Source: Shigella phage ESh27. Taken from it: DNA of 64,000 nucleotides. Positions 1 to 64,000 of the stretch are shown here, piece by piece. The stretch lies in sequence record ON528737; one strand, given 5' to 3'. Both the position numbers and the translations under genes were made by a program. The notes beneath the pieces were generated by a model, which worked only from the letters and a program-made list of their open reading frames with translations, was not told the origin of the DNA and searched no databases. Every line of letters starts with the position of its first letter. Position 1 is the stretch's first letter.

Positions 1-528
1 GTCTACAGGAATTTCGGTATGACTAAACATACTTTCTGTAGAATAATCCCATATTGAGCCGCCTGTACCAGAAGAAATACAACGAAGAGTAACTTTAGTA
101 TAAGGTGTAGTTATAACTAAATTACCTGCAACACCTTTAATAGAATCTAATGCTTGGATACTTAATGGGTTGTTTACAGAAATTGACCCGTTTGAATTTA
201 TAAATTCCACGGAATCACCGAGTTCACCTCTAGCAACAGTAACAATAACACCACCAGTAGAAGCATCTATGTCGTGTCTACTTCCTACTGGAACAGGGGT
301 GAAATAATCAGTAGGACCTCCTTTTTGGTAGTATCCAGTAGCATGGATTATTTGTCCATTTGGTCCTGTCCCATTAGCAGTTGCCATTTTTCGTTGGTCG
401 CCAAACGCATTGTAAATAGCATTTATATCATTGTTTATTTTAACACCGCCGTCAAAAAGGATATCGCCTGTAGAAGCGTTACCAATTTCGCCAACGTCAA
501 TCAATTGTTTTGGAGTTTGAATATACAT
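1..528 (-). CDS. 9: baseplate wedge / long tail fibre connector gp9, N-terminal part (gene runs off the window start)
   Basis: Minus-strand ATG at 528-526; N-terminus MYIQTPKQLIDVGEIGNASTGDI resembles T4 gp9; sits downstream of gene 8. Confidence 0.75.
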   Translation of the reverse strand, partial: MYIQTPKQLIDVGEIGNASTGDILFDGGVKINNDINAIYNAFGDQRKMATANGTGPNGQIIHATGYYQKGGPTDYFTPVPVGSRHDIDASTGGVIVTVARGELGDSVEFINSNGSISVNNPLSIQALDSIKGVAGNLVITTPYTKVTLRCISSGTGGSIWDYSTESMFSHTEIPVD

Positions 529-590
529 ATGGCTAATCCTTAATAGTTTATACTATTTATACACGAAAGGGAGACCGAAGTCTCCCTAAA

Positions 591-1595
591 TTAGAACATA
601 AACAAAATATTGATTTCTTCGGTTTGGTCCATTGCCATAATAATAGGTGGACGGTTTTCCATATAAATCATTTCACCCGAATGACGTTGTAAATCTCTGG
701 GGTCATAATAATCCTTTTCAGCTTTTATATTAGGGTCATTAGGACGGAGTTTAGCTTCCAACGGGTTTGTGATAATAGAAATTTGTCTAAATCCTTTATT
801 ACCAGGCAGTGCTGCATTAGGGAAATAAACTGAGTCTAAATAGGCTTTAAAACGAATTATGTTTGCTTTAACTCTATACACAAGGCCAAAATCATCTTGT
901 TGCCAGGTTAGATTGTTTTCATATCCCCAACGAGCAGGGTCTTCTTTAACTTCTTCCGGCCATGGAACGACTATATATTCATTAGTACATCGGTTTATAG
1001 ACACATCGGGTGGAATCTCATAAAGATACTCCCATATATATCCATCGCCAACTTCGATAATCCCTTCAGCATCTCCACGGCCTTCAGGAGGGGTTAAAGA
1101 CCTAACAGATGGAGTCCATTTACCGCCTAATTTAAGACATTCTTCTTTGTTGTCGAGAGACTCAATAGAACACATCCCAACGTCAGGAACATCTACGCAA
1201 CGGTATACTAACCATCCAGCTCCGACTTCAGTGGCATTATATGGGGCTGTATTACATACGACTATATCATTTATTTTGAATGTATAAGGGTCCGGATAAC
1301 GAATATCTCCCCAGTCACGTCTAGGAATAACCGAGTCTAACATAGATGGGATAACTTTAACTAAACCCATCATGTTAGTCCACATATCTGTTACACCTAA
1401 AACCGAGTCTGTTGGATACGGTGGGGCGAAGCCCACCTCATTTTCGTTAGCAGCCCATGGTTCAGACCGACCAAACGTTATAAAGATGGTGTTTTTATTA
1501 TCACCATCACCTATTGAATTGTAGAAATTCAACATTTTTTCAGTTCTAAATTTTGAAGTAACTATCGCACGATAGACAACACTTGAATCATTCAT
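591..1595 (-). CDS. 8: baseplate wedge subunit gp8
   Basis: 334-aa ORF, near-colinear with remembered T4 gp8 (MNDSSV...EINILF). Confidence 0.9.
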   Translation of the reverse strand: MNDSSVVYRAIVTSKFRTEKMLNFYNSIGDGDNKNTIFITFGRSEPWAANENEVGFAPPYPTDSVLGVTDMWTNMMGLVKVIPSMLDSVIPRRDWGDIRYPDPYTFKINDIVVCNTAPYNATEVGAGWLVYRCVDVPDVGMCSIESLDNKEECLKLGGKWTPSVRSLTPPEGRGDAEGIIEVGDGYIWEYLYEIPPDVSINRCTNEYIVVPWPEEVKEDPARWGYENNLTWQQDDFGLVYRVKANIIRFKAYLDSVYFPNAALPGNKGFRQISIITNPLEAKLRPNDPNIKAEKDYYDPRDLQRHSGEMIYMENRPPIIMAMDQTEEINILFMF

Positions 1596-4500
1596 CTAAT
1601 TTAACCTGCGGTGGATTAATCGGGTCTCTAGGATTTCCCACGTTATCTAACAATCTTTCATTAACAAGCTCTCTAAATCTAGAGAACGTTGTACCTGATG
1701 CATCAAATAATGGGCTCATCGGCTTGCGTCGTTCGGACGGTAATTGTCCTTGGAAAATAGAGTTATCATTTTCTTCATTATAATTTGCAGGTAAAGGGTA
1801 TTCGATACCGGCATAAGGACCAGCATCATAAATTACTTCACCTGTAACAGGATTGAATTCTACATTACCTTGAGGGTCTAAACGAGCGACGCGGTCTGCA
1901 TATTCAGTAGGCAGTCCGGAATCCCACTTATAATTTTTATATTTATTAATAATAGTTTCAACATGTTTAAGCGTTAATCCTGTATTAATAAACATTGTTA
2001 ATAAGGTTATTGCAATAAATCCAAATCCTACCGGATGTACAAAACGTAGTACGTCAGATTTCCAACGAGAGGATGGAAGATTTGACTTTATTTTCATGAC
2101 GTAATAAGCTCTACCACGATTAAAATAATCGATAGTGTTTTGGGCAAGTTCTTTACCTTTAATACCGCGAACTATTTCACCTTCAAAATCTGCTAGTCTT
2201 TCGGCTTTTACTTCTTGACCGACTAAAAGCCTACCTAAAAGGTTATGAATAGTCACAGTCCATTGTAATTTACCTTTAGAATAGCTTCTTTCCAAATATG
2301 TAACATTACATCTACCTGTAGCGGTGTATATAGTTTGTCCAACCAAATCTTCACTTATGGAATCAGATTGAATTATGATATCATACTCTGTTCCAGCAGA
2401 TGACTCGATTTCCACTTCAACGTCTTCGTTATAAAGAACTTTAAACAAAAACTTATACGACGCTTCAGTTCCTTTAGTAGAATAAAAATCATAACTTCTA
2501 GACTCAAAGAACCTAGAAACTAAATCACGTTTCTCGGCATTCAAATAAATGTTCCGTTTATAAATTTCAGACCAAAGATATTCCCACGCGTGTTCTTCTC
2601 GTGGGTATTTATTTTTAATCAAATTCAATAAGTTATTATAATGAGTCCCGTATCCGTCAGAAAGATATTGAATATACGCTTCACAAAACGCTTCAAAGTT
2701 TGTATTATCCAACAGATAAGACTCTGGCATCATTGTAGTGAGTAATGGGCGTAAATCCGGGTCAGCTAGACCTGTCTCTTCAACAGGAACCCAAGAAGTT
2801 TCTTTTTCTTGGTTTTGTAATGAGGCGGTCAAAAATACGTTAGTGGGCTTCCAAATTATAGAAACGTTATCTCTAACACGATAACTAAAATCGTAATATG
2901 AAATTATTTCACCTGATGATTTATAAAACAACATACCAGATGCGTATTTTTTAAATCCAGTGAATTCTATATTCGGCATAACAATCTTACAATCACCATC
3001 ATTCCAGTATTCATGAACTTTACGATCAGGTGAAGTGCTAGGGTGGCTTTCCACTACCTTTGTATAAAGCAAATCAGAATAAATCACTACCGCTCTATCA
3101 GAGTTATTAATCCAAGAACGTGTGCCTGATTTTCTAGAATAACTAAAGAAAGGTTCTGCATAATACTGCATAGGAGTTGGTGAAAAAGTTTCCCAATTAC
3201 TTTCTTCGTTTGATGCGAAAATCATCATATGGTAATGTTTATCTGCGAGCCATTCTCTAGGATATTCATACTTAACTGCTCCTAAAAGTCCATACTTAGA
3301 TTGCGTTTCTGGGTCGTCAACAACATCAGATTCTAAAAATTTAAAATTACTAGAAGAGATATAAAGCTCAACACCATCAGTAGACATATTGGTGAAAGCC
3401 GGTTCTATACGACGGCGTTCTTCTTCGGTATTACCAAATATCCTTTTAAATGTTCCAGCGTCATGGTCTAAAACGTATACACCTTTATCAACGGAATCTA
3501 AAATAGGCTTTGTTCTTGGGTCGTCATTAACGTTTTCGACTTCACCAATAATAAGAGCGAATATTCTCCCACCAACAGAATCCATTTTATAACAAACTGC
3601 TTTAGGGTTGCCTGTTATTGTAAACGTCTCAGGTTCAAACAACCGTTCGGAATAGGTCGGAGATAATGGATCTGAATCAATAGGAGCGTTACTGGTTTTA
3701 ACGAAGCGAACTTTATCTCTGGCCGCAATATAAACATAGTCATCATTACAAGTAATAGCTTCTGCAATACGTGATACGTTTCCTGGTAATGACGCGTATG
3801 TACCGAAAATCTCTACATCAAAACCTAAATTTAATTGGTCCCCAATTTTAGCAAATGTTACATCTTGTGAACTGAAACGAACATCATCAGCAGACCAACG
3901 AATATCGGATGATTTACGCCCGTAAAAAATCTTATCATAGCCGAGCAAATACGTCGTATATTCTGATTGGTAATATACGGTTCGTGAAAGTGGATATCCT
4001 ACACGGTCATTAAGCAATTTAACCGCTTTCCATGTTTGGCCTTTATCATTAGACACTTTTACAATAGGTTGGAATCTTTCAAAAAGGTAAAGAATTCCTT
4101 CAGATTCCATTAGATATACTCGATTTATATCTTTACATACATCCTGGATATGCCCCTGGATTTCATGATACTGATTTTCACCAATTATAAAATTTCTAAT
4201 CGATGACACATCGGTGTATGCAGGACTAAATTGGAACGACTCGCTCATCAGTGCTGCCATGATCGTGTCATTATTAAAATCAACGTAGTTTGTATTATTT
4301 TTTGTAAATTTTTCAGAAATAAACTCGTTAGCTAATTGCATTTCAATCATATGTTGGAATGTGTAAGCGTTTATTTCAAATGTTTCAAACTCTTCGGTGT
4401 ATCTCCAATCAGACTGCTCAAATCCCTCCGCTGCTGTAGCCACACGCATCATATATGTTGTTAATGAATTTAAACCAGACTCAAAGAAATTGTTATCAGC

Positions 4501-4686
4501 TGTATATCCTAAATTAGTCCATCTATAGCTATTACGGGGAATTGCTTCCCCGTTAGCTGTTTTGGTCTCAGCTATTTCCACAAAATAGTAGAAATTAGCG
4601 CCAACCTCATCCCAGCGAATTTGAACTTGGTTTGCGGACAATTTAGATAATCTGAGACTCGTGACTGCTGGCGCTTTTACTGTCAT
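1588..4686 (-). CDS. 7: baseplate wedge initiator gp7
   Basis: 1032-aa ORF, same length as T4 gp7; position between genes 6 and 8. Confidence 0.9.
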   Translation of the reverse strand: MTVKAPAVTSLRLSKLSANQVQIRWDEVGANFYYFVEIAETKTANGEAIPRNSYRWTNLGYTADNNFFESGLNSLTTYMMRVATAAEGFEQSDWRYTEEFETFEINAYTFQHMIEMQLANEFISEKFTKNNTNYVDFNNDTIMAALMSESFQFSPAYTDVSSIRNFIIGENQYHEIQGHIQDVCKDINRVYLMESEGILYLFERFQPIVKVSNDKGQTWKAVKLLNDRVGYPLSRTVYYQSEYTTYLLGYDKIFYGRKSSDIRWSADDVRFSSQDVTFAKIGDQLNLGFDVEIFGTYASLPGNVSRIAEAITCNDDYVYIAARDKVRFVKTSNAPIDSDPLSPTYSERLFEPETFTITGNPKAVCYKMDSVGGRIFALIIGEVENVNDDPRTKPILDSVDKGVYVLDHDAGTFKRIFGNTEEERRRIEPAFTNMSTDGVELYISSSNFKFLESDVVDDPETQSKYGLLGAVKYEYPREWLADKHYHMMIFASNEESNWETFSPTPMQYYAEPFFSYSRKSGTRSWINNSDRAVVIYSDLLYTKVVESHPSTSPDRKVHEYWNDGDCKIVMPNIEFTGFKKYASGMLFYKSSGEIISYYDFSYRVRDNVSIIWKPTNVFLTASLQNQEKETSWVPVEETGLADPDLRPLLTTMMPESYLLDNTNFEAFCEAYIQYLSDGYGTHYNNLLNLIKNKYPREEHAWEYLWSEIYKRNIYLNAEKRDLVSRFFESRSYDFYSTKGTEASYKFLFKVLYNEDVEVEIESSAGTEYDIIIQSDSISEDLVGQTIYTATGRCNVTYLERSYSKGKLQWTVTIHNLLGRLLVGQEVKAERLADFEGEIVRGIKGKELAQNTIDYFNRGRAYYVMKIKSNLPSSRWKSDVLRFVHPVGFGFIAITLLTMFINTGLTLKHVETIINKYKNYKWDSGLPTEYADRVARLDPQGNVEFNPVTGEVIYDAGPYAGIEYPLPANYNEENDNSIFQGQLPSERRKPMSPLFDASGTTFSRFRELVNERLLDNVGNPRDPINPPQVKLDE

Positions 4687-6653
4687 TGTGAAATAGGCTC
4701 CAAATCTATGGTTAAATATTGTGGACGTAAGTCATTTTCAAATACAATTAATGACCCGTCTTTAGTAAAGATAACATCATCAGCTGGGTCTGAATAGAGT
4801 TCAATAGTTTGAACTTCAAACCTATCAGATGTTAAATCAATTTTAGCTATATTCCAATAAATTGAATCAGCCGGATAATTTACTTCACCTATAGAGTAAT
4901 ATTTGTTTCTTCCGTCCGTAACATGAAGTTTATTAAAATCGTCACCAGTATATGGTTGAATATAAGCATTTTCCATAACGTCGCCATCTGCAAACGGGCC
5001 AATGATAACTTGTCCAATGCCACGGTCATTTCTATCTGAACCTACAATGCGAACATCGTATTTAATGGTAGCTTCCGTTTCAGGGTCAACGCGTAAACTA
5101 TCAAATGAAAACACGTTAGATTCTAATGTTCTATCTTTAATCTGGTTATTGTATTTAATACCTGTTTCAGGTGTTTTGTAGAAGTTCTGTACCTCGCGAA
5201 CCATTTGAATAGTCGCAGATGAACCAATGATAGAAATGTCTGCGTCATCGACATACGTTAGCATTTTAGATTTTGCGAATGACGAGTTAAAAATTTCCAC
5301 GTCTTCAATATAATACCGGTCGATTTTATTAATAATTTGGCCTTCTAACCATTGTTCAGATTCCTGTAATTTGTTCAATGCATATGTAACGCGAATATTC
5401 ATTTTAATAAACAAATAATCAGGAGAAATAACAACAGGAGTTATCGTCCCTAAGTTATACTCATTAAGATAATTTTTAATATCGTCTCGTTGGACGGAAG
5501 TCAAATATAACCCAGACTTAGGTTTAGCAGCAATAAATGCGTACCCAGGCTTAGATGAATCCGTAAATGTCTGAACCGCTTGAATAATAGAACCAAATCG
5601 TTCAGAGACGAATGTGTCGTAATCGGTCGCTGTCACACATCGTTGTTGAGTTTCACGTTTAATTGTACCTAATTCACGGATACGTTCAATATCTTCAGGG
5701 TCGCCACCGCCATCCGCACCAACGAAGTCAGGGTTATTACTTGGGTTTTCATTAATTCCAATAACTGTGATATTAGCTAATGTATCAGCATAAGAGAATC
5801 CTACTGCACCATTTGCTTCAGCACCATTAGTAGAAATATATTCAATTACTATTTTAGAACCCTGGACAGGTTTAAGGCCGCCAATGTAGTTAGATGTTAA
5901 AGCACCTTCTGACGTGTTAATAGAGATTTCACCTTCACCAAAATAAAATTCAGTGTTCCCGTCAACAGTTTCTCGCATATAATAAATGGTTGAAGTAGAA
6001 CCAGCATGAACCATCGATTTGCGAGTCCAGTTAATCCATTCTGCTCCGTCAACATACAATTTAACCAAATTACGGTCAATGTTCTTATCACGAATAATGA
6101 TAGGTTTTAATTTATCAAATGTTAATTCAGTACGAACAATACGTCCCTGAGCTAACCTAAGACGTGGGAAATATTGATTATTTTTGTCTTTAACTACAAT
6201 GACGTCTTCAGTGGAAACAAAGTTATATGGATTTACAGAAGTACCTTTAGCATACGCCAGGAAACGAGTACCACGTGGAATAGTGATATAGTTTCTATTT
6301 AATGCATCCGTACATGTGAGCATAATTTCTGTTTGTGCTGCCGATTTAGATGCAGGCAGATATCCATTATCCTGAGCCGCTTGTACAACGGAACTGCGCA
6401 AGTTAGCAGTACGCATAAAGCTTTCATACACTGCACTATTACTGAACTGTTGGATATAAAGAGTATTATATGCTAAAAGGTCACACAATACGTTTAAACG
6501 CGAACCTTCAAAATCATAATCAAGAAATTCGTTCTGTCCATTGAGCCATTCGATTATATTTGTTTTAATTTCGGCAAATGTGCCCCCGATAAAAATTTCG
6601 GGAATAGCATTCGCCGTTCTGACTAACTGATAATTTACAGGAGTGTTTGCCAT
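4683..6653 (-). CDS. 6: baseplate wedge subunit gp6
   Basis: Start set at internal MANTPVNYQ (T4 gp6 N-terminus); ORF track extends 19 codons upstream. Confidence 0.88.
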   Translation of the reverse strand: MANTPVNYQLVRTANAIPEIFIGGTFAEIKTNIIEWLNGQNEFLDYDFEGSRLNVLCDLLAYNTLYIQQFSNSAVYESFMRTANLRSSVVQAAQDNGYLPASKSAAQTEIMLTCTDALNRNYITIPRGTRFLAYAKGTSVNPYNFVSTEDVIVVKDKNNQYFPRLRLAQGRIVRTELTFDKLKPIIIRDKNIDRNLVKLYVDGAEWINWTRKSMVHAGSTSTIYYMRETVDGNTEFYFGEGEISINTSEGALTSNYIGGLKPVQGSKIVIEYISTNGAEANGAVGFSYADTLANITVIGINENPSNNPDFVGADGGGDPEDIERIRELGTIKRETQQRCVTATDYDTFVSERFGSIIQAVQTFTDSSKPGYAFIAAKPKSGLYLTSVQRDDIKNYLNEYNLGTITPVVISPDYLFIKMNIRVTYALNKLQESEQWLEGQIINKIDRYYIEDVEIFNSSFAKSKMLTYVDDADISIIGSSATIQMVREVQNFYKTPETGIKYNNQIKDRTLESNVFSFDSLRVDPETEATIKYDVRIVGSDRNDRGIGQVIIGPFADGDVMENAYIQPYTGDDFNKLHVTDGRNKYYSIGEVNYPADSIYWNIAKIDLTSDRFEVQTIELYSDPADDVIFTKDGSLIVFENDLRPQYLTIDLEPISQ

Positions 6654-6661
6654 TTTAATTC

Positions 6662-6955
6662 CTATTTTATAAAGACTTTTGACGAGGCCTGAGAAACAGT
6701 GTCCCCGCATGAAATTGGGTCAGCCATTTGAACGGCCTTTTTACCGGTGACATATACTTTAGATGTACGAGGTTCAGTAACACCACCATGAGTCTCGTAC
6801 GGTTTTTTAATTTCTGTATGAGGTGTTATTTGGTCTCCTGCTACAAGAACAGGAATACCGCCGGTGAATACTTTAGATTGAGAAGCATTAATTACTGTAG
6901 GAGGCCATGCTTCATGACCTGTTGTAACGCACTGGTCGTAACTTAATCCAGACAT
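6662..6955 (-). CDS. 5.4: PAAR-repeat spike tip protein gp5.4
   Basis: 97 aa from [19 protein letters not shown]; matches remembered T4 gp5.4. Confidence 0.85.
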
Positions 6956-6957
6956 TT

Positions 6958-7473
6958 TTATGGCCTCGCATAAACATAGTTTCGTAATTGTTGAGCCCAT
7001 TTGCTCCAATTTCCTACTATAGTTTTTGTATAAACCTTAGTAAGAGTTTTTTGTACCGGAGCTGGCGGAGGTTCTATACTAGAGTCACTTCTTGAGCCGC
7101 CTGATGAACCTTCTTCTTGGTAGTTATAAATCATTTCAACCGTATAACTAAATACTTTACGGAGGTTCTGAGGAGCTCTCCACAAATATAGTTGAGTGCT
7201 TTGGTCTTGTGGTAAATCTTCCCATGAAGATGCAGTTTTAAAATCATCGTTTAATCGATATTTCAATGCATCTGAAGAAAAGCTAAATACGCTTTCGTAT
7301 GTTCCATATAAGTGATTACCGTCAACTGTAATGCCTTGTGTTGGTTCATAATCTATTATATTTATTGACACCAAAGTTTCGGTAGTTTCTAACTGCGGAG
7401 TAAAAAGGACGTCAATAGACGCCCCTTCCATGTCTTCTCCTAAGTCGGTATTTAAAGGAAGTATTTGTGCCAT
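6958..7473 (-). CDS. 5.1: gp5.1-like protein
   Basis: 171-aa ORF between gene 5 and 5.4, T4 synteny. Confidence 0.6.
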
Positions 7474-7476
7474 ATA

Positions 7477-9210
7477 TTACCCAATATCAATACGAGACCC
7501 GTCAACAGTATATTGTCCTGAAGCTATTGAGCTCATTGTAGTCATTGTCTCCGACCAATTACCAGCAACAGTCATATCAACATTACCATTAACCGTCCAT
7601 TTAACATTACCATTGACAGTATAGTCATGATTCCCTTCGACCTGAGTTTTAGCATCACCTTTAACAAGAATATCTGCATTTCCGTCAACAACTATTTTGA
7701 TATTACCCTTAACGTAAAGAGTTCCATCACCTTCAACAGTTTTAGTTTGGTTACCGCGAATAAAGATTGTGTCATTGCCGTCTATTTGATGGAGGCGGTC
7801 TGCCATGTTATAATATATTTCGTTAGCACCAACGTTAACAAGTTTATCACCAGAAACCAGGAAATTCCCATCACCGTTAGTGATGTCAAAAAGGTCTTCT
7901 ACAGTTTTACGAGTGCGACGCCCGGATGGAGAAACTTCCTCATACGACCCTGTTGGATGAACTAAGCGATAACGTTCGTTACCTGGAGTGTCGTCAAACT
8001 CTTGGATATGACCGCTTTCTGTTTCCATAGCATGAACATACGGGTATTCACCACGATAACTTGATTCAGGTTCTTTAAAAAGGATACGCGAATCTAATGG
8101 AACAGGAGGACCAGCCGGGTCTTCTGGATCGGTATTTCTAGTAACTAAATCGGCACCGACTCCTGGTGAAGGTGGTGTTTTAACAGGAACGCCATATGAT
8201 TCCATGTTACCAGTTAAAATAATTGTTGTTACACGTGAAGCACGCCCTTTAGTCTGTTGGAACCATAACGAATCGCGCCCGGATTTGTATGCGGTTTTCC
8301 AATCGCCTGTGGCCATTGCTTTAAGCATAGTATTGAATTTTGCTACACCGCCAACGCCCATTTGGAAGCACATGTTTTCTAATGCCATTTGGCGAGACCT
8401 ATTCATTTTGGCATAAACAGGTCCTACTTTAGAATTAGAACGAATGTCTTTCTGCATCTTAGCAAGGTCCTTCTCAAATAGAGCTGTTGCTTCTTCTAAT
8501 GTAATAGTCCCGGGATTTCCTGTTACTTCACGCCCTACTTGATCTGATAACAATTTATTAATTCGAGTCATGTCTCGGGTCTTTTCCATTACGATAAGGT
8601 GTCCAATACCTACTGTAGGATACCCTAGATGGTCCCAATAAACTTTATCACGAAGACCTTCATCACGACGTAACATTTCTGTTATTGTAAAATTAGGGTC
8701 ATCATCTTCTGGAATATTTGCTAAATCTGTATCATCTGGGTTTATACCATAATCTAAGTTGTTATCTTGAATTACGTTAGAATTCGAATAATAACCAGCT
8801 TCACCACCTTGGTTTAATACGTTCGTATCATTACCTAAACGTCGTGGATATTGACCTGTAGGGTCGGAAAAACCTTCGAGTCTATTAGGCTTTTCACGTA
8901 CTATTCCGCCATATGTACCAAGTACAATACCGTTTGTTTTCCATTTGTCTAAGAAATGACCATATACTCGAGTTCCTTCGACAGGGCCTGTAACAGAACC
9001 ACCAATACCCGACATTGATGCCGATGTAATAGGTTGAATAACAGTCATCCATGGAAGTTTTTCGGTAGGAATACCTTGTACGTCACCTTGTGCTCTCTGC
9101 GCAGGATGAAGTCCTACGACTCGTACTCGAACACGCCCTTGTTTCAATGGGTCCATTCTGTCCTCGACAACACCCACGAACCAATTAAGGCTACTGCTAA
9201 TCATTTCCAT
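7477..9210 (-). CDS. 5: baseplate hub / tail-associated lysozyme gp5
   Basis: 577 aa; internal T4-lysozyme-like segment (YWDHLGYPTVGIGHL...); C-terminal VxGxxxVxG beta-helix repeats. Confidence 0.9.
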   Translation of the reverse strand: MEMISSSLNWFVGVVEDRMDPLKQGRVRVRVVGLHPAQRAQGDVQGIPTEKLPWMTVIQPITSASMSGIGGSVTGPVEGTRVYGHFLDKWKTNGIVLGTYGGIVREKPNRLEGFSDPTGQYPRRLGNDTNVLNQGGEAGYYSNSNVIQDNNLDYGINPDDTDLANIPEDDDPNFTITEMLRRDEGLRDKVYWDHLGYPTVGIGHLIVMEKTRDMTRINKLLSDQVGREVTGNPGTITLEEATALFEKDLAKMQKDIRSNSKVGPVYAKMNRSRQMALENMCFQMGVGGVAKFNTMLKAMATGDWKTAYKSGRDSLWFQQTKGRASRVTTIILTGNMESYGVPVKTPPSPGVGADLVTRNTDPEDPAGPPVPLDSRILFKEPESSYRGEYPYVHAMETESGHIQEFDDTPGNERYRLVHPTGSYEEVSPSGRRTRKTVEDLFDITNGDGNFLVSGDKLVNVGANEIYYNMADRLHQIDGNDTIFIRGNQTKTVEGDGTLYVKGNIKIVVDGNADILVKGDAKTQVEGNHDYTVNGNVKWTVNGNVDMTVAGNWSETMTTMSSIASGQYTVDGSRIDIG

Positions 9211-9785
9211 TATGCAATCTCCATCTCACGAATCAAATCAGTAATAAACGAGTTTATATCTTCTTTTGCAACAATTTTTATTTTACGAAGTTTTTCATTA
9301 TCTAGTACAGCAGCTTCGTAAGTATCTACTGCAGCTAAAGGTCCTTTATATTGTGGATACTTACGAGCTTTATCGCCTTTATCATACCATACTAATGGCT
9401 CATCTGGATATGAAACTAAGTTATAAAATTTCTCGCGTTTTTCGTTAATATGATAAAGAATTTGGTCTCCGCCAGCATTTGCATATTTCTGAATAGACGC
9501 TTGATACGCTGCTTCCTGAGATGTAATCCAACCATAATACGGGTCGTAATTGTCATTACACATCAAAAGGACCCAGTATAATTGTGGATTACCATAAATG
9601 ATATTTGCTAGTTCTTCTGGGCGTGGAGAACCTTTAATATAATAAGTTTGTAATCTATAGTTGGTCGCAACACGTTTAAAGTACTCTTTATAATTACGAA
9701 ATATGTCTGTCATAGGAATAGTAGGTGCGTTCTTATTAATGGTTTTAGCACTATATCCTATTGGGTCGAAGAATGTAAATAACAA
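9210..9785 (-). CDS. 53: baseplate wedge protein gp53
   Basis: 191 aa MLFTFFDPIGY...; first codon is TTG at 9785-9783 preceded by AAGGAG. Confidence 0.85.
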   Translation of the reverse strand: MLFTFFDPIGYSAKTINKNAPTIPMTDIFRNYKEYFKRVATNYRLQTYYIKGSPRPEELANIIYGNPQLYWVLLMCNDNYDPYYGWITSQEAAYQASIQKYANAGGDQILYHINEKREKFYNLVSYPDEPLVWYDKGDKARKYPQYKGPLAAVDTYEAAVLDNEKLRKIKIVAKEDINSFITDLIREMEIA

Positions 9786-9812
9786 GATAGTCTCCTTCCA
9801 ATATAAAATTGG

Positions 9813-9820
9813 TATAAATA
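9813..9820 (+). promoter_or_regulatory. late promoter (TATAAATA) for gene 4
   Basis: TATAAATA 27 nt upstream of gene 4 ATG, followed by AAGGAGG. Confidence 0.5.
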
Positions 9821-9827
9821 ATAATAC

Positions 9828-9835
9828 TATTTATA
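9828..9835 (-). promoter_or_regulatory. late promoter (TATAAATA) for gene 53
   Basis: Reverse complement TATAAATA about 43 nt upstream of gene 53 start; divergent with gene 4 promoter. Confidence 0.5.
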
Positions 9836-9846
9836 AGGAGGACAAC

Positions 9847-10296
9847 ATGGCCTACTCTGGTAAATGGGTCCCAAAAAATTTAAAAAAATACCGTGGAGAC
9901 CATACCAAAATAACGTATCGTTCAAACTGGGAAAAATTCTTTTTCGAATGGTTGGATAAAAATCCAGAAATTATTGCATGGGGCAGCGAAACAGCAGTAA
10001 TTCCATATTTCTGTAACGCAGAAGGTAAGAAACGTCGATACTATATGGACATATGGATGAAAGATGCATCAGGTCAAGAGTTTTTTGTAGAAATAAAACC
10101 AAAGAAAGAAACTCAACCACCTATTAAGCCTGCAAATCTTACGACCGCGGCAAAGAAACGTTATATGAATGAAATATATACTTGGTCTGTGAACTGTGAC
10201 AAATGGAAAGCTGCCTCAGCTGTTGCTGAAAAGAGAAATATAAAATTTCGAGTTCTAACCGAAGACGGACTTAGGAAACTCGGATACAAGGGGTAA
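9847..10296 (+). CDS. 4: head completion protein gp4
   Basis: Start [11 protein letters not shown] after AAGGAGG; 149 aa like T4 gp4; upstream extension in ORF track rejected. Confidence 0.85.
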
Positions 10297-10298
10297 TT

Positions 10299-11120
10299 AT
10301 GAGCATATTCCAAATTATATCTGAAGGCGTACAAGCCCCTAAGATTGCTCAGTCTATGAATGAAAGAAAATGGATTGAGATAGGATTAGAATACAAGAAA
10401 GCTAAAGAGAAAGGAATCACTGCAAAAGCATTTGCAGAATCAAAAGGAATAAAATACTCGTCATTTACATCTGCAATGTCTAGATATGCATCATCTATTA
10501 AGACTGCACAGAAAATTGAAACGCTTGAATCTAAGCCTAAAAATAAACTCAATAAGCAAGAACGCCAGCTTCTGATGATAAACTCGTTTCGCAGTTCAAT
10601 ACGAGAAAAGATTAGAAATGAAGGTGCAGCAGTAAACAACAAATCATCCAAGTGGTTCGTTGAAACAATTAAGAAAAGTGTAAAAGGCCATAAAGTAGTC
10701 AAACCTACACCAGGCAAAATTTATACTTACGTGTATGATGCTAAACATAAAGATACTCTGCCGTATTGGGACCGATATCCTTTGATTATTTATTTAGGAT
10801 TAGGTAAACATAATTTGATGTATGGTCTAAACTTGCACTATATCCCGCCTAAAGCACGTCAACAGTTTCTTGAAGAATTGCTGAAGCAATATGCTAGCAC
10901 AACTACTATTACTAATAACACAAAGTTGAAGATAGACTGGAGCAAGGTGAAAGGATTTCAAGGTGCTGACAAAATGATTAAAGCATACCTACCAGGACAC
11001 ATTAGAGGAACAATAACAGAAATCGCTCCTAAAGACTGGGCTAACATAATCATGTTACCTACTCAACAGTTTATGTCAAAAGGAAAACGTTTCTCTGCGA
11101 ATACTGTTTGGAAATCTTAA
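10299..11120 (+). CDS. 2: DNA end protector protein gp2
   Basis: 273 aa, T4 gp2 size and position. Confidence 0.85.
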
Positions 11121-11222
11121 TTCTATTCTCTTCCGTTCTTCTGACATTCTGTTGAACCGGATTAATGGAAGAGACCTAAAACCATTATACTGCATTTTTA
11201 TTAAAGCGTTTTTGAGGTGCTT

Positions 11223-11807
11223 ATGACTCGTCCAGCGAGACAGATTTTTAACCAAACAAATATAACAAACTTTGTTGTGGATATCCCGGATAGTACACGA
11301 ACTTCAGGTTTTGTGCTCAATGCCCAAACGGCTCCATTACCTGGTGTGAGAATTCCTGTTGTTGAAACTGTGACAGGCACAATGGGGTTAGGACGTGCAA
11401 TGCGTGCAGGCACTACATTTGAATATGACCCTTTTGTTGTACGATTTATAGTTGATGAAGACATGACGTCCTGGATGAACATGTATAAATGGATGCTCAG
11501 CACTAATAACTATATAACAGGTCATAATACAGCCCATGCCGATGGTCCTGAGTTTGTTACTTTGCACATTTTAAACAACAATAAGACAGAAGTAGTTTTG
11601 ACGGCAAATTTCTATAAACCATGGATTTCCGATTTGAGCGAAATTGAATTTAGTTACACTGAAGACTCTGACCCTGCCGTTACTTGCGTAGCAACTATTC
11701 ACTACGCGTATATGACGATAGAAAAAGACGGCGAAGTCATTGTATCTCAACAACCACATCAGGCGGTCGAATCTAAATCCATTTCTAGACACCCTTCCTT
11801 GCGCTAA
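11223..11807 (+). CDS. 3: tail completion / sheath stabiliser gp3
   Basis: Position between genes 2 and 1; ATG at 11223 chosen over upstream GTG. Confidence 0.7.
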   Translation: MTRPARQIFNQTNITNFVVDIPDSTRTSGFVLNAQTAPLPGVRIPVVETVTGTMGLGRAMRAGTTFEYDPFVVRFIVDEDMTSWMNMYKWMLSTNNYITGHNTAHADGPEFVTLHILNNNKTEVVLTANFYKPWISDLSEIEFSYTEDSDPAVTCVATIHYAYMTIEKDGEVIVSQQPHQAVESKSISRHPSLR

Positions 11808-11861
11808 TCGCTTCTAGCTCCGTATGTTATAATCGTTCATAAATTATATGAGGAAAAACCT

Positions 11862-12596
11862 ATGGAGCTAATCTTTTTAAGCGGCATCAAACGTAGTGGT
11901 AAAGACACTACTGCTGATTACATCAATTCAAACTTTAAATCCATAAAATATCAATTAGCATATCCAATTAAAGACGCTCTAGCAATAGCTTGGGAGCGTA
12001 AACATACCGAAAACCCTGATGTATTCACCGAGTTGAAATATGAATACTTTGAAGGCATTGGATACGATCGTGAAACACCATTAAATCTCAATAAATTGGA
12101 TGTTATTGAATTAATGGAAGAAACGCTAATTTATTTACAACGACAATACCTGCCAATTAATGGTGTTAACGTATTATCATCACTAGAAGGTGGATATTCA
12201 TATCTAGATATTAAACCGTACGAAGCCCTGCGTGAAGCTATAAATAATATCAACGACACATGGTCGATCCGCCGTCTTATGCAAGCCCTCGGTACGGATG
12301 TTGTCGTTAATTTATTTGACCGTATGTATTGGGTTAAGCTTTTTGCATTAAACTATATGGATTATATTGGAAGTGATTTCGATTACTACGTTGTGACCGA
12401 TACACGACAAGTCCATGAAATGGAAACCGCTAGAGCGATGGGTGCTACAGTTATTCATGTGGTTCGCTCTGGTACGGAATCCACTGATAAACATATTACA
12501 GAAGCTGGGTTGCCTATTGAAGAAGGCGACTTAGTTATTACAAACGACGGCTCGTTAGAAGAGCTTTATTCTAAAATTGAAAAAATCTTAAGGTAA
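11862..12596 (+). CDS. 1: deoxynucleoside monophosphate kinase gp1
   Basis: 244 aa; LIFLSGIKRSGKDTTADYI P-loop and ...GATVIHVVR...LVITNDGSLEEL match T4 gp1. Confidence 0.92.
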   Translation: MELIFLSGIKRSGKDTTADYINSNFKSIKYQLAYPIKDALAIAWERKHTENPDVFTELKYEYFEGIGYDRETPLNLNKLDVIELMEETLIYLQRQYLPINGVNVLSSLEGGYSYLDIKPYEALREAINNINDTWSIRRLMQALGTDVVVNLFDRMYWVKLFALNYMDYIGSDFDYYVVTDTRQVHEMETARAMGATVIHVVRSGTESTDKHITEAGLPIEEGDLVITNDGSLEELYSKIEKILR

Positions 12597-12600
12597 TAAA

Positions 12601-13286
<686 letters not shown>

Positions 13287-13299
13287 TTTTCACAAAACA

Positions 13300-13334
13300 G
13301 TTTACATAAGGATGATGATGTGTTACTATCATCC
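13300..13334 (+). promoter_or_regulatory. early promoter (GTTTAC -35, TACTAT -10) with inverted repeat GGATGAT/ATCATCC
   Basis: -35 at 13300-13305, -10 at 13324-13329, 18-nt spacer. Confidence 0.5.
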
Positions 13335-13363
13335 TATCAAATAAACAACCTCAAGGAAATAAA

Positions 13364-13675
13364 ATGAAAACCTATCAAGAATTCATCGCGGAAGCTACTA
13401 AAGCGGATAAAAATTTTGTTATTAACACTAATGGCCCATTAGATGATGAATACGCTAATGCTATTATTAAGTCAATTTCTAATCAAGGCGTTGAAGTAAC
13501 AAATTTCGAATATAAGAAAAATGATACTTATATGGTAATTAGTATCAAAAAAGGTTCAAAGGCCAAAATTAAATCTGCGTTTGGTGTTATGCGAGTTGAC
13601 CAAATTGATAATCATGATTTTTCACAAACTGGGGTTAAACGCCAGAACACTATTTCATCTAAAGGCATAAAATAG
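13364..13675 (+). CDS. internal-protein-like protein with capsid targeting sequence (IPI position)
   Basis: N-terminus MKTYQEFIAEA equals the T4 internal-protein CTS; 103 aa; adjacent to 57B as ipI is in T4. Confidence 0.7.
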   Translation: MKTYQEFIAEATKADKNFVINTNGPLDDEYANAIIKSISNQGVEVTNFEYKKNDTYMVISIKKGSKAKIKSAFGVMRVDQIDNHDFSQTGVKRQNTISSKGIK

Positions 13676-13711
13676 TTTACATCTTGGTAGGACTATGTTA
13701 TAGTAGTCCTA
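13675..13711 (+). promoter_or_regulatory. early promoter cassette with palindrome TAGGACTA-N8-TAGTCCTA over the -10
   Basis: GTTTAC 13675-13680, TATAGT 13699-13704; 37-bp element repeated at 33491-33527. Confidence 0.5.
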
Positions 13712-13736
13712 ACAAAACAACAAAATGGAACCTAAA

Positions 13737-14000
13737 ATGAAAACTTTCAACGAATTCATCTCAGAATCGTCTGGTGTGAAAATTAACAAAGCGGTCAATC
13801 AGGTTATTGCTGATATTCTTAATTTGTATAACATTGACTTAACTCCGCATATCACGCTTGGTAACAAACGAAACTTTTTCATATTTGACACATCCGAACT
13901 TGACGAAAATCAGTTCAATAACATTCAACGTTTTGCGAATGATAAAGGTCTTCGACATGAGCCTGGTGGCTATAAAAAATACGCAATATATTTGAAATAA
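13737..14000 (+). CDS. internal-protein-like protein with CTS
   Basis: N-terminus MKTFNEFISES; start moved to the CTS methionine. Confidence 0.6.
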   Translation: MKTFNEFISESSGVKINKAVNQVIADILNLYNIDLTPHITLGNKRNFFIFDTSELDENQFNNIQRFANDKGLRHEPGGYKKYAIYLK

Positions 14001-14002
14001 AG

Positions 14003-14039
14003 GTATACAAGCCTATATGGATATGTTATAGTAGTCCTA
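14003..14039 (+). promoter_or_regulatory. early promoter cassette (variant -35 GTATAC, -10 TATAGT, TAGTCCTA arm)
   Basis: Shares ...tgttatagtagtccta core with 13675 and 33491 cassettes. Confidence 0.45.
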
Positions 14040-14069
14040 TCAAAACAAATGAGTAAATGGAGAAATAAA

Positions 14070-14255
14070 ATGAAACGCGCTGAACTGATTCGTAATGTTG
14101 CTGTAGTAATTGCTTCAATGGCTTTTAGTTTTTCGATGTTTGTAGGATTCATTTGCGGACTACTGACAACAACCGAAAATTCTATCTCATTGGTAGTAGC
14201 ATTTCTAATCGGTTTAATCGCTATTGTTATGGATAAAATTGCAAAAGGTGAGTAA
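14070..14255 (+). CDS. small hydrophobic membrane protein
   Basis: GGAG then ATG at 14070; two hydrophobic stretches. Confidence 0.5.
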   Translation: MKRAELIRNVAVVIASMAFSFSMFVGFICGLLTTTENSISLVVAFLIGLIAIVMDKIAKGE

Positions 14256-14618
14256 ATGAAATATCATGTATATGCAGATTTTGAAGCAAATCCTTCTAAA
14301 GACCCTGATTGTCGTTTGATACGTAGACCATTTGATTCGGCATCTCAAGCATGGGCTTGGATTAAAACTTGTACTCCTTCTTACACTTTCTTTGAAGTGG
14401 TAGATGATAACGGTGTTCTGCATCCAGAACCTACAGAAACTATTAATTTCCTTCTGTTTGCTGGTTATGACTGTTATCCTCTTGGTGGTATTGATGATCT
14501 TGTTGCTACAGGAAAAACTGTTGAAGCTCTTCGCGAAATTTATAAAAACGCAGAAGAAAATTTTGACTGGTATCATATTGTTGATGCTCATAGCTTTGAA
14601 GTGGTGGAACATTCATGA
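14256..14618 (+). CDS. hypothetical protein
   Basis: 120-aa ORF, tightly packed with neighbours. Confidence 0.6.
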   Translation: MKYHVYADFEANPSKDPDCRLIRRPFDSASQAWAWIKTCTPSYTFFEVVDDNGVLHPEPTETINFLLFAGYDCYPLGGIDDLVATGKTVEALREIYKNAEENFDWYHIVDAHSFEVVEHS

Positions 14619-14905
14619 TTCTTTATGCTAAAGTGTCATCTATTGAGAACGGATACGAAAGCGACCAACGTGCAGCTAAAGCACTAGTTGATGACTACGG
14701 TATTCTGACTAACTTTGAGGTTGAAAAGGTTTATATCGACCGTTCATCTTCGCAAGTTAAATTACTCTGTGAAGATGATAAATTTAACACAGTTAACTTT
14801 GATTTCTTTATTGAAACAGAAAAAGGCCCTCTTGAATACAATATTTTCAAGAATCCTTTGAAATTACGTTGCATTGAATATAATTACATTAATATGGTAC
14901 GGTGA
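14615..14905 (+). CDS. hypothetical protein
   Basis: 96-aa ORF, ATGA overlap with upstream gene. Confidence 0.55.
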   Translation: MILYAKVSSIENGYESDQRAAKALVDDYGILTNFEVEKVYIDRSSSQVKLLCEDDKFNTVNFDFFIETEKGPLEYNIFKNPLKLRCIEYNYINMVR

Positions 14906-14909
14906 GTAA

Positions 14910-15425
14910 ATGAATATTTGTTTAGGCAGTACAATTCCTAAGGGTTATGTAATTGATGTCACTACCTATGAAAATGATGGTGACAACTATAAAACCAAAA
15001 CATTGTTTGAAGTGGAAGAGCATGAGCTCCAACAGTTTAAATATCTTTTGAAGAAATTTAAGAGTCGTCATTCTAGCACTAAAGCTGAACGTTACTGTGG
15101 TAATACACCATTCAGTGATTGCTCGCTTTTAATCTATGAATACTTGGTTGAAGGATTGTTCTCAGACCAGCTTTATCCAGAATTCATTAAAAAGGTCTTT
15201 GATATTGAAGTCGACCTCGGTAATAAATCTGAAGAAGATGAATCACGTGTATTTGACCTGTTCCGTGAGAATGGATATTTAGTATCAGAAGGTCTCATTG
15301 ATATTCTTGGCCATGCTTCTGAATATTATGATTATGATTTCTTGCGTGTAGTCGAATGTGTTGAATTTGCTTATATTGAAGAAGAAATCGTTTTGCCAAC
15401 TGTTAAAATGATTGATTTGCTTTAA
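14910..15425 (+). CDS. hypothetical acidic protein
   Basis: 171-aa ORF. Confidence 0.6.
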   Translation: MNICLGSTIPKGYVIDVTTYENDGDNYKTKTLFEVEEHELQQFKYLLKKFKSRHSSTKAERYCGNTPFSDCSLLIYEYLVEGLFSDQLYPEFIKKVFDIEVDLGNKSEEDESRVFDLFRENGYLVSEGLIDILGHASEYYDYDFLRVVECVEFAYIEEEIVLPTVKMIDLL

Positions 15426-15504
15426 GAATTATGTGTTATTATTAATTCATACCCTCTATTACCAAAGGTGCTCTAAAGTGCCTTTCATAATAGAAAGTTA
15501 TTTA

Positions 15505-15576
15505 GGCCCTGTAGCTCAATGGGAGAGCTGTCAGCTCATAACTGATAGGTAGCTGGATCGAAACCAGCCAGGGTCA
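15505..15576 (+). tRNA. tRNA with CAT anticodon (Met, or AUA-reading Ile if lysidine-modified as in T4)
   Basis: Hand-folded cloverleaf: acceptor GGCCCTG/CAGGGTC, D stem GCTC/GAGC, anticodon loop CTCATAA, T stem GCTGG/CCAGC, then ACCA. Confidence 0.85.
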
Positions 15577-15601
15577 CCAAACAATTTATGAGAATAACAC
15601 T

Positions 15602-16135
15602 ATGAGAAGCGATGTAGATTGGGACCAAATTAATTTGGCCATTAAAAAGGGCTTAATTGGTCATTATAATTTTGAAATGACTAAAGAACTTATCGAAAAG
15701 GTGGCCTATCTTAAAATTGTGGATAAAGAAAATTTTCTTTTAAAGTCAAGAGCAAAACAACAAGCTATTTGGCGAGTGTTTTGTAGAACTGCTGCTTTAA
15801 ATCTCTTAAAATTTAAAGATGAGTTTGATATAGAAAAAAGCCACCGTCAGGCATTTGTTTATATAATGGCTGACACTAAAAATCCAAATTATTATAAAAT
15901 AGGAAGAAGTATAGAACCTGATATAAGAGCTTTATCAGCAAATACATTTTCTCCATTTAAAAGTTTTAAAATACTATCATTTAGATATTCTCAAGATGCG
16001 GTTGAACTCGAAAAATACTTACATTCAATTTATGAATCTGACCATGTAAACGGTGAATGGTTTTTCTTCCATGATATAAATTCTATAATTAGAAAATTAG
16101 ATTCAAAATCTACTAAATTTGATATACCACTGTGA
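15602..16135 (+). CDS. GIY-YIG superfamily (T5orf172-like) domain protein, putative nuclease
   Basis: FVYIMADTKNPNYYKIGRS...LEKYLHSIY...EWFFF resembles the T5orf172 motif; sits by the tRNA like T4 segB. Confidence 0.6.
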   Translation: MRSDVDWDQINLAIKKGLIGHYNFEMTKELIEKVAYLKIVDKENFLLKSRAKQQAIWRVFCRTAALNLLKFKDEFDIEKSHRQAFVYIMADTKNPNYYKIGRSIEPDIRALSANTFSPFKSFKILSFRYSQDAVELEKYLHSIYESDHVNGEWFFFHDINSIIRKLDSKSTKFDIPL

Positions 16136-16142
16136 GGAAAAT

Positions 16143-16487
16143 ATGAAAGGTAATGTTTACTTAGTAGTTCATGATTTAACGTTTTATTTTAACGAACAGG
16201 ATACAGTTATTTCCGACCGGTTGATTAATTCGTTATATCAACACGCTGATTACGTTTATTTTCAAAATGAATTCGGACATTGGAAGTTCATTAAAAACCG
16301 TTCTGGGTTAACTAGTTTTGAATACTTTGACCGTAAAGACCTTTTAAACGAAATCCCATTGCAACATCGGTTCCAGAAACGCGAATCATTATATTATTGC
16401 CGTCATATATCAAACGCTGAATGTGTTGATGAAGTAATTAATCTATGGCGTAGACGTAGAGAACAAATTGATGATATGTCAAAATAA
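16143..16487 (+). CDS. hypothetical protein
   Basis: GAGGAAA then ATG at 16143. Confidence 0.55.
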   Translation: MKGNVYLVVHDLTFYFNEQDTVISDRLINSLYQHADYVYFQNEFGHWKFIKNRSGLTSFEYFDRKDLLNEIPLQHRFQKRESLYYCRHISNAECVDEVINLWRRRREQIDDMSK

Positions 16488-16649
16488 GAAGCCGGGTCGC
16501 TACCGGCAAGTCGTCGGACTGATGTTCCCTGAGTAAGGACTGGTCTTAATAAATCTTTACTATTTGTTAATATCCCCTTACATCACAGCAGAAACGGCGC
16601 ACAGAATTATCGATTCGAGGAAATATCTTTGCCGTAAGCCGAGTAGCGT

Positions 16650-16750
16650 TTTTGACGGAACGTTCGGATATGGTCGAGATATGGCCTTTTAAAAATATTG
16701 AGTAGCGTCAACTGCTTAATAACCGGGTTCGAATCCCGGCGTTTCGTACA
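16650..16750 (+). ncRNA. candidate tRNA-like or stable RNA (unresolved)
   Basis: Canonical T-arm CCGGG-TTCGAAT-CCCGG at 16723-16739 in a 270-nt ORF-free stretch; could not fold a full cloverleaf by hand. Confidence 0.2.
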
Positions 16751-16799
16751 AACACTTGCCTTAGCAGGTGGAACCCCGACAAGGTTGCCTCAAGGCTTA

Positions 16800-16826
16800 G
16801 CCCCTTCCGAAAGGTTGGGGCTTTTT
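16800..16826 (+). terminator. rho-independent terminator (repeat copy 1)
   Basis: GCCCCTTCCGAAAGGTTGGGGC hairpin plus T5; identical element at 32378 and 33001. Confidence 0.6.
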
Positions 16827-16916
16827 AGTTTGAATCACTCAGAGAATGCTGTTACTGATAATACCAAAGTAATAAATAATTAATAACAAACCGATAAATT
16901 ATTTCAAGGATTTTAA

Positions 16917-17480
16917 ATGAAAACCTATGCCGAATTTTTAACCGAAGCAGCAAAATTACCATCTGAAGCAGATCTTACTAAAGTATTCTTCTACTTGGAT
17001 CCAAAAGACCGTGGCGATTTTCTTAAGTGGAAAGCTAAAGCTATTGAAATGTATAGCATCGATACTAGTTCTTTTACGATGAGTCAAGAAAATAGTTTCA
17101 ATAAAGCGTTTTTCAAAATTTCTAAGAAACTGGCAGCTGGCACACAGGTTCCTAAATCCGCCTTAGCTACTCCTGAACGTGCACCTGTTAAAATTTCTAA
17201 GAATATGTTTGACACTAAAAAATATGTCAATGCTTTGAATAAAGCTCTTGATGCATTGGATGATGCAAAGAAGGCAGCCCGTGATCTTCAAGACGTGTAC
17301 ACTGATTTTGATCGTAAAACTAAAGGTTCTATTTCAAATAGCGAACGCAATAGTGTAAGTGTTTATTCTGATAGCCTTGATGTTCTTGGCGATGCGTATA
17401 CCGAAATTAAAAATCGTATTAACACTGCATCTAAGCTAAAAGCTGCTGCCGAAGCTATAATAACTAAACTAGGTAAATAA
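16917..17480 (+). CDS. internal-protein-like protein with CTS
   Basis: N-terminus MKTYAEFLTEA; 187 aa. Confidence 0.7.
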   Translation: MKTYAEFLTEAAKLPSEADLTKVFFYLDPKDRGDFLKWKAKAIEMYSIDTSSFTMSQENSFNKAFFKISKKLAAGTQVPKSALATPERAPVKISKNMFDTKKYVNALNKALDALDDAKKAARDLQDVYTDFDRKTKGSISNSERNSVSVYSDSLDVLGDAYTEIKNRINTASKLKAAAEAIITKLGK

Positions 17481-17486
17481 TTTTAA

Positions 17487-17512
17487 GCCCTATCTAAATG
17501 ATAGGGCTTTTT
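17487..17512 (+). terminator. rho-independent terminator
   Basis: GCCCTATC-TAAAT-GATAGGGC hairpin followed by TTTTT. Confidence 0.6.
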
Positions 17513-17582
17513 GGTATCTAGGCCTTTCCTCTCCCTGTCCTAGAATTCCCCAAAACTTTTTAAAAATTTTTTTCACAAAACT

Positions 17583-17612
17583 GTTTACATCCCTGTTCTT
17601 CCGTGGTACTAT
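17583..17612 (+). promoter_or_regulatory. early promoter (GTTTAC / TACTAT)
   Basis: 18-nt spacer; downstream ATCAACTAC leader motif. Confidence 0.5.
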
Positions 17613-17653
17613 ACAACTATCAACTACCGATACAGAAAAACTTGGAGAATGAA

Positions 17654-17917
17654 ATGGATAATTACGGTGAACTGTTCAACTTCTTTATGAAATGCGTTCC
17701 AGAAGATTTCGGACGTACGGTGAATGATATTAAAGTTATCGGTCCTGAACACCCTGTGTATGAAACCTATGCAGTAATGGGTAACGAAGATGGACAGTGG
17801 TATACAATTAAAGTTGTGATTAATATGTTCTCAGCTGAAGGTTACGCCAAATCGTCTACCAAAGTTTACCATGATAATGTCGAAATCGCTGAAGAATATT
17901 TCGATAATATGAAATAA
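17654..17917 (+). CDS. hypothetical protein
   Basis: Start MDNYGELF after GGAGAA; upstream in-frame ATG lies before the predicted transcript start. Confidence 0.55.
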   Translation: MDNYGELFNFFMKCVPEDFGRTVNDIKVIGPEHPVYETYAVMGNEDGQWYTIKVVINMFSAEGYAKSSTKVYHDNVEIAEEYFDNMK

Positions 17918-17974
17918 ATGCGTACATGGGCTTATGATTGAGATATTATGAGCCCTATTAATGAGGAGAATATT

Positions 17975-18280
17975 ATGAGTCTTTACACTGAACTGAATAA
18001 AAAATCTGAAGAATCTTCTGAAACTATTTTTAAAAACGTGCAAAAGCGTATTTTAGAAAAGACGTATAATGCTGCAGCTAAAGGTGAAAAATCTTGCCAG
18101 TTTCCGATGAGGTGTTCTTCAGATTTATGCGCAAACACTATTGAATGGCTGGAAAGTGAAGGTCTTACGGTAGAGAAAAACCCGGCGACTTCTATTGACA
18201 GTGAATCATATATTAGTATTTCTTGGGATAAACCTCGTACGAATGAAGGACACTACAAGTTGTTAAGTTGGAAAAATTAA
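17975..18280 (+). CDS. hypothetical protein
   Basis: GAGGAGAA then ATG at 17975. Confidence 0.55.
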   Translation: MSLYTELNKKSEESSETIFKNVQKRILEKTYNAAAKGEKSCQFPMRCSSDLCANTIEWLESEGLTVEKNPATSIDSESYISISWDKPRTNEGHYKLLSWKN

Positions 18281-18288
18281 AAATAATG

Positions 18289-18318
18289 ATGTACAAACAC
18301 CAAGGATGGTGATACTAT
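18289..18318 (+). promoter_or_regulatory. early promoter (variant -35, TACTAT -10, CACCA/TGGTG repeat)
   Basis: Same downstream ATCAACTAC...GAGGAG leader as other cassettes. Confidence 0.45.
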
Positions 18319-18347
18319 AGACTTATCAACTACAGAGGAGAAACAAA

Positions 18348-18575
18348 ATGGCTAAAGTTAGTATTGATGTCGTTGATTATGAATACACCGAAGAAGTTAT
18401 TCGCAACCGACACCCTGAAGTTCGTATCGATTCAGTCCAAGATTCCAAGTTCTGGACAACTGAGCTTAATCTGAGTGGTCCTTATGAAGCTGTTAAGAAG
18501 TTCATGGTTGAAGAATATTGCGAAGGCATGCACCCAGAAGACGCCAAGTTTTATGTCAATTTGATTAAAAAATAA
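18348..18575 (+). CDS. hypothetical protein
   Basis: 75-aa ORF after GAGGAGAAACAAA. Confidence 0.6.
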   Translation: MAKVSIDVVDYEYTEEVIRNRHPEVRIDSVQDSKFWTTELNLSGPYEAVKKFMVEEYCEGMHPEDAKFYVNLIKK

Positions 18576-18623
18576 TTTACAAACTCTTGAGAGCAGAGTA
18601 TAATGCTCTCGTTGGATAATAAA
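18575..18623 (+). promoter_or_regulatory. early promoter cassette (TATAAT -10 inside GAGAGCA/TGCTCTC palindrome), repeat copy A
   Basis: 41 bp 18583-18623 identical to 48207-48247. Confidence 0.5.
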
Positions 18624-18645
18624 CCACCAATTGAAAGGTAATAAT

Positions 18646-19239
18646 ATGAACACACTGAAGAAACTTGTTGAATTCATTCGCACTAAACTGGGTACTGCTA
18701 TGGCTAAAAATCTGACTGTCGAAGAACAGTATAACGCAGCCGCAGATAAGTTGATTACCCAAATCAAAGAACTAAAAACGGCTTCTATTAAATCTATTAA
18801 TGAAGAAAAACGTATTCGCGAACTTGTTAATGAAAAGAACAAGCAAGCCGCTTCTAAGGAACGTGAAATTCGTAAGCTCCTGGCTGAAGGACAAGATGTT
18901 ACCATGCATGCTAAGCTTGGACTTCTGTATCGTCGAACCGCCGAACAACTTAATACAAAAGCTGACGGGTATGCCGCTATGCGAATTGAAATTGCTCGTA
19001 AGGTGGTTGAACTTGACGATGCTCGTCAGAACCTGGCAATCAAACTTGAATACATCCGCGAAACTCGAGCAGCCAATGCCCTTGGTATCTCTACAGCTGA
19101 TGATGTAATTGAAATTGCTGCACTGACTAAGGTTGATATCGAAGACACTCTGACTCGTGTTGAAACATTCAATGGCACTCCAGCCGGTGTTGAAACCACT
19201 TCTGCTGATGTACAAGAATATATTAACTCTTTGAAATAA
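18646..19239 (+). CDS. hypothetical coiled-coil protein
   Basis: 197 aa, charged heptad-like sequence; AAAGG then ATG at 18646. Confidence 0.6.
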
Positions 19240-19247
19240 AATAATAC

Positions 19248-19269
19248 GGAGGACTCCGGTCCTCCTTTT
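19248..19269 (+). terminator. rho-independent terminator
   Basis: GGAGGAC-TCCG-GTCCTCC hairpin then TTTT. Confidence 0.55.
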
Positions 19270-19288
19270 GGATAATAAAGGAGTTAAC

Positions 19289-19891
19289 ATGCGAAACCAA
19301 AATAATGATATTGACTCAATGTTCGAAGAGTTCCGAGATAAGGTAAATCCACCTACGTCTTTAGTTGATTCATTACGATATGTTGCAACTGGACGTAAAT
19401 GGTATTGGTCGTCTTCTTATGAGACTACTGAGAAAACGGCTAGCCATAGCAGAAAATCTTTATTAGCCCCAGGTATTATGATTCATGATATCGGAGCTAT
19501 TGCTAAACTAGTTGCAGACCATGATATTAGATTCACTGATTTCGTTGCTCCTACGTGGTCTGTTTGTTGTTTAAACACTGAATGGGAATATATCAGCGAA
19601 CGCTCTGAAGATTATTATGGTTTTAGAGATAAGCTTTTAAGGTCTAACATGTTTTATATCGATACTGAAGTTCTAGTCGATAATAAAAAATATTACTTTA
19701 CGTTAATCGTCGATTCTGAAACTATGTATGAAGGCAAGCCTTTGCTTAAAAGAGTTGATGCTTTAAGTGCTATTGATGCGCTTTATGAAACTATGGTTGT
19801 TAGTCCTAATTTCACTAACAATTTAATCCTTGAGCAATTTATTATGGAATGTAGAGAATATGTCAAAGCCAACCCTGTACATGCCAATTAA
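19289..19891 (+). CDS. hypothetical protein
   Basis: AAAGGAG then ATG at 19289. Confidence 0.6.
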   Translation: MRNQNNDIDSMFEEFRDKVNPPTSLVDSLRYVATGRKWYWSSSYETTEKTASHSRKSLLAPGIMIHDIGAIAKLVADHDIRFTDFVAPTWSVCCLNTEWEYISERSEDYYGFRDKLLRSNMFYIDTEVLVDNKKYYFTLIVDSETMYEGKPLLKRVDALSAIDALYETMVVSPNFTNNLILEQFIMECREYVKANPVHAN

Positions 19892-20255
19892 GCCCTGGGC
19901 ATACGAATACAAACGTAAATTAATCCCAAATGAAGTACTATTTGGCCCTATTTTAGCTTTAGCATTTTTAATCTTTATGATTATAGGAGCTGTTTTAGAT
20001 TCCAACAAAGTTATATCGTCTGATGCAGCGTTTTCATTAATGTTCGTCGCACCACTTATTGTACCGTTTTTATTAATGCCTATTAATTGGGCAGGATATT
20101 GGCACCAAGGCCGTCATCACAGAGCCCGATTAAGAGAATGGAAAGTTCAGTGTGCAAAAGCCCAAGCTCAGTATGATGAAGCTGTTAAAAAATATGAATA
20201 TGAAGAAGCCATGGAATTCGTTAAGGAGATAAGATGCAAAAGCCTCAACTCTTAA
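19860..20255 (+). CDS. membrane protein (start uncertain)
   Basis: Hydrophobic segments; overlaps upstream gene end; ATG at 19860 or 19881. Confidence 0.45.
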   Translation: MSKPTLYMPIKPWAYEYKRKLIPNEVLFGPILALAFLIFMIIGAVLDSNKVISSDAAFSLMFVAPLIVPFLLMPINWAGYWHQGRHHRARLREWKVQCAKAQAQYDEAVKKYEYEEAMEFVKEIRCKSLNS

Positions 20256-20593
20256 CCGTATGGCCTTCTCTTGGTGAGAACATTCTAATTTTTATTATGA
20301 GTATTGGCATGGGATTTGCCTTTGGATTAGTTGGATTTATTATTGACGGCGTTGTGTTAGGATTTATAGGGAACACTGGTGGATTCACAGACCAATGGCA
20401 GGACTTACGGTATACCCAAGCCTTTGCATCCATCGCATCGTTTTGTACTGTAGCCTATTTTTACTACGATTTTATAAACCATAACAAGAAAAATAAAAAA
20501 GTTTACGCTTCTCAAATGATTAGTTATAATGAACTTCTAGCTAGACGTGAAAATGAAACAATCGAAAACTTTATTAAGGAATGTAGAAAATGA
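20234..20593 (+). CDS. membrane protein
   Basis: 119 aa with two hydrophobic helices. Confidence 0.55.
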   Translation: MQKPQLLTVWPSLGENILIFIMSIGMGFAFGLVGFIIDGVVLGFIGNTGGFTDQWQDLRYTQAFASIASFCTVAYFYYDFINHNKKNKKVYASQMISYNELLARRENETIENFIKECRK

Positions 20594-20895
20594 GTAAGAT
20601 TATTGAAATTAAAGTACCAGAGTTTAATGATGCCAAATCCGCTTCAGATGCAATTTATAAACTTCTGAATCAAGCTGAACGTATCGAAGAAGAAGCAACA
20701 AAGATCGCAGACCAATATGCCGTATCATTTTCTGTAGGTGATTATGGTAGCGGTCGTACTTATTATCCTAAGGGTGAAATTGTATCCCAGTGGATGAAAG
20801 ATGAAATTGAAAATAATGGTGGCGATGTTAAGCGTGAAGGTAATGGTTACGTTATTACTGAAGGTGCTTGGGTTTCGTCTTCTGCGTTGTGCTAA
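20590..20895 (+). CDS. small protein, C-terminal GWVSSSxxC family, paralog A
   Basis: Ends ...ITEGAWVSSSALC; AAGGAA-type RBS. Confidence 0.6.
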   Translation: MSKIIEIKVPEFNDAKSASDAIYKLLNQAERIEEEATKIADQYAVSFSVGDYGSGRTYYPKGEIVSQWMKDEIENNGGDVKREGNGYVITEGAWVSSSALC

Positions 20896-20904
20896 GGAAT
20901 CATT

Positions 20905-21177
20905 ATGTCTAAAGAACAAACCGAACTGGCTGAAGCCGTAGCAAAAATCTATGCAGCTATTGAGGCTGCCAAAGAAATTGCTAATAAACAAAACACAACA
21001 TTCGACTTGTATCCAGCTTATGGCATGGGTGGAACCTATCATTCACCAGGACATCTTAAAGCCGATCTTGAACGTTGTACAAAAAACGGCTATGCTGAAT
21101 GGGCTGACGTTTACCAATATGACTACAACCTGAGCCTTGAAGATGGCGGTTGGGTTGCATCTTCTCACACTTGTTAA
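20905..21177 (+). CDS. small protein, C-terminal GWVSSSxxC family, paralog B
   Basis: Ends ...EDGGWVASSHTC. Confidence 0.6.
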   Translation: MSKEQTELAEAVAKIYAAIEAAKEIANKQNTTFDLYPAYGMGGTYHSPGHLKADLERCTKNGYAEWADVYQYDYNLSLEDGGWVASSHTC

Positions 21178-21186
21178 GGAAATCAT

Positions 21187-21384
21187 ATGTCTCGCGAATT
21201 AGATTGTGCTGTACGTACGGCAGTAGCTGCTCTGGAAAACCTGTTCCAGATTGCAACCGAAGAGCGTGAAGAAGTTACATTGTGGATTGAAGATAACGCA
21301 GGTCTGAATCTCCAGGACGCGATCTCATTATCCAATAATAGCATTACTGTTCAAGGCTGGGTATCATCTAGTTATTCTTGCTAA
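21187..21384 (+). CDS. small protein, C-terminal GWVSSSxxC family, paralog C
   Basis: Ends ...TVQGWVSSSYSC. Confidence 0.6.
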   Translation: MSRELDCAVRTAVAALENLFQIATEEREEVTLWIEDNAGLNLQDAISLSNNSITVQGWVSSSYSC

Positions 21385-21388
21385 AACA

Positions 21389-21425
21389 GTTTACAACAAG
21401 ATAGGGCTATGTTATAGTAGTCCTA
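21389..21425 (+). promoter_or_regulatory. early promoter cassette (GTTTAC / TATAGT / TAGTCCTA arm)
   Basis: Same core as the 13675 cassette with one arm mismatch. Confidence 0.5.
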
Positions 21426-21446
21426 TCAAATTAAATGGAGTCCACA

Positions 21447-21686
21447 ATGATTTATTACGAAAGTATCGGAACCGAAGTAGTTGCTAAAACTATTACTCGT
21501 GAAAGGTTTGCAAAGATATTCGATATGCGTTATAAAAAATCTGAACACAAAGGCATCCGATTCGAAGATGCGCACTGTACAATTTGTCCTTATAATGAAG
21601 ACATAAACGGTACAATCGTTCCGTTGGTAGAGGCTTCACATGATGACCTCTGGGATGAATATAATATCGCATGTCGTGAAATTTAA
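21447..21686 (+). CDS. hypothetical protein
   Basis: GGAG then ATG at 21447. Confidence 0.55.
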   Translation: MIYYESIGTEVVAKTITRERFAKIFDMRYKKSEHKGIRFEDAHCTICPYNEDINGTIVPLVEASHDDLWDEYNIACREI

Positions 21687-21711
21687 GTAATCTAAATTTG
21701 AGGAAATTATT

Positions 21712-22668
21712 ATGATGTTAGTTATTGGTTCTCGTGCACTTCACTATCACGGCCTTATTGATTCTAGCGCTATCAAAAATAGTGATTGGGACTTTATTGC
21801 GGACCAAGGTTCTTGGAATGCATTCAAAAATCAAATGATGGGTGTATATGTTCACCAAGATAACCCTGATGTCCAAGTTTTCAAATGCTTCCATAATGGA
21901 CGCGAAACTCATTTTGAAGCATATATTGTTCCGGCAATCACTAATGTCCGTGAATTAGTCGGTGAACTCACTCCTGAAGATTTCACGTCTTCTTATGACC
22001 TTTTAAAATATGCCAAGAAAAATTTGACTAAAGACCGTTTGAACGGGTTTTACTGGGCAACTCCTGAGATGTGCCTTGCAATTAAGATGTCCCATCGTTT
22101 CAAGAAAAATAATCCATTCTTTTTAAAGACTATGAACCATATTCAGTATCTTCGTGGTAAAGGTGTTACACTGAACGATGAACTTACTGAAATTATGCTG
22201 AAACGCCAGAAAGAAACCTTGAACTATGCCCACCCAGTTCTTGACACTTCTAAAAGCGCATTCTTTAAAGATGACATCTATACATATGACCATGATACTA
22301 TTCACGAAGCCATTGCACTAACAGACCGTCCAGCGTATACATTTTATATGAAAGATGGTTCTGAAGTCATGACCTCACGCGAGAAGTTCGAATCATTACC
22401 AGAAATGGTCAAATTGGCCGGTGTATACGAAGAATCATGTGTACTAGCATTAGAACGTTCTCAGATTCCTAATGACTTTAAAATTAACCCTGAAGCCAGT
22501 TTCATGATGGCATTAGAAAAAGTCTGTACAAGCATCACCTCGGGTTGGTTCCGTGAGTATGCCTGGGAAAACTACAGCAAAGTAGTAAGTATGTACCAAA
22601 GCTTAGGACATGATGATTACGTCAAACGTTTCAAACAAAATTTCCATATGGTAAAACCTTTCAAATAA
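21712..22668 (+). CDS. hypothetical protein, possible nucleotidyltransferase fold
   Basis: 318 aa; N-terminal IGSRAL...SDWDF resembles a loosened GS...DxD motif; assignment weak. Confidence 0.6.
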   Translation: MMLVIGSRALHYHGLIDSSAIKNSDWDFIADQGSWNAFKNQMMGVYVHQDNPDVQVFKCFHNGRETHFEAYIVPAITNVRELVGELTPEDFTSSYDLLKYAKKNLTKDRLNGFYWATPEMCLAIKMSHRFKKNNPFFLKTMNHIQYLRGKGVTLNDELTEIMLKRQKETLNYAHPVLDTSKSAFFKDDIYTYDHDTIHEAIALTDRPAYTFYMKDGSEVMTSREKFESLPEMVKLAGVYEESCVLALERSQIPNDFKINPEASFMMALEKVCTSITSGWFREYAWENYSKVVSMYQSLGHDDYVKRFKQNFHMVKPFK

Positions 22669-22680
22669 CTTCACAAAACT

Positions 22681-22717
22681 GTTTACACAATTATAGGACT
22701 ATGTTATAGTAGTCCTA
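22681..22717 (+). promoter_or_regulatory. early promoter cassette with perfect palindrome TAGGACTA-N8-TAGTCCTA
   Basis: GTTTAC 22681-22686, TATAGT 22705-22710. Confidence 0.5.
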
Positions 22718-22738
22718 TTAAAACATGAGGAGAATATT

Positions 22739-23044
22739 ATGAAATTATCCGAAACCAACCGAATTGGCCTTTTAACGATACTTACATCACCTTTTTATGC
22801 TGTGCTTTCTGTTGCAGTATTACAAAAGGCCTATGGCATGGACGGTGTTCCTGGTTGTGTATTTTTATCACCATTTTTGTTATTCGTTGGTGCTCTGTTA
22901 TTATACGCGACAACAGGTTTCGACCATAATGTTTGGGTCAAGTTTAAACGTAGATTAACTGAAGAAGAACACGCTGAAGCTCGTAAAAAAGCTATTGAAT
23001 CAACAGATTTAGAAAATTTTGTTAAAGAATGTCGAGGAAAATAA
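22739..23044 (+). CDS. membrane protein
   Basis: 101 aa, two hydrophobic helices. Confidence 0.6.
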   Translation: MKLSETNRIGLLTILTSPFYAVLSVAVLQKAYGMDGVPGCVFLSPFLLFVGALLLYATTGFDHNVWVKFKRRLTEEEHAEARKKAIESTDLENFVKECRGK

Positions 23045-23045
23045 T

Positions 23046-23732
23046 ATGAATAGTTCTAAAGTGTTTAATAGTCAAGCTCGTGCAGTAGGTGGTTTTGCTC
23101 ACGATATTAAGAATGACGAAATCAAAAATGAACCTATGTTCTTTAACTGTGATTTGAGTTTTGCTTGGGATAATGGTGGCCCAATCACTCGTAGCTTTAT
23201 TGCCAATCTCCCAATTGATTGGACTAATCAACATGTTGTATTCGATTCTCGGGTTCATATGCTGATGCCTGGTTGGTATCCTGCTATTCCTGGTTATCAC
23301 CATGACGATGTACCACGCCCAGATATTCCAACAGGACAACATTTTATTACTGCAGGACAACCTGATTATGACAATCCTCGCTATTTGTCTGAACATATTC
23401 TTGGTCTTGTTAACGCTGATGTGTGTCCTACTCATTTTGCAACAGGAACTGCAGAGTTCAGTCAGATTCCTGATGGCGAACTTATCTATCGCCAGTGGCA
23501 CAAAGAAGTCCTCGAAAAAATTGAAAAAGGTGAACTAGAGAAATGGGAAGCTCCAGATCGTACTCTTCTTCAGTTTGATTGGCAAACATGGCACACTGGT
23601 TCTCGTGCAATTAGTAACGGATGGCGTTGGTTCGGACGTGTATCTCGTAATACAGACCGAGTTAAAAAGATTACCAATGAAATTCGTGTCAATGCTCAAG
23701 TTTATCTGGAATTCCCTATGGAAGGCTGGTAA
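23046..23732 (+). CDS. hypothetical protein (His/Trp-rich)
   Basis: GAGGAAAA then ATG at 23046; 228 aa. Confidence 0.6.
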   Translation: MNSSKVFNSQARAVGGFAHDIKNDEIKNEPMFFNCDLSFAWDNGGPITRSFIANLPIDWTNQHVVFDSRVHMLMPGWYPAIPGYHHDDVPRPDIPTGQHFITAGQPDYDNPRYLSEHILGLVNADVCPTHFATGTAEFSQIPDGELIYRQWHKEVLEKIEKGELEKWEAPDRTLLQFDWQTWHTGSRAISNGWRWFGRVSRNTDRVKKITNEIRVNAQVYLEFPMEGW

Positions 23733-24223
23733 TGATTAACAAAACATATTGGTCTAATATAGACGATGGCAACGAAGGTATTTCGTACTATTCAGTGGAT
23801 TGGACAGGATGTCCATCCTACTTAGTGAAACGTATTTGTCAAGAATTTAAAATCGACCAGCCAGCAGGTATTATCGTGAACAGATACATTAATGGATATC
23901 AACCTATCGATGAAGTAATAAGAACAACTCAAGCCGAGCTTGAAAAGTTTTTCAATAAGTGCCAATGGATAACAGGATGGATTATATTTGTACCGTCGGT
24001 ATGGTTTTTTAGTACTAAAGTAAGTGCCTTTGCCATACCAGATATTATCGCTATATTATTAGCATCTACTATCGTAAGTATTATTGGTGGTATTATTGGT
24101 GGAGGTACTATAGGCATCATTATTAATCTTGTTAAAAGTAGTTTACAGGAACGTAAAGACAAGATAAAGGCCAAGAATAATGAAGTTGAACGTTTTATTA
24201 CCGAATGCAGGAATTTGAGATGA
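23732..24223 (+). CDS. membrane protein with glycine-zipper segment
   Basis: IIGGIIGGGTIGIII hydrophobic Gly-rich helix. Confidence 0.6.
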   Translation: MINKTYWSNIDDGNEGISYYSVDWTGCPSYLVKRICQEFKIDQPAGIIVNRYINGYQPIDEVIRTTQAELEKFFNKCQWITGWIIFVPSVWFFSTKVSAFAIPDIIAILLASTIVSIIGGIIGGGTIGIIINLVKSSLQERKDKIKAKNNEVERFITECRNLR

Positions 24224-24456
24224 GTATAGCAATTTACATTAAATCAGAATCGTGTGATAGTTATCTGTACACATATGATAAAGATGTGTCAGAAGAAAAA
24301 ATCAAAGACGATCTTAATATGGACCTTGATTTGTTCCGTCCTATTGCAGATTACAAACTTGCGGTCTCTAATAGTGAAAGTCCATCTAAAGAAACACGCA
24401 TTGAAGAATTTATGTCCGAATTAATGGCCAAATCATGGGACCGAGATGATGAGTAA
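24220..24456 (+). CDS. hypothetical acidic protein
   Basis: ATGA start/stop overlap with upstream gene. Confidence 0.5.
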   Translation: MSIAIYIKSESCDSYLYTYDKDVSEEKIKDDLNMDLDLFRPIADYKLAVSNSESPSKETRIEEFMSELMAKSWDRDDE

Positions 24457-24904
24457 GAAAAATAAAGTGAAAGAGCTATCAGCCGGTATTATTTTCCTTA
24501 CCGAAGATAAAGAGTTATTCATGGGCCGTGTAACTGGTTCTCGTCCTAAAGGTTCTTTAGCTCATCGGTGGGATATTCCTAAAGGCCGTGTCGAACCCGG
24601 CGAATCTCCTATCGAAGCCGCTATTCGTGAATGCGAAGAAGAAACTGGGTTTACACAATATGACCCTGCCTTCCTGAAAGACCTAGGTGAACATCATTAC
24701 TCAGACAATAAGAATATTCATCTGTTCCTATATACCATCCCTGTAGAGCACGAGCAATTCAGAAACAGTGTTTGTAATTCCTATCATACATTCCCGGACG
24801 GACGACAGATTCCTGAATTTGATGCATTCGCTTTAATTAAACCTTCTCAATGGGAATATGTGATGGGCAAATCATTATATAAGGTGCTCACTACCATCCT
24901 ATAA
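24446..24904 (+). CDS. nudE: Nudix hydrolase NudE
   Basis: Nudix box GRVEPGESPIEAAIRECEEETG; 152 aa; adjacent to gene e. Confidence 0.85.
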   Translation: MMSKKNKVKELSAGIIFLTEDKELFMGRVTGSRPKGSLAHRWDIPKGRVEPGESPIEAAIRECEEETGFTQYDPAFLKDLGEHHYSDNKNIHLFLYTIPVEHEQFRNSVCNSYHTFPDGRQIPEFDAFALIKPSQWEYVMGKSLYKVLTTIL

Positions 24905-24910
24905 GTAATA

Positions 24911-24938
24911 AATACCTCCTATAAACGTGGGAGGTATT
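24911..24938 (+). promoter_or_regulatory. hairpin pairing the lysozyme SD with an upstream arm; late-promoter-like TATAAACG in the loop
   Basis: AATACCTCC (24911-19) / GGAGGTATT (24930-38) inverted repeat. Confidence 0.5.
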
Positions 24939-25427
24939 ATGAATATATTTGAAATGCTTCGTAATGACGAAGGTCTTAGACTGACTTTATACAAAGACAC
25001 CGAAGGCTTTTGGACGATTGGCATAGGCCATTTGGTAACAAAGGACCCGTCTTTAGCCGTAGCTAAAGCTGAACTTGATAGAATGATCGGTCGTAAATGC
25101 AACGGTACAATTACCCTTGATGAGGCTGAAAAGCTATTTAATGAAGATGTTGATAAAGCCGTTCGCGGAATCTTGGGTAATGCTAAACTTAAACCGGTAT
25201 ATGATTCTTTAGATGCAGTTCGTCGATGTGCATTGGTCAATATGGTCTTCCAAATGGGTGTAGCAGGCGTTGCTGGTTTTACTAATTCTCTTCGTATGCT
25301 TCAACAGAAACGTTGGGACGAAGCGGCAGTAAATCTAGCCCAATCTAAATGGTATCGTCAGACACCTAATCGCGCGAAACGCGTAATCTCAACATTTAAA
25401 ACAGGAACTTGGAAAGCGTATATATGA
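24939..25427 (+). CDS. e: endolysin (T4 lysozyme)
   Basis: MNIFEMLR...DEAEKLFN...[22 protein letters not shown] matches T4 lysozyme. Confidence 0.96.
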
Positions 25428-25705
25428 AAACATATAGTGAATTTTTATCAGAATCTATTCTTAACGAAGCTACTGACACATTTGCAACTAAGCTAGGTGC
25501 AGCTTTGGTTGAAGCTGAAAGTCTATTAGCACGTATTTCTGAACTTGCTAGTAAGATAGATACTCGCAAATTTGAGCGCACCAGTGATATCGTTAAGCTT
25601 GAAGCACTGTTGCGTATGTGCGATAAACCAGAAGAAATCGCTAAGAACGGCTCGCTGATGAAACAACGTCTTGAAAAATATATTTCAGGCGCTTCAGAAA
25701 AATAG
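25424..25705 (+). CDS. internal-protein-like protein with CTS
   Basis: N-terminus [11 protein letters not shown]; ATGA overlap with gene e stop. Confidence 0.7.
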
Positions 25706-25706
25706 T

Positions 25707-25760
25707 GTTTACTTCCTCCAAGGACTTTGATACTATACATTCATCAACTACTTGGAGGAA
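25707..25760 (+). promoter_or_regulatory. early promoter inside a 10-bp inverted repeat that includes the denV SD
   Basis: GTTTAC 25707-12, TACTAT 25731-36; arms TTCCTCCAAG (25714-23) / CTTGGAGGAA (25751-60). Confidence 0.55.
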
Positions 25761-25763
25761 ATT

Positions 25764-26177
25764 ATGACTCGTATCAATTTAACACTTGTTTCTGAACTGA
25801 CTGACCAACATCTTATGGCTGAGTATCGTGAATTACCACGCGTATTTGGTGCAGTCCGTAAACATGTTCAAAACGGTAAACGTGTAAAGGATTTTAAAAT
25901 CTCTCCGACATTTATCTTAGGCACGGGTCACGTAACATTCTTTTACGACAAACTCGAATTTTTACGTTTACGTCAAATCGAGCTAATCACTGAATGCTTG
26001 AAACGTGGTTTCAAAATCAAGGACACGACAGTCCAGGATATTTCCGACATCCCTGCCGAATTTCGTAATAATTATGTCCCGTCCGAAGCGTCCATTGCGA
26101 TAAGTCAAGCACGCTTAGATGAAAAAATTGCTCAACGTCCGACTTGGTACAAATACTATGGTAAATCAATTTACTAA
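25764..26177 (+). CDS. denV: endonuclease V (pyrimidine dimer DNA glycosylase)
   Basis: [34 protein letters not shown]... matches T4 DenV. Confidence 0.96.
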
Positions 26178-26183
26178 GGAAAA

Positions 26184-26444
26184 ATGAAAATGTATCAAGA
26201 ATTTATCACTGAAGCAGATGCCAAAGGTCCTAAATTTAAAGTTAAAGCTTTCATTGGTGATGCGGAAGACTTTGGCTCGTTAAAACGTAATGGGTATTCT
26301 TTCTTAGGTGGCGATGGTAAAGAAATCAACACCTATGCAAAACGTAGTGAAATTGCTTATGTTGTAGCAAGCCCTAAAGTAGATGCTGACGATATTGGAT
26401 ACGATTTTAACAACTTCGGAATTATTTCTGGCGGTAAAGCTTAA
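26184..26444 (+). CDS. internal-protein-like protein with CTS
   Basis: N-terminus MKMYQEFITEA; 86 aa. Confidence 0.65.
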   Translation: MKMYQEFITEADAKGPKFKVKAFIGDAEDFGSLKRNGYSFLGGDGKEINTYAKRSEIAYVVASPKVDADDIGYDFNNFGIISGGKA

Positions 26445-26446
26445 AT

Positions 26447-26478
26447 TGTTTACGCTTAAGTATTAATATGGTATAATT
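26447..26478 (+). promoter_or_regulatory. early promoter (GTTTAC / TATAAT)
   Basis: Followed by the CTATCAAAACAA leader motif. Confidence 0.45.
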
Positions 26479-26507
26479 ACTCTATCAAAACAAACAAGGA
26501 AACAAAA

Positions 26508-27086
26508 ATGAAAACATATAAAGAATTTATCGCCGAGGCCTTTGCAGGAAAAGTCCAAGGCATTAATAAGGACGAGTGGAATTATCGTGGCGGAAACGGC
26601 TTTGACCCTAAAACTGCTCCTATTGAACGGTACTTAGCTACAAAGGCTTCCGACTTTAAAGCCTTCGCTTGGGAAGGACTTCGCTGGCGTAACGATCTAA
26701 ATATTGAAGTTGATGGTCTTAAATTTGCTCATATTGAAGATGTTGTTGCTAGTAACTTAGACGCAGCTTTTGTTAAAGCCGACAGTGACCTTCGTCGCTG
26801 GAATTTAAAACTGTTCTCTAAACAAAAAGGCCCGAAGTTTGTGCCTAAAGCAGGTAAATGGGTCATTGATAATAAATTGGCTAAAGCTGTCAACTACGCT
26901 GGTCTTGAATTTGCCAAGCATAAATCATCATGGAAAGGTCTTGACGCAATGGCTTTCCGTAAAGAATTTGCCGATGTTATGGCTAAAGGCGGCTTTAAGG
27001 CAGAAATAGATACCTCTAAAGGTACGTTTAAAGACGCTAATGTTCAGTACGCTTACGCCGTTGCTAATGCAGCCCGTGGTAATTAA
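26508..27086 (+). CDS. internal-protein-like protein with CTS (IPIII-sized)
   Basis: N-terminus MKTYKEFIAEA; 192 aa. Confidence 0.7.
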   Translation: MKTYKEFIAEAFAGKVQGINKDEWNYRGGNGFDPKTAPIERYLATKASDFKAFAWEGLRWRNDLNIEVDGLKFAHIEDVVASNLDAAFVKADSDLRRWNLKLFSKQKGPKFVPKAGKWVIDNKLAKAVNYAGLEFAKHKSSWKGLDAMAFRKEFADVMAKGGFKAEIDTSKGTFKDANVQYAYAVANAARGN

Positions 27087-27088
27087 TA

Positions 27089-27110
27089 AGGCCTATACTT
27101 AGGCCTATTT
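27089..27110 (+). terminator. terminator-like hairpin
   Basis: AGGCCT-ATACTT-AGGCCT then ATTT, directly after the stop codon. Confidence 0.4.
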
Positions 27111-27264
27111 ACATTCAACTAAAATGGGAACAACCTGGACCTCATTATTCTATGAGGGATTCCCGCCAACCTGTAATAAGGTCGAGCCCAAGTGCGGTAA
27201 TGGGTAAATACAGAAACGGACAAGTCATGCGCCATGGAATGGCCCAAACCTTAAGAGAAATAAT

Positions 27265-27804
27265 ATGAGAACATTTTTAACTGGACCTTATCTATCCCTG
27301 ATGAATGCTTTTACACACCATTCTGATGCTAGAGTAGAAGAAATTTGTAAGAACGGTTATACCCCACCATTTGAAGATGTACTCAAGCAGTACTGTACAC
27401 TTCGTTTAGACGGCGGCAGACAATCAGGTAAATCAATTGCTGTGACTAACTTTGCTGCTAATTGGCTGTATGATGGTGGAACAGTTATTGTTCTTTCTAA
27501 TACTTCAGCTTATGCTAAAATTTCTGCTGGCAACATTGAAAAAGAATTTTCGCGTTATTCTAGCGACGATATTCGATTCCGTTTATTTACTGATTCTGTT
27601 CGTAGTTTTATTGGCAATGAAGGTTCTAAATTCCGTGGATTAACGCTTTCTCGTATTCTGTATATAATTGACGAGCCTATTAAAGCTCCTGATATGGATA
27701 AGATTTACAATGTCCATATTAAAACAGTCCAACACTGCTGTAAAAGCAAATATTGCAACGGCGGTATTGCTCGTCCTCAATTTTTTGTGATTGGAATGCA
27801 ATGA
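27265..27804 (+). CDS. small P-loop NTPase
   Basis: Walker A GGRQSGKS and Walker B ILYIIDE. Confidence 0.6.
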   Translation: MRTFLTGPYLSLMNAFTHHSDARVEEICKNGYTPPFEDVLKQYCTLRLDGGRQSGKSIAVTNFAANWLYDGGTVIVLSNTSAYAKISAGNIEKEFSRYSSDDIRFRLFTDSVRSFIGNEGSKFRGLTLSRILYIIDEPIKAPDMDKIYNVHIKTVQHCCKSKYCNGGIARPQFFVIGMQ

Positions 27805-28109
27805 TGACCACTATTGAAGTTTTTGAGTATTGTTATAACAGCCCAGTATGCAATAAAAGGGCTCTTGTAGAAAATTACGAGATTTACCATTTTAAACCTA
27901 AACGATATCGTTTGACTAAAGGTCCGTTCGCAGGGCAGCAGGTTCTTTGTACTGCTCCTAATGCACGGTTGATGACTAGTATTCCACATTTCAAAATGGA
28001 ATTTATTGATGGGCCATTTAAGGGATTAATCACTCAAAGTTTAATGGCGTTTAATTCCGACCCATTTTTGATTAAAGAAAAAACTTGGATAAATTTATTT
28101 TCTAATTGA
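27801..28109 (+). CDS. hypothetical protein
   Basis: ATGA overlap with upstream gene. Confidence 0.5.
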   Translation: MMTTIEVFEYCYNSPVCNKRALVENYEIYHFKPKRYRLTKGPFAGQQVLCTAPNARLMTSIPHFKMEFIDGPFKGLITQSLMAFNSDPFLIKEKTWINLFSN

Positions 28110-28115
28110 GGTTAT

Positions 28116-28478
28116 ATGAAAGCATATCAAATTCTTGAAGGTGCACATAAAGGCACTATTTATTTTGAAGACGGTACTCAAGCCCGGATTATTGTCTCTA
28201 AGACTTTTAAAGAAGACGCTATTGTAGACTCAGAAATTTTCTACGGTTTGAATGCCCGTGAAATTGAAATTGAACATCAACCTAAAGTTAAAATTGAAGG
28301 TGGTCAACACCTGAACGTTAACGTTCTGCGTCGTGAAACTCTGGAAGATGCAGTTAAGCATCCGGAAAAATATCCGCAGCTGACCATCCGTGTATCCGGT
28401 TATGCAGTTCGCTTTAACTCTCTGACTCCGGAACAGCAGCGCGACGTTATCGCTCGTACCTTTACTGAGAGTCTATAA
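28116..28478 (+). CDS. autonomous glycyl radical cofactor (GrcA/YfiD-like)
   Basis: C-terminus ...[60 protein letters not shown] with the RVSGY glycyl radical motif. Confidence 0.85.
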
Positions 28479-28702
28479 TGGCTAAATTGATTATAGAAGG
28501 GTCTGAAGATGTTTTAAAATGTTTTGCCGCCTGGTTTAGTTGCTCAGGCGAGCAATCATTCATTGAAGCATTTAGAATGGGTGATATTACTGGAAACTAT
28601 CCGACAACTGATATCACTGTACGTGGATACGGTATTAATGAGCCTATCCAATTGGTCGAATATGACCTTGCCACCGATGAGGAAATTCCTTATGTCGATT
28701 GA
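28478..28702 (+). CDS. hypothetical protein
   Basis: 74-aa ORF; overlapping alternative-frame ORF 28524-28958 not preferred. Confidence 0.45.
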   Translation: MAKLIIEGSEDVLKCFAAWFSCSGEQSFIEAFRMGDITGNYPTTDITVRGYGINEPIQLVEYDLATDEEIPYVD

Positions 28703-28958
28703 AGACATCAAAGGCTACAAGCCGCATACCGATGATAAAATTGGTAAAGTGAACGCTATTAAAGATGCTGAAGTCCGTCTTGGATTGTTGTTTGATGCTC
28801 TGATTGAAGAAGCATATATCTTGAAAGAAAATGAAACAGAGCAACAAACCAAAGAAGATATGGATGCAGTGCAGGCTCTTAAGTATGCTAAGCAACATCT
28901 AAAAGAAGCCAGCATGTGGGCATGCCGCGCAGTATTTCGACCTGAGGAAAAATACTAA
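28692..28958 (+). CDS. hypothetical protein
   Basis: ATG at 28692 overlaps upstream stop. Confidence 0.45.
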   Translation: MSIEDIKGYKPHTDDKIGKVNAIKDAEVRLGLLFDALIEEAYILKENETEQQTKEDMDAVQALKYAKQHLKEASMWACRAVFRPEEKY

Positions 28959-29173
28959 TGGCTTCTACTATTACTGGGTTATTGGACTTCCAGGAAAAGG
29001 TCAACAAAATTTGTAGTGAATACTTAAAGTATCTTGAAGAAGACCTTGAAGATTGTAAAGAAGAAGGCGAAGAAGACTATGCTGACCAGCGTCGTCGCCA
29101 AATCGAAGAGATGAGGCATTTCGCCGATATGGTATCTAAAGAATCTTGGGCTTTAACTCCATTTTATCAATAA
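28958..29173 (+). CDS. hypothetical acidic protein
   Basis: 71-aa ORF. Confidence 0.5.
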   Translation: MASTITGLLDFQEKVNKICSEYLKYLEEDLEDCKEEGEEDYADQRRRQIEEMRHFADMVSKESWALTPFYQ

Positions 29174-29177
29174 AGTA

Positions 29178-29228
29178 GTTTACTTCTCCTCTAGTTGTGT
29201 TACTATAGACCTGTCAACTAGAGGAGAA
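29178..29228 (+). promoter_or_regulatory. early promoter inside a perfect 14-bp inverted repeat that includes the regB SD
   Basis: GTTTAC 29178-83, TACTAT 29201-06; arms TTCTCCTCTAGTTG (29184-97) / CAACTAGAGGAGAA (29215-28). Confidence 0.55.
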
Positions 29229-29234
29229 ATCAAA

Positions 29235-29693
29235 ATGACTATCAATTCGGAAGTTTTTATCCGCCGTAATAAACTCCGTCGAATCTTTGAAACGGAGTTC
29301 CGCAAAATAAATGCCGGTATAAAAGATGCTGCAAAGTCTCTTGGACTACCAGGCTTTCATATCAAGTATTCTCAACATCTCTTAGATCGTGCCATCCAGA
29401 GAGAAATAGATGAGAATTACGTTTTTGAATTATTTCGTAAAGTAAAAAATCACGTTAAAGAAGTTGCAGAATTTTTATCAATGCCGGCACGTCCAGATGT
29501 TGATGAAGATTTTGTCGAAGGTGTCGAATATCGCCCAGGCCGTTTAGAAATAACTGATGGAAATCTTTGGTTAGGCCTTACAGTTTGTCGCGAAAATCCG
29601 GCATTCAAAATGAAGACTCTTCAATGTAGAATGGCTATTATTAACAGTAAACGACTACCAGGAAAAGCTTCTAAAGCAGTGATTAAAATCTAG
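29235..29693 (+). CDS. regB: RegB site-specific endoribonuclease
   Basis: MTINSEVFIRRNKLRR...LDRAIQREIDE...RMAIINSKRLPGKASKAVIK matches T4 RegB. Confidence 0.92.
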   Translation: MTINSEVFIRRNKLRRIFETEFRKINAGIKDAAKSLGLPGFHIKYSQHLLDRAIQREIDENYVFELFRKVKNHVKEVAEFLSMPARPDVDEDFVEGVEYRPGRLEITDGNLWLGLTVCRENPAFKMKTLQCRMAIINSKRLPGKASKAVIKI

Positions 29694-29701
29694 AGGTAAA
29701 C

Positions 29702-30244
29702 ATGAGAAAAGCACTACTCGCTGGTCTATTTGCTCTTTCGTTATCAGCACATAGCTCCGAGCATACTTTTAGTAATGTCCAACTCGATAACTTGAATTAT
29801 GCTTATCAGTTTGGGGAACAGTTTTCTAAGGACGGAAAATTTAAAACGCATGAAAATATGCATAAGAAAGGACTTGGATACATAATGGCCGCAATACTAT
29901 GGCAGGAATCATCTGCCGGTGTTAATCTTAAAGATAAGAAAGGTCACCATGCGTATGGAATGTTCCAAAACTATCTACCAACAATGAGGGCAAGAATTAA
30001 CCAGCTTGGTTATAATATGACTGATGCCCAAATTAAGAAAATGCTATCTAAGCGGTCTAATTCAGCCAGATGGGCTTATATCGAATTTTCTTATTGGTTA
30101 AATATACATAACGGGGATATAAGAAAAGCTATATCCTCATATAATGCGGGATGGAAGACAAGTGCTGGAAGTAAATATGCTTCTGAAGTCCTAGAAAAGG
30201 CTAATTACCTTAAATCAAATAAACTACTGGAAGTAAAAGAATGA
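29702..30244 (+). CDS. secreted lytic-transglycosylase-like (SLT domain) protein
   Basis: Signal peptide MRKALLAGLFALSLSAHS; QESS and SYNAG motifs. Confidence 0.65.
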   Translation: MRKALLAGLFALSLSAHSSEHTFSNVQLDNLNYAYQFGEQFSKDGKFKTHENMHKKGLGYIMAAILWQESSAGVNLKDKKGHHAYGMFQNYLPTMRARINQLGYNMTDAQIKKMLSKRSNSARWAYIEFSYWLNIHNGDIRKAISSYNAGWKTSAGSKYASEVLEKANYLKSNKLLEVKE

Positions 30245-30588
30245 CCAAAATGTTGGCTTTAATAGTTGGCTTGGTTTCATTTAACGCTCTTGCTAATACT
30301 ACATATACTGATGTAACGGAGTATATAAACAGAACGGCGTCTGATTATTGTGGTAAAAGTCAAGAGTGTAAAGTAGATTTTTCACAAAAATTGTTATACG
30401 CATATAAAGACGGAGAAAAAGATGGGGCGTCTAGTAGGTTCAAGGCGTCTACCTTAATTAAACGATATCATAAAAAATGGCAAATATTAGAATGCTCGGT
30501 GGCGGAACCTAAAGATAAGGCAGCATGCAATTCTATGGTGGACCGTCTAGTTGACTCTTATACTAGAGGACTTGCAGCAAGTGATTAA
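30241..30588 (+). CDS. secreted cysteine-containing small protein
   Basis: Signal peptide MTKMLALIVGLVSFNALA; 115 aa. Confidence 0.55.
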   Translation: MTKMLALIVGLVSFNALANTTYTDVTEYINRTASDYCGKSQECKVDFSQKLLYAYKDGEKDGASSRFKASTLIKRYHKKWQILECSVAEPKDKAACNSMVDRLVDSYTRGLAASD

Positions 30589-31045
30589 AAACTATATCAA
30601 GGGCGATATTGTCGCCCTGTTTTCTAAAGGTAATAATATTGCTCATGGGTGTAATTGTTTTCATACAATGGGCGCAGGTGTAGCAGGACAATTAGCAAAG
30701 GCGTATCCAAAAATTCTGGAAGCTGATAAACTTCAAACTGTATATGGAGATGAGTCTAAACTCGGATCTTATTCAGTTTATGAAAAATATTTTAAGACCC
30801 ATAAAGCTTATTGCTTTAATCTTTATACACAGTTTGAGCCGGGACCTAATTTTGAGTACTCTGCTTTAATGAATTGTATAATAGAATTAAATGAATTCGG
30901 AAAAAATAAGATAACAAAGCCTGTAATTTATATGCCAAGAATTGGTGCAGGTATTGGTGGCGGAAACTGGGATGTCATCGAAGAGATTTTAGATACGTAT
31001 TCCACTAAACTAGAAATTGTGATTGTTGATTGGGAACCTAAATGA
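30581..31045 (+). CDS. macro-domain-like protein (putative ADP-ribose binding or processing)
   Basis: GDIV...NIAHGCNC...MGAGVAG and ...PRIGAGIGGG pattern; GTG start at 30581 after AGAGGA. Confidence 0.55.
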   Translation: MIKNYIKGDIVALFSKGNNIAHGCNCFHTMGAGVAGQLAKAYPKILEADKLQTVYGDESKLGSYSVYEKYFKTHKAYCFNLYTQFEPGPNFEYSALMNCIIELNEFGKNKITKPVIYMPRIGAGIGGGNWDVIEEILDTYSTKLEIVIVDWEPK

Positions 31046-31224
31046 AATTGACTAAAGAAGAGAAAGCTAAACTGTTCGAACTTATCCATGACCTATTGGA
31101 TGAGCAAGCAGCCACTAATGCGTATGATGAATATGCTCCTTTAACAGATGAAGAATATCAAACATTGTTGGAATCATTTGACAGGAAAGAACAAGAACTC
31201 ATTGACTATGTGAATTCACTATAA
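31042..31224 (+). CDS. hypothetical acidic protein
   Basis: 60-aa ORF. Confidence 0.45.
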   Translation: MKLTKEEKAKLFELIHDLLDEQAATNAYDEYAPLTDEEYQTLLESFDRKEQELIDYVNSL

Positions 31225-31233
31225 GGGACTCTT

Positions 31234-31815
31234 ATGGCTAGTTTAATTTTTACCTATGCCGCTATGAACGCCGGTAAGTCTGCTTCATTACTTACCGCCG
31301 CACATAACTATAAAGAACGTGGCATGGGTGTATTAGTTCTTAAACCGGATATTGATACTCGTGATTCAAAAGGTGAAATAGTCTCTCGTATTGGTATTCG
31401 TCAGGATGCCAATATAATTACAAAAGACATGGATATCTTTGAATTCTATAAATGGGCTGCAGCACAAAAGGATATTCACTGTGTATTTGTTGATGAAGCT
31501 CAGTTCTTAACTACTGAAAAGGTGTATCAGCTTAGTCGTATTGTTGACGTATACAATGTGCCGGTAATGGCATACGGACTACGAACAGATTTTAAAGGTA
31601 ATCTATTTGAAGGTTCTCAAGCATTAATGGCTATTGCCGATAAGCTTGTTGAACTTAAAGGTGTCTGTCATTGTGGTAAAAAGGCCACTATGGTAGCTAG
31701 AGTCACGGAAGATGGACTTCCAATTACAGACGGTGGACAAATTGAAATTGGTGATACTGATAGATATGTGTCATTATGCCGGAAGCATTGGAATGATTTG
31801 ACAGGGTTGTTATAA
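31234..31815 (+). CDS. tk: thymidine kinase
   Basis: P-loop AAMNAGKSASLL, VDEAQF, C-terminal zinc ribbon CHCGKKA...LCRKHW; 193 aa. Confidence 0.92.
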   Translation: MASLIFTYAAMNAGKSASLLTAAHNYKERGMGVLVLKPDIDTRDSKGEIVSRIGIRQDANIITKDMDIFEFYKWAAAQKDIHCVFVDEAQFLTTEKVYQLSRIVDVYNVPVMAYGLRTDFKGNLFEGSQALMAIADKLVELKGVCHCGKKATMVARVTEDGLPITDGGQIEIGDTDRYVSLCRKHWNDLTGLL

Positions 31816-31842
31816 ATACTAATATCTAACCAAGAGGTATAT

Positions 31843-32055
31843 ATGCAGCAATTAAACGAAAGACAACTTCGTAATCTTACTGTAACCCAATTGGATGAAA
31901 TCCGAAGAGAATTAGGACATTCTATTTCTCATTTAAACGAGGATATCCGTCAAACTGGTTCTAAAGCTGATTATACACGCAAGCGCAAGCTGGAAAAATA
32001 CCTCGCAGATGTTAAGGCCGTTCAAAGGCGAAAAATAAATACTGGCCAAAATTAA
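31843..32055 (+). CDS. hypothetical basic protein
   Basis: 70-aa ORF between tk and rI. Confidence 0.5.
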
Positions 32056-32067
32056 CAGGAGGCCTAT

Positions 32068-32370
32068 ATGGCCTTAAGAGCGATAGCCATTGTGGCGATG
32101 CTGGGGTTTTTTGCAGCAACGACTCCTATTGTTGGTACTGCATATGTTGACCCGTACTTTGATAACTTTATGGAATCAGGGATTAAAAACGTATATACTT
32201 TGTTCGAAATTCAAAATGTTGAGAATTCTGAAAAATTTTATAAGTATATGGCAAAGCATTACAAAAATAGCCCCTGTGATGATGCATTTGAATGCCAGGA
32301 ACAAGGCATAAAAACTGCCAGACAATTTGCCGAGTTCATGAAAATAAAATTAGAGCCTACATCTATCTAA
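32068..32370 (+). CDS. rI: lysis inhibition regulator RI
   Basis: Signal anchor MALRAIAIVAMLGFF..., VDPYFDNFMESGI..., ~100 aa, resembles T4 RI. Confidence 0.82.
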   Translation: MALRAIAIVAMLGFFAATTPIVGTAYVDPYFDNFMESGIKNVYTLFEIQNVENSEKFYKYMAKHYKNSPCDDAFECQEQGIKTARQFAEFMKIKLEPTSI

Positions 32371-32377
32371 TTTACTA

Positions 32378-32404
32378 GCCCCTTCCGAAAGGTTGGGGCT
32401 TTTT
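32378..32404 (+). terminator. rho-independent terminator (repeat copy 2)
   Basis: Same GCCCCTTCCGAAAGGTTGGGGC-T5 element. Confidence 0.6.
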
Positions 32405-32437
32405 GTATAAATATCCTTGTAAACTAAGAGAGGATAT

Positions 32438-32995
32438 ATGAAATTTTTAAAATATGTAAGTTGGGTTGTTCTTGTTCCTATAGATTGGATCGCAGCGATT
32501 TTGGCAATTATTCTAGCACCATTTGTAGTTCCATTCCATAGTGAAAAAACCGGTAAACTACCTTATGGCTTTAACTGGATGATGACTTACGATAATCCTA
32601 TCGATGGTGACCGTGGCCATGTTGAACGTTGGTCTAAAATACGTAAAATTCCTGTTATAGGTAAATATGCTCAACGCGTAGCTTGGCTATGGCGAAACAA
32701 AGCATATAATTTTTCGTATCATGTTTTAGGGCGTGAAGCTTCATCAGAATGGCACTATAAAGGCAACACCGAAACTAAATCTGGTTCTCCTGACCCAGCA
32801 CATCATGGATACCTTTTAGTTTGGAATGAGTCTGCATGGGGATTATTCGCTGCTATACCTTATCTTAAGGTCGGCGGTATTACATTTTATCTGCGCGTTT
32901 ACTGTGGTTGGAAACTTAAGAGTCTTTTGAGTCGTCCTATTCCACGCGCAATGCTTTCATTCCATATCAACCCTTTACGATATTACAAAAACTAA
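32438..32995 (+). CDS. membrane-anchored hypothetical protein
   Basis: N-terminal hydrophobic helix; 185 aa. Confidence 0.6.
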   Translation: MKFLKYVSWVVLVPIDWIAAILAIILAPFVVPFHSEKTGKLPYGFNWMMTYDNPIDGDRGHVERWSKIRKIPVIGKYAQRVAWLWRNKAYNFSYHVLGREASSEWHYKGNTETKSGSPDPAHHGYLLVWNESAWGLFAAIPYLKVGGITFYLRVYCGWKLKSLLSRPIPRAMLSFHINPLRYYKN

Positions 32996-33000
32996 TCAAA

Positions 33001-33028
33001 GCCCCTTCCGAAAGGTTGGGGCTTTTTT
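33001..33028 (+). terminator. rho-independent terminator (repeat copy 3)
   Basis: Same GCCCCTTCCGAAAGGTTGGGGC element, T6. Confidence 0.6.
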
Positions 33029-33038
33029 GTATCTATCA

Positions 33039-33090
33039 GTTTACTTCTCCTCAGGTTGTGTTATAGTAGACCTTACTTACTAGAGGAGAA
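33039..33090 (+). promoter_or_regulatory. early promoter with TTCTCCTC / GAGGAGAA inverted repeat spanning the SD
   Basis: GTTTAC 33039-44, TATAGT 33062-67. Confidence 0.55.
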
Positions 33091-33094
33091 CGTT

Positions 33095-33274
33095 ATGTCA
33101 CGTAAAGAAAAAATTTCTAAGTTAATGTTTTTGATTGAAGAGTACGCTAACGCTGTATCTGATTGGGAAAATGCCCATGGGTGTGAAGACGGTGATATCG
33201 ATATCAATAAGGCAATGAAAAAGATGGCCGACTCCCACACCGAATTGCAAATGTATGTTAACGAGATTATGTGA
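33095..33274 (+). CDS. hypothetical protein
   Basis: GAGGAGAA then ATG at 33095. Confidence 0.55.
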   Translation: MSRKEKISKLMFLIEEYANAVSDWENAHGCEDGDIDINKAMKKMADSHTELQMYVNEIM

Positions 33275-33281
33275 GGATATT

Positions 33282-33491
33282 ATGCTTTACGATTATACTG
33301 GAAAATCTGAAGACGGCGTACTTGAACTTTTACCTGAAAGCGCTGAAGATGATGATATGACGACGGTGATGTTTTGTAAAAATGGCCCTGGGGATAAGGG
33401 ATGGATTTATCTTCGTCAAGAAAATGACCTAATTGTTTTGGACCCTAAACAAGTTGAAGAGCTTTATCAACATTTAAAACACAATCGGTAG
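33282..33491 (+). CDS. hypothetical acidic protein
   Basis: GAGG then ATG at 33282. Confidence 0.55.
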   Translation: MLYDYTGKSEDGVLELLPESAEDDDMTTVMFCKNGPGDKGWIYLRQENDLIVLDPKQVEELYQHLKHNR

Positions 33492-33527
33492 TTTACATCT
33501 TGGTAGGACTATGTTATAGTAGTCCTA
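33491..33527 (+). promoter_or_regulatory. early promoter cassette, 37-bp repeat of 13675-13711
   Basis: Identical gtttacatcttggtaggactatgttatagtagtccta. Confidence 0.5.
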
Positions 33528-33548
33528 CTAAAACAAACGGAGAACAAA

Positions 33549-33659
33549 ATGAAACTTTTGCTTATCGCTTATGTTGTAGTACAATACAATTATCCGATGT
33601 TTACGTATAACATGGTAAACGGTGTAATGAATCTTATTGAAGCGAGTATGGTAAAATGA
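33549..33659 (+). CDS. small hydrophobic ORF (36 aa)
   Basis: GGAGAA then ATG; below ORF-track length cutoff. Confidence 0.3.
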   Translation: MKLLLIAYVVVQYNYPMFTYNMVNGVMNLIEASMVK

Positions 33660-33835
33660 CCCGTGAACAAGCTAATAAATTGATGGAACTTATCCGTAAC
33701 TTGCGTGAAGCCGATACTGATTTGAATGATGTAGCTCATTGCGAAGTAAATGGTGGCGACGAGTTCTATGAAAAACAGGTTGATGCTTGTCTGAATGATT
33801 TGGTGAATTTTGTTGAAACTTTAATTGGTGAATAA
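33656..33835 (+). CDS. small ORF (59 aa)
   Basis: ATGA overlap with upstream small ORF. Confidence 0.35.
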   Translation: MTREQANKLMELIRNLREADTDLNDVAHCEVNGGDEFYEKQVDACLNDLVNFVETLIGE

Positions 33836-33836
33836 T

Positions 33837-34367
33837 ATGAAAACTGTAATTGAAACAACTGAGCTGTTTGGCGATTTATGTATCGAAAAACGTGGTTATG
33901 CTTACGTTCTGACACAAGAAGATGATGCTGTTACTATTCTTCCTATGGAACTGGACAAGATTTTGAAACTCAATCCACCAGGCCATGCATCTGTAATTAA
34001 CATTGACGAAGACCTTCAAGTTCGTTTTTATCACGGACTTTATAGTGGGGTTAATATCGAAACTGAAGACGAATGTTTTTCTATTAATAATTGGAAAACA
34101 TTCGTCACTAAGGTGAAAGAATTCATGGAATCTGAACCAGTCAAAAAGGCCAAACTTCAATGGTCTAAATGCCGTAATGCTTTTATTACAAATCTGGTCA
34201 ACCCTGACTCTACAACGGTCCTGAGCGTTAATCCTTCTTATGAAGACGGCGATGTCGTAGTTATTCGCCAAATTGATGACCTTCGTCAACATATCGTTAC
34301 ATTAGACAAAGATGAAGCAGTTGCTCTTAAAGCTTATCTTGATTCTATTATCCCGACTTTGAAATAA
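33837..34367 (+). CDS. hypothetical protein
   Basis: ATG at 33837 directly after upstream stop. Confidence 0.6.
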   Translation: MKTVIETTELFGDLCIEKRGYAYVLTQEDDAVTILPMELDKILKLNPPGHASVINIDEDLQVRFYHGLYSGVNIETEDECFSINNWKTFVTKVKEFMESEPVKKAKLQWSKCRNAFITNLVNPDSTTVLSVNPSYEDGDVVVIRQIDDLRQHIVTLDKDEAVALKAYLDSIIPTLK

Positions 34368-34376
34368 GGAATTATT

Positions 34377-34850
34377 ATGATTATCAATGAAAACTCTTGG
34401 CATTTTAAAATTTATGCAGCGTTCAATAGTACATGGAATCGTCCGAAAACGTTGTGTGCTTATTTTTGGAAAACGTTAATCCCGGTATTGGCTGTTTCAA
34501 TTATTGGATTTGCGATTTTAGCAGCAGTCATAATCATTGGCCATGAAATTTTAACTAAATTCTTTGTTTTTAGCAGTCTATGGACATTAGTTCCAGCCTC
34601 AATTGGTGTAGGCATTTTAATTGTAGCAGTCATGGCTCTTATTTCTGTTGGGTTGATAATTGGTCCGTCTTGGTTGTTAGACAAATATAACGACAGAAAA
34701 TATTATAAAGAAATTGAGCTCATTGCACAAAACCAAGAACGAATTAAAAATGGACTTGAGCCTATTGAACGTAAGAAATCATTAATAGGTGAATACCTTA
34801 AATCTCGTAAAGAAAAAGTCTGTCCTACTCTTGAATATAAGGCTAAATGA
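34377..34850 (+). CDS. membrane protein
   Basis: Multiple hydrophobic helices; 157 aa. Confidence 0.6.
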   Translation: MIINENSWHFKIYAAFNSTWNRPKTLCAYFWKTLIPVLAVSIIGFAILAAVIIIGHEILTKFFVFSSLWTLVPASIGVGILIVAVMALISVGLIIGPSWLLDKYNDRKYYKEIELIAQNQERIKNGLEPIERKKSLIGEYLKSRKEKVCPTLEYKAK

Positions 34851-35836
34851 TGAAAACAATTATGAAAGGCTACTTTGGTAGCCACCTTTATGGAACGTCT
34901 ACTCCTGAATCTGACGTCGATTTTAAAGAAATTTATGTCCCTCATGCTCGTGATATCTTGACCGGTAACGTTAAAGAACATATGAGCAAGAACACGAATA
35001 ACACATCTTCTAAGAACACAAAAGACGACGTGGACCATGAGTTGTATAGTCTCAAATATTTCTTTAAACTAGCTGCAGATGGTGAAACTGTCGCATTAGA
35101 TATGCTTCACACTCCACCAAGTCTAGTAGTTAAATCTGATTTGCCTGATGTATGGAAGTATATTCAAGACAACAGGTCTCGTTTCTATACCACTAACATG
35201 AAATCTTATTTAGGGTATGTCCGTAAGCAAGCTTCTAAATATGGCGTCAAGGGTTCTCGTCTGGCTGTTCTCCGCCAAGCCCTTAAACGTTCTAATGAAT
35301 GGGGACAATACTTTGATAATGGTGCAGTAATTCGTTTATCACATATGAAGAATGTTCTGCCTGTAGGTGAATTTGCTTCATGGGTTGAAACTGAAAACGA
35401 GAAAACAGGTAAGCAAACATTCTATAGTCTGTTGGACCGTAAATTCCAAGACACGTTAACCAATAAAGAGTTCAATGCCATCCTGGTTAAACTTGAAGAG
35501 AACTACGGTGAACGTGCTCGTAAGGCAGAAGCCAATGAAGGTATTGATTGGAAAGCATTGAGTCACGCATGCCGTGGTGGACTTCAGCTCTTAGAAATTT
35601 ACAAAACCGGCGACCTGGTTTACCCGCTTCAGGATGCTCCATTTATTCTCGATGTTAAGCTTGGTAAACATACGTTTAAAACCGTACAGGAATTCCTAGA
35701 AGATATCGTCGACCAAGTTGAACATGCCGCAGAACAAGCCGCTAAGAATGGTATGCAGCAAAAAGTAGATATGAGTTTCTGGGATGACTTCCTTGAGCAA
35801 GTCTACTTAGAAAACCACAATTCATACTATAAATGA
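34847..35836 (+). CDS. nucleotidyltransferase-fold protein (Pol-beta superfamily)
   Basis: N-terminal GSHLYGTSTPESDVDF fits hG[GS]x3Gx5SDhDh; 329 aa with helical C-terminal region. Confidence 0.7.
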   Translation: MMKTIMKGYFGSHLYGTSTPESDVDFKEIYVPHARDILTGNVKEHMSKNTNNTSSKNTKDDVDHELYSLKYFFKLAADGETVALDMLHTPPSLVVKSDLPDVWKYIQDNRSRFYTTNMKSYLGYVRKQASKYGVKGSRLAVLRQALKRSNEWGQYFDNGAVIRLSHMKNVLPVGEFASWVETENEKTGKQTFYSLLDRKFQDTLTNKEFNAILVKLEENYGERARKAEANEGIDWKALSHACRGGLQLLEIYKTGDLVYPLQDAPFILDVKLGKHTFKTVQEFLEDIVDQVEHAAEQAAKNGMQQKVDMSFWDDFLEQVYLENHNSYYK

Positions 35837-35839
35837 TAA

Positions 35840-35856
35840 GGGCCTTCGGGCCCTTT
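35840..35856 (+). terminator. hairpin terminator
   Basis: GGGCC-TTCG-GGCCC then TTT. Confidence 0.5.
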
Positions 35857-35883
35857 AGGGGGTCAAAATATTTTTAAAAAGTA

Positions 35884-35912
35884 GTGTACATGCTTTTAGG
35901 ATATGTTATTAT
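35884..35912 (+). promoter_or_regulatory. early promoter (GTGTAC / TATTAT)
   Basis: 17-nt spacer; followed by the CTATCAAAACAAGAGG leader. Confidence 0.45.
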
Positions 35913-35940
35913 AGACCTATCAAAACAAGAGGAAAACAAA

Positions 35941-36159
35941 ATGAAAACCAAAATGTTAGAAATGATTCGTGAAGCTGGTGATAAAGGTCTTATGGTTAAC
36001 ACTCGTGATGCAGACCAACGTCAAGCATTCGGTGAACTGAAAGCTAAAGGTCTAGTTAAAGCATCCTTGGGAATCGGTAACGCATTACGAGTCACTTTGA
36101 CTCCTGCTGGTAAAGCAATGTTCTTTCAACCTCTTACCAAAAAATCTCGTCGCAAATAA
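35941..36159 (+). CDS. small basic protein, possible winged-helix DNA-binding
   Basis: 72 aa; GAGGAAAA then ATG; fold assignment is a guess. Confidence 0.5.
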   Translation: MKTKMLEMIREAGDKGLMVNTRDADQRQAFGELKAKGLVKASLGIGNALRVTLTPAGKAMFFQPLTKKSRRK

Positions 36160-36161
36160 TT

Positions 36162-36190
36162 GTTTACTTTTGCTTTAAACATGTTATTAT
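36162..36190 (+). promoter_or_regulatory. early promoter (GTTTAC / TATTAT)
   Basis: 17-nt spacer. Confidence 0.5.
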
Positions 36191-36229
36191 AGACCTATCG
36201 AAACGAAATGAGTAAATTTGGAGAATAAA

Positions 36230-37210
36230 ATGTTCAACGTTCAAATCAAAAAAGGTATCTATCGTAATAACGAAATCTCTGGTTCTTATGTTGCCACAAA
36301 GACATGGTTCCCGGCAAAGCTTAATCCTGAATGTTCCCACTTAGGTGACGGTAAAATTTTCGTTATGATTGATGGTTCTGAACGTGGAGTATGGGTCTTC
36401 AAATCAGACATCGTAATGGAAGGAGTTGAGACATCACCAGTTGCAGTTATTGAAAGCGCTGAAGATATGAAAACTCGTATCAACAAACGCTTTAAAGTAA
36501 TGAACATGATGACGAATGGCATTATCGATGGCAAAATTCGTTCACTCATTATTTCAGGTGCAGCAGGTATTGGTAAGACGTATTCTCTGGATAAAGCACT
36601 TAATAATGCTAATGATAATGGTTTCATCAAATACAAAAGCATTAATGGCAAAATCTCTGGTATTGGCCTTTACGAACAACTTTGGCTCAACCGTGATGCA
36701 GACAGCGTTCTCTTAATCGATGACGTTGACGTATTCTCAGATATGGATATCTTGAACCTTCTTAAAGCAGCATTAGATACTGGCGATAAACGCAAAGTTT
36801 GCTGGAGCACTGCATCATCTTATCTTGATGATAAGGGTATCGATAAAGAATTTGAGTTTGAAGGTACTATCGTTTTCATTACAAACGTTGATATCGATAA
36901 AGAGTTAGAACGCGGTTCGAAACTTGCTCCACACCTTCAAGCTTTAGTATCTCGTTCAGTGTATTTGGACCTTGGAGTACACTCTAATGAAGAGATTATG
37001 GTCCGAGTTGAAGATGTAATATTATCTACTGACATGATGCAGAAACGTGGTCTGACTGATGCTGAAACGTATAAAGCATTGTCCTGGATGAAGGCTAACA
37101 TATCTCGTCTTCGCAATGTATCATTACGTACGGCTCTTTATGTAGCAGATTTTATTTCAACTGATAAAGACGGTTGGGAGGAAATCTCCGAAGTAACTTT
37201 ACTGAAATAA
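36230..37210 (+). CDS. AAA+ family ATPase
   Basis: Walker A GAAGIGKT, Walker B VLLIDDVD, sensor-1-like FITN; 326 aa. Confidence 0.7.
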   Translation: MFNVQIKKGIYRNNEISGSYVATKTWFPAKLNPECSHLGDGKIFVMIDGSERGVWVFKSDIVMEGVETSPVAVIESAEDMKTRINKRFKVMNMMTNGIIDGKIRSLIISGAAGIGKTYSLDKALNNANDNGFIKYKSINGKISGIGLYEQLWLNRDADSVLLIDDVDVFSDMDILNLLKAALDTGDKRKVCWSTASSYLDDKGIDKEFEFEGTIVFITNVDIDKELERGSKLAPHLQALVSRSVYLDLGVHSNEEIMVRVEDVILSTDMMQKRGLTDAETYKALSWMKANISRLRNVSLRTALYVADFISTDKDGWEEISEVTLLK

Positions 37211-37348
37211 ACTTACAGGAAGTCCTGAGGTAACAAAAGCCATAAAGATGAATAATCATATGGCTTACCTCAAAGAAGGACACCAGGAACCTACTGAGGG
37301 CATAGAAATATTTAAAAATAATGATGTACAAATCAAAGAGGATATGTT

Positions 37349-37636
37349 ATGGATTTTATGCAAAAAATTAAAGCCGCAGTCGAACTCTATGCTCATCGTA
37401 TGGTTAGTTCTACGATGCAATATAGCGAGGATGTTCGCCAGGACTCTTCCTTGAAAGGAAAAACTAAAGCCTTAATTACCTTAGATCGTTTGCAAAAGAA
37501 TGCCCTAGAGATGCTCCAGTACGACAAGGGTGTATATAAGAAAGAACAGGAAGAGAAACTTAAATCTGAAAAATTACAAAAAATCCCGAAGTCTGTTTGG
37601 TTCAGTGGAAAAAATACCGAAAAAAGTTTCTTTTAG
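37349..37636 (+). CDS. hypothetical basic protein
   Basis: AGAGGA then ATG at 37349. Confidence 0.5.
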   Translation: MDFMQKIKAAVELYAHRMVSSTMQYSEDVRQDSSLKGKTKALITLDRLQKNALEMLQYDKGVYKKEQEEKLKSEKLQKIPKSVWFSGKNTEKSFF

Positions 37637-37638
37637 TT

Positions 37639-37672
37639 GTTTACAAGGTCTATGGTTATGTTATTATAGACC
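37639..37672 (+). promoter_or_regulatory. early promoter with GGTCTAT/ATAGACC inverted repeat
   Basis: GTTTAC 37639-44, TATTAT 37662-67. Confidence 0.5.
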
Positions 37673-37694
37673 TATCAACTACTGGAGGTAAAAC

Positions 37695-38222
37695 ATGAAC
37701 GCTAAAGATATTTTCAACCTGGTAAATTATAACGACGGTAAATTTAAATCTGAAGCACAAAGCAAGTTCTTTAATGACGTTGCTTATGGTAACGAGATTA
37801 CCGTGGACGGAGGTCAGATTTTCAAATCTCGCTGGAATTGGATTGTTATCATCGATTCGATTGGAATTGTGGAAGTCTACAAAAACACTAACAAAAAACG
37901 TACATTATTCTGGTCTCGTGAAACTAACGAGCAGTACAAAAAGGATAAAGCATCTCGTTTATCCAAAGTAACCAAGGAAGATATCGAGTTTATCAAGAAA
38001 GATATCGAGATGTACGAAAATTTAATCGCTGAAGACCAGGCAGTACTCGATAAGTTTGATGAAATTAAAGCTTCTCGTGAAATCCCTGACTTCATGAAAG
38101 AAACAGTAAACGAACGATACGCTCTCACTTCAGAACGTATTGCAAACTATACAAAACAGAAATCAGAACGTATTAGTACTCTTCGGAAATTTGAAGAACG
38201 TTTAAAGACGGTTCACGCATAA
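37695..38222 (+). CDS. hypothetical protein
   Basis: 175-aa ORF after CTGGAGG. Confidence 0.6.
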   Translation: MNAKDIFNLVNYNDGKFKSEAQSKFFNDVAYGNEITVDGGQIFKSRWNWIVIIDSIGIVEVYKNTNKKRTLFWSRETNEQYKKDKASRLSKVTKEDIEFIKKDIEMYENLIAEDQAVLDKFDEIKASREIPDFMKETVNERYALTSERIANYTKQKSERISTLRKFEERLKTVHA

Positions 38223-38284
38223 ACGCTTTACCCAAGGACGGGTTATAATGGTTTTGAGTTCCAATTCAATCTGAGGAAATAGTT

Positions 38285-39280
38285 ATGAGCATTACATCTG
38301 ATGCGGTAAAACATGAAATTAACGGTTTATGTGCTTCACAGATTAAAGTGTGGTTTAAAGACCATAACGATCGCAGAGCACTTAATTATGAGCAAATTGC
38401 TATCCAAGTTCATCAATTACTGACTAGTAAATTTGATTTTCATATGCCGTCTGAAATCTATACTAATCTGCCGCGAGCACTTATTAAAGCGTGTAAAGGT
38501 TATGGAAAATCAATGGCTGATGGAATCTTCAGCGCGCTGAATAAACTTAACGTTCTGTCGATGATTAACTCTAACAACATCCTGCGTAATCTAGGACGTA
38601 CTGATTTGTTCGGTCGTGAACAGTGTAAAATGCCTTTGAAATGGATCGTTGCTCATCTTAACGAGAACCAAACACGTTTTATGGCTGTAACAGCACGTTT
38701 ACAAATGGGCCTAGATCGTCAGATGAACTTTAAAACTCATCCACGTTATTCAGGTTCAACAGACTTTTATAAATGCGAGCTTCAAAAGGTCGGTGGCAAA
38801 ACTGTCTTAGTAGTTCGTGTAACGTTTGAAGGACGACGTCAAGGATATTTTGACATAATCGGCTCTGGACTTAAACATTGCGGATTTATCGACGAAGTTG
38901 ATATCAAGCGAGACGGCATTGGATACCGTATTGGATATGTTTGTACTCTTAAAGAAGAGATTTCAGGACCAGCACCAGGACTAAAAGACGTTAGATATAA
39001 AGACGAGCTCGTCGAAGAAATAAAAGAAGTTGAATATGATATCAACCAAGAAGATGCTCTTAAAGACCTTATTGATGAACTGAACCAAGACGTTATTCCG
39101 GTTCAGAAATTTGAATCAAAACATGCTGAGCAAATCAAATACTTTGAAGCTTTGATTAACGAACTTAATGTAACTATTCAACAGACCGACGATGAAATCT
39201 CACGATTGGCCGGATTGAACGGCAAAAATAAAACAGAACGAGCTAATCTTATTCAAGTAGTAAAACTTCTTAAGGAATGA
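38285..39280 (+). CDS. hypothetical protein with C-terminal coiled coil (triplet member 1)
   Basis: 331 aa; last ~60 aa heptad-like. Confidence 0.6.
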   Translation: MSITSDAVKHEINGLCASQIKVWFKDHNDRRALNYEQIAIQVHQLLTSKFDFHMPSEIYTNLPRALIKACKGYGKSMADGIFSALNKLNVLSMINSNNILRNLGRTDLFGREQCKMPLKWIVAHLNENQTRFMAVTARLQMGLDRQMNFKTHPRYSGSTDFYKCELQKVGGKTVLVVRVTFEGRRQGYFDIIGSGLKHCGFIDEVDIKRDGIGYRIGYVCTLKEEISGPAPGLKDVRYKDELVEEIKEVEYDINQEDALKDLIDELNQDVIPVQKFESKHAEQIKYFEALINELNVTIQQTDDEISRLAGLNGKNKTERANLIQVVKLLKE

Positions 39281-39309
39281 TGTACAACCAAGGATGGTTG
39301 GAGTATAAT
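39281..39309 (+). promoter_or_regulatory. early promoter cassette (core ACAACCAAGGATGGTTGGAGTATAAT)
   Basis: 26-bp core repeated at 40304-40329. Confidence 0.45.
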
Positions 39310-39335
39310 AAATTTTTCAACATGAGGAATATAAA

Positions 39336-40295
39336 ATGGCTCCTATTACACGTAGAGAACTTATCAAAGAATTTACCTCGAACGCATATACCCCAGGACC
39401 TAATCCTATCCGTATGCCTGTAAAGACACCTGAAGAGATTGAGGAAATCTGTTCATATTATGGGATTAATTCTCGTAAGTTTACTCAATTTGAATGTGTT
39501 ACTAACACACCCGTTAAAGAGTTCATTAAAAATGGTGAGTTCAGCCGTTTACTGGCCAAACAGAAACTTCGTAATTTTTGTATTGGCGGTTATGGACAAT
39601 ATTTCGCTAAGCAGTTCCGGAATAACCTTAACAATCTGATGGCCATTGCTTCTCGTATTCGTCCTCAAGCAATTAACATGAAACATTTGAAATATACTTA
39701 CGATAAGTTGGAAATCATGGTTATCAGTGAGAACGAGTTCACTCTTACGTATAAACCTAAGAATGATAACGTTGCTCGTGTATTCCACCAAGCGTTGGAA
39801 GTTTTAGGTGATAATATCCACGAGATTAAAGCAATTTATTCTCGTGAGCTTAATATTATCGACGTTATCAAGAATAAGGGCCATATCGCTATCCAGGCTC
39901 GTGTATCTATTGGTAAAAAGGTTCCTGCGCCATGGTGGCACAAAGACTCTGAATACTATCAAAATCTTAAAAAGGAAAATGCATTGTTTGAAGGCAATAT
40001 TACAGCAACACCAGTCGGTAATGCAGAGGTTCTAGGCGCATATTCTCCGGCACAATCTGGTATGTTTAAAGGTTTGCCAAATGTGTGCAAACTGTCGGCA
40101 GTAAAACTAAATGTTTCTAATGACCTTCTTCCGGCTGAAGATTATCATTACAATCAAATCAAGGCTACTGTAGACCAACTGTCTGCTGAACTTGATAAGG
40201 CACAAGCTAAGCTTCGTGATGCTCAACAGGTGGTGACCAATCTCCAGTTGCAGTACTCTAAACTTTTTAACGCAATGAATGCATTAAAATCATAA
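39336..40295 (+). CDS. hypothetical protein with C-terminal coiled coil (triplet member 2)
   Basis: 319 aa. Confidence 0.6.
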   Translation: MAPITRRELIKEFTSNAYTPGPNPIRMPVKTPEEIEEICSYYGINSRKFTQFECVTNTPVKEFIKNGEFSRLLAKQKLRNFCIGGYGQYFAKQFRNNLNNLMAIASRIRPQAINMKHLKYTYDKLEIMVISENEFTLTYKPKNDNVARVFHQALEVLGDNIHEIKAIYSRELNIIDVIKNKGHIAIQARVSIGKKVPAPWWHKDSEYYQNLKKENALFEGNITATPVGNAEVLGAYSPAQSGMFKGLPNVCKLSAVKLNVSNDLLPAEDYHYNQIKATVDQLSAELDKAQAKLRDAQQVVTNLQLQYSKLFNAMNALKS

Positions 40296-40299
40296 ATCA

Positions 40300-40329
40300 G
40301 TTTACAACCAAGGATGGTTGGAGTATAAT
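40300..40329 (+). promoter_or_regulatory. early promoter cassette (GTTTAC / TATAAT), copy of 39281 core
   Basis: GTTTAC 40300-05, TATAAT 40324-29. Confidence 0.5.
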
Positions 40330-40357
40330 GAATCTATCTTAACGAGAGGAAAATATT

Positions 40358-41302
40358 ATGACGCGTTCACATTACATTGAATACTTTGCCGGTCTTATCG
40401 CTAACGTTCGTGCCCAGCGCGCCGTTGGTGCACTAGGATTTGATGTTCCACACCGAGATGTAGTAAGTGGTATTCTTCGCGATTTTGGTACATACACAGG
40501 CCAAGAAAACCATATCTGTAAAGATACTCAGAATGCGTATTCTCATTCATTAGGGACACTGCTTCAATGGTTCAAACGTTCTCGTTTATTATCTTCTACT
40601 GTAGCTCGCGATAACATTAAAAACTTTATGAAGCCGAGCTTTATTAAATCTGTGACATCTAAAACCGATTTGGTTGAATTCACTATTGTTAATGATGTTA
40701 AAAAGGCTCATTTGGCCGATTGGTTATCTACCATTCCTGAAACTAAATTTGCCGATAAATTTGCTTGTGAATTCAACAACCAAGTGAATATGCTTTTTAA
40801 ACATTCTCGTAAATTATTCACAGGCGGTGATGGTCGTACAAATAAAGTTCATGTTAAAGATTGGGTTACTGCAGTATTCAAACCAACCGGTAATGGTAAC
40901 GCATCATTATCAATTGATATCCAGGTTCCTTATTACTACTCACGTAATCTCGGTACCATGAAAGCCGAAGAAATTAATAAGCACAACAAAACCGTTCGTT
41001 CATTGTCTTATAAACTCCTTGTGATGTTACAGACTATGGATGTTGTTGAAATGTTTGACGAAACCGAAGATAACGGTTCAATGTTATTCAGTTCTCGAAT
41101 TCGAATTAAACTGAAGAACCCTAATGTGTTTAAGCCTATTAAAGAACCTAAAGCAGAAAAGGTCGATATCATGGCTGAAGAACGTGAGTACCTCAAATCT
41201 CGTCTGAAAGAAGTCGAAGCCCAGATTGCAGAACAAACTAAATCGTTAAAAGCTCTGAATGCGAAAGCTGACGGTTTACGAAATGCCATTGAGGTGTTAT
41301 AA
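40358..41302 (+). CDS. hypothetical protein with C-terminal coiled coil (triplet member 3)
   Basis: 314 aa. Confidence 0.6.
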   Translation: MTRSHYIEYFAGLIANVRAQRAVGALGFDVPHRDVVSGILRDFGTYTGQENHICKDTQNAYSHSLGTLLQWFKRSRLLSSTVARDNIKNFMKPSFIKSVTSKTDLVEFTIVNDVKKAHLADWLSTIPETKFADKFACEFNNQVNMLFKHSRKLFTGGDGRTNKVHVKDWVTAVFKPTGNGNASLSIDIQVPYYYSRNLGTMKAEEINKHNKTVRSLSYKLLVMLQTMDVVEMFDETEDNGSMLFSSRIRIKLKNPNVFKPIKEPKAEKVDIMAEEREYLKSRLKEVEAQIAEQTKSLKALNAKADGLRNAIEVL

Positions 41303-41607
41303 TGAACTTACGTCTTTTAGAGGATATTGATATGAACACTAATCACAGCTTAGTTAAGTTTATTGATGATAGTTCAAAGATTGAATTTGTTCAGCGAGAT
41401 AAAATCCACGGTGAAGAAGAGTTCGTTCCTCCAGCATGGAACGAAATAATGAAAATGGTTGAACGACGTGAAAATGCTGCCAAATCGGCAGCAAAACATC
41501 CATGTCCGGAATGTGGAACTATCCAAGTCCAATTGGTTAACTGGACCACTGATAACTTGAAATTGAAATGCCGTAAATGCTTCCACAAATTTGAGAGAAC
41601 ATTATAA
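41302..41607 (+). CDS. zinc-ribbon protein
   Basis: CPECG...CRKC four-cysteine motif. Confidence 0.55.
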   Translation: MNLRLLEDIDMNTNHSLVKFIDDSSKIEFVQRDKIHGEEEFVPPAWNEIMKMVERRENAAKSAAKHPCPECGTIQVQLVNWTTDNLKLKCRKCFHKFERTL

Positions 41608-42020
41608 TGAGATATAGCCTTCGTTGTTTTATCGCAGCTTTAGTTTTTGCTGTTATTCCATTCATTTGGAACAGCCAGAATACTTACATGGAAACTAAAG
41701 TAATTCCTGTGGAGGTAGTGGAATTAATCTCAGGCCAATCTACAGGAAAATATTCTAAATTAGAATTTATTGCAGTCTATAAAGACGAGCAAGGACGAGT
41801 TTTTGACAGGCATGTATCACCGTCATTTTATACGCTTCTGAATAAAGGTGATACGATAGCTATAGAAATTCGTGAGATGGATATTCAACAAAATAGTAAA
41901 GATAACCTGATTTGGTTCTTTGGTACAGTGTTGTTGGTTTCTATCTGTATCACAGGTTTTATTACATGTATTGTATTGGGTGTTAATTGCTTAATTGACG
42001 AAAGGAAAAATAATGTTTAA
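41607..42020 (+). CDS. membrane protein
   Basis: N- and C-terminal hydrophobic helices. Confidence 0.55.
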   Translation: MRYSLRCFIAALVFAVIPFIWNSQNTYMETKVIPVEVVELISGQSTGKYSKLEFIAVYKDEQGRVFDRHVSPSFYTLLNKGDTIAIEIREMDIQQNSKDNLIWFFGTVLLVSICITGFITCIVLGVNCLIDERKNNV

Positions 42021-42276
42021 AGTGTACGGGTATGACTCTACTATTCATAAATGCATTTATTGTGATAACGCGAAACGATTGCTGACTGTTAAGAAACAGC
42101 CGTTCGAATTCATTAACGTGATGCCAGAAAAAGGTGTGTTCGATGATGAGAAAATTGCTGAGCTTCTGGTTAAGCTTGGACGTGAATCACAAGTTGGATT
42201 GACTATGCCTCAGGTGTTTGCTCCTGATGGAACTTCGATCGGTGGCTTTGACCAACTACGAGAATATTTTAAATGA
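42013..42276 (+). CDS. nrdC: glutaredoxin (T4 thioredoxin NrdC)
   Basis: MFKVYGYDSTIHKCIYCDNAKRLL... matches T4 NrdC. Confidence 0.92.
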   Translation: MFKVYGYDSTIHKCIYCDNAKRLLTVKKQPFEFINVMPEKGVFDDEKIAELLVKLGRESQVGLTMPQVFAPDGTSIGGFDQLREYFK

Positions 42277-42629
42277 CATATTCATTAAATCTTAAAGATT
42301 TCCAAGATGTATACGAAGTTTGTGCCAATGAACTTGGTCCTGATGCTCCAACTATTATTGAAGTTTTAAATGTGCTCCCTTCATCATTAGCTTACGAAGC
42401 CAAATCATGGGGTTGGAACGACACTGTCGTTCGTGATGACCTTTACGTCCTGATGAACGATATGATGGTTAAAAAGGCAGAACCGGTTGCACCAATGGTT
42501 ACCATTACCGTTGAAGAATATAATCGCCTGCAAGCCATTGAAGAGCTTCTGTGGAACATTGAATGTGACCTTCCGTCAGGGCTAGAATCCTGGATTGATT
42601 ATGAAGAGCTCAATAAACTCCGGGGTTAA
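42273..42629 (+). CDS. hypothetical protein
   Basis: 118-aa ORF, ATGA overlap. Confidence 0.6.
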   Translation: MTYSLNLKDFQDVYEVCANELGPDAPTIIEVLNVLPSSLAYEAKSWGWNDTVVRDDLYVLMNDMMVKKAEPVAPMVTITVEEYNRLQAIEELLWNIECDLPSGLESWIDYEELNKLRG

Positions 42630-42757
42630 ACCATGGTATTCGGCTCGATGGGAGACTGTCGAGCCAGACGTCGAAACGGTTTACAACGGCGAAGAACCAT
42701 GTTATGATGAACCTTCAATAAATGAATTAATTGATATGGAAATGGGAAGAGATTATT

Positions 42758-42928
42758 ATGCAAGTTAAATTATTGTACCGTTTATTAAAAAACGGCAAAC
42801 ATGATTGGTATTTGCTTATTAAAACCGATCCGAATTTTTTCTCTGGACAACCATTTACAGTTCGTCCTACTAAACGTCAGCTTCGCAAAGCTAAACGTTC
42901 TCATCGTAACTTTTATAAAGTTTACTAA
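42758..42928 (+). CDS. small basic protein
   Basis: ATG at 42758. Confidence 0.45.
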   Translation: MQVKLLYRLLKNGKHDWYLLIKTDPNFFSGQPFTVRPTKRQLRKAKRSHRNFYKVY

Positions 42929-42967
42929 ATTATAAATACCCTTATCTATTTAAGGTAAGGGTTTATC

Positions 42968-43441
42968 ATGTTATTATCAGGCGCAAAATATAAAGAAGAA
43001 AAACAAAAATTTTATGATGCACAGAACGGTAAGTGTCCTATTTGCCGCCGTGAATTAGACTCTGATGTTCAAGGTAACCATCTTGACCACGACCATGAAT
43101 TAAACGGGCCAAAAGCCGGTAGAGTTCGTGGATTACTCTGTAATCTGTGCAACGCAGCAGAAGGTCAAATGAAGCATAAGTTCAACCGTTCCGGTTTGAA
43201 AGGTCAAAACGTTGATTACTTAGAATGGCTTGAAGCTCTTCTTGCTTATTTGAAACAAGATTATTCTGATAATAATATCCATCCTAATTTTGTTCCGGAT
43301 AAAACTAAAGAGTTCTCAAGACTAGGTAAAGAGGAAATGATGACCGAGATGCTTCAAAGAGGATTTGAATATAATGAATCTGATACTAAAACACAATTAA
43401 TAGCTTCATTCAAAAAGCAGCTTAGAAAGAGTTTAAAATGA
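42968..43441 (+). CDS. 49: endonuclease VII (Holliday junction resolvase)
   Basis: 157 aa; ...CPICRREL...HLDHDHELNGPKAGRVRGLLCNLCNAAEG... matches T4 gp49. Confidence 0.92.
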   Translation: MLLSGAKYKEEKQKFYDAQNGKCPICRRELDSDVQGNHLDHDHELNGPKAGRVRGLLCNLCNAAEGQMKHKFNRSGLKGQNVDYLEWLEALLAYLKQDYSDNNIHPNFVPDKTKEFSRLGKEEMMTEMLQRGFEYNESDTKTQLIASFKKQLRKSLK

Positions 43442-45255
43442 AAATTGAAAAAGAAATTGAAGGATTAATTTATAAAACTAATAAAGACCTTTTAAACGAG
43501 AATGCTAATAAAGATTCTCGTGTTTTTCCAACTCAACGGGACCTTATGGCTGGTATTGTGTCTAAGCACATTGCCAAAAATATGGTCCCGTCTTTTATTA
43601 TGAATGCGCATGAAAGTGGAATTATCCACATGCATGATATTGATTATTCTCCTGCTCTTCCATTTACTAATTGCTGTTTAGTCGATTTAAAGGGGATGCT
43701 TGAGAATGGTTTTAAATTAGGCAATGCTCAAATCGAAACGCCTAAATCAATTGGTGTTGCTACTGCAATTATGGCACAAATTACTGCACAAGTTGCTTCC
43801 CATCAATACGGCGGAACGACTTTTGCTAATGTAGATAAAGTACTTTCTCCTTATGTTAAACGCACCTATGCAAAACATATTGAGGACGCAGAAAAATGGC
43901 AAATCGCTGATGCGTTGAATTATGCTCAATCTAAAACAGAAAAAGACGTATACGATGCATTCCAAGCTTATGAATATGAAGTAAATACTCTCTTTAGTTC
44001 AAATGGACAAACGCCTTTTGTAACAATTACATTTGGTATGGGAACCGATTGGACTGAACGAATGATTCAGAAAGCAATTCTGAAAAATCGGATTAAAGGT
44101 CTTGGACGTGATGGGATAACTCCTATTTTCCCTAAACTTGTTATGTTCATTGAAGAAGGTGTTAATCTTTATAAAGATGATCCAAATTATGATATTAAAC
44201 AACTTGCGTTAGAATGTGCAAGCAAAAGAATGTATCCTGACATCATTTCGGTTAAGAATAATAAAGCTATTACTGGTTCTTCAGTTCCAGTTTCTCCAAT
44301 GGGTTGCCGTAGTTTCTTGAGTGTGTGGAAAGATTCGACCGGTAATGAAATTCTTGATGGACGTAATAATCTAGGTGTTGTAACGCTGAATCTTCCTCGC
44401 ATCGCGTTAGATTCTTATATTGGAACACAGTTCAATGAACAGAAATTTGTTGAGCTATTTAATGAACGAATGGATCTGTGCTTTGAAGCCTTGATGTGCA
44501 GAATTAGTTCTTTAAAGGGTGTTAAAGCAACTGTAGCTCCTATTCTTTACCAAGAAGGTGCATTCGGTGTTCGTCTTAAACCTGATGATGATATAATTGA
44601 GTTATTTAAAAACGGTAGAAGTTCAGTGTCTTTAGGATACATTGGTATTCATGAATTGAATATTCTTGTTAGTCGTGATATTGGACAAGAAATTTTAACT
44701 AAAATGAATGCTCATCTTAAACAGTGGACTGAAAGAACTGGATTTGCTTTTAGTTTATATTCGACTCCTGCTGAAAACCTTTGTTATCGCTTCTGTAAAC
44801 TTGATACAGAAAAATACGGAAGTGTAAAAGATGTTACCGATAAAGGCTGGTACACTAATAGTTTCCACGTTTCAGTAGAAGAAAATATTACTCCGTTTGA
44901 AAAGATTTCTCGTGAAGCGCCATATCATTTCATTGCGACAGGTGGTCACATTTCTTATGTTGAACTTCCTGATATGAAAAATAACCTAAAAGGTCTTGAG
45001 GCTGTCTGGGATTATGCTGCACAACATTTAGATTATTTTGGTGTTAATATGCCAGTGGATAAATGTTTTACATGCGGAAGTACTCATGAAATGACTCCTA
45101 CTGAAAACGGATTTGTTTGTTCAGTTTGCGGAGAAACTGATCCTAAAAAGATGAACACTATAAGAAGGACGTGCGGTTATTTGGGAAATCCGAACGAACG
45201 CGGATTTAATCTCGGTAAAAATAAAGAAATCATGCATAGGGTTAAACACCAATGA
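43438..45255 (+). CDS. nrdD: anaerobic ribonucleoside-triphosphate reductase
   Basis: 605 aa continuous ORF; C-terminal zinc ribbon and glycyl radical motif RRTCGY. Confidence 0.92.
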   Translation: MKIEKEIEGLIYKTNKDLLNENANKDSRVFPTQRDLMAGIVSKHIAKNMVPSFIMNAHESGIIHMHDIDYSPALPFTNCCLVDLKGMLENGFKLGNAQIETPKSIGVATAIMAQITAQVASHQYGGTTFANVDKVLSPYVKRTYAKHIEDAEKWQIADALNYAQSKTEKDVYDAFQAYEYEVNTLFSSNGQTPFVTITFGMGTDWTERMIQKAILKNRIKGLGRDGITPIFPKLVMFIEEGVNLYKDDPNYDIKQLALECASKRMYPDIISVKNNKAITGSSVPVSPMGCRSFLSVWKDSTGNEILDGRNNLGVVTLNLPRIALDSYIGTQFNEQKFVELFNERMDLCFEALMCRISSLKGVKATVAPILYQEGAFGVRLKPDDDIIELFKNGRSSVSLGYIGIHELNILVSRDIGQEILTKMNAHLKQWTERTGFAFSLYSTPAENLCYRFCKLDTEKYGSVKDVTDKGWYTNSFHVSVEENITPFEKISREAPYHFIATGGHISYVELPDMKNNLKGLEAVWDYAAQHLDYFGVNMPVDKCFTCGSTHEMTPTENGFVCSVCGETDPKKMNTIRRTCGYLGNPNERGFNLGKNKEIMHRVKHQ

Positions 45256-45722
45256 ATTATGATAGATTTTATCCTTGCGATTTTGTGAATGGCCCTGGTT
45301 GCAGGGTCGTTCTTTTCGTTACAGGTTGTTTGCATAAATGCGAAGGGTGTTATAATAAATCAACATGGAATGCTAGAAATGGTATTCCATTCACCGGTGA
45401 AACACTAGAACAATTAATTGAATGTTTGAATAATGATTATATAGAAGGATTAACTATAACCGGAGGTGACCCTCTCTATCCTGACAACCGAGATGTTATT
45501 CATTCTGTGGTTCAAACTATTAAAAATATTTATCCAAATAAAAGCATTTGGTTGTGGACAGGATATAAGTTTGAAGATATTAAACAACTAGAAATGCTTA
45601 AATATGTTGATGTTATTATTGATGGGAAGTATGAGAAAAATCTTCCGACCAAAAAGCTGTGGCGAGGATCAGATAATCAGCGACTTTGGTCAAATACCAA
45701 TGGGGTGTGGAAACATGATTAA
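45252..45722 (+). CDS. nrdG: anaerobic RNR activating enzyme (radical SAM)
   Basis: CDFVNGPGCRVVLFVTGCLHKCEGCYN cysteine cluster; 156 aa. Confidence 0.9.
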   Translation: MNYDRFYPCDFVNGPGCRVVLFVTGCLHKCEGCYNKSTWNARNGIPFTGETLEQLIECLNNDYIEGLTITGGDPLYPDNRDVIHSVVQTIKNIYPNKSIWLWTGYKFEDIKQLEMLKYVDVIIDGKYEKNLPTKKLWRGSDNQRLWSNTNGVWKHD

Positions 45723-45836
45723 ATTGAACTACATTATGGATACTATAAATGATATGATTTTTCATTTTGGTCCGGAATTTTATTCGCAATATAGTTTAGT
45801 GCTTATCAATGCTTGGTTAATTAATTAAGGGTAAAT

Positions 45837-46052
45837 ATGTATAAATTTCGTAAAGGTTTAGCTGATTTTCTTACAACTGTAACGTTCTTTTTGTTTATGG
45901 CAGTTGGAGCTATTTTTCTTATTCCTTTTACTGGTATATTTTTCGTGATTAGTTTAATTTCTCCGGAAAAGGGTTTATCCTCCAGCGAATTCAATGAACG
46001 TTTGGACAAAATTACTAATAAACTGAATTCTGTTCTTGATAAAAAGGCTTAA
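45837..46052 (+). CDS. small membrane protein
   Basis: 71 aa, two hydrophobic helices. Confidence 0.5.
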   Translation: MYKFRKGLADFLTTVTFFLFMAVGAIFLIPFTGIFFVISLISPEKGLSSSEFNERLDKITNKLNSVLDKKA

Positions 46053-46054
46053 TT

Positions 46055-46372
46055 ATGATTAGTTTTGAGCAGTACGTGGTAGAGAGTTGGAATGGGTTTG
46101 ATATGTTCGGTAATGACTATTATTTTTACGAATGTGGTCTAAATCCTAGTTTTTGGGCTGGACGTGAACGAGATCTCGAAGAAATTAACGCTCGTGCCGA
46201 ATTGTTAGGTGAACTGCCTACGGTTTATTTTACCTTTGATGCATCTGGATTTGTTATCCAGGTTTATTTTCCTGAAGAAAACTCTGGCGAGGATTCTGTT
46301 AATCCTCCTTATTGGGCTTACCAAGGAATTATTTCTCGTGGAACAAAACTCGAACTTAAAGAACAAGATTGA
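46055..46372 (+). CDS. hypothetical protein
   Basis: 105-aa ORF. Confidence 0.5.
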   Translation: MISFEQYVVESWNGFDMFGNDYYFYECGLNPSFWAGRERDLEEINARAELLGELPTVYFTFDASGFVIQVYFPEENSGEDSVNPPYWAYQGIISRGTKLELKEQD

Positions 46373-46661
46373 AATTTATGGCATCCCTGAAGAAGTTGGA
46401 CGTTGTCCAGGATGTTATACTGTTACAAAACTTTTAAAGGAGCTCAATGCTCCTTATACATTTTATAAAGTCCTCACTAATAATGGTAAGATTGAATATG
46501 ACCGACCTTTAATCGTATCTCTTGCTAAACGTGCAGGATTCACTTCACTTAATATTCGTTATCCTGTCATATTTTTAAATGATAAGAAACAAAAGAATAT
46601 TGCAGAGTTTAAAAAGTCCTTGATTTCATTAGGATACGACTCTGATATCATAGAAGATTGA
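46338..46661 (+). CDS. nrdH: glutaredoxin-like protein (NrdH-like), probable GTG start
   Basis: KIEIYGIPEEVGRCPGCYTV redox motif; only in-frame start with an RBS is GTG at 46338. Confidence 0.6.
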   Translation: MEQNSNLKNKIEIYGIPEEVGRCPGCYTVTKLLKELNAPYTFYKVLTNNGKIEYDRPLIVSLAKRAGFTSLNIRYPVIFLNDKKQKNIAEFKKSLISLGYDSDIIED

Positions 46662-46685
46662 CCAGGTGCCGCCTGGTCTTCTTTA
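46661..46685 (+). terminator. hairpin terminator
   Basis: ACCAGG-TGCCG-CCTGGT then a T-rich tract. Confidence 0.4.
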
Positions 46686-46769
46686 TCCTATTTCTAATAT
46701 AATCCATTAGAATCTTCACTTCACTATCTCCTTGTGCCCCTCTCAAATCGAAAATATTTTCATAAAACA

Positions 46770-46798
46770 GTTTACATCCTCGATAGATATGTTAAGAT
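46770..46798 (+). promoter_or_regulatory. early promoter (GTTTAC / TAAGAT)
   Basis: 17-nt spacer; upstream A-rich tract. Confidence 0.45.
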
Positions 46799-46827
46799 TA
46801 ACACCATCTACCACAGAGGAAAACAAA

Positions 46828-47010
46828 ATGACAATTGAAGATAAAGAAATTAAGGTTGACCAGTACTATTCTGTCAATGGTAATGCAGTACGGATAACCA
46901 GAATTTCAAGCCTGGATGTTTGGTATCGTTCAATCAAATATCCAGAAATTGGTGAACTGCTTTGTGACCGTGGTATCTTCTGTTCAATCGCGAAGGAAAT
47001 TAAACTATGA
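46828..47010 (+). CDS. hypothetical protein
   Basis: GAGGAAAA then ATG at 46828. Confidence 0.45.
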   Translation: MTIEDKEIKVDQYYSVNGNAVRITRISSLDVWYRSIKYPEIGELLCDRGIFCSIAKEIKL

Positions 47011-47255
47011 TTAGTTTAGATTCAAAGAAAGTTGTTCTAACCCTTAAAGTTAATGATGAGCGACCGGTATTCGTTACCATTTCAGATTTGCATGTTGAAA
47101 TTGCTAACGGCGTCCGTACTTATCAAACGTCTAAAACACATTGGGACTATATCCCAATGTTGACGCTTACTCAGCGTTTAGAATCAATCGGTCTTAAAGA
47201 CCTTTCAGTAAGTGAAGTGAATTTTATCAAACGCATTGTATCAATCAACCTCTGA
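47007..47255 (+). CDS. hypothetical protein
   Basis: 82-aa ORF, ATGA overlap. Confidence 0.5.
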   Translation: MISLDSKKVVLTLKVNDERPVFVTISDLHVEIANGVRTYQTSKTHWDYIPMLTLTQRLESIGLKDLSVSEVNFIKRIVSINL

Positions 47256-47262
47256 GGTACTT

Positions 47263-47556
47263 ATGGGTAAAACATATCGTCGTAAAGATTTGAAAGTTCG
47301 CGATTACGACTATTTTGGTAAGCGTAAAGCTCCTGATGGTGTTAGCCACAAAGACATGGTTGAAAACATCTTCCGCTCAGATAAATGGAAACGTATGAAA
47401 GGCGTTGATTCTGAAGTCAAGAACGAAATGAATCGACAACTCCGCAAAGAAGTTCGTAAGTTGAAAAAGGATGTTTACAGTAAAGAAGAGTATGATTATA
47501 ATACTTCTCATACTGAAGCCAAACGTAAAGCTAACGAATGTTATCGTTACAGTTGA
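47263..47556 (+). CDS. hypothetical basic protein
   Basis: GAGGT then ATG at 47263. Confidence 0.5.
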   Translation: MGKTYRRKDLKVRDYDYFGKRKAPDGVSHKDMVENIFRSDKWKRMKGVDSEVKNEMNRQLRKEVRKLKKDVYSKEEYDYNTSHTEAKRKANECYRYS

Positions 47557-47563
47557 GGAAATT

Positions 47564-47695
47564 ATGAATATCAAACGCTGGCTTTTTAAGCAAGGGTTCT
47601 ACACTTTAAATGCTACTCCAAAAGGCGATACAACTAAGTGGTCAGTAACTGACTGGATTAAATTTATTGATGAAAATGGCAATTGGGAAATTTAA
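47564..47695 (+). CDS. small ORF (43 aa)
   Basis: GAGGAA then ATG at 47564. Confidence 0.35.
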   Translation: MNIKRWLFKQGFYTLNATPKGDTTKWSVTDWIKFIDENGNWEI

Positions 47696-47896
47696 ATGAA
47701 TCCTGAATCTATGTTATCTCAAAAACTTCGTGAAGAACGTGCCGAATTCTTTGCCAATATGAAACTCAACGGTGTTGAGGATGAAGACTTTTTACGCTGG
47801 TTCTGGATTTACAAATACAAAGAATGCCAACATGCTGTACTATTGACTTGTGCAGTTATGTACGAAGGCTGGAAAGGCGCTAAAAAGTTCGGTTAA
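47696..47896 (+). CDS. hypothetical protein
   Basis: 66-aa ORF. Confidence 0.5.
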   Translation: MNPESMLSQKLREERAEFFANMKLNGVEDEDFLRWFWIYKYKECQHAVLLTCAVMYEGWKGAKKFG

Positions 47897-47898
47897 TA

Positions 47899-47938
47899 AT
47901 GTACAACGATAGGAAGACATGTTATTATCTTCCTATCG
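47899..47938 (+). promoter_or_regulatory. early promoter with perfect 11-bp inverted repeat CGATAGGAAGA/TCTTCCTATCG around the -10
   Basis: -35 ATGTAC 47899-904, -10 TATTAT 47923-28. Confidence 0.5.
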
Positions 47939-47959
47939 TCTTAAAATGAGGAAAATATC

Positions 47960-48199
47960 GTGGCCCAAGAATTAGATTTTATCAAATTCAAAAAACACCT
48001 CGACGTTAAAATTGGGGATTCAATTGTTAGGATTGAGTATGACATTTTAACAGATGCTATTACTGTTAGATGTGATGGAAATAGTTTCAGCTTCGATACA
48101 ACCGAAAACAAATACCCAATCTATAAAGGCATCTTTGATATGGGTGTTGATATTACTCCACGTGATACAAATTACTTACTTTTCATGCTTAAAAAATAG
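47960..48199 (+). CDS. hypothetical protein, GTG start
   Basis: GAGGAAA then GTG at 47960. Confidence 0.45.
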   Translation: MAQELDFIKFKKHLDVKIGDSIVRIEYDILTDAITVRCDGNSFSFDTTENKYPIYKGIFDMGVDITPRDTNYLLFMLKK

Positions 48200-48247
48200 T
48201 GTACAGACTCTTGAGAGCAGAGTATAATGCTCTCGTTGGATAATAAA
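48199..48247 (+). promoter_or_regulatory. early promoter cassette, repeat copy B of 18583-18623
   Basis: 41-bp identity; -35 GTGTAC 48199-204, TATAAT 48223-28. Confidence 0.5.
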
Positions 48248-48265
48248 ATAACCGAGGAAAATAAT

Positions 48266-48598
48266 ATGTCTACTAAAATCAAAAACGTAGTTAATTCTTT
48301 CGCTTTCGATAAAGTTGTTGCTCTTCTGGAATCCGGCAATATTGTTACTCCTCAAGTTCTTGACGCGTGGGAATTCCGTCTTTATGAAATCATGCAAAAA
48401 CACGACCAGAAAATTGGACGTAATTCTATTCGTGAAATTCTAGTACAATATATTCTTTCTGAATTTGACGTTGCTGCATTTGGTGTTGAATCTAAAGCTT
48501 ATCAGAAACATGAAATCTCTGAAAAGACTATCCGTCGTATGAAAAATCAACGTAAGAAAAAATTCGTTGACCTGAAAATTGTTAAGGCGGTAAAATGA
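48266..48598 (+). CDS. hypothetical protein
   Basis: GAGGAAAA then ATG at 48266. Confidence 0.55.
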   Translation: MSTKIKNVVNSFAFDKVVALLESGNIVTPQVLDAWEFRLYEIMQKHDQKIGRNSIREILVQYILSEFDVAAFGVESKAYQKHEISEKTIRRMKNQRKKKFVDLKIVKAVK

Positions 48599-48822
48599 GC
48601 GTATTAACAGAAACTTTGATTAATGACCTGCGTCTAGCTGGTTACGAAGTTGGTACAAATAGTCTAGGTCTTCCTCAGATTGAAGGGCCTGGATTTATTC
48701 TAGAATACGAATTCAAACAATGGTGGTTATATGCTACGGTTGACGATGCGTTGAATATTGATTTCGTTGACCAATTTGATTCGTTGGATGCTGCCTTATT
48801 TGCAGCGAAGGAATTAGAATGA
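48595..48822 (+). CDS. hypothetical acidic protein
   Basis: 75-aa ORF, ATGA overlap. Confidence 0.5.
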   Translation: MSVLTETLINDLRLAGYEVGTNSLGLPQIEGPGFILEYEFKQWWLYATVDDALNIDFVDQFDSLDAALFAAKELE

Positions 48823-48911
48823 AACTATCTCGAATTGCTATAACCGAAGAAAAGTTTGGTGAATTTTAAGTCGTCAACTTTATGAAAGTTACGTATCTTT
48901 GATAGTATCTC

Positions 48912-48957
48912 GTGCTTTAAGATAGGTCTCTAAATATTATGATATAATAGACCTATG
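48912..48957 (+). promoter_or_regulatory. candidate promoter with ATAGGTCT/AGACCTAT inverted repeat upstream of gene 55
   Basis: TATAAT at 48944-49; -35 assignment uncertain. Confidence 0.35.
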
Positions 48958-48977
48958 AATTGAGCCAAGAGGTACTT

Positions 48978-49535
48978 ATGACTGAACAAAAACCTAAAAA
49001 TAACTATGTGAATAATAAAGAGCTTCTCGCTGCTATAATCGAGTGGAAAAAGGAGCTCTTAAATAATAAAGACCCAAACAAAATTATTCGTCAGAATGAT
49101 ACCATAGGTTTAGCAATTATGCTTATCGCCGAAGGCCTGTCCAAACGTTTCAACTTTTCAGGATATACCCAGTCTTGGAAGCAGGAGATGATTGCAGATG
49201 GGATTGAAGCCTCTATTAAGGGACTTCATAATTTCGACGAAACTAAGTACAATAACCCACATGCATACATAACTCGAGCTTGTTTTAATGCTTTTGTCCA
49301 ACGTATCAAAAAAGAACGTAAGGAAGTTGCAAAGAAATATAGTTACTTCGTTCATAATGTCTACGACAGTCATGACGATGATATGGTAGCGTTGGTAGAT
49401 GAAACGTTTATTCAAGACATCTACGATAAAATGACGCATTATGAAGAATCCGCTTATAAAGCTCCTGGGGCTGAAAAGAAGGAAGTTGTTAGCGATTCGC
49501 CTAGTTTGGATTTTTTATATGAGGATGACAATTGA
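48978..49535 (+). CDS. 55: late-transcription sigma factor gp55
   Basis: 185 aa from [17 protein letters not shown]...; ...[24 protein letters not shown]... matches T4 gp55. Confidence 0.92.
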
Positions 49536-49734
49536 CATCTCTAACTACTTAGAAGAACCTTTTGACGAAGCAATCCCTTATTTGGTAAAACTGTTGGGTC
49601 GTGAATTTAAAATTAATTTTGACATCGACCCTTTGAACCCACATGACGTGTCATTTTCGATAAATGGGACTCCAGTTGAGTACGAGTTCTGTATTGAAGA
49701 GGATGGACGTTTTTATTTTAATTTAATGAGATAA
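49519..49734 (+). CDS. hypothetical protein (start uncertain)
   Basis: Overlaps the end of gene 55. Confidence 0.4.
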
Positions 49735-49735
49735 T

Positions 49736-50059
49736 ATGACTACCGAGATTATTGAAAATAAAGAAGCAGAAGATGCAGTAGCTAAAATGCTACAAGAAAT
49801 ACAAAAGAAAAATGAAGCTGAAGCACGTAAAAAATCCGAAAAGATTCTTAAAAAGAATCGTTTCGAACTAAATCGACTTTATGCTCATGCTCAAGAAGCA
49901 GCAATTCAAAACAACTTCGAAGCTTACGAATATGCTATTAAGAAATCTCGGGATATTCTACGACAACCATATAATGACAAGTTAATTAAAATCCAGTGGG
50001 TTACTACTCGTCAGGCTATTGAGGACATTATTAATGGCGCTAGTTCAAACAAAGTTTAA
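49736..50059 (+). CDS. hypothetical protein
   Basis: 107-aa ORF. Confidence 0.5.
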   Translation: MTTEIIENKEAEDAVAKMLQEIQKKNEAEARKKSEKILKKNRFELNRLYAHAQEAAIQNNFEAYEYAIKKSRDILRQPYNDKLIKIQWVTTRQAIEDIINGASSNKV

Positions 50060-50240
50060 ACGTCTGAATCTGAACGCAGGGTTCACCCTTAAATTGGGAG
50101 GTCCTCTTTGTGTTAAAATTTCCGAAAAGGAATATCACGACGGTTCTATTACAGAAATTTGTCCGCCTATTGTAAAGGCAGACCCAAAACAACTCGTGTG
50201 GGTTGATTCATTTCAAGTTAAGAAATGGTGGAAACGATGA
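50034..50240 (+). CDS. hypothetical basic protein
   Basis: ATG at 50034 overlapping upstream gene end. Confidence 0.4.
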   Translation: MALVQTKFKRLNLNAGFTLKLGGPLCVKISEKEYHDGSITEICPPIVKADPKQLVWVDSFQVKKWWKR

Positions 50241-50330
50241 TAACTTGGACAGGTGGCTAATGAAAGACGAACACCCGGATTTTTAAGCTTATGAATGACA
50301 AATACGAAAAAGTTTAAGGGGTCATATGAA

Positions 50331-50504
50331 TGACGAATTTGACGGATTTTGATAAGATTAAATCTGATAAAAATGAGATGATACTTCAATTTGAAGCCGC
50401 TCGTATTAAAGCAGAAAATGAAGGTACTATTACCCGTAAGAAAATCAAGTTCAGGTATAGTCACGAACCTCTATACGGTGTATTAATTGGAAAGGAAGCC
50501 TAGT
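50331..50504 (+). CDS. small ORF (57 aa)
   Basis: AAGGGG then ATG at 50331; below ORF-track cutoff. Confidence 0.35.
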
Positions 50505-50519
50505 GCTTCCTTTTTTTTT
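50494..50519 (+). terminator. rho-independent terminator
   Basis: GGAAGC-CTAGT-GCTTCC then T9. Confidence 0.6.
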
Positions 50520-50566
50520 GCTTTATATTCTGGATGATAAAATGAACCAACTAATGAGGAAAACAT

Positions 50567-50710
50567 ATGATTATATTTTTAGGTGTGACTATATTGATAT
50601 TAGCCTTCTATCTATTCACTAGGGCGTGTTGGATAGGTTTCTTTAGTACCCCAGATGGATTAATTTCTGTGGTTTTATTTTGCATTGCGATAACGGCGTT
50701 AGACTTATGA
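50567..50710 (+). CDS. small hydrophobic ORF (47 aa)
   Basis: GAGGAAAA then ATG; stop overlaps gene 47 start. Confidence 0.35.
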   Translation: MIIFLGVTILILAFYLFTRACWIGFFSTPDGLISVVLFCIAITALDL

Positions 50711-51726
50711 AAATTTTACATTTAGGTGACTTCCATATCGGCGTTAAACAGGACGACCCATGGGTTCAAGATATTCAACGTGATGGTATTCGTCAAGCAA
50801 TTGAATACTCTAAGAAACACGGGATTAAAACTTGGATTCAGTACGGTGATTGGTTTGACGTCCGTAAAGCAATTACACATCGTACAATGGAATTCAATCG
50901 TGAAATCGTTGATATGATTTCTAAAGCAGGCATTCACGTTCATGTCACGATAGGAAACCATGACATGGCGTTTAAGAATACAATAACACCTAACACTGTT
51001 TCTGAATTGTTAACACAATTTGAAAACTTTACTATTTACGAACATCCAACTACTGTAGATTTTGACGGATGTCTGATTGATATCGTTCCGTGGATGTGTG
51101 AAGAAAATACAGGTGAAATCTTAGAGCATATCAAGACTTCTTCTGCTGCGTATTGTGTTGGACACTGGGAACTGAACGGCTTCTATTTCTATAAAGGAAT
51201 GAAGTCTCATGGGCTTGAACCTGATTTCTTAAAGACCTATAAACAAGTCTGGTCCGGCCACTTCCACACAATCTCTGAAGCTGCTAACGTCAAATATATT
51301 GGGACACCATGGACCCTTACTGCAGGTGACGAGAATGATCCTCGCGGATTCTGGGTATTTGACACTGATGTTGAACGTATGGAATTTATTCCTAATGAAA
51401 CAACATGGCATCGACGAATCACTTATCCGTTTAAAGGCAAAATTAATTATTCTGATTATACTAATCTAGCCGTACGTGTTATAGTATCAGAAATTGATTC
51501 AGAGTTGACTAAGTTTGAATCTGAACTTGAAAAAGTAGTTCACTCTCTTCGTATGGTTTCTAAAGTTGATAACAGTGTTGAATCTGATGACGACCAGGAA
51601 ATCGAGATTAAATCACTTCAAGATATCATTAAAGAATATATTGACGCGATTCCAGATATCTCAGACGAAGACAGAGAAGCGCTGGTCAAATATTCCAACG
51701 AACTTTATATTGAGGCAACACAATGA
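50707..51726 (+). CDS. 47: recombination endonuclease subunit gp47 (Mre11-like)
   Basis: MKILHLGDFHIG... and GNHD phosphoesterase motifs. Confidence 0.9.
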   Translation: MKILHLGDFHIGVKQDDPWVQDIQRDGIRQAIEYSKKHGIKTWIQYGDWFDVRKAITHRTMEFNREIVDMISKAGIHVHVTIGNHDMAFKNTITPNTVSELLTQFENFTIYEHPTTVDFDGCLIDIVPWMCEENTGEILEHIKTSSAAYCVGHWELNGFYFYKGMKSHGLEPDFLKTYKQVWSGHFHTISEAANVKYIGTPWTLTAGDENDPRGFWVFDTDVERMEFIPNETTWHRRITYPFKGKINYSDYTNLAVRVIVSEIDSELTKFESELEKVVHSLRMVSKVDNSVESDDDQEIEIKSLQDIIKEYIDAIPDISDEDREALVKYSNELYIEATQ

Positions 51727-51980
51727 CTTTAGATGAATTTAACAATGCTGGGCTCGGGCTTGAAGTTGAAATAGACGTTAAAGATGATGATGGATTCGAG
51801 AACACCATCAAGTATTGGATTGAGCCATTACGTGTTGAAGACAATGAAGTTAAAGCAGTTCATGTTTGTACCGACTGGGCTATTGAATTTAGCTTTAACA
51901 TAATGGACAATGATACTCCTGGCTCTATTCTTAAAATGGCTGAAGCGTGTATTGAGGATGCGTATAATGACGAAGACTGA
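51723..51980 (+). CDS. hypothetical acidic protein
   Basis: 85-aa ORF between 47 and 46. Confidence 0.5.
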   Translation: MTLDEFNNAGLGLEVEIDVKDDDGFENTIKYWIEPLRVEDNEVKAVHVCTDWAIEFSFNIMDNDTPGSILKMAEACIEDAYNDED

Positions 51981-52206
51981 TTATGAAATCCATCGTCATG
52001 AATTTAGTATTGGCGACGGTTATATTGGTATCGTTGAATGGACTGAGAATTACGAGGAATCAACTCCTCGTTTCTTTGGAACAATGTATGTTACATGTGA
52101 GTACGCACCAGGTGTTGTTATGTATGCAGAACTAGATGAATATTTTGCTGATAGGGATGACATGTTAAAATATGTAGAGGACTTCATTCGAAGAGAATAC
52201 ATATGA
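51967..52206 (+). CDS. hypothetical protein
   Basis: ATG at 51967. Confidence 0.5.
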   Translation: MTKTDYEIHRHEFSIGDGYIGIVEWTENYEESTPRFFGTMYVTCEYAPGVVMYAELDEYFADRDDMLKYVEDFIRREYI

Positions 52207-53891
52207 AATCATTTAAATTAAATCGTGTTCGTTATCAAAACATCATGTCGGTAGGTGGGAATCCTATCGATATCCAATTAGATAAAGTCCAAAAGACATT
52301 AATCACTGGTAAAAATGGCGGTGGTAAATCTACGATGTTAGAAGCCATTACTTTCGGACTTTTCGGTAAACCATTTCGTGATGTTAAGAAAGGACAAATC
52401 ATTAATAGCACGAACAAGAAAGAGCTCTTAGTTGAGCTTTGGATGGAATTCGATGATAAAAAATACTTCATTAAACGTGGCCAAAAGCCCAATATTTTCG
52501 AAATCTCCGTTAACGGTGTTCGTCTTGATGAATCTGCCAGCAGTCGCGACTTCCAAGAAGAATTTGAACGTAGCATCGGAATGTCATACGCGTCTTTTAA
52601 ACAGATCGTTGTGCTTGGGACGGCAGGGTATACCCCTTTCATGGCTCTTAGCACCCCTGCTCGTAGAAAACTTGTCGAAGACCTTTTAGAAGTCGGCACA
52701 CTTGCTGAAATGGATAAAATCAATAAGTCTCAAGTTCGCGAACTTAATTCCCAGGGACAAGTTCTCGATGCCAAGAAAGATGGTATTATCCAACAAATTA
52801 AGATTTATAACGAGAATATCGAACGCCAAAAGAAATTATCTGGCGATAATGTAGCACGTCTACAGAATATGTATGACGACCTAGCCAAAGAAGCTCGTTC
52901 ATTAAAAGCAGAAATTGAAGAAGCTAATGAGCGTCTACTTAATATCGTTCTTGACGAAGACCCTACTGAGGCATTCAACAAGATCGGACAAGAAGCATTC
53001 TTGATTAAATCTAAAATCGACTCATATAACAAAGTTATTAAGATGTATCATGATGGCGGCACGTGTCCTACTTGCGCATCACAATTGCACCAGGGTGACC
53101 CTATTGTCTCTAAGATTACCGATAAGCTTCATGAATGTAATCACTCATTCGAGCAACTTACCTGTCACAGAGATAATCTGAGTGTCCTAGTGGACGAATA
53201 TAGAGCTAACGTTAAGACTAAACAGGACCTTGCATCTGATATTCGTACAAAGAAACAAACAATGATTGCCACTATTGATAAAGCTAAGAAAGTTAAAGCT
53301 GCAATAGAGCAAGCCTCGGCTGAATTTATCGACCATGCCGATGAGATAGCTTTGCTTCAAAAAGAACTTGATAAAATCATTAAAACAAAATCGGATATCG
53401 TTCTTGAAAAATACCATCGTGGTATTATCACAGATATGTTAAAAGATTCTGGTATTAAAGGTGCTATCATTAAAAAATATGTGCCTCTGTTCAACAAGCA
53501 GATTAACCATTATCTTAAAATCATGGAAGCTGATTATGTGTTTTCTATTGACGAAGAATTCAATGAATCTATAAAATCACGCGGACGTGAAGATTTTAGT
53601 TATGCTTCATTTAGTCAAGGTGAAAAAGCACGTATCGATATCGCATTGTTGTTTACATGGCGAGATATTGCTGAAAAGGTTTCTGGTGTTAGAATCAATA
53701 CATTAATTATGGACGAAGTCATGGATTCCGCGACTGATTCTGAAGGTATTAAAGCTATTTCAACAATTCTTAACTCTCTAACCGATGCAAACGTGTTTAT
53801 AATTAGTCACAGAGACCATGACCCACAAGCTTATGGACAACATCTTCAGATGAGCAAAGTTGGACGATTTACTGTAATGACTGTTTCATAA
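52203..53891 (+). CDS. 46: recombination endonuclease subunit gp46 (Rad50-like ATPase)
   Basis: 562 aa; Walker A GKNGGGKST, central coiled coil with CPTC zinc hook, C-terminal LIMDEV. Confidence 0.9.
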   Translation: MKSFKLNRVRYQNIMSVGGNPIDIQLDKVQKTLITGKNGGGKSTMLEAITFGLFGKPFRDVKKGQIINSTNKKELLVELWMEFDDKKYFIKRGQKPNIFEISVNGVRLDESASSRDFQEEFERSIGMSYASFKQIVVLGTAGYTPFMALSTPARRKLVEDLLEVGTLAEMDKINKSQVRELNSQGQVLDAKKDGIIQQIKIYNENIERQKKLSGDNVARLQNMYDDLAKEARSLKAEIEEANERLLNIVLDEDPTEAFNKIGQEAFLIKSKIDSYNKVIKMYHDGGTCPTCASQLHQGDPIVSKITDKLHECNHSFEQLTCHRDNLSVLVDEYRANVKTKQDLASDIRTKKQTMIATIDKAKKVKAAIEQASAEFIDHADEIALLQKELDKIIKTKSDIVLEKYHRGIITDMLKDSGIKGAIIKKYVPLFNKQINHYLKIMEADYVFSIDEEFNESIKSRGREDFSYASFSQGEKARIDIALLFTWRDIAEKVSGVRINTLIMDEVMDSATDSEGIKAISTILNSLTDANVFIISHRDHDPQAYGQHLQMSKVGRFTVMTVS

Positions 53892-53945
53892 ACGCTTTAA
53901 CACGATGTGGTCATTATAACCACATCAAATTAAATGGAGAACAAC

Positions 53946-54134
53946 ATGGAGTATTCAACCGGACAACATCTTCTTGTTGTCCCTGAAATTAAAAAATATG
54001 TTTTGACCAATACGTTTTCAGGTGAAGAACATATTGTTACTGAACAAATGCTCAAATCTGCTTTTAAAGATGAGTATAATAAAATAATGTCTAATCGCAA
54101 TTCCGCATGGACAGTTACCGACTTCTACGAATAA
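53946..54134 (+). CDS. 45.2: gp45.2-like small protein
   Basis: 62 aa, positional equivalent of T4 45.2. Confidence 0.55.
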   Translation: MEYSTGQHLLVVPEIKKYVLTNTFSGEEHIVTEQMLKSAFKDEYNKIMSNRNSAWTVTDFYE

Positions 54135-54146
54135 GAGAGAAATAAT

Positions 54147-54563
54147 ATGTTTACTACTGCTAAAGGTTTTACCGCTGCTGATCTGAAAGTTACTTCTATC
54201 CGTACTGACGCTAACCCGCATAACCATAATCGTGTTCGTAAAGCATGGGTCCTGCATTGTGATGACGCAAGTGCTAAAAAGCTTCAATCTTTGCCACAAG
54301 AAACTCGTTTTATGATTTATGGTTTTATTGATAATGATGTATCTGATATGTGGATTCATCTGATGCGTAAGCACTATAAAGATTCTATTGAAGCCGGTGG
54401 AAAAATCGTTCTTGATAAAGATGGTTCTGAGCGCCTGGAAGATTTCTACTGTGTTGATGCCGACGAACAACTAATTGCAGCCGGCGAAATTGTTGCTTCT
54501 AAAATTCCAGAATATATTGAATCACTGCCTGAAGCTATTAAAAAGCAGATGGTTGCTGCATAA
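54147..54563 (+). CDS. rpbA: RNA polymerase binding protein RpbA (by position)
   Basis: 138 aa between 45.2 and 45, T4 synteny. Confidence 0.55.
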   Translation: MFTTAKGFTAADLKVTSIRTDANPHNHNRVRKAWVLHCDDASAKKLQSLPQETRFMIYGFIDNDVSDMWIHLMRKHYKDSIEAGGKIVLDKDGSERLEDFYCVDADEQLIAAGEIVASKIPEYIESLPEAIKKQMVAA

Positions 54564-54603
54564 TAAATTTGTTAAACTTTGAATTGTCTTGAAAGGAAAT
54601 AAA

Positions 54604-55290
54604 ATGAAACTGTCTAAAGATACTATCGCTATTCTGAAAAACTTTGCCTCTATTAACTCCGGCATTCTGCTGAGTCAAGGTAAATTTATTATGACCCGTG
54701 CAGTTAATGGCACCACTTATGCTGAAGCAAATATCTCTGATGAAATTGATTTTGACGTAGCACTTTATGATTTGAATAGCTTCTTAAGCATTCTGAGTCT
54801 AGTGTCTGATGATGCTGAAATTTCAATGCACACCGATGGCAATATTAAAATTGCAGATACACGTTCCACAGTTTATTGGCCTGCTGCTGACAAGAGCACC
54901 ATTGTTTTTCCTAATAAGCCAATTCAATTCCCAGTGGCTTCTGTGATTACTGAAATTAAAGCTGAAGACCTTCAACAATTGCTTCGAGTTTCACGTGGTC
55001 TTCAGATTGATACAATTGCTATTACAAATAAAGATGGTAAAATTGTTATCAACGGTTATAATAAAGTTGAAGATTCTGGACTAACTCGTCCTAAGTATTC
55101 TTTGACTCTTACCGATTATGATGGCTCTAATAACTTCAACTTCGTAATCAATATGGCTAATATGAAAATTCAGCCGGGTAATTATAAAGTAATGTTGTGG
55201 GGAGCTGGTGATAAAGTTGCAGCTAAGTTTGAAAGCTCTCAAGTAAGTTATGTTATTGCAATGGAAGCCGATTCTACTCACGACTTCTAA
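54604..55290 (+). CDS. 45: sliding clamp gp45
   Basis: 228 aa MKLSKDTIAILKNFASINSGILL...; matches T4 gp45. Confidence 0.92.
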   Translation: MKLSKDTIAILKNFASINSGILLSQGKFIMTRAVNGTTYAEANISDEIDFDVALYDLNSFLSILSLVSDDAEISMHTDGNIKIADTRSTVYWPAADKSTIVFPNKPIQFPVASVITEIKAEDLQQLLRVSRGLQIDTIAITNKDGKIVINGYNKVEDSGLTRPKYSLTLTDYDGSNNFNFVINMANMKIQPGNYKVMLWGAGDKVAAKFESSQVSYVIAMEADSTHDF

Positions 55291-55365
55291 GTCAAAGCTT
55301 TACGTTTAATGTAGTACGATTATGGAGGAGAAATCCTCCAGATTAATGATAATGAGGAAAATTAC

Positions 55366-56328
55366 ATGATTACTATCAATTCCAAAGAACACATTCTAGA
55401 ACAGAAATATCGTCCTTCTTCCATTGACGAATGTATTCTGCCTGCGTATGACCATGAAACATTCAAGTCTTTAGTATCTAAAGGAAAACTTCCTCATATT
55501 ATTTTGCACTCTCCTTCTCCTGGTACAGGTAAAACAACCGTAGCAAAAGCATTATGTAATGATATCAATGCCGAAATGATGTTCGTCAACGGTTCTGATT
55601 GTAAGATTGATTTTGTGCGTGGTCCGTTAACTGCATTCGCTCGTTCAGTCTCAATGGAAGGCAAGCCTAAAGTTATTGTTATTGATGAATTTGACCGTAG
55701 TGGCCTTGCTGAATCACAACGTCACCTTCGTACATTCATGGAAGAATTCTCTAGTAACTGCTCTATTATTATCACTGCTAACAATATTGACGGAATTATT
55801 GAACCATTACGTAGCCGTTGTCGAGTTATCGAATTCGGTCGTCCAACCGAAGAAGATAAAATCTCGATGATGAAGAAAATGATTCATCGTATGGTTGAAA
55901 TCTGTAAGAACGAAAATATCGAAATCGCTGATATGAAAGTTGTTGCAGCTCTGGTTAAAAAGAACTTCCCGGACTTTCGTCGCACAATCGGCCAATTAGA
56001 CCAGTACTCGTCTAAAGGTGTTCTTGATGCAGGTATTCTGTCTATTGTAACTAATGACCGTGGCACAGTCTCTGATGTTATCGAAGCAATGAAGAACAAA
56101 GATATCAAACAGCTTCGTGCATTAGCTCCAAAATATGCTGCAGATTATTCGTGGTTCATCGATAAATTAGTTTCAGAATGTTATGACCAAGTTGCACCTG
56201 GTAAAAGTATTATTTTGCTTTACGAAATTGCAGGCGAAAATAATAAGTTTCATGGACTAGCAAGTAATATTGAATTACATGTTATGTATATGCTTCTTCA
56301 ACTGACCTGTGAACTGACTTGGAAATAA
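55366..56328 (+). CDS. 44: clamp loader large subunit gp44
   Basis: Walker [10 protein letters not shown], Walker B VIVIDEFD; 320 aa. Confidence 0.92.
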
Positions 56329-56329
56329 T

Positions 56330-56893
56330 ATGAACTTATTCGATGATGACGTCCAGCTTAACGAGCACCAAATTGCATGGAAGTCTAATGACGCTGATGC
56401 GATTCAAAAATGTGCTGATATGTTTAAAGAAAAACCTGAGAATGAATTCTTTAAAATCATTAATGCTATTAACGAAAAGAAATCTATGTCAATTGCTCAG
56501 GTCGACTACTCAAAATTTATGGTTGAGAACTCATTATCCCAGTTCCCAGAATGTATGCCAGCCGTTTACATGATGAACTTAGTCGGTTCTGAATTAAGTG
56601 ATGAAGCGCACTTCAACTATATGATGGCGGCAATTCCGCGTGGTCGTCGATTCTCTAAATGGGCTAAACTAGTCGAAGACACTTCAGAGTTACTAGTTAT
56701 CAAACTGTTGATGAAACATTACACAATCAACATGAATGATGCTACCGAGTATAAGCGGCTCCTTGAAAAAAATAACAAGCTGCCAATAGTCCTTAAAGAA
56801 CTGAAGGCCATGGTCACTGATGAGTTTCTCAAAGAAGTTACTAAAAACGTAAAAGAACAAAAACAATTTAAAAAATTAGCATTGGAATGGTAA
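56330..56893 (+). CDS. 62: clamp loader small subunit gp62
   Basis: 187 aa, T4 gp62 size and sequence. Confidence 0.88.
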
Positions 56894-56895
56894 AA

Positions 56896-57264
56896 ATGAT
56901 TGAAATTAAATTGAAGAACCCTGAAGATTTTCTGAAAGTCAAAGAGACTTTGACCCGTATGGGCATCGCTAATAACAAAGATAAAGTCCTTTACCAGTCT
57001 TGTCATATCCTCCAAAAGCAAGGTAAGTACTATATTGTCCACTTTAAAGAAATGTTGCGAATGGATGGACGCCAGGTTGATATTGACGGCGAAGACTATC
57101 AACGACGCGATTCTATTGCTCAGTTGCTTGAAGACTGGGGACTGATTGTTATTGAAGACTCTGCTCGTGAAGATCTATTTAGCCTGACTAATAACTTCCG
57201 AGTCATCTCTTTTAAACAGAAAGATGACTGGACTTTGAAAGCAAAATATACAATTGGTAATTAA
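56896..57264 (+). CDS. regA: translational repressor RegA
   Basis: 122 aa MIEIKLKNPEDFLKVKETLTRMGIANNKDKVLYQSCHILQK... matches T4 RegA. Confidence 0.92.
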   Translation: MIEIKLKNPEDFLKVKETLTRMGIANNKDKVLYQSCHILQKQGKYYIVHFKEMLRMDGRQVDIDGEDYQRRDSIAQLLEDWGLIVIEDSAREDLFSLTNNFRVISFKQKDDWTLKAKYTIGN

Positions 57265-57271
57265 AGCAATG

Positions 57272-57289
57272 GGACTTCGGTCCCATTTG
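57272..57289 (+). promoter_or_regulatory. stable UUCG-loop hairpin upstream of gene 43 (terminator or regulatory RNA element)
   Basis: ATGGGAC-TTCG-GTCCCAT followed by TTGGAGTATAAT. Confidence 0.4.
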
Positions 57290-57345
57290 GAGTATAATAA
57301 GTTCATCAACAAACAAAAGACAATAACTCGTCTAAAGGAAATTAA

Positions 57346-60057
57346 ATGAAAGAATTTTACTTAACGGTTGAACAGATCGGTGATTCAATTTTTGAACGTT
57401 ACATCGATTCTAATGGCCGTGAACGTACTCGTGAAGTAGAATATAAACCATCATTGTTTGCTCATTGTCCAGAAAGTCAGGCTACGAAATATTTCGATAT
57501 CTACGGTAAGCCGTGTACTCGTAAGTTGTTCGCTAATATGCGTGATGCCTCCCAATGGATTAAACGCATGGAAGATATCGGTCTTGAAGCACTTGGCATG
57601 GACGATTTCAAATTGGCGTATTTGTCTGACACTTATAATTATGAAATCAAATACGACCATACAAAAATTCGTGTGGCTAACTTCGACATCGAAGTAACAT
57701 CTCCGGATGGGTTCCCTGAGCCGTCACAAGCAAAACGTCCTATTGATGCTATCACTCATTATGACTCAATTGATGACAGGTTTTATGTATTTGACCTTTT
57801 GAATTCTCCATATGGTAATGTGGAAGAATGGTCTATCGAAATTGCAGCTAAGCTTCAAGAACAAGGTGGTGATGAAGTTCCATCCGAAATTATTGATAAA
57901 ATCATTTATATGCCGTTCGATAACGAAAAAGAATTGTTGATGGAATATCTCAACTTCTGGCAACAGAAAACTCCTGTCATTTTAACCGGATGGAACGTTG
58001 AGTCATTTGATATTCCATATGTGTATAACCGAATCAAGAATATTTTTGGCGAATCTACTGCGAAACGTTTATCACCACATCGTAAAACTCGTGTTAAAGT
58101 TATCGAAAACATGTATGGTTCTCGTGAAATCATTACATTGTTTGGTATCTCTGTTCTTGATTACATTGACCTTTACAAAAAATTCTCTTTTACCAATCAA
58201 CCGTCGTATTCTCTGGATTACATTTCAGAATTTGAATTGAACGTTGGTAAACTGAAATATGACGGCCCTATTTCTAAGCTTCGTGAAAGCAATCACCAAC
58301 GATATATTTCTTATAACATCATCGACGTGTATCGTGTATTGCAAATTGATGCTAAACGCCAGTTCATCAACTTGAGTTTGGACATGGGTTATTATGCTAA
58401 GATACAGATTCAATCTGTGTTCAGCCCAATTAAAACTTGGGACGCTATTATTTTTAATAGCCTTAAAGAGCAGAACAAGGTGATTCCACAAGGTCGTTCG
58501 CATCCAGTTCAACCTTACCCAGGCGCTTTTGTTAAGGAACCTATTCCAAATCGATACAAATATGTAATGAGTTTCGACCTTACATCTCTGTATCCAAGCA
58601 TCATTCGCCAAGTGAATATTAGCCCGGAAACAATAGCAGGAACGTTTAAAGTAGCTCCATTGCATGATTATATTAACGCAATCGCTGAACGTCCTTCAGA
58701 TGTGTACAGTTGCTCTCCTAATGGCATGATGTATTATAAAGACCGTGACGGTGTAGTTCCAACTGAAATCACTAAGGTCTTTAATCAACGTAAAGAACAT
58801 AAAGGTTACATGCTTGCAGCTCAACGTAATGGTGAAATAATTAAAGAGGCATTGCATAATCCTAATCTTTCTGTTGATGAACCATTAGATGTTGATTATC
58901 GTTTCGACTTCACTGACGAGATTAAAGAAAAGATTAAAAAGTTGTCTGCTAAATCTCTTAATGAAATGCTGTTTAGAGCTCAACGTACTGAAGTTGCAGG
59001 TATGACTGCACAAATTAACCGTAAATTGCTCATCAACTCGCTTTATGGTGCACTTGGCAACGTTTGGTTCCGTTATTATGATTTGCGTAATGCTACTGCA
59101 ATCACAACATTCGGGCAAATGGCTTTACAGTGGATTGAACGTAAAGTTAATGAATATCTGAATGAAGTTTGTGGTACAGAAGGTGAAGCTTTCGTTCTTT
59201 ATGGTGATACAGACTCTATTTACGTATCTGCTGATAAAATTATCGATAAGGTTGGTGAATCTAAATTCCGTGATACCAACCATTGGGTAGACTTCTTAGA
59301 TAAGTTCGCTCGTGAACGTATGGAACCTGCTATTGATAGAGGTTTCCGTGAAATGTGTGAATACATGAACAATAAACAACACTTAATGTTCATGGACCGA
59401 GAAGCTATCGCTGGTCCTCCGCTCGGTTCTAAAGGTATTGGCGGATTTTGGACTGGTAAGAAACGTTATGCATTAAACGTGTGGGATATGGAAGGTACTC
59501 GTTACGCTGAGCCTAAACTCAAAATCATGGGTCTCGAAACACAGAAATCTTCGACCCCAAAAGCAGTACAGAAAGCTCTTAAAGAATGTATTCGACGTAT
59601 GCTTCAGGAAGGTGAAGAATCATTACAAGAATATTTTAAAGAGTTTGAAAAAGAATTCCGTCAATTGAATTATATTAGCATCGCGTCGGTATCTTCTGCG
59701 AATAACATTGCTAAATATGACGTAGGTGGATTCCCGGGTCCCAAATGCCCGTTCCATATTCGTGGAATTCTGACGTATAACCGGGCTATCAAAGGTAATA
59801 TCGATGCACCACAAGTTGTAGAAGGTGAAAAAGTATATGTTCTGCCTTTACGTGAAGGAAACCCGTTCGGTGATAAATGTATCGCATGGCCTTCTGGTAC
59901 TGAAATCACAGATTTAATTAAAGACGACGTACTTCATTGGATGGACTACACGGTTCTCCTTGAGAAGACATTTATTAAACCACTTGAAGGATTCACATCA
60001 GCAGCGAAACTCGATTACGAGAAGAAAGCATCTCTATTCGATATGTTCGATTTTTGA
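57346..60057 (+). CDS. 43: DNA polymerase gp43 (family B, RB69-type)
   Basis: 903 aa; exo FDIEV, DLTSLYPSII, YGDTDS; N-terminus MKEFYLTVEQIGDSIFERYIDSNGRE as remembered for RB69 gp43. Confidence 0.97.
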   Translation: MKEFYLTVEQIGDSIFERYIDSNGRERTREVEYKPSLFAHCPESQATKYFDIYGKPCTRKLFANMRDASQWIKRMEDIGLEALGMDDFKLAYLSDTYNYEIKYDHTKIRVANFDIEVTSPDGFPEPSQAKRPIDAITHYDSIDDRFYVFDLLNSPYGNVEEWSIEIAAKLQEQGGDEVPSEIIDKIIYMPFDNEKELLMEYLNFWQQKTPVILTGWNVESFDIPYVYNRIKNIFGESTAKRLSPHRKTRVKVIENMYGSREIITLFGISVLDYIDLYKKFSFTNQPSYSLDYISEFELNVGKLKYDGPISKLRESNHQRYISYNIIDVYRVLQIDAKRQFINLSLDMGYYAKIQIQSVFSPIKTWDAIIFNSLKEQNKVIPQGRSHPVQPYPGAFVKEPIPNRYKYVMSFDLTSLYPSIIRQVNISPETIAGTFKVAPLHDYINAIAERPSDVYSCSPNGMMYYKDRDGVVPTEITKVFNQRKEHKGYMLAAQRNGEIIKEALHNPNLSVDEPLDVDYRFDFTDEIKEKIKKLSAKSLNEMLFRAQRTEVAGMTAQINRKLLINSLYGALGNVWFRYYDLRNATAITTFGQMALQWIERKVNEYLNEVCGTEGEAFVLYGDTDSIYVSADKIIDKVGESKFRDTNHWVDFLDKFARERMEPAIDRGFREMCEYMNNKQHLMFMDREAIAGPPLGSKGIGGFWTGKKRYALNVWDMEGTRYAEPKLKIMGLETQKSSTPKAVQKALKECIRRMLQEGEESLQEYFKEFEKEFRQLNYISIASVSSANNIAKYDVGGFPGPKCPFHIRGILTYNRAIKGNIDAPQVVEGEKVYVLPLREGNPFGDKCIAWPSGTEITDLIKDDVLHWMDYTVLLEKTFIKPLEGFTSAAKLDYEKKASLFDMFDF

Positions 60058-60097
60058 TATAATGCCATGGACGGTAAACTAATTAAATGAGAGAAAT

Positions 60098-60733
60098 ATG
60101 AAAACTACTCCTATTACTATCGCTATTGACGCAATCATAAAACAAGCTTCTTCTTTGGCCGCTATGGCCAAAGTAATTAGTCAAAACCCTGCTCGTTATA
60201 ATGTTATTCTAGAAACACTTCGACGCCCTGGACTGAGTAATTATGAAAGTCGTGTAATTATTACAGGTGTTGGTAAGAACGCTAATATCGCAACTAAAGC
60301 TTCTGAGACATTTGCTTCACTCGGTATCCCAAGTATGTACTTGAACACCGGGCATTATTCTCACGGTGATGCAGGATTTATTGCGCCTAATGATGTGTTG
60401 ATTCATATTAGTCGTTCTGGTAAGACTGAAGAAATGATAGGTGTTGCTAAACATCTTCGTATGATTCGTCCTCAGGTTAAACAGATTCTGTTACATTGTA
60501 ACCCTGACATTCCACAAGAATACGAAGCTCTTTTTGATTATACGTTCTGTACCGGTATCGCGGTAGAAGTTGACGAGAACTCTTTAGCTCCGACTATGTC
60601 CACTACATTGTTGTTAGCGCTTATCGATACGTTTGCTATCAACCTTTCGTCTGAACGTGGATTTACCTCTAATGACTTCCTTAAGTTCCACCCTGGCGGT
60701 GCACTAGGTGCCATGTTACGAGGCGAACAATGA
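60098..60733 (+). CDS. SIS-domain sugar phosphate isomerase, KdsD/GutQ-type (putative D-arabinose-5-phosphate isomerase)
   Basis: VIITGVGKNANIATKASETFASLGIPS...HGDAGFIAPNDVLIHISRSGKTEE...LAPTMSTTLLLALIDTFA...HPGGALG pattern of API SIS domains. Confidence 0.8.
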   Translation: MKTTPITIAIDAIIKQASSLAAMAKVISQNPARYNVILETLRRPGLSNYESRVIITGVGKNANIATKASETFASLGIPSMYLNTGHYSHGDAGFIAPNDVLIHISRSGKTEEMIGVAKHLRMIRPQVKQILLHCNPDIPQEYEALFDYTFCTGIAVEVDENSLAPTMSTTLLLALIDTFAINLSSERGFTSNDFLKFHPGGALGAMLRGEQ

Positions 60734-60873
60734 AAGCAATAACAATAGGACTTTTACTATTGATGCTTGTCATGACTATCTACTGGAGCTTAACGGCTCC
60801 GGTAATGATTCCAACACTTGTAATTGGATGGATTATGATTGGTCTACAGGCAAAGTATGAATGCTTTAACTAG
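60730..60873 (+). CDS. small hydrophobic ORF (47 aa)
   Basis: ATGA overlap with isomerase stop; two hydrophobic stretches. Confidence 0.35.
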   Translation: MKAITIGLLLLMLVMTIYWSLTAPVMIPTLVIGWIMIGLQAKYECFN

Positions 60874-60914
60874 AATAGTGTACAATACACCTACTTACCA
60901 ATGAGGACTTCAAC

Positions 60915-62600
60915 ATGAAAAAAGCTGTTATTCTTGGTGCTGGATTGGCAACTCGTTTATATCCAATTACTCACCATATTCCAAAAGTTCTTGTGAACTA
61001 TAAACAAGACACTATTCTGAGCAATTTGTATACAATTTATTCTGACCTTGGCGCAGATGAAATTATTGTAGTAGTTCATTCAAAATTTGCTGAAACCGTT
61101 CGAGCTTATTGTGAGCAAGAAGGGTTCAATGTGACTATTCGTACAGTTGATGAAGCGTATGGTTCTGCTTATGCTCTTGCTAAATTACACAAAGATTTAG
61201 ACGGCCATAACGTAGTTGTTAACTGGTGCGATATTATTCCTGATTTTGGTTCATGGTCTTGGAATGTTAACGCAATCTATGTTAAGGGTGATGAATGTCG
61301 ATATAATTTCGATGGTGAAAATATCACTAACGTAGGTTCAACAGGCGGTAATGTTGTAGGAATTTATCAGTTCAAAGACTGGGAATTCTATATGGGTTCT
61401 ACTGATGAGGAAATTCATGAATACTGCAAAGGACGTGATTTCGTAGAATTCCTTTACAGCAGCGCATTCAATAAATCAGAGCTTATGAATCTAATTGATT
61501 TAGGTGATATGCCTAAACTTGAAAAAGCTCATGAAGTTCGTGAACTTAATCGTAGTTTTAATGCAGTTGAAATTGGTGAAGAAACTGTAACTAAATTCGC
61601 ATTAACTGAACAAGGTCGAGCTCTTCAAAAAGATGAGATTTCATGGTATTTGAAAGTGAAATCAGATTCAGTCCCTCAGTTAGTTTCTGTTAATGAAAAT
61701 AACTTTGAAATGGAACGCATTAAAGGTAAGCCAGCATTTGAATATATTAAATCCAAATCAAGTCTTGCTCGTCCACAAATTGTTGATGCAATTTTAGATG
61801 CACTGAAATTCAGCACAGACATTTATTTTGTAAGTCCTGAAACTGTTCGTCGTGATTTCACTAAAGAATTCTATACGAAAGTTATTGATCGTTGTGAAAG
61901 CATTCAACCATTGATTGATTCATTTGGTAAAATCACACATGTGAACTACACTAAGATTGGACGTCTGAAGCCAATGCTGAAACAAGCTTTAGAACATCTT
62001 ATTCGTTATCATAACCGTTCTCAGGGACAGTACTCTGTTATTCATGGTGACCCAAACTTCAGTAATACTATGATTACCGATAACGGCGAAGTCAAGTTTA
62101 TCGACCCTCGTGGATATTTTGGTGAAACCAAGATTTACGGGCCAAAATTGTATGATGAAGCTAAAGTGCTTTATGCTGTTTCAGGTTATGATGAATTCAA
62201 CGCTAATCCGACCTGGGGCCAGTTTATTATTGATGAAACAACTTGTAATGTGACTATTAACATCAATCCATTAGTTTACAAATATGGAAAGATGAGTTCG
62301 TTTAACGAGTATCATCATTTGGCAGTGGCAATTATCTGGATTGCATTAGGTGGTTATTTCAAGAATAATCCACTTAAAGCGGTAGCCGCATATTATAAAG
62401 GTATGGAACTTCTAACTAAGCAATTACGTAACATGGGCCGTGTACTTCAAGATGGCTCTATTAGTTATGACGTAGCAGAACCTGTAACGGCTACTCTGAT
62501 TACAAAAAATCCTGGTAAATGGGTACTAACTGATAAAGAAACTGGTGTTTCCTATCGTCCAATCGGTGGCGATATCACTCATCAATGGGAACGAATCTAA
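60915..62600 (+). CDS. bifunctional sugar-1-phosphate nucleotidyltransferase / sugar kinase (APH-fold)
   Basis: N-terminal ILGAGLATRLYPIT (RmlA-like G-x-G-T-R-L); C-terminal HGDPNFSN...FIDPRG kinase motifs; 561 aa. Confidence 0.75.
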   Translation: MKKAVILGAGLATRLYPITHHIPKVLVNYKQDTILSNLYTIYSDLGADEIIVVVHSKFAETVRAYCEQEGFNVTIRTVDEAYGSAYALAKLHKDLDGHNVVVNWCDIIPDFGSWSWNVNAIYVKGDECRYNFDGENITNVGSTGGNVVGIYQFKDWEFYMGSTDEEIHEYCKGRDFVEFLYSSAFNKSELMNLIDLGDMPKLEKAHEVRELNRSFNAVEIGEETVTKFALTEQGRALQKDEISWYLKVKSDSVPQLVSVNENNFEMERIKGKPAFEYIKSKSSLARPQIVDAILDALKFSTDIYFVSPETVRRDFTKEFYTKVIDRCESIQPLIDSFGKITHVNYTKIGRLKPMLKQALEHLIRYHNRSQGQYSVIHGDPNFSNTMITDNGEVKFIDPRGYFGETKIYGPKLYDEAKVLYAVSGYDEFNANPTWGQFIIDETTCNVTININPLVYKYGKMSSFNEYHHLAVAIIWIALGGYFKNNPLKAVAAYYKGMELLTKQLRNMGRVLQDGSISYDVAEPVTATLITKNPGKWVLTDKETGVSYRPIGGDITHQWERI

Positions 62601-62986
62601 TGCACCGTGTAGAAAACATGCTTAATCTTTGTTTTGATGTCGATGATTGTATAACAGAGTGGAATAACAATCGTGATTATGTGAACTTCAAACCGGACGT
62701 CGAAATGGTGTCCGCCATTAATGCCCTGTATGATGCAGGGCACACCATAACGCTTTACACGGCTCGTGGTATGAAGTCTGTAGGACCTGGTCGTATAGCA
62801 ATTGACATTCTCCCGAGTCTGATTCAGAACTTGGAAAACATTGGTTTGAAGTACCATAATTTGCTAACACATAAACCAGTATATGATTGGATTATCGACG
62901 ACAAAGCTATGCGTCCTGACGAATTCAAAGCTCTTATGAATAAAGGCGAATTCGAAACATTTAAATCATATAAACCGAATCTATAA
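62600..62986 (+). CDS. HAD-superfamily phosphatase-like protein
   Basis: N-terminal LCFDVDDCIT resembles HAD motif I; start set at ATG overlapping upstream stop. Confidence 0.55.
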   Translation: MHRVENMLNLCFDVDDCITEWNNNRDYVNFKPDVEMVSAINALYDAGHTITLYTARGMKSVGPGRIAIDILPSLIQNLENIGLKYHNLLTHKPVYDWIIDDKAMRPDEFKALMNKGEFETFKSYKPNL

Positions 62987-63043
62987 TAATTTAAGTAAGA
63001 CCTGCAAAAACCATCGCATCAATTAACGTGAGATGCAAAAAAA

Positions 63044-64000
63044 ATGAATACTTTTAAAATCGGAACGAATTTTGATTTAGCTCTTCTTGATAAAATCGTA
63101 GAGCTCAATAAAACCTATCCTAATAGCTTGATAAACGAAGTATATGGCTCTACAAGAGAAATGGCTTTTGTAGCAGCCAGACCTGATTTTAGGCTTCCTG
63201 ACGTCGACAAAAAGATGTTAGAAGACTATGTTAAACGTTGTAACGAATTAGGTATTTGCTTTAACTATACACTCAACACGATAAATCCTGGTTCAAAAAG
63301 AGAACTAGTTGAGTGGAAGAAGAAAGCTATTCAGGATTATGTTCAGTATCTTTGGTCAATAGGCGTATGGCGTATTACTATCGCTAACCCTGTTGTTATG
63401 GAAATTGTTCGTGAAGTCAATAAAGATATTGAGATTGAAGTTTCAACAATTCTACATGTTGATGCCGTAACTCAAATCAAATACTTACACGACCAATATA
63501 ACATCAAAAAGGTCTGCTGTGGAATTCATAAGAACCGTTCAGTTTCTTTCCTGAAGCGTGCAGCAGAGTTTTGCAATAAGAACAATATAATATTTGAAGT
63601 TCTTGTAAATGAGTTCTGTTCTAATGCTGGTAAAGGGTATACAACACATTGTAGCTATCGTGACTCTTGCTATATTTTCCATAGTACTGATGTTACAGCT
63701 GATGATGCTAAATCCTTAAATGGATATCCAATGCAACACTGCATTAAAGCTCGTGATACAGACCCATTTAACTGGCTGAGAACTCGTTTTGTTCGTCCTC
63801 AAGATTTGAAACTTTATAATGATATTGGTATCACTCAATTCAAAGTTTCAGGACGTACAGGTAGCACAGACTACATTTTGAAAGTTCTTGAAGCATACGC
63901 TTCTGAAAAGTTTGAAGGTAATTTGTTAGAACTGTGGAAGCCTTTAGAGACTATTTTCACTCTTGAAAATGAGACTGAGTTTTCACATACAGTAAATATT
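63044..64000 (+). CDS. U32-family-like protein (partial, runs off window end)
   Basis: No stop before 64000; ...YTLNT..., ...IANPVVMEIVRE..., Cys-rich EFCSNAGKGYTTHCSYRDSC recall the U32 family; assignment tentative. Confidence 0.45.
   Translation, partial: MNTFKIGTNFDLALLDKIVELNKTYPNSLINEVYGSTREMAFVAARPDFRLPDVDKKMLEDYVKRCNELGICFNYTLNTINPGSKRELVEWKKKAIQDYVQYLWSIGVWRITIANPVVMEIVREVNKDIEIEVSTILHVDAVTQIKYLHDQYNIKKVCCGIHKNRSVSFLKRAAEFCNKNNIIFEVLVNEFCSNAGKGYTTHCSYRDSCYIFHSTDVTADDAKSLNGYPMQHCIKARDTDPFNWLRTRFVRPQDLKLYNDIGITQFKVSGRTGSTDYILKVLEAYASEKFEGNLLELWKPLETIFTLENETEFSHTVNI

Follow-up and report, generated by a model that had tools for sequence, protein, structure and literature searches.

The closest described counterparts of the locus reported here are the promoter-early stem-loop (PeSL) cassettes of T4-type phages (Arbiol et al. 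2010, PMC2839356; Comeau et al. 2014, PMC4122927), in which copies of a conserved regulatory motif that includes a terminator stem-loop are concentrated in hyperplastic regions, on either side of single ORFs without known function; such an ORF can be found in one phage and missing from a close relative, where one motif stays at the empty site. The 64-kb window (the whole stretch of DNA that was analysed) comes from an RB69-group (Mosigvirus) T4-type phage and contains one putative terminator hairpin in three copies, two of which enclose a single gene. Close relatives differ likewise in whether they carry this gene (of the RB69-group loci compared, 10 are occupied and 10 empty), and the third copy, together with a predicted early promoter at 33039-33067, makes up a stem-loop/early-promoter composite. 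On the other hand, the PeSL is a promoter/stem-loop composite of about 100 bp, whereas the repeat considered here consists of the hairpin and the T-run alone (28-33 nt); the PeSL brings an early promoter, whereas our cassette seems to bring a late-promoter motif, which stands next to copy 2; and there are two or three copies per genome (three in the 64-kb window) rather than about 50. Moreover, unlike in the PeSL systems, one of the copies terminates a tRNA/stable-RNA operon. The RB69 group lies outside the phage pairs analysed in the two studies (PMC2839356, PMC4122927), and the name RB69 occurs 0 times in PMC4122927. Modular shuffling mediated by PeSLs is a mechanism already described in T4-type phages (PMC2839356, PMC4122927), and our results suggest that the window cassette is a further example, which would broaden the PeSL/linker idea so that it covers a repeat made of a terminator only and an apparently late-expressed cassette. 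Other PeSL-like promoter/stem-loop repeats are also present in the window (families D1-D6 and D12).

Further systems invite comparison. For the morons of Hendrix and colleagues, insertion by illegitimate recombination has been proposed, with no role given to regulatory sequences in the account relayed by PMC2839356. Our cassette resembles a moron in that an extra single gene with its own promoter (TATAAATA at 32406, presumably active) and terminator stands between rI and mobD.2a, which are adjacent in RB69; here, however, the joints fall at the terminators, and the gene is co-oriented with its neighbours. The variable loci for internal proteins (IP) in T-even phages (Repoila et al. 1994, relayed by PMC2839356) are also single-gene modules swapped between conserved regulatory sequences, but in that account they are based on early promoters and have weak AT-rich stem-loops, whereas the hairpin studied here is strong and GC-rich. 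Finally, integrons too take up single-gene cassettes next to a promoter, with imperfect hairpins (attC sites) as boundaries. This analogy is functional only: there is no tyrosine-recombinase integrase with a nearby attI here, no recombinase family is represented among the neighbouring ORFs, and the boundaries are direct terminator repeats.

The 28-nt sequence AGCCCCTTCCGAAAGGTTGGGGCTTTTT, composed of a leading A, the 22-mer GCCCCTTCCGAAAGGTTGGGGC and five Ts, occurs exactly three times in the window, at 16799, 32377 and 33000, always on the plus strand, with the 22-mer at 16800-16821, 32378-32399 and 33001-33022. The sequence-only reading had claimed that the 22-mer and its T-run are identical at 16800, 32378 and 33001, and that two copies bracket a single gene for a 185-aa membrane protein; the exact search and the shuffled controls confirm the former, while the ORF at 32438-32995, with its one N-terminal hydrophobic segment, agrees with the latter. 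A fourth copy of the 22-mer was not found in the window even with up to three mismatches, and 100 dinucleotide-preserving shuffles yielded 0 matches, the chance expectation being none. The T-run comprises five residues in copies 1 and 2 and six in copy 3, and copies 2 and 3 share GTAT downstream of it. The RNA is predicted to form a stem of 6 + 2 bp, interrupted by a 2x2 U.U internal loop and capped by a GAAA tetraloop (-15.6 kcal/mol). Thus, the repeat has the make-up of an intrinsic terminator, i.e. a GC-rich hairpin followed by T5 or T6 on the coding strand, and also the appropriate location, 6 nt past the rI stop codon, 4 nt past the DUF7338 stop codon and 50 nt past the rnaC homolog. From these features we interpret all three copies as a Rho-independent terminator hairpin, probably active at copies 2 and 3. 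The two T.T mismatches in the stem are the probable reason why a generic terminator scan of the window did not report it. The other terminators in the window all differ from one another, and a literature search with the sequence of the hairpin yielded nothing but a terminator table. Since the close relatives that bear the insert have exactly three hairpin places per genome, the window probably contains every exact copy present in its own genome.

Copy 2 (32377-32404, plus strand) is the resident terminator of rI (32068-32370, plus strand; phrog_1246), which encodes the lysis inhibition regulator according to the annotation of RB69 and KMB38, and it varies among relatives as do the hairpins at empty sites. 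It is followed at 32406-32413 (plus strand) by TATAAATA, the T4 late-promoter consensus, which occurs at only five sites on the plus and two on the minus strand of the whole 64-kb window and from which the cassette gene would be transcribed late. The ATG of this gene (32438-32995, plus strand; phrog_2143), which encodes a DUF7338 protein of 185 aa, lies 24 nt downstream; no paper in the literature searched mentions DUF7338. Copy 3 (33000-33028, plus strand) and the preceding ACTAATCAAA are invariant in all 10 occupied genomes compared, and this copy appears to travel with the cassette. Eleven nucleotides past its T-run starts the predicted T4-type early promoter (GTTTAC-17-TATAGT, plus strand; repeat family D5) of the PeSL-like terminator/promoter composite, which would drive the mobD.2a homolog (DUF7438; 33095-33274, plus strand). 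In RB69 mobD.2a stands directly 3' of a single hairpin; relative to that genome, the insert in the window amounts to 623 bp and comprises TATAAATA, the DUF7338 gene and the second hairpin. The ORFs around the cassette are tk, rI.1 and rI, and those for DUF7438, DUF7189 and y05I-like proteins; a recombinase or nuclease gene was found neither in the cassette nor adjoining it.

Both states of this locus are found among the relatives. In RB69 and nine other genomes the interval between rI and mobD.2a contains exactly one hairpin and no insert, and in 10 genomes it consists of a hairpin, 623 bp and another hairpin; the DUF7338 gene is carried by about 22 of about 160 close records. The occupied and empty genomes are interleaved in the trees of both flanks, the diversity of the cassette is about that of the flanks, and the loop and upstream variants of the left copy are re-assorted relative to the cassette. 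The sequence-only reading had suggested recombination of a cassette type, for which the copies could provide homology, a view that it would have given up if the copies were absent from related genomes or the flanks fully conserved. Neither is the case, as RB69 and many other relatives have a one-hairpin empty site, and the suggestion is supported by these empty alleles, by presence and absence that do not follow the flank phylogeny, and by the second locus and second cargo described below.

Copy 1 (16799-16826, plus strand) is the predicted terminator of the tRNA/rnaD/rnaC unit. This region starts with a plus-strand tRNA-Met at 15505-15579 (ARAGORN; Rfam tRNA, 59.4 bits) and includes, also on the plus strand, homologs of T4 rnaD (species 2 stable RNA, 16483-16603) and rnaC (species 1 stable RNA, 16606-16748), which align with their T4 counterparts near-identically, as well as a 3' trailer between rnaC and the hairpin (ACACTTGCC...CAAGGCTT, 16749-16798), kept in T4, KAW1E185, VR5, DK-13 and IMG/VR contigs. 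A search of 15300-17000 against Rfam found the tRNA-Met only, and no family over rnaC, rnaD or the hairpin. The T4 counterpart of copy 1 is the "RNA C" terminator (PMC5931544, Table 2), which agrees with it in position and sequence and lies downstream of a near-identical rnaD, rnaC and trailer. However, the T4 stem carries GA in place of the TT of the window; it is therefore fully paired, with one G.U, and lacks the T.T mismatch. In T4 an unrelated hairpin follows rI/rI.-1, which makes the sharing of one hairpin between these two loci specific to the RB69 group.

It is at the rnaC site that other cargo and other genera come into view. In the Tequatroviruses KAW1E185, L113 and L126 the hairpins bracket a different gene, and the sequence past copy 1 in the window is the same as that past their second copy; relative to these phages, copy 1 is an "empty" cassette site. 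The hairpin-bracketed ORF of KAW1E185, which is preceded by the first hairpin and TATAAATA, belongs to phrog_2280, as does the first gene 3' of copy 1 in the window (16917-17480, plus strand; 187 aa, N-terminus MKTYAEFL). The genes adjoining copy 1 have MKTY(Q/A)EF N-termini, which resemble the capsid-targeting sequence, a further parallel with the IP loci. By reading only, no exact promoter consensus was seen in the approximately 90 nt between copy 1 and the next ORF. In the Dhakavirus-type contigs L021, L022, L096 and L187 the order is rnaC, hairpin, TATAAATA, DUF7338 gene, hairpin, and the homology of this unit to the window cassette runs from the left hairpin to the right hairpin with its T-run and GTAT. 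The motif TATAAATA also follows the hairpin in VR5, L021/L022 and L019, and its place is taken by TATAAATC in DK-13. Among the loci examined, no RB69-group genome has DUF7338 at the tRNA locus. Three or four genera thus show the same joints, which occur at two loci and with two different cargo genes, and the site after the rnaC terminator can be marked in annotation as a variable-gene hotspot.

The stem of the hairpin exists in lineage-specific variants (GCCCC-GA, GGCCC-TT and GCCCC-TT), which are mostly common to the copies of one genome. Copies of one genome are not always identical, as several phages have TTAT or TAAA in the loop of the rI copy, and GCCCC and GGCCC stems are mixed in a single genome. 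The tandem T.T mismatch is kept across loci and genera, including the bidirectional uvsW.1/uvsY.-2 terminator of T4, APCEc01 and VR5. The TT/TT stem is not a generally favoured terminator stem, as it occurred in 0 of 114 contexts when both dinucleotides were left free; TT is the commonest partner once the 3' half of the stem is fixed. A host origin of the hairpin was also rejected, as the 5,426 E. coli genomes searched lack it and give one weak match only.

We propose, with a probability of roughly 0.7, that the hairpin belongs to a small terminator family reused by T-even phages, the copies of which provide linker homology for the gain and loss of single-gene cassettes. As direct repeats of 28-33 nt in a highly recombining phage, the copies most likely act as portable linkers. 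According to this scenario, copy 1 would end the tRNA/rnaD/rnaC unit, copy 2 rI, and copy 3 the inserted cassette of late-promoter motif, DUF7338 gene and hairpin. If two copies recombined, or mispaired by slippage, the cassette would be lost and a single hairpin would stay behind. Conversely, it would be inserted beside any resident copy by the same process in reverse or by a double crossover with a co-infecting relative, while ectopic conversion would keep the copies of one genome alike. Direct observations are the repeats, the alleles with and without the cassette, the second locus, the lineage-specific stem variants within genomes and the re-assortment relative to the flanks, and from these we infer crossovers inside the hairpin, i.e. 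that the hairpins are the actual recombination substrate. Against this, an allele that arose a single time could be re-assorted by ordinary recombination of the genes on either side, and 28 nt is shorter than the approximately 50 bp usually quoted for efficient homologous recombination in T4, a figure cited in PMC2839356. The cassette, which brings its own terminator and lands beside a resident copy of the same terminator, would be a clear sequence-level case, in the well-studied RB69 group, of T4-type phages moving single accessory genes with the neighbours undisturbed, and it would explain to annotators the recurrence of one terminator sequence. An easy experimental system is at hand in natural phages of both states, occupied and empty, on E. 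coli K-12.

Alternatively, each hairpin could be merely the terminator of its own gene, with one old illegitimate event having put DUF7338 and the terminators beside rI, and ordinary homologous recombination in the flanks having spread the result, in which the hairpins would have had no part as substrate. T4-type phages recombine genome-wide, the right copy is invariant and moves with the cassette, and the DUF7338 gene of L009 was lost by deletion between TAAAA(T) microrepeats within the ORF, not at the hairpins. Furthermore, the DUF7338 gene of Gaprivervirus and VR5 has an unrelated terminator behind it, which means that two identical hairpins are not required. Nevertheless, we consider this explanation rather improbable, as the empty sites retain exactly one hairpin without a scar, the homology of the unit stops exactly at the outer hairpin edges at two loci, and the arrangement is seen again around another cargo gene, with hairpin variants specific to the lineage. 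In PTE-Eco05, moreover, a left copy with the TTAT loop is combined with the cassette, which requires an exchange no more than about 20 nt away from the hairpin.

A still less likely scenario is that the linker copies proposed above are in fact a dedicated site, comparable to an integron attC or to the target of a structure-specific nuclease, i.e. that a phage factor (endonuclease VII or another protein) binds or cuts the folded T.T hairpin to capture, excise and homogenise terminator-bounded cassettes. It would explain why several genera retain the mismatch both in the core uvsW.1/uvsY.-2 terminator and in the copies at rnaC, at rI and in the cassette, and it is consistent with the precise junctions, with the speculation of Arbiol et al. 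that G/C stem-loops may be targets of a DNA-binding protein and with the T4 deletions associated with GGGC/GCCC (PMC2839356). However, the cassette and its surroundings lack a candidate recombinase or nuclease gene, the T4 rnaC hairpin lacks the mismatch, and the cassette junctions differ between KMB38 and the window, as homology-driven exchange predicts. It is hardly credible that an optimal terminator sequence arose three times independently: GC-rich stems on a GAAA tetraloop are common and the exact 22-mer also turns up in a few viral contigs that seem unrelated (L004/L008, L007, L012), which might point to horizontal spread of the hairpin and the contexts of which otherwise share nothing, but the 28-nt identity covers two non-pairing T.T positions, the 0 of 114 contexts with TT/TT in the unbiased scan argue against convergence, the remaining terminators of the window are mutually different, and the variants are lineage-specific and common to the copies.

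Two minor observations concern sequences related to the cassette. At the tRNA locus of L011 a leader (GTATAAATAT...GTAAAC) resembles that of the DUF7338 cassette and precedes a different ORF, and on contig 2706795553 (L056) a DUF7338 paralog, 57% identical, adjoins a tRNA.

The window represents a T4-type phage of the RB69 group (Mosigvirus) and contains GCCCCTTCCGAAAGGTTGGGGC in three exact copies on the + strand, at 16800 (copy 1), 32378 (copy 2) and 33001 (copy 3). The claim of the sequence-only reading that one 22-mer with a T-run occurs three times is thus borne out: a search of the window allowing up to three mismatches found no further copy, and 100 dinucleotide-preserving shuffles yielded no match. 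The stretch identical among all three copies comprises 28 nt (an A, the 22-mer and T5), and copies 2 and 3 additionally share GTAT 3' of the T-run. The RNA folds into a hairpin with a stem of 6 + 2 bp, a 2x2 U.U internal loop and a GAAA tetraloop (-15.6 kcal/mol), which a generic terminator scan did not report, probably because of the stem mismatches.

Copy 1 follows near-identical homologs of the T4 stable-RNA genes rnaD (16483-16603) and rnaC (16606-16748) and a conserved trailer. T4 carries GCCCCGACCGAAAGGTTGGGGC and T5 at the equivalent position, and nearly the same sequence appears under the name "RNA C" terminator where PMC5931544 tabulates a T4-like phage against the reference list for T4. 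Copy 1 is therefore the terminator that closes the tRNA/stable-RNA operon. What follows the rnaC hairpin takes at least five different forms across T-even phages. In the Tequatroviruses KAW1E185, L113 and L126 the hairpin is followed by GGTATAAATA (AGTATAAATA in L126), a 157-aa ORF (phrog_2280 in KAW1E185) and a second hairpin, while T4 has the empty form of this site. The window sequence 3' of copy 1 (AGTTTGAATCACTC...) matches that 3' of the second hairpin in L113 and L126, which makes copy 1 likewise an empty form of the Tequatrovirus bracketed site. The window ORF starting at 16917 also belongs to phrog_2280, and according to BLASTP it shares with the KAW1E185 bracketed ORF only 11 N-terminal residues. 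This N-terminus, MKTY(Q/A)EF(I/L), recurs in window ORFs starting at 13365, 13738, 26185 and 26509, and is similar to the capsid-targeting sequence found in T4 internal proteins. Upstream, the interval 15602-16487 between tRNA-Met (15505-15579) and the rnaD homolog contains two ORFs, one of 177 aa with MUG113/T5orf172 domains and one of 122 aa; its VR5 counterpart is a second tRNA, and the T4 tRNA cluster harbors the homing endonuclease gene segB. The two ORFs may represent a further mobile insertion at this tRNA locus.

Copy 2 lies 6 nt 3' of the rI stop codon. The rI/rI.-1 terminator of T4 (AGTCTCCTTCGGGAGACT) and the rI terminator of VR5 are unrelated hairpins, hence use of the same hairpin at both rnaC and rI is specific to the RB69 group. 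In RB69 itself the order is rI, a single hairpin, an early promoter and mobD.2a; the window has 623 bp added between two hairpins. The insert begins with TATAAATA, the T4 late-promoter consensus (32406-32413), found at only five sites on the + strand and two on the - strand of the 64 kb, followed by a ribosome-binding site and by a DUF7338 (Pfam)/phrog_2143 gene (32438-32995). Its product of 185 aa has a single N-terminal hydrophobic segment, in agreement with the single membrane-protein gene previously proposed between copies 2 and 3. Copy 3 is located 4 nt 3' of the stop codon of this ORF and is itself followed by a T4-type early promoter, GTTTAC-17-TATAGT (33039-33067), which is predicted to drive the mobD.2a homolog. 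The layout of promoter, gene and terminator is that of a "moron". The window-type gene (at least 95% identity) is present in about 22 phage records, 12 of which form the near-identical LF82 series, and is absent from most RB69-group records.

In other genera a related gene resides at the rnaC locus. Gaprivervirus (DK-13, L003/L019) and Dhakavirus (VR5) have a 74-77% identical DUF7338 gene directly 3' of the hairpin, and four Dhakavirus-type contigs (L021, L022, L096 and L187) have it between two copies of their lineage's hairpin variant, GGCCCTTCCGAAAGGTTGGGCC, both followed by a T-run and GTATAAATA. The window unit aligns almost without gaps with that of L021 (17-26 of 30 positions identical per block, 57-87%) from the left hairpin through the right hairpin, T-run and GTAT; beyond the outer hairpin edges, forced alignment gives approximately 27-53% identity and is full of gaps. 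Because the homology stops at the outer hairpin edges, we regard these as one hairpin-bounded unit at two different loci in two genera. DUF7338 genes occur beside or near tRNA genes outside T-even phages as well: in Felix-O1-like contigs, RB16, PG7-type T4-like contigs and L056 (loci L035, L039, L040, L056, L015, L024-L027).

Comparison of 10 occupied and 10 empty loci within the RB69 group reveals that in occupied loci neither the right hairpin nor the ACTAATCAAA before it varies, while the left hairpin (loop GAAA, TTAT or TAAA) and its upstream bases (TTTACTA, TTTACCT or TCAAA) exhibit the same polymorphisms as empty sites, and the sequence 3' of the right copy also varies as in empty sites. 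In trees of both flanks occupied and empty genomes are interleaved (the occupied FL18 is nearest to the empty mobillu, at 0.7% divergence), and the mean diversity of the cassette, 1.8%, is similar to that of the left flank, 2.1%. Judging from these alignments, the cassette is an old presence/absence polymorphism that has undergone repeated re-assortment, and some of the exchanges took place no more than about 20 nt from the hairpin. The suggestion of cassette-type recombination is thereby upheld, as the flanks do differ among relatives: RB69 lacks the insert, occupied and empty loci coexist, and the unit is found at another locus.

We propose, with a probability of about 0.7, that the hairpin family is reused as portable linker homology that moves terminator-bounded single-gene cassettes, its copies being homogenised by conversion. 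Exchange or slippage between direct copies would delete, insert or relocate a cassette, and ectopic conversion would keep the copies alike; the crossover at the hairpins is inferred from the comparisons. The same mechanism has been proposed for PeSLs, for which mini-circles were demonstrated experimentally (PMC2839356). Against this linker model stand the different 3' terminator of the DUF7338 gene in Gaprivervirus and VR5, the shortness of 28 nt for efficient homologous recombination, and the loss of the gene in contig 2974735671 (L009 1000-1160 vs L170 1085-1740), where short TAAAA(T) repeats within the ORF bound a deletion of almost all of DUF7338, so that the stretch around the start codon and the final ~70 nt of the gene remain before the hairpin. 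That the terminator is a passenger of the gene is a considerably weaker explanation, and a site-specific or structure-specific system is weaker still. Least credible is convergence, which the stem argues against: a scan that constrained neither stem dinucleotide found TT/TT in none of 114 distinct IMG/VR contexts.

The stem variants are lineage-specific and mostly common to copies within one genome: GCCCC-GA in Tequatrovirus (up to two loci per genome), GGCCC-TT in the Dhakavirus type (up to three) and GCCCC-TT in the RB69 group and Gaprivervirus (one to three). The GGCCC and GCCCC stems differ by a compensatory change, so the base pair is preserved. Exceptions are the TTAT/TAAA loops at some rI copies, a stem change in WFbE185 and one contig that mixes GCCCC and GGCCC stems. 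In the Dhakavirus type, the third locus is the convergent uvsW.1/uvsY.-2 junction, whose bidirectional terminator is described as conserved in T4-like phages (PMC1524935); at this junction T4 (L319, 114440-114496) and Mosigvirus APCEc01 (L320) also carry the T.T-mismatched stem, with loops of 5 nt. The stem GGCCC TT CC ... GG TT GGGCC is common to T4, a Mosigvirus and a Dhakavirus, and in VR5 (L317, 113504-113568) the hairpin is identical to that of the rnaC locus. No clear match was found in 5,426 E. coli genomes (one weak match). When the 3' half is set to GGTTGGG, the 5' partner seen most often is the non-pairing TT, ahead of the Watson-Crick AA, in roughly 20 apparently unrelated context families as counted by reading the list (IMG/VR L091, L092, L103, L120, L004/L008 and others). 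The tandem T.T mismatch is conserved, and a more specific role of the hairpin is conceivable. The loop can be replaced as a block with the stem kept, as in KAW1E185 (L017 2059-2080), where GAAA is flipped to its exact complement TTTC, or at the rI locus of several RB69-group phages (L079, L081, CCU7, Shf125875, PTE-Eco05, AV109), where it became TTAT or TAAA. Five terminator-like hairpins occur in the 251-kb viral contig IMGVR_UViG_3300045125_000071 (L129, L138); they have the core CCC(G/A)ACCGAAAGGTTGGG in common but differ in their outer stems, and four of them lie within 3.4 kb.

Among known elements, the present one comes closest to PeSL cassettes, morons, the T4 RNA C terminator and the variable IP loci. 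Unlike in PeSLs, the repeat is the hairpin alone, each genome has 2-3 copies instead of about 50, and the cassette seems to carry a late-promoter motif, not an early promoter; the element is therefore not a typical PeSL, yet it behaves like one. The PeSL-type design of promoter plus stem-loop is found in this RB69-group phage in the repeat families D1-D6 (13688, 21402, 22694, 33504), early promoters conserved over 40-67 nt whose -10 region is framed by an 8-bp inverted repeat (TAGGACTA...TAGTCCTA). A further 62-nt repeat, 94% identical, occurs about 30 kb apart at 18562-18623 and 48186-48247 and combines TTTACA-17-TATAAT with a stem, GAGAGCA/TGCTCTC, that spans the -10 box.

Follow-up and report, generated by a model that had tools for sequence, protein, structure and literature searches.

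Small acidic phage proteins with a common C-terminal tail are encoded upstream of a MenT-like nucleotidyltransferase

The MNT nucleotidyltransferases AMPylate a small HEPN partner, and both in these type VII HEPN/MNT (HepT/MntA) systems and in the GlnD-PII pair a minimal Pol-beta-type nucleotidyltransferase (NTase) nucleotidylylates a hydroxyl of a small partner encoded by an adjacent gene. Conserved C-terminal docking boxes are found in viral adaptor families such as the poxvirus ankyrin/PRANC F-box-like proteins, which occur as tandem arrays with divergent bodies. In Mycobacterium tuberculosis the toxin MenT1 is blocked by MenA1, a 68-aa protein encoded upstream, which covers the active sites and binds MenT1 through an N-terminal helix and hydrophobic pockets (PMC10435456). 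RlaP and other phage RNA-repair NTases of the Pol-beta type are encoded near RNA ligase and kinase genes and have been predicted to restore RNA 3' ends (PMC7824862).

Here we describe an array of three small genes in Shigella phage ESh27 (record ON528737), studied within a stretch of 64,000 nucleotides (hereafter the window) that belongs to an RB69-like Mosigvirus. The array is followed on the same strand by the gene of a MenT-like NTase, which begins at 21712, 328 bp downstream of the last array stop (21384), and which the preliminary description of this DNA overlooked. The reading that we favour, and to which we give about an even chance, is that the tail proteins and this MenT/AbiEii/ANT-like enzyme form a two-component module, in which the tail couples the small proteins to the enzyme either as substrate or as pseudosubstrate regulator.

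The preliminary description had reported three tandem plus-strand ORFs of 101, 90 and 65 aa sharing a Cys-ending tail, and the ORF listing agrees with it exactly (Table 1). In a six-frame regular-expression scan of the 64-kb window, the tail W[VILAM][SATG]S.{1,4}C* occurred at these three stops only, and rough arithmetic with typical residue frequencies puts the chance of W-V-[SA]-S-S-x-x-C at any one ORF end at ~5e-9. Each ORF has an AAGGAA Shine-Dalgarno sequence 6-8 nt 5' of its start, and the ATG of the first overlaps the stop of e.3 (ATGA). The Ser/Ala codons of the tail differ among the paralogs (TCG/TCT/TCT, GCA/TCT/TCT and TCA/TCT/AGT) and no DNA-level repeat linking the three genes was found, which rules out recent duplication or gene conversion as the source of the common tail and indicates that it is maintained by selection at the protein level. 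Searches of Pfam, NCBIfam and PADLOC with the three ORFs returned nothing meaningful, and neither single-sequence nor profile searches of the PDB gave a match for the tail proteins or the NTase; designed helical bundles matched an amphipathic helix only. T4-type internal, capsid-targeted proteins were considered and rejected, since the MKTYQEFIxE capsid targeting sequence is absent from all three N-termini (MSKIIEIK, MSKEQTEL and MSRELDCA). A genuine ORF bearing that sequence is present in a relative (L028, 3176-3484).

Table 1 Features of the tail-protein array and its surroundings (positions in the window).
Feature	Position	Strand	Description
Tail protein 1	20590..20895	+	101 aa, pI 4.6; RB69 ORF139c/138c equivalent; phrog_899; C-terminus GAWVSSSALC
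Tail protein 2	20905..21177	+	90 aa, pI 4.8; RB69 ORF137c equivalent; phrog_899; C-terminus GGWVASSHTC; family HMM E 8.6e-21
Tail protein 3	21187..21384	+	65 aa, pI 4.05; RB69 ORF136c equivalent; phrog_4882; C-terminus QGWVSSSYSC
Tail motif, protein 1: WVSSSALC	20869..20892	+	
Tail motif, protein 2: WVASSHTC	21151..21174	+	
Tail motif, protein 3: WVSSSYSC	21358..21381	+	
Intervening small ORF	21447..21686	+	RB69 ORF135c equivalent; phrog_3723; 3 Cys; T4-like module versions only
Partner enzyme, 318-aa nucleotidyltransferase	21712..22668	+	DUF7277 + DUF7275; phrog_2141; RB69 ORF134c equivalent
Sigma-70/T4-early-like promoter match TTTACG-17-TATAAT	20502..20530	+	~60 nt 5' of ORF1, within 3' end of e.3; consensus match only
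Early-promoter-like site GTTTACA-17-TATAGT, extended TG	21390..21418	+	Directly past the array; consensus match only

The tail genes lie between homologues of T4 e.3 and e.2, which abut in T4 itself, leaving the junction empty. The statement that there is no T4 counterpart therefore holds at the syntenic site, as judged from an 8-kb stretch of T4, and the RB69 copies likewise carry no 'similar to T4' note. RB69 has its copy of protein 1 split by a frameshift, which implies that single members are dispensable. The number of sigma-70/T4-early-like sites in the region equals the expectation from shuffled sequence; the site directly past the array could, by its consensus match, provide a separate start for the NTase operon. 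The ORF between array and NTase is a doubtful member of the module, as it is missing from the Otagovirus and Phapecoctavirus versions and is outside the families common across lineages. Some labels in relatives were set aside: 'sulfurtransferase', in two of them, belongs to an e.4-like membrane protein and lacks Pfam support, and in phage ESCO10 the product names 'inhibitor of prohead protease' and 'helicase' look displaced, the latter sitting on a 93-aa ORF. A literature search with the DUF and PHROG numbers, the RB69 ORF names and terms for MenT, phage and tRNA repair found no description of the module; a paper on RB69 hypermodification deals with other genes.

The three ORFs are members of a large, uncharacterised and phage-restricted superfamily of small acidic proteins, of which we collected ~300 distinct representatives (52-175 aa, median net charge -8). 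The consensus tail is W-x-[S/A/P]-S-S-x-x-C-COOH, or the shorter W-x-[S/P]-S-[S/N]-C, and all three ORFs of the window carry it at the stop codon and fall within the family in being small and acidic. Conservation of the Cys-ending tail, which had been proposed from the three paralogs, reaches far beyond them: when 1.84e9 representatives were searched with a profile, 99 matched (cluster representatives at 50% identity), nearly all ending in W-x-[SAP]-S-S-x-x-C, and ~90 of the 99 are proteins of 65-135 aa aligned through the last residue. Among 295 unique members the C-terminal Cys is present in 282, the W-to-C spacing is 7 in 235 and 5 in 39, and Trp and the Ser three residues on occur in every member scored, counts that are biased towards the motif because part of the set was chosen by a tail pattern requiring Trp and Ser. 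Members found by HMM alone carry the same tail. A few have one residue beyond the Cys (CN, CS, CW), and a free Cys carboxylate is thus not absolutely needed.

The preliminary description had also called the N-termini of the three proteins unrelated. This fits the third, whose body has no detectable kinship with the other two, and is wrong for the first pair: ORF1 and ORF2 are homologous over their full length, N-termini included, both matching phrog_899 (E 1e-22 and 2e-18) and having the motif F..(G)xYGxGxTYxxPG in common. They belong to the main body family (phrog_899), defined by an N-terminal helix and a YG(M/S)GGTYxPxG hairpin. ORF3 (phrog_4882) lacks these features and aligns through the tail only, the hhalign probability against the main family falling from 82% with the tail to 3.8% after its removal; its orthologues in other T4-like contigs retain the tail. 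Altogether the tail is found on at least four or five body types of very different sizes that have no detectable mutual homology, and some members contain extra internal W-x-S-S-x-C copies within acidic linkers. Judged by these sequences, this is how a portable linear motif behaves. Five paralogue types are kept among T4-like contigs with NTases that share 65-75% identity with the one in the window, and this persistence argues for distinct roles rather than simple dosage.

The genes of these proteins are closely linked to that of the enzyme. Tail genes were found upstream, on the same strand, in 74 of 80 NTase-anchored viral (IMG/VR) contigs, with 1-6 per contig and flanks of 6 kb covered; the HMM gave 70 of the 80, raised to 74 by motif scanning and manual reading. 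HMM matches at these loci were distributed as 132 upstream, 1 downstream and 0 on the other strand, ORF numbers being similar per class. When the search was anchored on the small family instead, by an IUPAC DNA pattern for YGMGGTYYP, the NTase was directly downstream in 10/10 informative loci. The array in the window has the usual layout, on the same strand and less than ~3 kb upstream of a DUF7277+DUF7275 gene, and the same arrangement recurs in unrelated lineages (Straboviridae, Otagovirus PN09, Phapecoctavirus phiWec179 and jumbo phages). Across 26 NTase lineages the tail family and the NTase were the only families in common, and no third conserved gene was found. Exceptions include two loci at which an NTase of the clade type has no tail genes (L028, and L048/L049, two copies of one arrangement) and an Erwinia jumbo phage in which a family member directly follows rnl and pnk, with no NTase gene within 2.5 kb. 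The shared processing, modification or binding function proposed in the preliminary description fits this near-obligate linkage to one enzyme gene, the nature of the modification being something that we infer.

The linkage bears on the possibility that the tail does no more than serve the fold, structurally or by binding metal, for instance as a terminal strand with a Cys ligand or as a dimerising disulfide, and that synteny with the NTase reflects inheritance as one block. The AF2 monomer, a confidently predicted fold (pLDDT 84), places A-W-V-S in a beta strand of a small sheet packed on the body, so that in this model the Trp may be a structural rather than a docking residue, and many family members have a second Cys. 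The same tail, however, sits on those bodies without detectable homology, and synteny holds over the 26 NTase lineages in unrelated phage families with all flanking genes different, which excludes simple block inheritance; we regard this explanation as very improbable. We give still less credence, and in fact hardly any, to maturation of the kind seen in RiPPs, in which the S-x-x-C-COOH end would form a thioether or aminovinyl-cysteine-type ring, or be cleaved off as a small molecule, with the body as scaffold or leader. A C-terminal S-x-x-C is the pattern of AviCys/lanthionine rings, scaffold peptides with conserved C-terminal residues are used in the mycofactocin and 3-thiaglutamate pathways, and RiPP loci typically contain tandem precursor arrays. 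Nevertheless, only the NTase is conserved nearby in the 26 lineages, with no dehydratase, cyclase, flavin decarboxylase, radical-SAM enzyme or protease, nor an adjacent LanB/C/M/KC/L or LanD-type decarboxylase, and we know of no Pol-beta-type NTase that acts as a RiPP enzyme. The spacings S-S-x-x-C and S-S-C would give differing ring sizes. Moreover, in place of a short precursor with conserved leader and variable core, these are proteins with confidently predicted folds in which the would-be core is conserved and the 'leader' varies.

The partner enzyme has a fold that matches MenT1, MenT3, MenT4, ANT(2'') and LnuA, MenT1 being the best structural match. Its Pfam scan gave DUF7275 and DUF7277 only (E <= 0.1). 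The catalytic motifs G-S, D-x-D and E are intact, with D25, D27 and E69 as the metal site, as expected of the MenT-type fold with its G-[GS], [DE]-x-[DE] and third acidic motifs, and DUF7275 forms a helical lobe with its own invariant His/Asp/Cys set. Tail-linked NTases have Y172, H174, C272 and R281 in common. All four residues are missing from the three most distant tail-less homologues (Wakanda, Norvs and KVP40), and a fourth, DSS3_PM1, keeps C272 and R281 and lacks Y172 and H174. C243 was considered as the partner of the tail Cys and dismissed, as it varies (C/Y/M/T/L) among tail-linked enzymes, C272 being the invariant one.

This likeness to MenT1 is a point in favour of the small proteins being inhibitors only. 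The NTase would then be a toxic or tightly dosed MenT-like modifier of tRNA 3' ends, bound and held off until needed by the upstream acidic proteins as MenT1 is by MenA1, and these proteins would have no targets of their own and stay unmodified. The order of a small gene followed by the NTase is that of menA1-menT1, and the proteins are acidic (pI 4.0-4.8). Yet one inhibitor would suffice, whereas genera across the range keep from three to six paralogue types, which are divergent and in some cases unrelated in their bodies; the window NTase (pI 6.5) is not basic overall; the module is found in lytic phages and not on bacterial chromosomes; no similarity of the tail proteins to MenA1 or AbiEi was found in sequence or fold; and it is by its N-terminal helix and hydrophobic pockets, not by a C-terminal tail, that MenA1 binds (PMC10435456). 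On balance we consider pure inhibition unlikely.

The gene linkage could also arise without contact, through a shared pathway, as two arms of a counter-defence cassette. The tail would bind to some factor of the host and might, for instance, be a decoy for those host toxins or nucleases that grip tRNA by its acceptor end, and the NTase would separately repair or remodel RNA or tRNA 3' ends. Distant tail-less DUF7275 enzymes adjoin RNA ligase, polynucleotide kinase or tRNA gene clusters, the Erwinia tail protein comes right after rnl and pnk, and in the window ~5 kb separate the module, which is part of the variable tRNA-to-e region, from a tRNA gene. Acidic proteins with an aromatic C-terminal tail also recall nucleic-acid mimics. 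However, the motif is essentially unchanged across phages recorded on Escherichia, Pseudomonas, Aeromonas, Klebsiella, Enterobacter and other hosts, which would demand the same invariance of a host target; linkage to one NTase subclade with its own extra invariant residues is tighter than loose cooperation predicts; and such a cassette has no third conserved gene. This explanation, too, seems to us unlikely.

In the coupling that we favour, we infer physical contact between tail and enzyme, a modification and a biological target. The flexible tail would dock in the cleft that separates the helical lobe (DUF7275) from the NTase lobe, with its Trp as anchor, its invariant Ser hydroxyl at the position of the acceptor hydroxyl, and the thiol or carboxylate of the terminal Cys touching the metal site or the clade-specific Y172/H174/C272/R281 patch. 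Either the tail would be nucleotidylylated, the small proteins being substrates activated or regulated by the enzyme, or it would be a pseudosubstrate gating an enzyme that in reality acts on the 3' end of an RNA or tRNA. Each protein would owe a target of its own to its body, the bodies being variable and kept as distinct paralogue types across genera, and the tail proteins are probably early-expressed effectors of host takeover or counter-defence. A bolder version, which we regard as quite doubtful, is a new kind of protein tagging: within the W-x-S-S-x-x-C tail, the invariant Ser (or else the terminal Cys) would be joined covalently by the NTase to one nucleotide or a short chain of them, and small acidic effectors would thereby become protein-nucleotide conjugates, for instance mimics of tRNA 3' ends that jam host immunity directed at tRNA. 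If so, the tail would resemble a sortase or lipobox signal in being a modification tag that is genetically portable.

Large lytic phages have hundreds of small early genes of unknown function, few of them with a testable handle. This module offers a tail defined by sequence and just one conserved enzyme partner, whose catalytic fold can be recognised. Its phylogenetic distribution is also clear, the module being present in RB69-like, JS98-like, Klebsiella, Enterobacter and Aeromonas T4-types, Otagovirus, Phapecoctavirus and jumbo phages and absent from the syntenic locus of T4. Should the tail be a substrate, the module would represent a new system of post-translational modification with a portable tag; should it be a pseudosubstrate, MenT-type enzymes, familiar otherwise as bacterial toxins directed at tRNA, would be gated in a new way. 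In both cases three PHROG families and two Pfam DUFs would be annotated at once, and the module is likely to be a player in the contest between phage and host over tRNA.

Compared with the MenAT toxins with their upstream antitoxins and with AbiE (AbiEi/AbiEii), the window enzyme is a DUF7277/DUF7275 protein: it had no AbiEii/DUF1814 match in Pfam, no MenT by sequence in the PDB profile search and none in PADLOC. Its partners resemble neither MenA1 nor the winged-helix antitoxins with a kinase-like domain (AbiEi, MenA3); they are several and divergent per enzyme and defined by a C-terminal tail. The module also resides in lytic phages and is all but missing from bacteria: in a set of 185,579 species genomes it occurred in no more than 5 MAG contigs, a result that led us to reject a bacterial origin or prophage location. 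ANT(2'')-Ia and LnuA act on small-molecule antibiotics, whereas nothing here points to such a substrate for the window enzyme, which also differs in its much larger helical lobe (DUF7275) with the invariant set of its own described above. RlaP shares with the distant DUF7275 members the context of RNA ligase and kinase genes; it has not been described with tail-tagged partner proteins, and the window enzyme matched no Pfam nucleotidyltransferase family beyond DUF7275/DUF7277. The HEPN/MNT and GlnD-PII pairs are, by analogy, a precedent for reading the tail Ser as acceptor, although in those pairs a Tyr within the HEPN or PII fold accepts the nucleotide and the candidate here is a Ser in a terminal tail; the tail proteins have no HEPN match in Pfam or by structure, and the PII signature was absent from the Pfam scan. 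The poxvirus ankyrin/PRANC adaptors have no relation to these proteins in sequence or structure, and the partner here would be a virus-encoded NTase rather than a host ubiquitin ligase. As an analogy they are nevertheless alike in combining a tandem array and a variable body with a C-terminal element that would plug into one enzyme.

Three small tandem genes (ORF1, ORF2 and ORF3) encode tail proteins 1, 2 and 3, which share the C-terminal tail W-x-[S/A/P]-S-S-x-x-C. The preliminary description gave their sizes and C-termini exactly, and the pattern it noticed is real and highly non-random, but its claim that all three N-termini are unrelated was wrong, as tail proteins 1 and 2 each match phrog_899 over their full length. 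Tail protein 3 matches phrog_4882, and none of the three has a match in Pfam, NCBIfam or PADLOC. A six-frame scan of the 64 kb revealed no further copy of the tail. Each gene is preceded by an AAGGAA ribosome-binding site, and the e.3 homologue ends in a stop codon that overlaps the ORF1 start. No DNA-level repeat was found among the three genes and their tail serine codons differ, including a TCT/AGT switch, which indicates, at the level of sequence, that the common tail is kept by selection on the protein.

Features of the array region in the window and of related loci, each in its own coordinates
Feature	Record	Coordinates	Strand	Length	Remarks
tRNA-Met (CAT)	window	15505-15579
Promoter match	window	18576-18604			T4-early type
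Hairpin	window	19248-19265			bidirectional, GC, T tract; GGAGGACTCCGGTCCTCC TTTT
e.4-like gene	window	19830-20255			predicted membrane protein
e.4-like gene	vB_Eco_F27 (L001)	4661-5056			same gene
ORF1	window	20590-20895	+	101 aa	GAWVSSSALC
ORF2	window	20905-21177	+	90 aa	GGWVASSHTC
ORF3	window	21187-21384	+	65 aa	QGWVSSSYSC
Small Cys-containing ORF	window	21435-21686			probable start 21447; '...HCTICPYNEDINGT...'
Enzyme gene	window	21712-22668	+	318 aa	DUF7277 + DUF7275; phrog_2141
Promoter match	window	22682-22710			T4-early type
Tail protein 1 orthologue	RB69, NC_004928 (L003)	4001-4307			frameshift-split
Displaced product names	vB_EcoM_ESCO10, OM386655.1 (L004)	2600-6100
Tail gene	Hallingskeid (L007)	2486-2719		77 aa	...GAWISSSQMC
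MKTYQEFINEA ORF	T4-like IMG/VR contig (L028)	3176-3484			upstream of nucleotidyltransferase gene
ORF-free gap	same contig (L028)	4515-5576			expected array position
ORF abutting DUF7275 gene	Wakanda (L093)	4594-4893		97-99 aa
ORF abutting DUF7275 gene	Norvs (L094)	4600-4893		97-99 aa
ORF abutting DUF7275 gene	KVP40 (L095)	3360-3656		97-99 aa

Searching 1.84 billion cluster representatives with a profile returned 99 matches at E <= 1e-3, about 90 of which are 65-135 aa long with an alignment reaching the very last residue, and nearly all carry both the tail and a central YG(M/S)GGTYxPxG motif. Together with members from phage loci these gave 295 unique proteins (median length 88 aa, median net charge -8). 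This pool was picked in part with a tail regular expression and its counts lean to the motif: 282 proteins end in Cys, 235 have a spacing of 7 from Trp to the terminal Cys and 39 a spacing of 5, and Trp and the Ser at W+3 occur in all members scored. Members found only by HMM carry the same tail. Once the last ten residues are removed, most members still group together; the ORF3 body, and at least three further body types of 52, 139-142 and 144 aa, have no detectable homology to the main family. This occurrence on different bodies, along with extra internal W-x-S-S-x-C copies in the acidic linker of some members, indicates from sequence comparison that the tail behaves as a portable linear motif. 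A purely structural or metal-binding role for the tail seems improbable.

The window belongs to an RB69-like Mosigvirus, and many Mosigvirus genomes match the region at 97-98% identity. RB69 has the order e.3, tail genes, ORF135c, ORF134c ... e.2, nudE, e, in which ORF139c/138c correspond to ORF1, ORF137c to ORF2 and ORF136c to ORF3; T4 lacks the entire block at that site, where its e.3 and e.2 are directly adjacent. In the RB69 reference a frameshift divides the orthologue of tail protein 1, which needed two tblastn pieces for coverage, between ORF139c and ORF138c. Either the sequence is in error here or the gene is a natural pseudogene, and the split suggests that the laboratory strain can do without this paralogue. 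Between array and enzyme gene lies the ORF135c equivalent (phrog_3723), which may be a lineage-specific accessory of the module: it is found only in T4-like phages, and the Otagovirus and Phapecoctavirus versions lack it. A strong hairpin precedes the e.5-like gene. ARAGORN finds a single tRNA gene in the whole window; close relatives have two or three annotated at the equivalent position (Ile2/Arg in F27; Met/Arg/Lys in phage 55). Some labels in related records mislead. In ESCO10, product names look displaced relative to genes ('helicase' for an ORF of 93 aa, 'group I intron endonuclease' for one of 65 aa, 'inhibitor of prohead protease' for the tail protein) and should not be propagated. The e.4-like protein is called 'sulfurtransferase' in two relatives, probably spuriously, since its sole Pfam match is a weak one to Glam1.

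Arrays of tail genes followed by a homologue of the 318-aa protein also occur in two unrelated lineages, represented by Pseudomonas phage PN09 (Otagovirus) and E. coli phage phiWec179 (Phapecoctavirus), and Dhakavirus has five tail genes at the equivalent site. With the 318-aa protein as anchor, we took 80 IMG/VR loci and searched all ORFs within 6-kb flanks with an HMM of the small family. Matches were present in 70 loci: 132 lay upstream on the enzyme's strand, a single one lay downstream, and the opposite strand had none, with similar ORF numbers in the three classes; a tail-motif scan and manual reading raised the count to 74 of 80, with 1-6 tail genes per locus and a median gap to the enzyme gene of ~0.9 kb. 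Conversely, a DNA pattern for YGMGGTYYP retrieved 13 loci; ten of these are long enough to be informative, and in all ten the enzyme gene comes directly after the small genes. A comparison of 26 enzyme lineages (60% identity) showed no conserved neighbour other than the tail family. In 185,579 species genomes of bacteria and archaea, just five contigs contain the enzyme, all from metagenome bins and four with upstream tail genes. Taken together, these data define a phage-specific, two-component module. The shared modification or binding function proposed in the preliminary description was right in direction but missed this partner enzyme. That both components serve one pathway without contact is unlikely, and RiPP-like maturation of the tail is highly improbable, given the variable distance from Ser to Cys and the lack of any other conserved enzyme nearby. 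One T4-like contig has a clade-type nucleotidyltransferase and no tail genes; an ORF upstream of the enzyme gene starts with the T4 internal-protein capsid-targeting sequence.

The enzyme has 2,212 homologues in the protein collection and no solved structure related by sequence was found. Its structural matches are small two-lobed Pol-beta-type nucleotidyltransferases: MenT1 toxin (10.1), ANT(2'') and TglT/MenT3 (8.6 each), MenT4 (7.8), LnuA (7.2) and a putative H. pylori nucleotidyltransferase. It is probably active, given the invariance of G6, S7, D25, D27 and E69, and of K125, H128, H194, D195, H198 and R249 in the helical lobe. No tail genes lie near the distant DUF7275 members (25-30% identity) of Streptomyces phage Wakanda, Gordonia phage Norvs, Vibrio phage KVP40 and roseophage DSS3_PM1, whose genes adjoin those for RNA ligase or polynucleotide kinase, or tRNA gene clusters. 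MenT toxins add nucleotides to tRNA acceptor ends (PMC10435456), and this fold, together with such neighbours, suggests an ancestral activity on RNA or tRNA 3' ends. Y172, H174, C272 and R281 are kept in every tail-linked enzyme and lacking from those of Wakanda, Norvs and KVP40; DSS3_PM1 retains C272 and R281 only. The Asp-, Tyr-, Trp- and Gly-rich ORFs abutting the Wakanda, Norvs and KVP40 genes, without Pfam match, might be a different partner family for this tail-less branch. In Erwinia jumbo phage Hallingskeid a tail gene directly follows rnl and pnk, with no nucleotidyltransferase gene within 2.5 kb, hinting at a link of tail proteins to RNA repair.

Beyond what is observed (the tail family and its conservation, the two-gene linkage, the enzyme fold and its catalytic residues), we propose that the tail would dock in the inter-lobe cleft of the enzyme and in this way couple the small proteins to it. 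Such direct coupling has about an even chance of being correct, divided roughly equally between substrate and regulator. As a substrate, the tail would be an acceptor whose invariant Ser is nucleotidylylated, for which AMPylation of HEPN partners by MNT enzymes and uridylylation of PII by GlnD are precedents. As a regulator, it would be a pseudosubstrate gating an RNA-directed activity, much as MenA1 blocks MenT1 (PMC10435456). Inhibition of a purely antitoxin-like kind is rather unlikely: several paralogue types, some with unrelated bodies, persist in T4-like contigs with enzymes that share 65-75% identity with that of the window, an argument for a separate target for each type and for roles beyond those of redundant inhibitors. 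The block is flanked by good matches to the TTTACA-17-TATAAT/TATAGT consensus, by sequence match only, which suggest several short early transcription units; promoter-like sites and the location in the variable tRNA-to-e region would fit early host-takeover or counter-defence genes.

A literature search found no description of the module and no mention of DUF7275, DUF7277, the PHROG numbers or the RB69 ORF names. In its modelled fold the enzyme resembles MenT, AbiEii and ANT nucleotidyltransferases, but it lies outside the AbiEii/DUF1814 sequence family, its tail proteins are unlike MenA1, AbiEi or HEPN partners, and, in contrast to toxin-antitoxin loci of bacteria, the module resides in lytic phages. 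It can be placed in an already known class, that of nucleotidyltransferases with small-protein partners, and there is a real chance that it represents a new protein-tagging chemistry.

Follow-up and report, generated by a model that had tools for sequence, protein, structure and literature searches.

Four predicted hairpins at gene starts in the ESh27 window

The window analysed is a 64,000-nucleotide stretch of Shigella phage ESh27 (ON528737), a Mosigvirus (RB69/PhAPEC2-like T-even phage). At four genes in it, e (encoding an endolysin), denV (endonuclease V), regB (the RegB endoribonuclease) and ORF33095 (a 59 aa product related to the protein at the mobD.2a position of Tequatrovirus PhiZZ30), the Shine-Dalgarno (SD) sequence lies within the 3' arm of an inverted repeat, 3-6 nt 5' of the ATG. 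All four repeats described in the initial annotation are present in the sequence, the coordinates of the denV 5' arm being corrected by one base (25713-22, not 25714-23). The gene 5' of denV encodes an internal head protein, as in T4, and the gene preceding that one is e. The features at the four sites are as follows.

24900-24907, + strand: imperfect late box TATAAGTA, compared with the consensus TATAAATA
24907-24914, + strand: late-promoter-like box AATAAATA, matching TATAAATA at 7/8 positions and overlapping the first bases of the e 5' arm
24911-24922, + strand: e hairpin, 5' arm (core AATACCTCC, 24911-19); MFE -16.3 kcal/mol, z -4.74
24920-24927, + strand: imperfect late box TATAAACG, compared with the same consensus
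24927-24938, + strand: e hairpin, 3' arm with SD GGAGG (core GGAGGTATT, 24930-38); ATG at 24939
25707-25736, + strand: denV early promoter, GTTTAC (25707-12), 18-nt spacer, TGA-TACTAT (-10 at 25731-36)
25713-25722, + strand: denV 5' arm TTCCTCCAAG, inside the promoter spacer
25751-25760, + strand: denV 3' arm CTTGGAGGAA with SD; ATG at 25764
29178-29206, + strand: regB early promoter, GTTTAC (29178-83), 17-nt spacer, TGT-TACTAT (-10 at 29201-06)
29184-29197, + strand: regB 5' arm TTCTCCTCTAGTTG, inside the promoter spacer
29215-29228, + strand: regB 3' arm CAACTAGAGGAGAA with SD GAGGAG; ATG at 29235
33000-33029, + strand: terminator-like hairpin AGCCCCTTCC-GAAA-GGTTGGGGCT, then TTTTTT, just 5' of the ORF33095 promoter
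33039-33067, + strand: ORF33095 early promoter, GTTTAC (33039-44), 17-nt spacer, TGT-TATAGT (-10 at 33062-67)
33045-33052, + strand: ORF33095 5' arm TTCTCCTC, a weak site (p 0.05, z -0.36)
33083-33090, + strand: ORF33095 3' arm GAGGAGAA with SD; ATG at 33095

The arms form perfect helices of 14 bp at regB and 10 bp at denV, and an 8 bp helix with a 30-nt loop at ORF33095. At e, a perfect 9 bp core lengthens to 12 bp (24911-22 / 24927-38) if two G.U pairs are counted, closing an AAAC loop. When the window was searched with the curated Rfam covariance models, the sole match was a tRNA (15505-15576), and no family matched at the four hairpin sites.

The promoters at denV, regB and ORF33095 are of the T4 early type GTTTAC-N17/18-TGnTAnnnT, a pattern with 21 matches in the window (3.0 expected), 19 of them on the + strand; the denV promoter is also present in T4 and relatives. 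The 5' arm at each of these genes lies inside the -35/-10 spacer. The initial description of a promoter in the loop was imprecise here, as the -35 GTTTAC stands directly 5' of the arm and the arm takes up the spacer's first half; the loop contains only the TGn/-10 element and the predicted start. From the promoter consensus and the -10 geometry, transcription is predicted to start near 25743 (denV), 29213 (regB) and 33074 (ORF33095), and the predicted starts lie 8-21 nt past the 5' arms.

The e site carries late-promoter-like boxes that match the consensus at 6-7 of 8 positions. None of the three boxes at e in the window is an exact TATAAATA, whereas the corresponding places in T4 hold two exact TATAAATA boxes; the ESh27 boxes are presumably used. 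A hypothetical start near 24915 would leave 8 bp of the hairpin, with an opening cost of 11.2 kcal/mol. The T4 arms are AATACCTTC/GGAGGTATT, as against AATACCTCC/GGAGGTATT in the window, with a G.U pair in T4 where the window has C-G, and the window site is the ortholog of the T4 element. The e hairpin is not new, being the T4 lysozyme case, which has been published and already extended to T4 relatives (PMC3014915).

Folding of long and short transcripts

Fold z-scores were calculated against 200 dinucleotide shuffles per site. The values were -4.74 for e, -3.42 for denV and -3.75 for regB, with 0/200 shuffles folding as well in each case, and these three sites are therefore clearly non-random. 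Shuffling of the promoter segment gave p values of about 3e-4 for regB, 0.005 for denV and 0.05 for ORF33095, and the 12 other early promoters in the window were non-significant by this measure.

The predicted cost of opening the SD was far higher on RNA read through from upstream than on RNA started at the proximal promoter: 15.8 versus 4.2 kcal/mol for e, 10.7 versus 2.5 for denV, 16.5 versus 1.7 for regB and 8.9 versus 1.0 for ORF33095. Among 117 gene starts (median 3.5, 90th percentile 6.9 kcal/mol), the long transcripts ranked first (regB), second (e), sixth (denV) and ninth (ORF33095). The claim that read-through RNA conceals the SD and proximal-promoter RNA leaves it free thus held in folding for e, denV and regB (10.7-16.5 long versus 1.7-4.2 kcal/mol short), where compensation between the denV and regB arms, described below, also speaks for it; it lacked statistical support at ORF33095 (z -0.36).

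The ORF33095 hairpin is not distinguishable from chance on its own, since 68/200 shuffles fold equally well. Its cassette is ~79% identical to that of regB (own count on the alignment) with the inner stem decayed, and the site appears to be a degraded copy of it. In a comparison of four Mosigvirus sequences, substitutions map to the loop and the flanks, with 0 in the 16 arm bases; these are the only relatives found, and the lack of arm variation among them leaves no covariation to score. The invariant arms and the likeness to the regB cassette mean that the site may be an inherited remnant. The 8-bp complementarity here could well be a by-product with no regulatory role, either a remnant of a copied regB-like cassette or a chance meeting of the pyrimidine-rich start of the spacer with the purine-rich SD. 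The shuffle results, the 30-nt loop, the decayed inner stem and invariant arms all fit this, as does the terminator directly upstream, which may let little read-through reach the gene; the difference in opening cost, the rank of 9/117 and the sparing of all 16 arm bases count against it. The stem of the terminator-like hairpin has a 2x2 internal mismatch, and the hairpin is absent from the list of the consensus terminator scan. A second copy lies near 32377.

Pairing across T4-like phages and competing explanations

The regB arms differ between lineages and still pair: TTCTCCTCTAGTTG/CAACTAGAGGAGAA in the window, TTTTCCTCTTGACTG/CAGTTAAGAGGAGAA with 2 G.U in T4, TTTCTCCTCTTTATG/CATAAAGAGGAGAAA in L011 and TCTCCTGTAAGT/ACTTACAGGAGA in L014. 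The denV 5' arm likewise varies (TTCCTCCAAG, TCTCCTGTAG, ATCTCCGTTTG, TCTCCTGTG), and in a second denV design the 5' arm has shifted onto the -10/+1 segment but continues to precede the start site (e.g. GATGTCTTCC/GGAGGACATC, TAGTGTTCTC/GAGAACACTA). In structural alignments whose register on the helix was set by hand, both partners had changed in 6 pairs at regB (covariation 0.310 versus 0.140 shuffled, 0/500) and in 8 at denV (0.420 versus 0.138, 0/500), and slid controls reached 0.163 at most. Cognate 5' and 3' partners had a mean helix score of 8.25, compared with 5.77 ± 0.37 for permuted partners (p ≤ 2e-4). Across 12 denV lineages, opening cost 8.6-20.2 kcal/mol on long and 0.8-4.2 on short RNA. 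Pairing was weak or absent in a few lineages, for regB in L015 (8.3 versus 6.3) and L018. The G.U versus A.C asymmetry was 3 versus 1-2 when counted symmetrically; a clear excess would prove a constraint at the RNA level. These sequence comparisons show that pairing at denV and regB has been maintained by evolution across divergent phages.

The sites resemble PeSL cassettes ('promoter-early stem-loop', Arbiol et al. 2010; Comeau et al. 2014), defined by an AT-rich region, a sigma-70-like promoter, a stem-loop often between -35 and -10 or over the -10, an SD and an ATG (PMC2839356; PMC4122927). As such they might attenuate or terminate upstream transcription and supply short homologies for modular recombination, with the pairing to the SD incidental. 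The three early sites have this layout, including a strong early promoter overlapped by the stem-loop; at many other early promoters in the window there are inverted repeats off the SD, and the regB and ORF33095 cassettes are closely similar. PeSLs are associated with hyperplastic early regions and with insertion, deletion and replacement junctions, an association also found here: the upstream genes differ between L011 and L012, where the junction falls within the spacer, and the ORF32438 cassette of the window is missing from L099-L101, with the junction at the terminator. We nevertheless consider this account improbable. No U-tract follows the 3' arms of denV, regB or ORF33095, their loops span 17-30 nt, and the terminator scan lists none of these hairpins. 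The regB and denV helices, with loops of 17-28 nt followed by A-rich sequence, would therefore be poor intrinsic terminators. Recombination homology needs no complementarity between arms, yet the arms covary, with the SD region invariably forming the 3' arm. The second denV design relocates the 5' arm and keeps it just 5' of the start site, which is sensible only if the start site matters. The roles assigned to PeSL stem-loops have been termination or attenuation and recombination, and the PeSL papers never mention translation or SD pairing (PMC2839356; PMC4122927); the words 'translation' and 'ribosome' appear 0 times in PMC2839356.

A role in protecting RNA was also weighed, in which the helix mainly shields the GGAG/SD of read-through RNA from RegB and from RNase E/G entry, stabilising long polycistronic RNA for downstream genes with translational silencing as a side effect. 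GGAG within early SD sequences is cleaved by RegB, an activity that RNA secondary structure inhibits, GGAG within stable structures being resistant in vivo (PMC1702504); the SD of regB itself is a target (PMC3014915), and each of the three early sites has GGAG within the sequence that is masked. To this we give little credence as the main role. The T4 denV SD is already RegB-resistant owing to its 3' context (PMC1702504), yet masking at denV is the best conserved, and the same hairpin architecture is found on the late-promoter genes e, gene 49 and ORF32438. A buried SD would block the 30S subunit regardless, so that protection overlaps with translational silencing and excludes nothing.

Translational coupling, by which ribosomes ending the upstream gene would melt the hairpin and make downstream translation proportional instead of silenced, appears very unlikely. 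The distance from the upstream stop to the 5' arm is short, 7 nt at denV, 10 nt at regB and 6 nt at e. However, the helicase reach of a ribosome with the stop codon in the A site extends only ~5 nt beyond it. The second denV design puts the 5' arm more than 30 nt from the stop, and the ORF33095 arm is 49 nt from the stop, behind the terminator. At T4 e the distance is equally short, yet long transcripts are still translated ~100-fold less (PMC3014915).

Proposed SD sequestration at early promoters

Taking the arms, promoter consensus, predicted folds and kept pairing together with the presumed transcription starts, abundance of read-through and effect on translation, we infer that the hairpins probably act as promoter-of-origin switches for translation. 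At denV, regB and, weakly, ORF33095, the anti-SD would belong to the gene's own sigma-70 early promoter and lie where that promoter is not transcribed, within the -35/-10 spacer in the window and within the -10 to +1 segment in some other phages. RNA reading through from early, middle or late promoters upstream would carry both arms, whose pairing over 10-14 bp would bury the SD and keep 30S subunits from binding; late transcripts of e, for example, would read through into denV. RNA from the proximal promoter would start ~2-8 nt before the 3' arm, lacking the 5' arm and leaving the SD free in a leader of 20-24 nt. Early promoters of T4 are shut off after 2-3 min, and denV and regB would be translated essentially only while their own early promoters fire.

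The T4 lysozyme hairpin was described by McPheeters et al. 1986 and is reviewed with the soc, 49 and I-TevI cases by Uzan & Miller 2010; this architecture cuts synthesis 100-fold on long transcripts (PMC3014915). The window sites share with it the SD in the 3' arm and have a proximal promoter whose RNA is predicted to lack the 5' arm, the long T4 e RNA being silent, and the gene 49 homolog in the window also bears its known hairpin. At e, the same device with late promoters would give late-only translation, the published T4 mechanism. The published cases have gp55-dependent late promoters and late genes (PMC2988022), which among the four sites is true of e only. The promoters of denV, regB and ORF33095 are sigma-70 early and not late, and the temporal logic is therefore inverted, with early-only instead of late-only translation predicted. 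The initial proposal that the T4 lysozyme mechanism operates at three further genes is supported in silico for denV and regB in its hairpin part, at early instead of late promoters, and is unsupported for ORF33095.

The hairpins at the ribosome binding sites (RBS) of homing endonucleases (I-TevI/II/III, segB, Aeh1 mobE; Edgell et al. 2010, PMC2988022) are alike in having a promoter in or beside the 5' arm and the RBS in the 3' arm; they differ in having late (or middle) promoters with delayed expression, none with an early promoter. Reviews report RBS sequestration for late genes only (PMC2988022). The early-promoter version of SD sequestration would be new; the gene e case is already published.

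At regB, autoregulation by RegB (Uzan & Miller 2010; Durand et al. 2006) and the hairpin both act on the GGAG SD and would both restrict RegB synthesis to the opening minutes of infection; in T4 proteomics the protein appears early (PMC9697503). Autoregulation works in trans and requires an accessible GGAG, whereas the hairpin would work in cis, set by the origin of the transcript. Since secondary structure inhibits RegB, pairing should shield the GGAG of long regB RNA from it, and the proximal transcript would remain open to autoregulation.

In T4 (0-77 kb), a helix score of at least 9 was found at 4 of 25 early promoters against 0.25 expected (0/400 shuffles). The genes with this design are denV, regB, nrdC.8 and modB, and their opening costs show the same long/short pattern. 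The SD is masked at ~15-20% of early promoters, and the design is hence not universal. We tentatively suggest, with somewhat more doubt than belief, that T-even phages have a general 'translational insulator' grammar in which an anti-SD is placed in the untranscribed part of the promoter, at about one in six early promoters. Its members may include denV, regB, nrdC.8, modB and motB.2 in T4, and denV, regB and perhaps ORF33095, ORF46828 and ORF17654 in the window. If so, each such gene would be translated from its own promoter's RNA only, despite read-through from tandem upstream promoters, and synthesis of some early proteins would end in cis at promoter shut-off, independently of mRNA decay. 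Such a grammar would account for some of what PeSL stem-loops do and contribute to the mismatch in RNA and protein timing in T4 omics data. Masking is not conserved at nrdC.8, whose SD is masked in T4; in the window ortholog a repeat surrounds the -10 instead.

Inverted repeats and promoters at four genes

The 24-34 kb region of the window was 96-97% identical to the Mosigvirus genomes AV114, PHB12, ChristianSchoenbein, PhAPEC2 and phiE142, and its gene order was collinear with T4 nudE-e-...-denV-...-regB-vs-tk-rI. PHROG matches identified the ORFs at 24939, 25764 and 29235 as endolysin (gene e), endonuclease V (denV) and RegB endoribonuclease (regB), and the ORF at 25409-25705, directly 5' of denV, as an internal head protein. 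The initial annotation had placed inverted repeats with the Shine-Dalgarno sequence (SD) as 3' arm at these three genes and at ORF33095, which encodes a 59-aa protein. All four were found in the sequence, with the 5' arm at denV shifted by one base (25713-22, not 25714-23). The SD lies inside the 3' arm at 4/4 sites, and the ATG follows 3-6 nt further on.

Inverted repeats at the four genes, in window coordinates
Gene e, ATG 24939: 5' arm AATACCTCC 24911-19; 3' arm GGAGGTATT 24930-38; 12-bp stem with an AAAC loop once folded as RNA
denV, ATG 25764: 5' arm TTCCTCCAAG 25713-22; 3' arm CTTGGAGGAA 25751-60
regB, ATG 29235: perfect 14 bp, 29184-97 / 29215-28
ORF33095, ATG 33095: 5' arm TTCTCCTC 33045-52; 3' arm GAGGAGAA 33083-90

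A cruciform or protein-binding palindrome was rejected on the long loops (17-30 nt), on arm sequences that vary between promoters and on a 3' arm that is invariably the sense-strand SD. An intrinsic terminator was rejected on the missing U-tract after the arms. An Rfam search of the window returned no family matching the hairpins.

A generic sigma-70 scan of the window was uninformative (27 sites versus 29 expected, with the denV and regB promoters missed), and a T4-type early promoter pattern was therefore used (GTTTAC, 17-18 nt, TGn-TAnnnT). It matched 21 times versus 3.0 expected, a number reached in 0/100 shuffles, and 19/21 matches were on the coding strand. The T4 GenBank and RefSeq records have no promoter features annotated. 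The predicted start was taken as the 7th base past the -10, at about 25743 for denV, 29213 for regB and 33074 for ORF33095. At denV, regB and ORF33095 the 5' arm starts right at the end of the -35 hexamer and occupies the first half of the spacer, and the loop contains the -10 and the predicted start. The promoter had been described as lying in the loop, which holds at these three early sites for the -10 and predicted start and fails for the -35 and the spacer-borne arm. Since 8 nt or more separate the end of the 5' arm from the -10 at the early sites, shifting the start by one or two bases makes no difference there. Gene e has imperfect candidate late boxes (AATAAATA 24907-14, TATAAGTA 24900-07 and TATAAACG 24920-27), whereas T4 gene e has two exact TATAAATA late boxes at equivalent positions.

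Folding of read-through and promoter-proximal RNA

RNA folding gave z = -4.74 for the e hairpin, -3.42 for denV and -3.75 for regB, and in each case 0/200 dinucleotide shuffles folded equally well. The ORF33095 segment gave z = -0.36, with 68/200 shuffles equally good. When only the promoter segment was shuffled, p was ~3e-4 (regB), 0.005 (denV) and 0.05 (ORF33095); none of 12 other early promoters tested was significant. Of the four sites, three (e, denV and regB) bear the observation out.

SD opening cost was defined as the free energy to open positions -13 to -5 in a 100-nt leader. Over 117 approximate gene starts it had a median of 3.5 and a 90th percentile of 6.9 kcal/mol, and regB ranked 1st, e 2nd, denV 6th and ORF33095 9th. 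The cost was 8.9-16.5 kcal/mol on read-through (long) RNA versus 1.0-4.2 on promoter-proximal (short) RNA.

SD opening cost at the four genes, read-through versus promoter-proximal RNA (kcal/mol)
Gene e: 15.8 versus 4.2 (start 24921) or 11.2 (start 24915)
denV: 10.7 versus 2.5
regB: 16.5 versus 1.7
ORF33095: 8.9 versus 1.0

The hairpins probably act as promoter-of-origin switches for translation: RNA initiated upstream would have both arms and bury the SD, and RNA from the gene's own promoter, without the 5' arm, would be translatable. As put forward in the initial annotation, with three further genes beyond lysozyme, this mechanism appears essentially right at e, denV and regB from folding, and at denV and regB also from covariation; the case for ORF33095 is weak. 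There, the arm complementarity may be due to chance or inheritance. The statistics are weak (z = -0.36; p = 0.05), the site is immediately preceded by a terminator, its few relatives have invariant arms, and the cassette is ~79% identical to the regB cassette (our own count in a MAFFT alignment), with the inner stem decayed. Its relatives are near-identical (3 close ones in IMG/VR and 158 GenBank phage records, almost all with ≥90% identity), and the distant homolog in PhiZZ30 overlaps the upstream gene and is without a promoter; informative arm variation was absent from this set. We put the odds that the ORF33095 site is functional at roughly even.

Conservation and covariation of the regB and denV arms

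The regB and denV loci of IMG/VR viral contigs were compared, together with T4 itself. In four regB sequence lineages the early-promoter spacer pairs with the SD region via a long helix, and these lineages differ in the sequence of the non-SD stem half.

Arms at regB in four lineages (L-numbers are IMG/VR contig loci, apart from the T4 locus L104)
Window: TTCTCCTCTAGTTG/CAACTAGAGGAGAA
T4: TTTTCCTCTTGACTG/CAGTTAAGAGGAGAA, two G.U
L011: TTTCTCCTCTTTATG/CATAAAGAGGAGAAA
L014: TCTCCTGTAAGT/ACTTACAGGAGA

Only a nested version was found in L015, where a short TTCCTT/AAGGAG outer helix surrounds a helix that encloses the -10; the leader of L018 (RegB 40% identical) had no obvious arm pairing. At denV two designs were seen. 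Design A has the 5' arm in the spacer (TTCCTCCAAG, TCTCCTGTAG, ATCTCCGTTTG, TCTCCTGTG), and in design B it spans the final bases of the -10 and the 6-7 that follow (e.g. TAGTGTTCTC/GAGAACACTA, GATGTCTTCC/GGAGGACATC, ATGTCCTCC/GGAGGACAT). In both, the 5' arm lies directly upstream of the expected start site, a position required by the transcript-origin model and unpredicted by other models. Translational coupling via a nearby upstream stop codon is an unlikely rival: T4 e is repressed despite the same geometry, and the arms of denV design B and ORF33095 are far from any stop codon.

Since MAFFT alignments of promoter-to-ATG segments put the arms out of register, arm alignments were registered by hand. 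These bias the percentage paired, and weight was placed on changes on both sides, slid controls and permutation of cognate and non-cognate arms. At regB, 6 pairs had changed on both sides and covariation was 0.310 versus 0.140 ± 0.035 in shuffled alignments (0/500), with slid controls at most 0.104. For denV design A the values were 8 pairs and 0.420 versus 0.138 ± 0.034 (0/500), with slid controls at most 0.163. Among 14 representatives of at most 80% similarity, the mean helix score was 8.25 for cognate 5'/3' partners versus 5.77 ± 0.37 for permuted ones (p ≤ 2e-4), a test that controls for the pairing of a pyrimidine-rich promoter consensus with any purine-rich SD. G.U versus A.C mismatches, ascertained symmetrically as a measure of RNA-level versus DNA-level constraint, numbered 3 versus 1-2, a difference too small to be decisive. 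All 12 denV lineages folded had opening costs of 8.6-20.2 kcal/mol on long versus 0.8-4.2 on short RNA, even where no long helix had been noticed. We regard this comparative sequence evidence as decisive for the predicted SD masking.

The early sites match the layout of the promoter-early stem-loop (PeSL) cassettes of T4-type phages, whose stem-loop has been read as a terminator and recombination site, with translation and the SD unmentioned (Arbiol et al. 2010; Comeau et al. 2014). Recombination junctions do fall within cassettes (L011/L012; window versus the ORF33095 relatives L099-L101), but the helices combine long loops with the lack of a U-tract, and arms need not covary with each other for recombination. 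Protection of the SD region from RegB or another RNase may plausibly come on top of masking at regB; against it as the general explanation, the T4 denV SD owes RegB resistance to its sequence already, yet denV is the best-conserved case.

The L011 and L012 regB leaders (bases 500-600) are identical from the -10 on and follow different upstream genes. The junction is inside the promoter spacer, and the L012 stem has two G.A mismatches; recombination within the cassette has likely damaged the SD mask in part. At denV of L041, L043, L046 and L049, from jumbo phages of c. 350 kb, the -35 TTGACT is part of a terminator hairpin, GGGTTGACTTCGGTCAGCCC, with a T-run behind it (bases 530-600). These four loci showed no SD pairing, and their promoters are the terminator-overlapping-promoter form of PeSL.

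Predicted timing and the extent of SD masking

The e hairpin is already known, in relatives of T4 included. In T4 lysozyme, long transcripts are ~100-fold less productive, and the genes listed under such control are e, soc, 49 and I-TevI (Uzan & Miller 2010, PMC3014915); genes regulated by sequestration of the ribosome-binding site have all been stated to be late genes (Edgell et al. 2010). Targeted full-text searches returned no description of SD masking at early genes, and an earlier remark on dyad symmetries is possible in older papers. The device at denV and regB is that of T4 lysozyme, here coupled to sigma-70 early promoters whose spacer contains the anti-SD. The sequences themselves show the structure and that evolution has maintained it, and we infer where transcription starts, how much read-through RNA there is and how translation responds.

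At e, late-only synthesis would result, as in the published T4 mechanism. Because the proximal promoters of denV and regB are early, and T4 early promoters are off within 2-3 minutes (PMC3014915), the opposite outcome, early-only synthesis, is predicted there, even with middle and late read-through continuing; e and the internal-head-protein gene, 5' of denV, are expected to be late-transcribed. The presence of RegB among early proteins in T4 proteomics (PMC9697503) is consistent with this but not decisive. RegB is inhibited by RNA structure (PMC1702504), and the paired GGAG on long regB RNA should also resist it; the short transcript would remain open to the known autoregulatory cut. In the window the regB SD (29223-29233) is followed by AAAUCAA; position 9 of the RegB/S1 recognition consensus GGAGRAYARAA is therefore a C, where the close relatives L003-L005 have A. 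Efficiently cut T4 RegB sites never have C there (Durand et al. 2006), and to judge by this base, RegB may cut its own SD less strongly in this strain.

In T4 (0-77 kb), 4/25 GTTTAC promoters with a downstream gene, those of regB, nrdC.8, denV and modB, scored 9 or more for the promoter/SD helix (expected 0.25), and 0/400 shuffles reached four. SD masking is thus a minority design among early promoters, neither window-specific nor universal.

SD opening cost at T4 genes, long versus short RNA (kcal/mol)
regB: 16.1 versus 2.8
denV: 11.3 versus 3.0
nrdC.8: 16.6 versus 3.3
modB: 14.9 versus 1.8
motB.2: 10.4 versus 0.9 (helix 8 bp, score 7.5)

What deserves further work is the early-promoter version at denV and regB, which is conserved, covaries and is also present at T4 nrdC.8 and modB. 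Timed gene expression is classically taught on T4 and, to our knowledge, its shut-off of early protein synthesis has been explained only in part so far. If correct, the proposed switch would add a cis-encoded layer of early shut-off that needs no trans-acting factor and is the mirror image of the hairpins at late genes. Some early-promoter-cassette stem-loops would also gain a function, having been discussed till now only as terminators or recombination sites. Transcript abundance would say little about how strongly masked genes are expressed, which affects the reading of phage RNA-seq, and a gene moved without its promoter spacer could be unmasked or silenced, which affects phage engineering. 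The prediction is directly testable in T4 by a few point mutations.

The nrdC.8 orthologs of the window (37639-37697) and T4 (L104 3885-3950, minus strand) share 83% amino-acid identity and differ in stem-loop type: the T4 SD is masked by GTTCCTCTGTGGT/ACTACGGAGGAAC, and in the window the SD is free and a repeat (AGGTCTAT/ATAGACCT) encloses the -10 instead. Weaker candidates of the early-promoter type are ORF46828 (46770-46830), with a TCCTC/GAGGA outer helix around two nested -10-enclosing helices (8.5 kcal/mol), and ORF17654 (17583-17656), with a TGTTCTTC/GGAGAATG pairing that includes three G.U and a cassette that recurs at T4 e.8 and imm.1.

Late promoters are involved at two further genes. 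ORF32438 (ATG 32438; 185 aa, phrog_2143) is a further e-type site (32406-32440), at which an exact TATAAATA (32406-13) overlaps the 5' arm (ATATCCTT 32411-18) and the 3' arm (GAGGATAT 32430-37) holds the SD; its opening cost on long RNA was 6.8 kcal/mol. This cassette is flanked by two copies of a terminator-like hairpin (AGCCCCTTCCGAAAGGTTGGGGCTTTTT; c. 32377-32405 and 33000-33029). ORF32438 is absent from L099-L101, where the first flank runs straight into the ORF33095 promoter, which looks like insertion or deletion by recombination between the flanking repeats. The homolog of gene 49 (endonuclease VII) has TATAAATA at 42931-38 and a hairpin (ACCCTTATCT/AGGTAAGGGT, 42938-47 / 42953-62) that buries the SD (11.8 kcal/mol, 3rd of 117); this element (42931-42970) corresponds to the late-promoter hairpin known from gene 49 of T4.

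At gene 55 (late sigma factor; ATG 48978) predicted folding pairs the SD AAGAGGTAC with GTATCTC near 48906, enclosing a nested TAGGTCTC/TAGACCTA helix, and a MotA-box-like TGCTTTA lies between the arms (48900-48980). The opening cost was 11.5 kcal/mol (4th of 117), and the same masking logic may operate here with a middle promoter.

Inverted repeats flanking the -10 were seen in many other early promoters, e.g. TAGGACT-ATGTTATAGT-AGTCCTA (13300-13335, 13675-13711, 18575-18610, 21389-21427, 22681-22718, 33491-33531 and 37639-37673). Both arms are upstream of the predicted start and leave the SD untouched, with downstream opening costs below 5.2 kcal/mol; these repeats correspond to the PeSL stem-loops of the literature. 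The cassettes at 13675-13711 and 33491-33527 share an identical 37-nt sequence (GTTTACATCTTGGTAGGACTATGTTATAGTAGTCCTA) at a distance of ~20 kb and are potential substrates for PeSL-type recombination as described by Arbiol et al.
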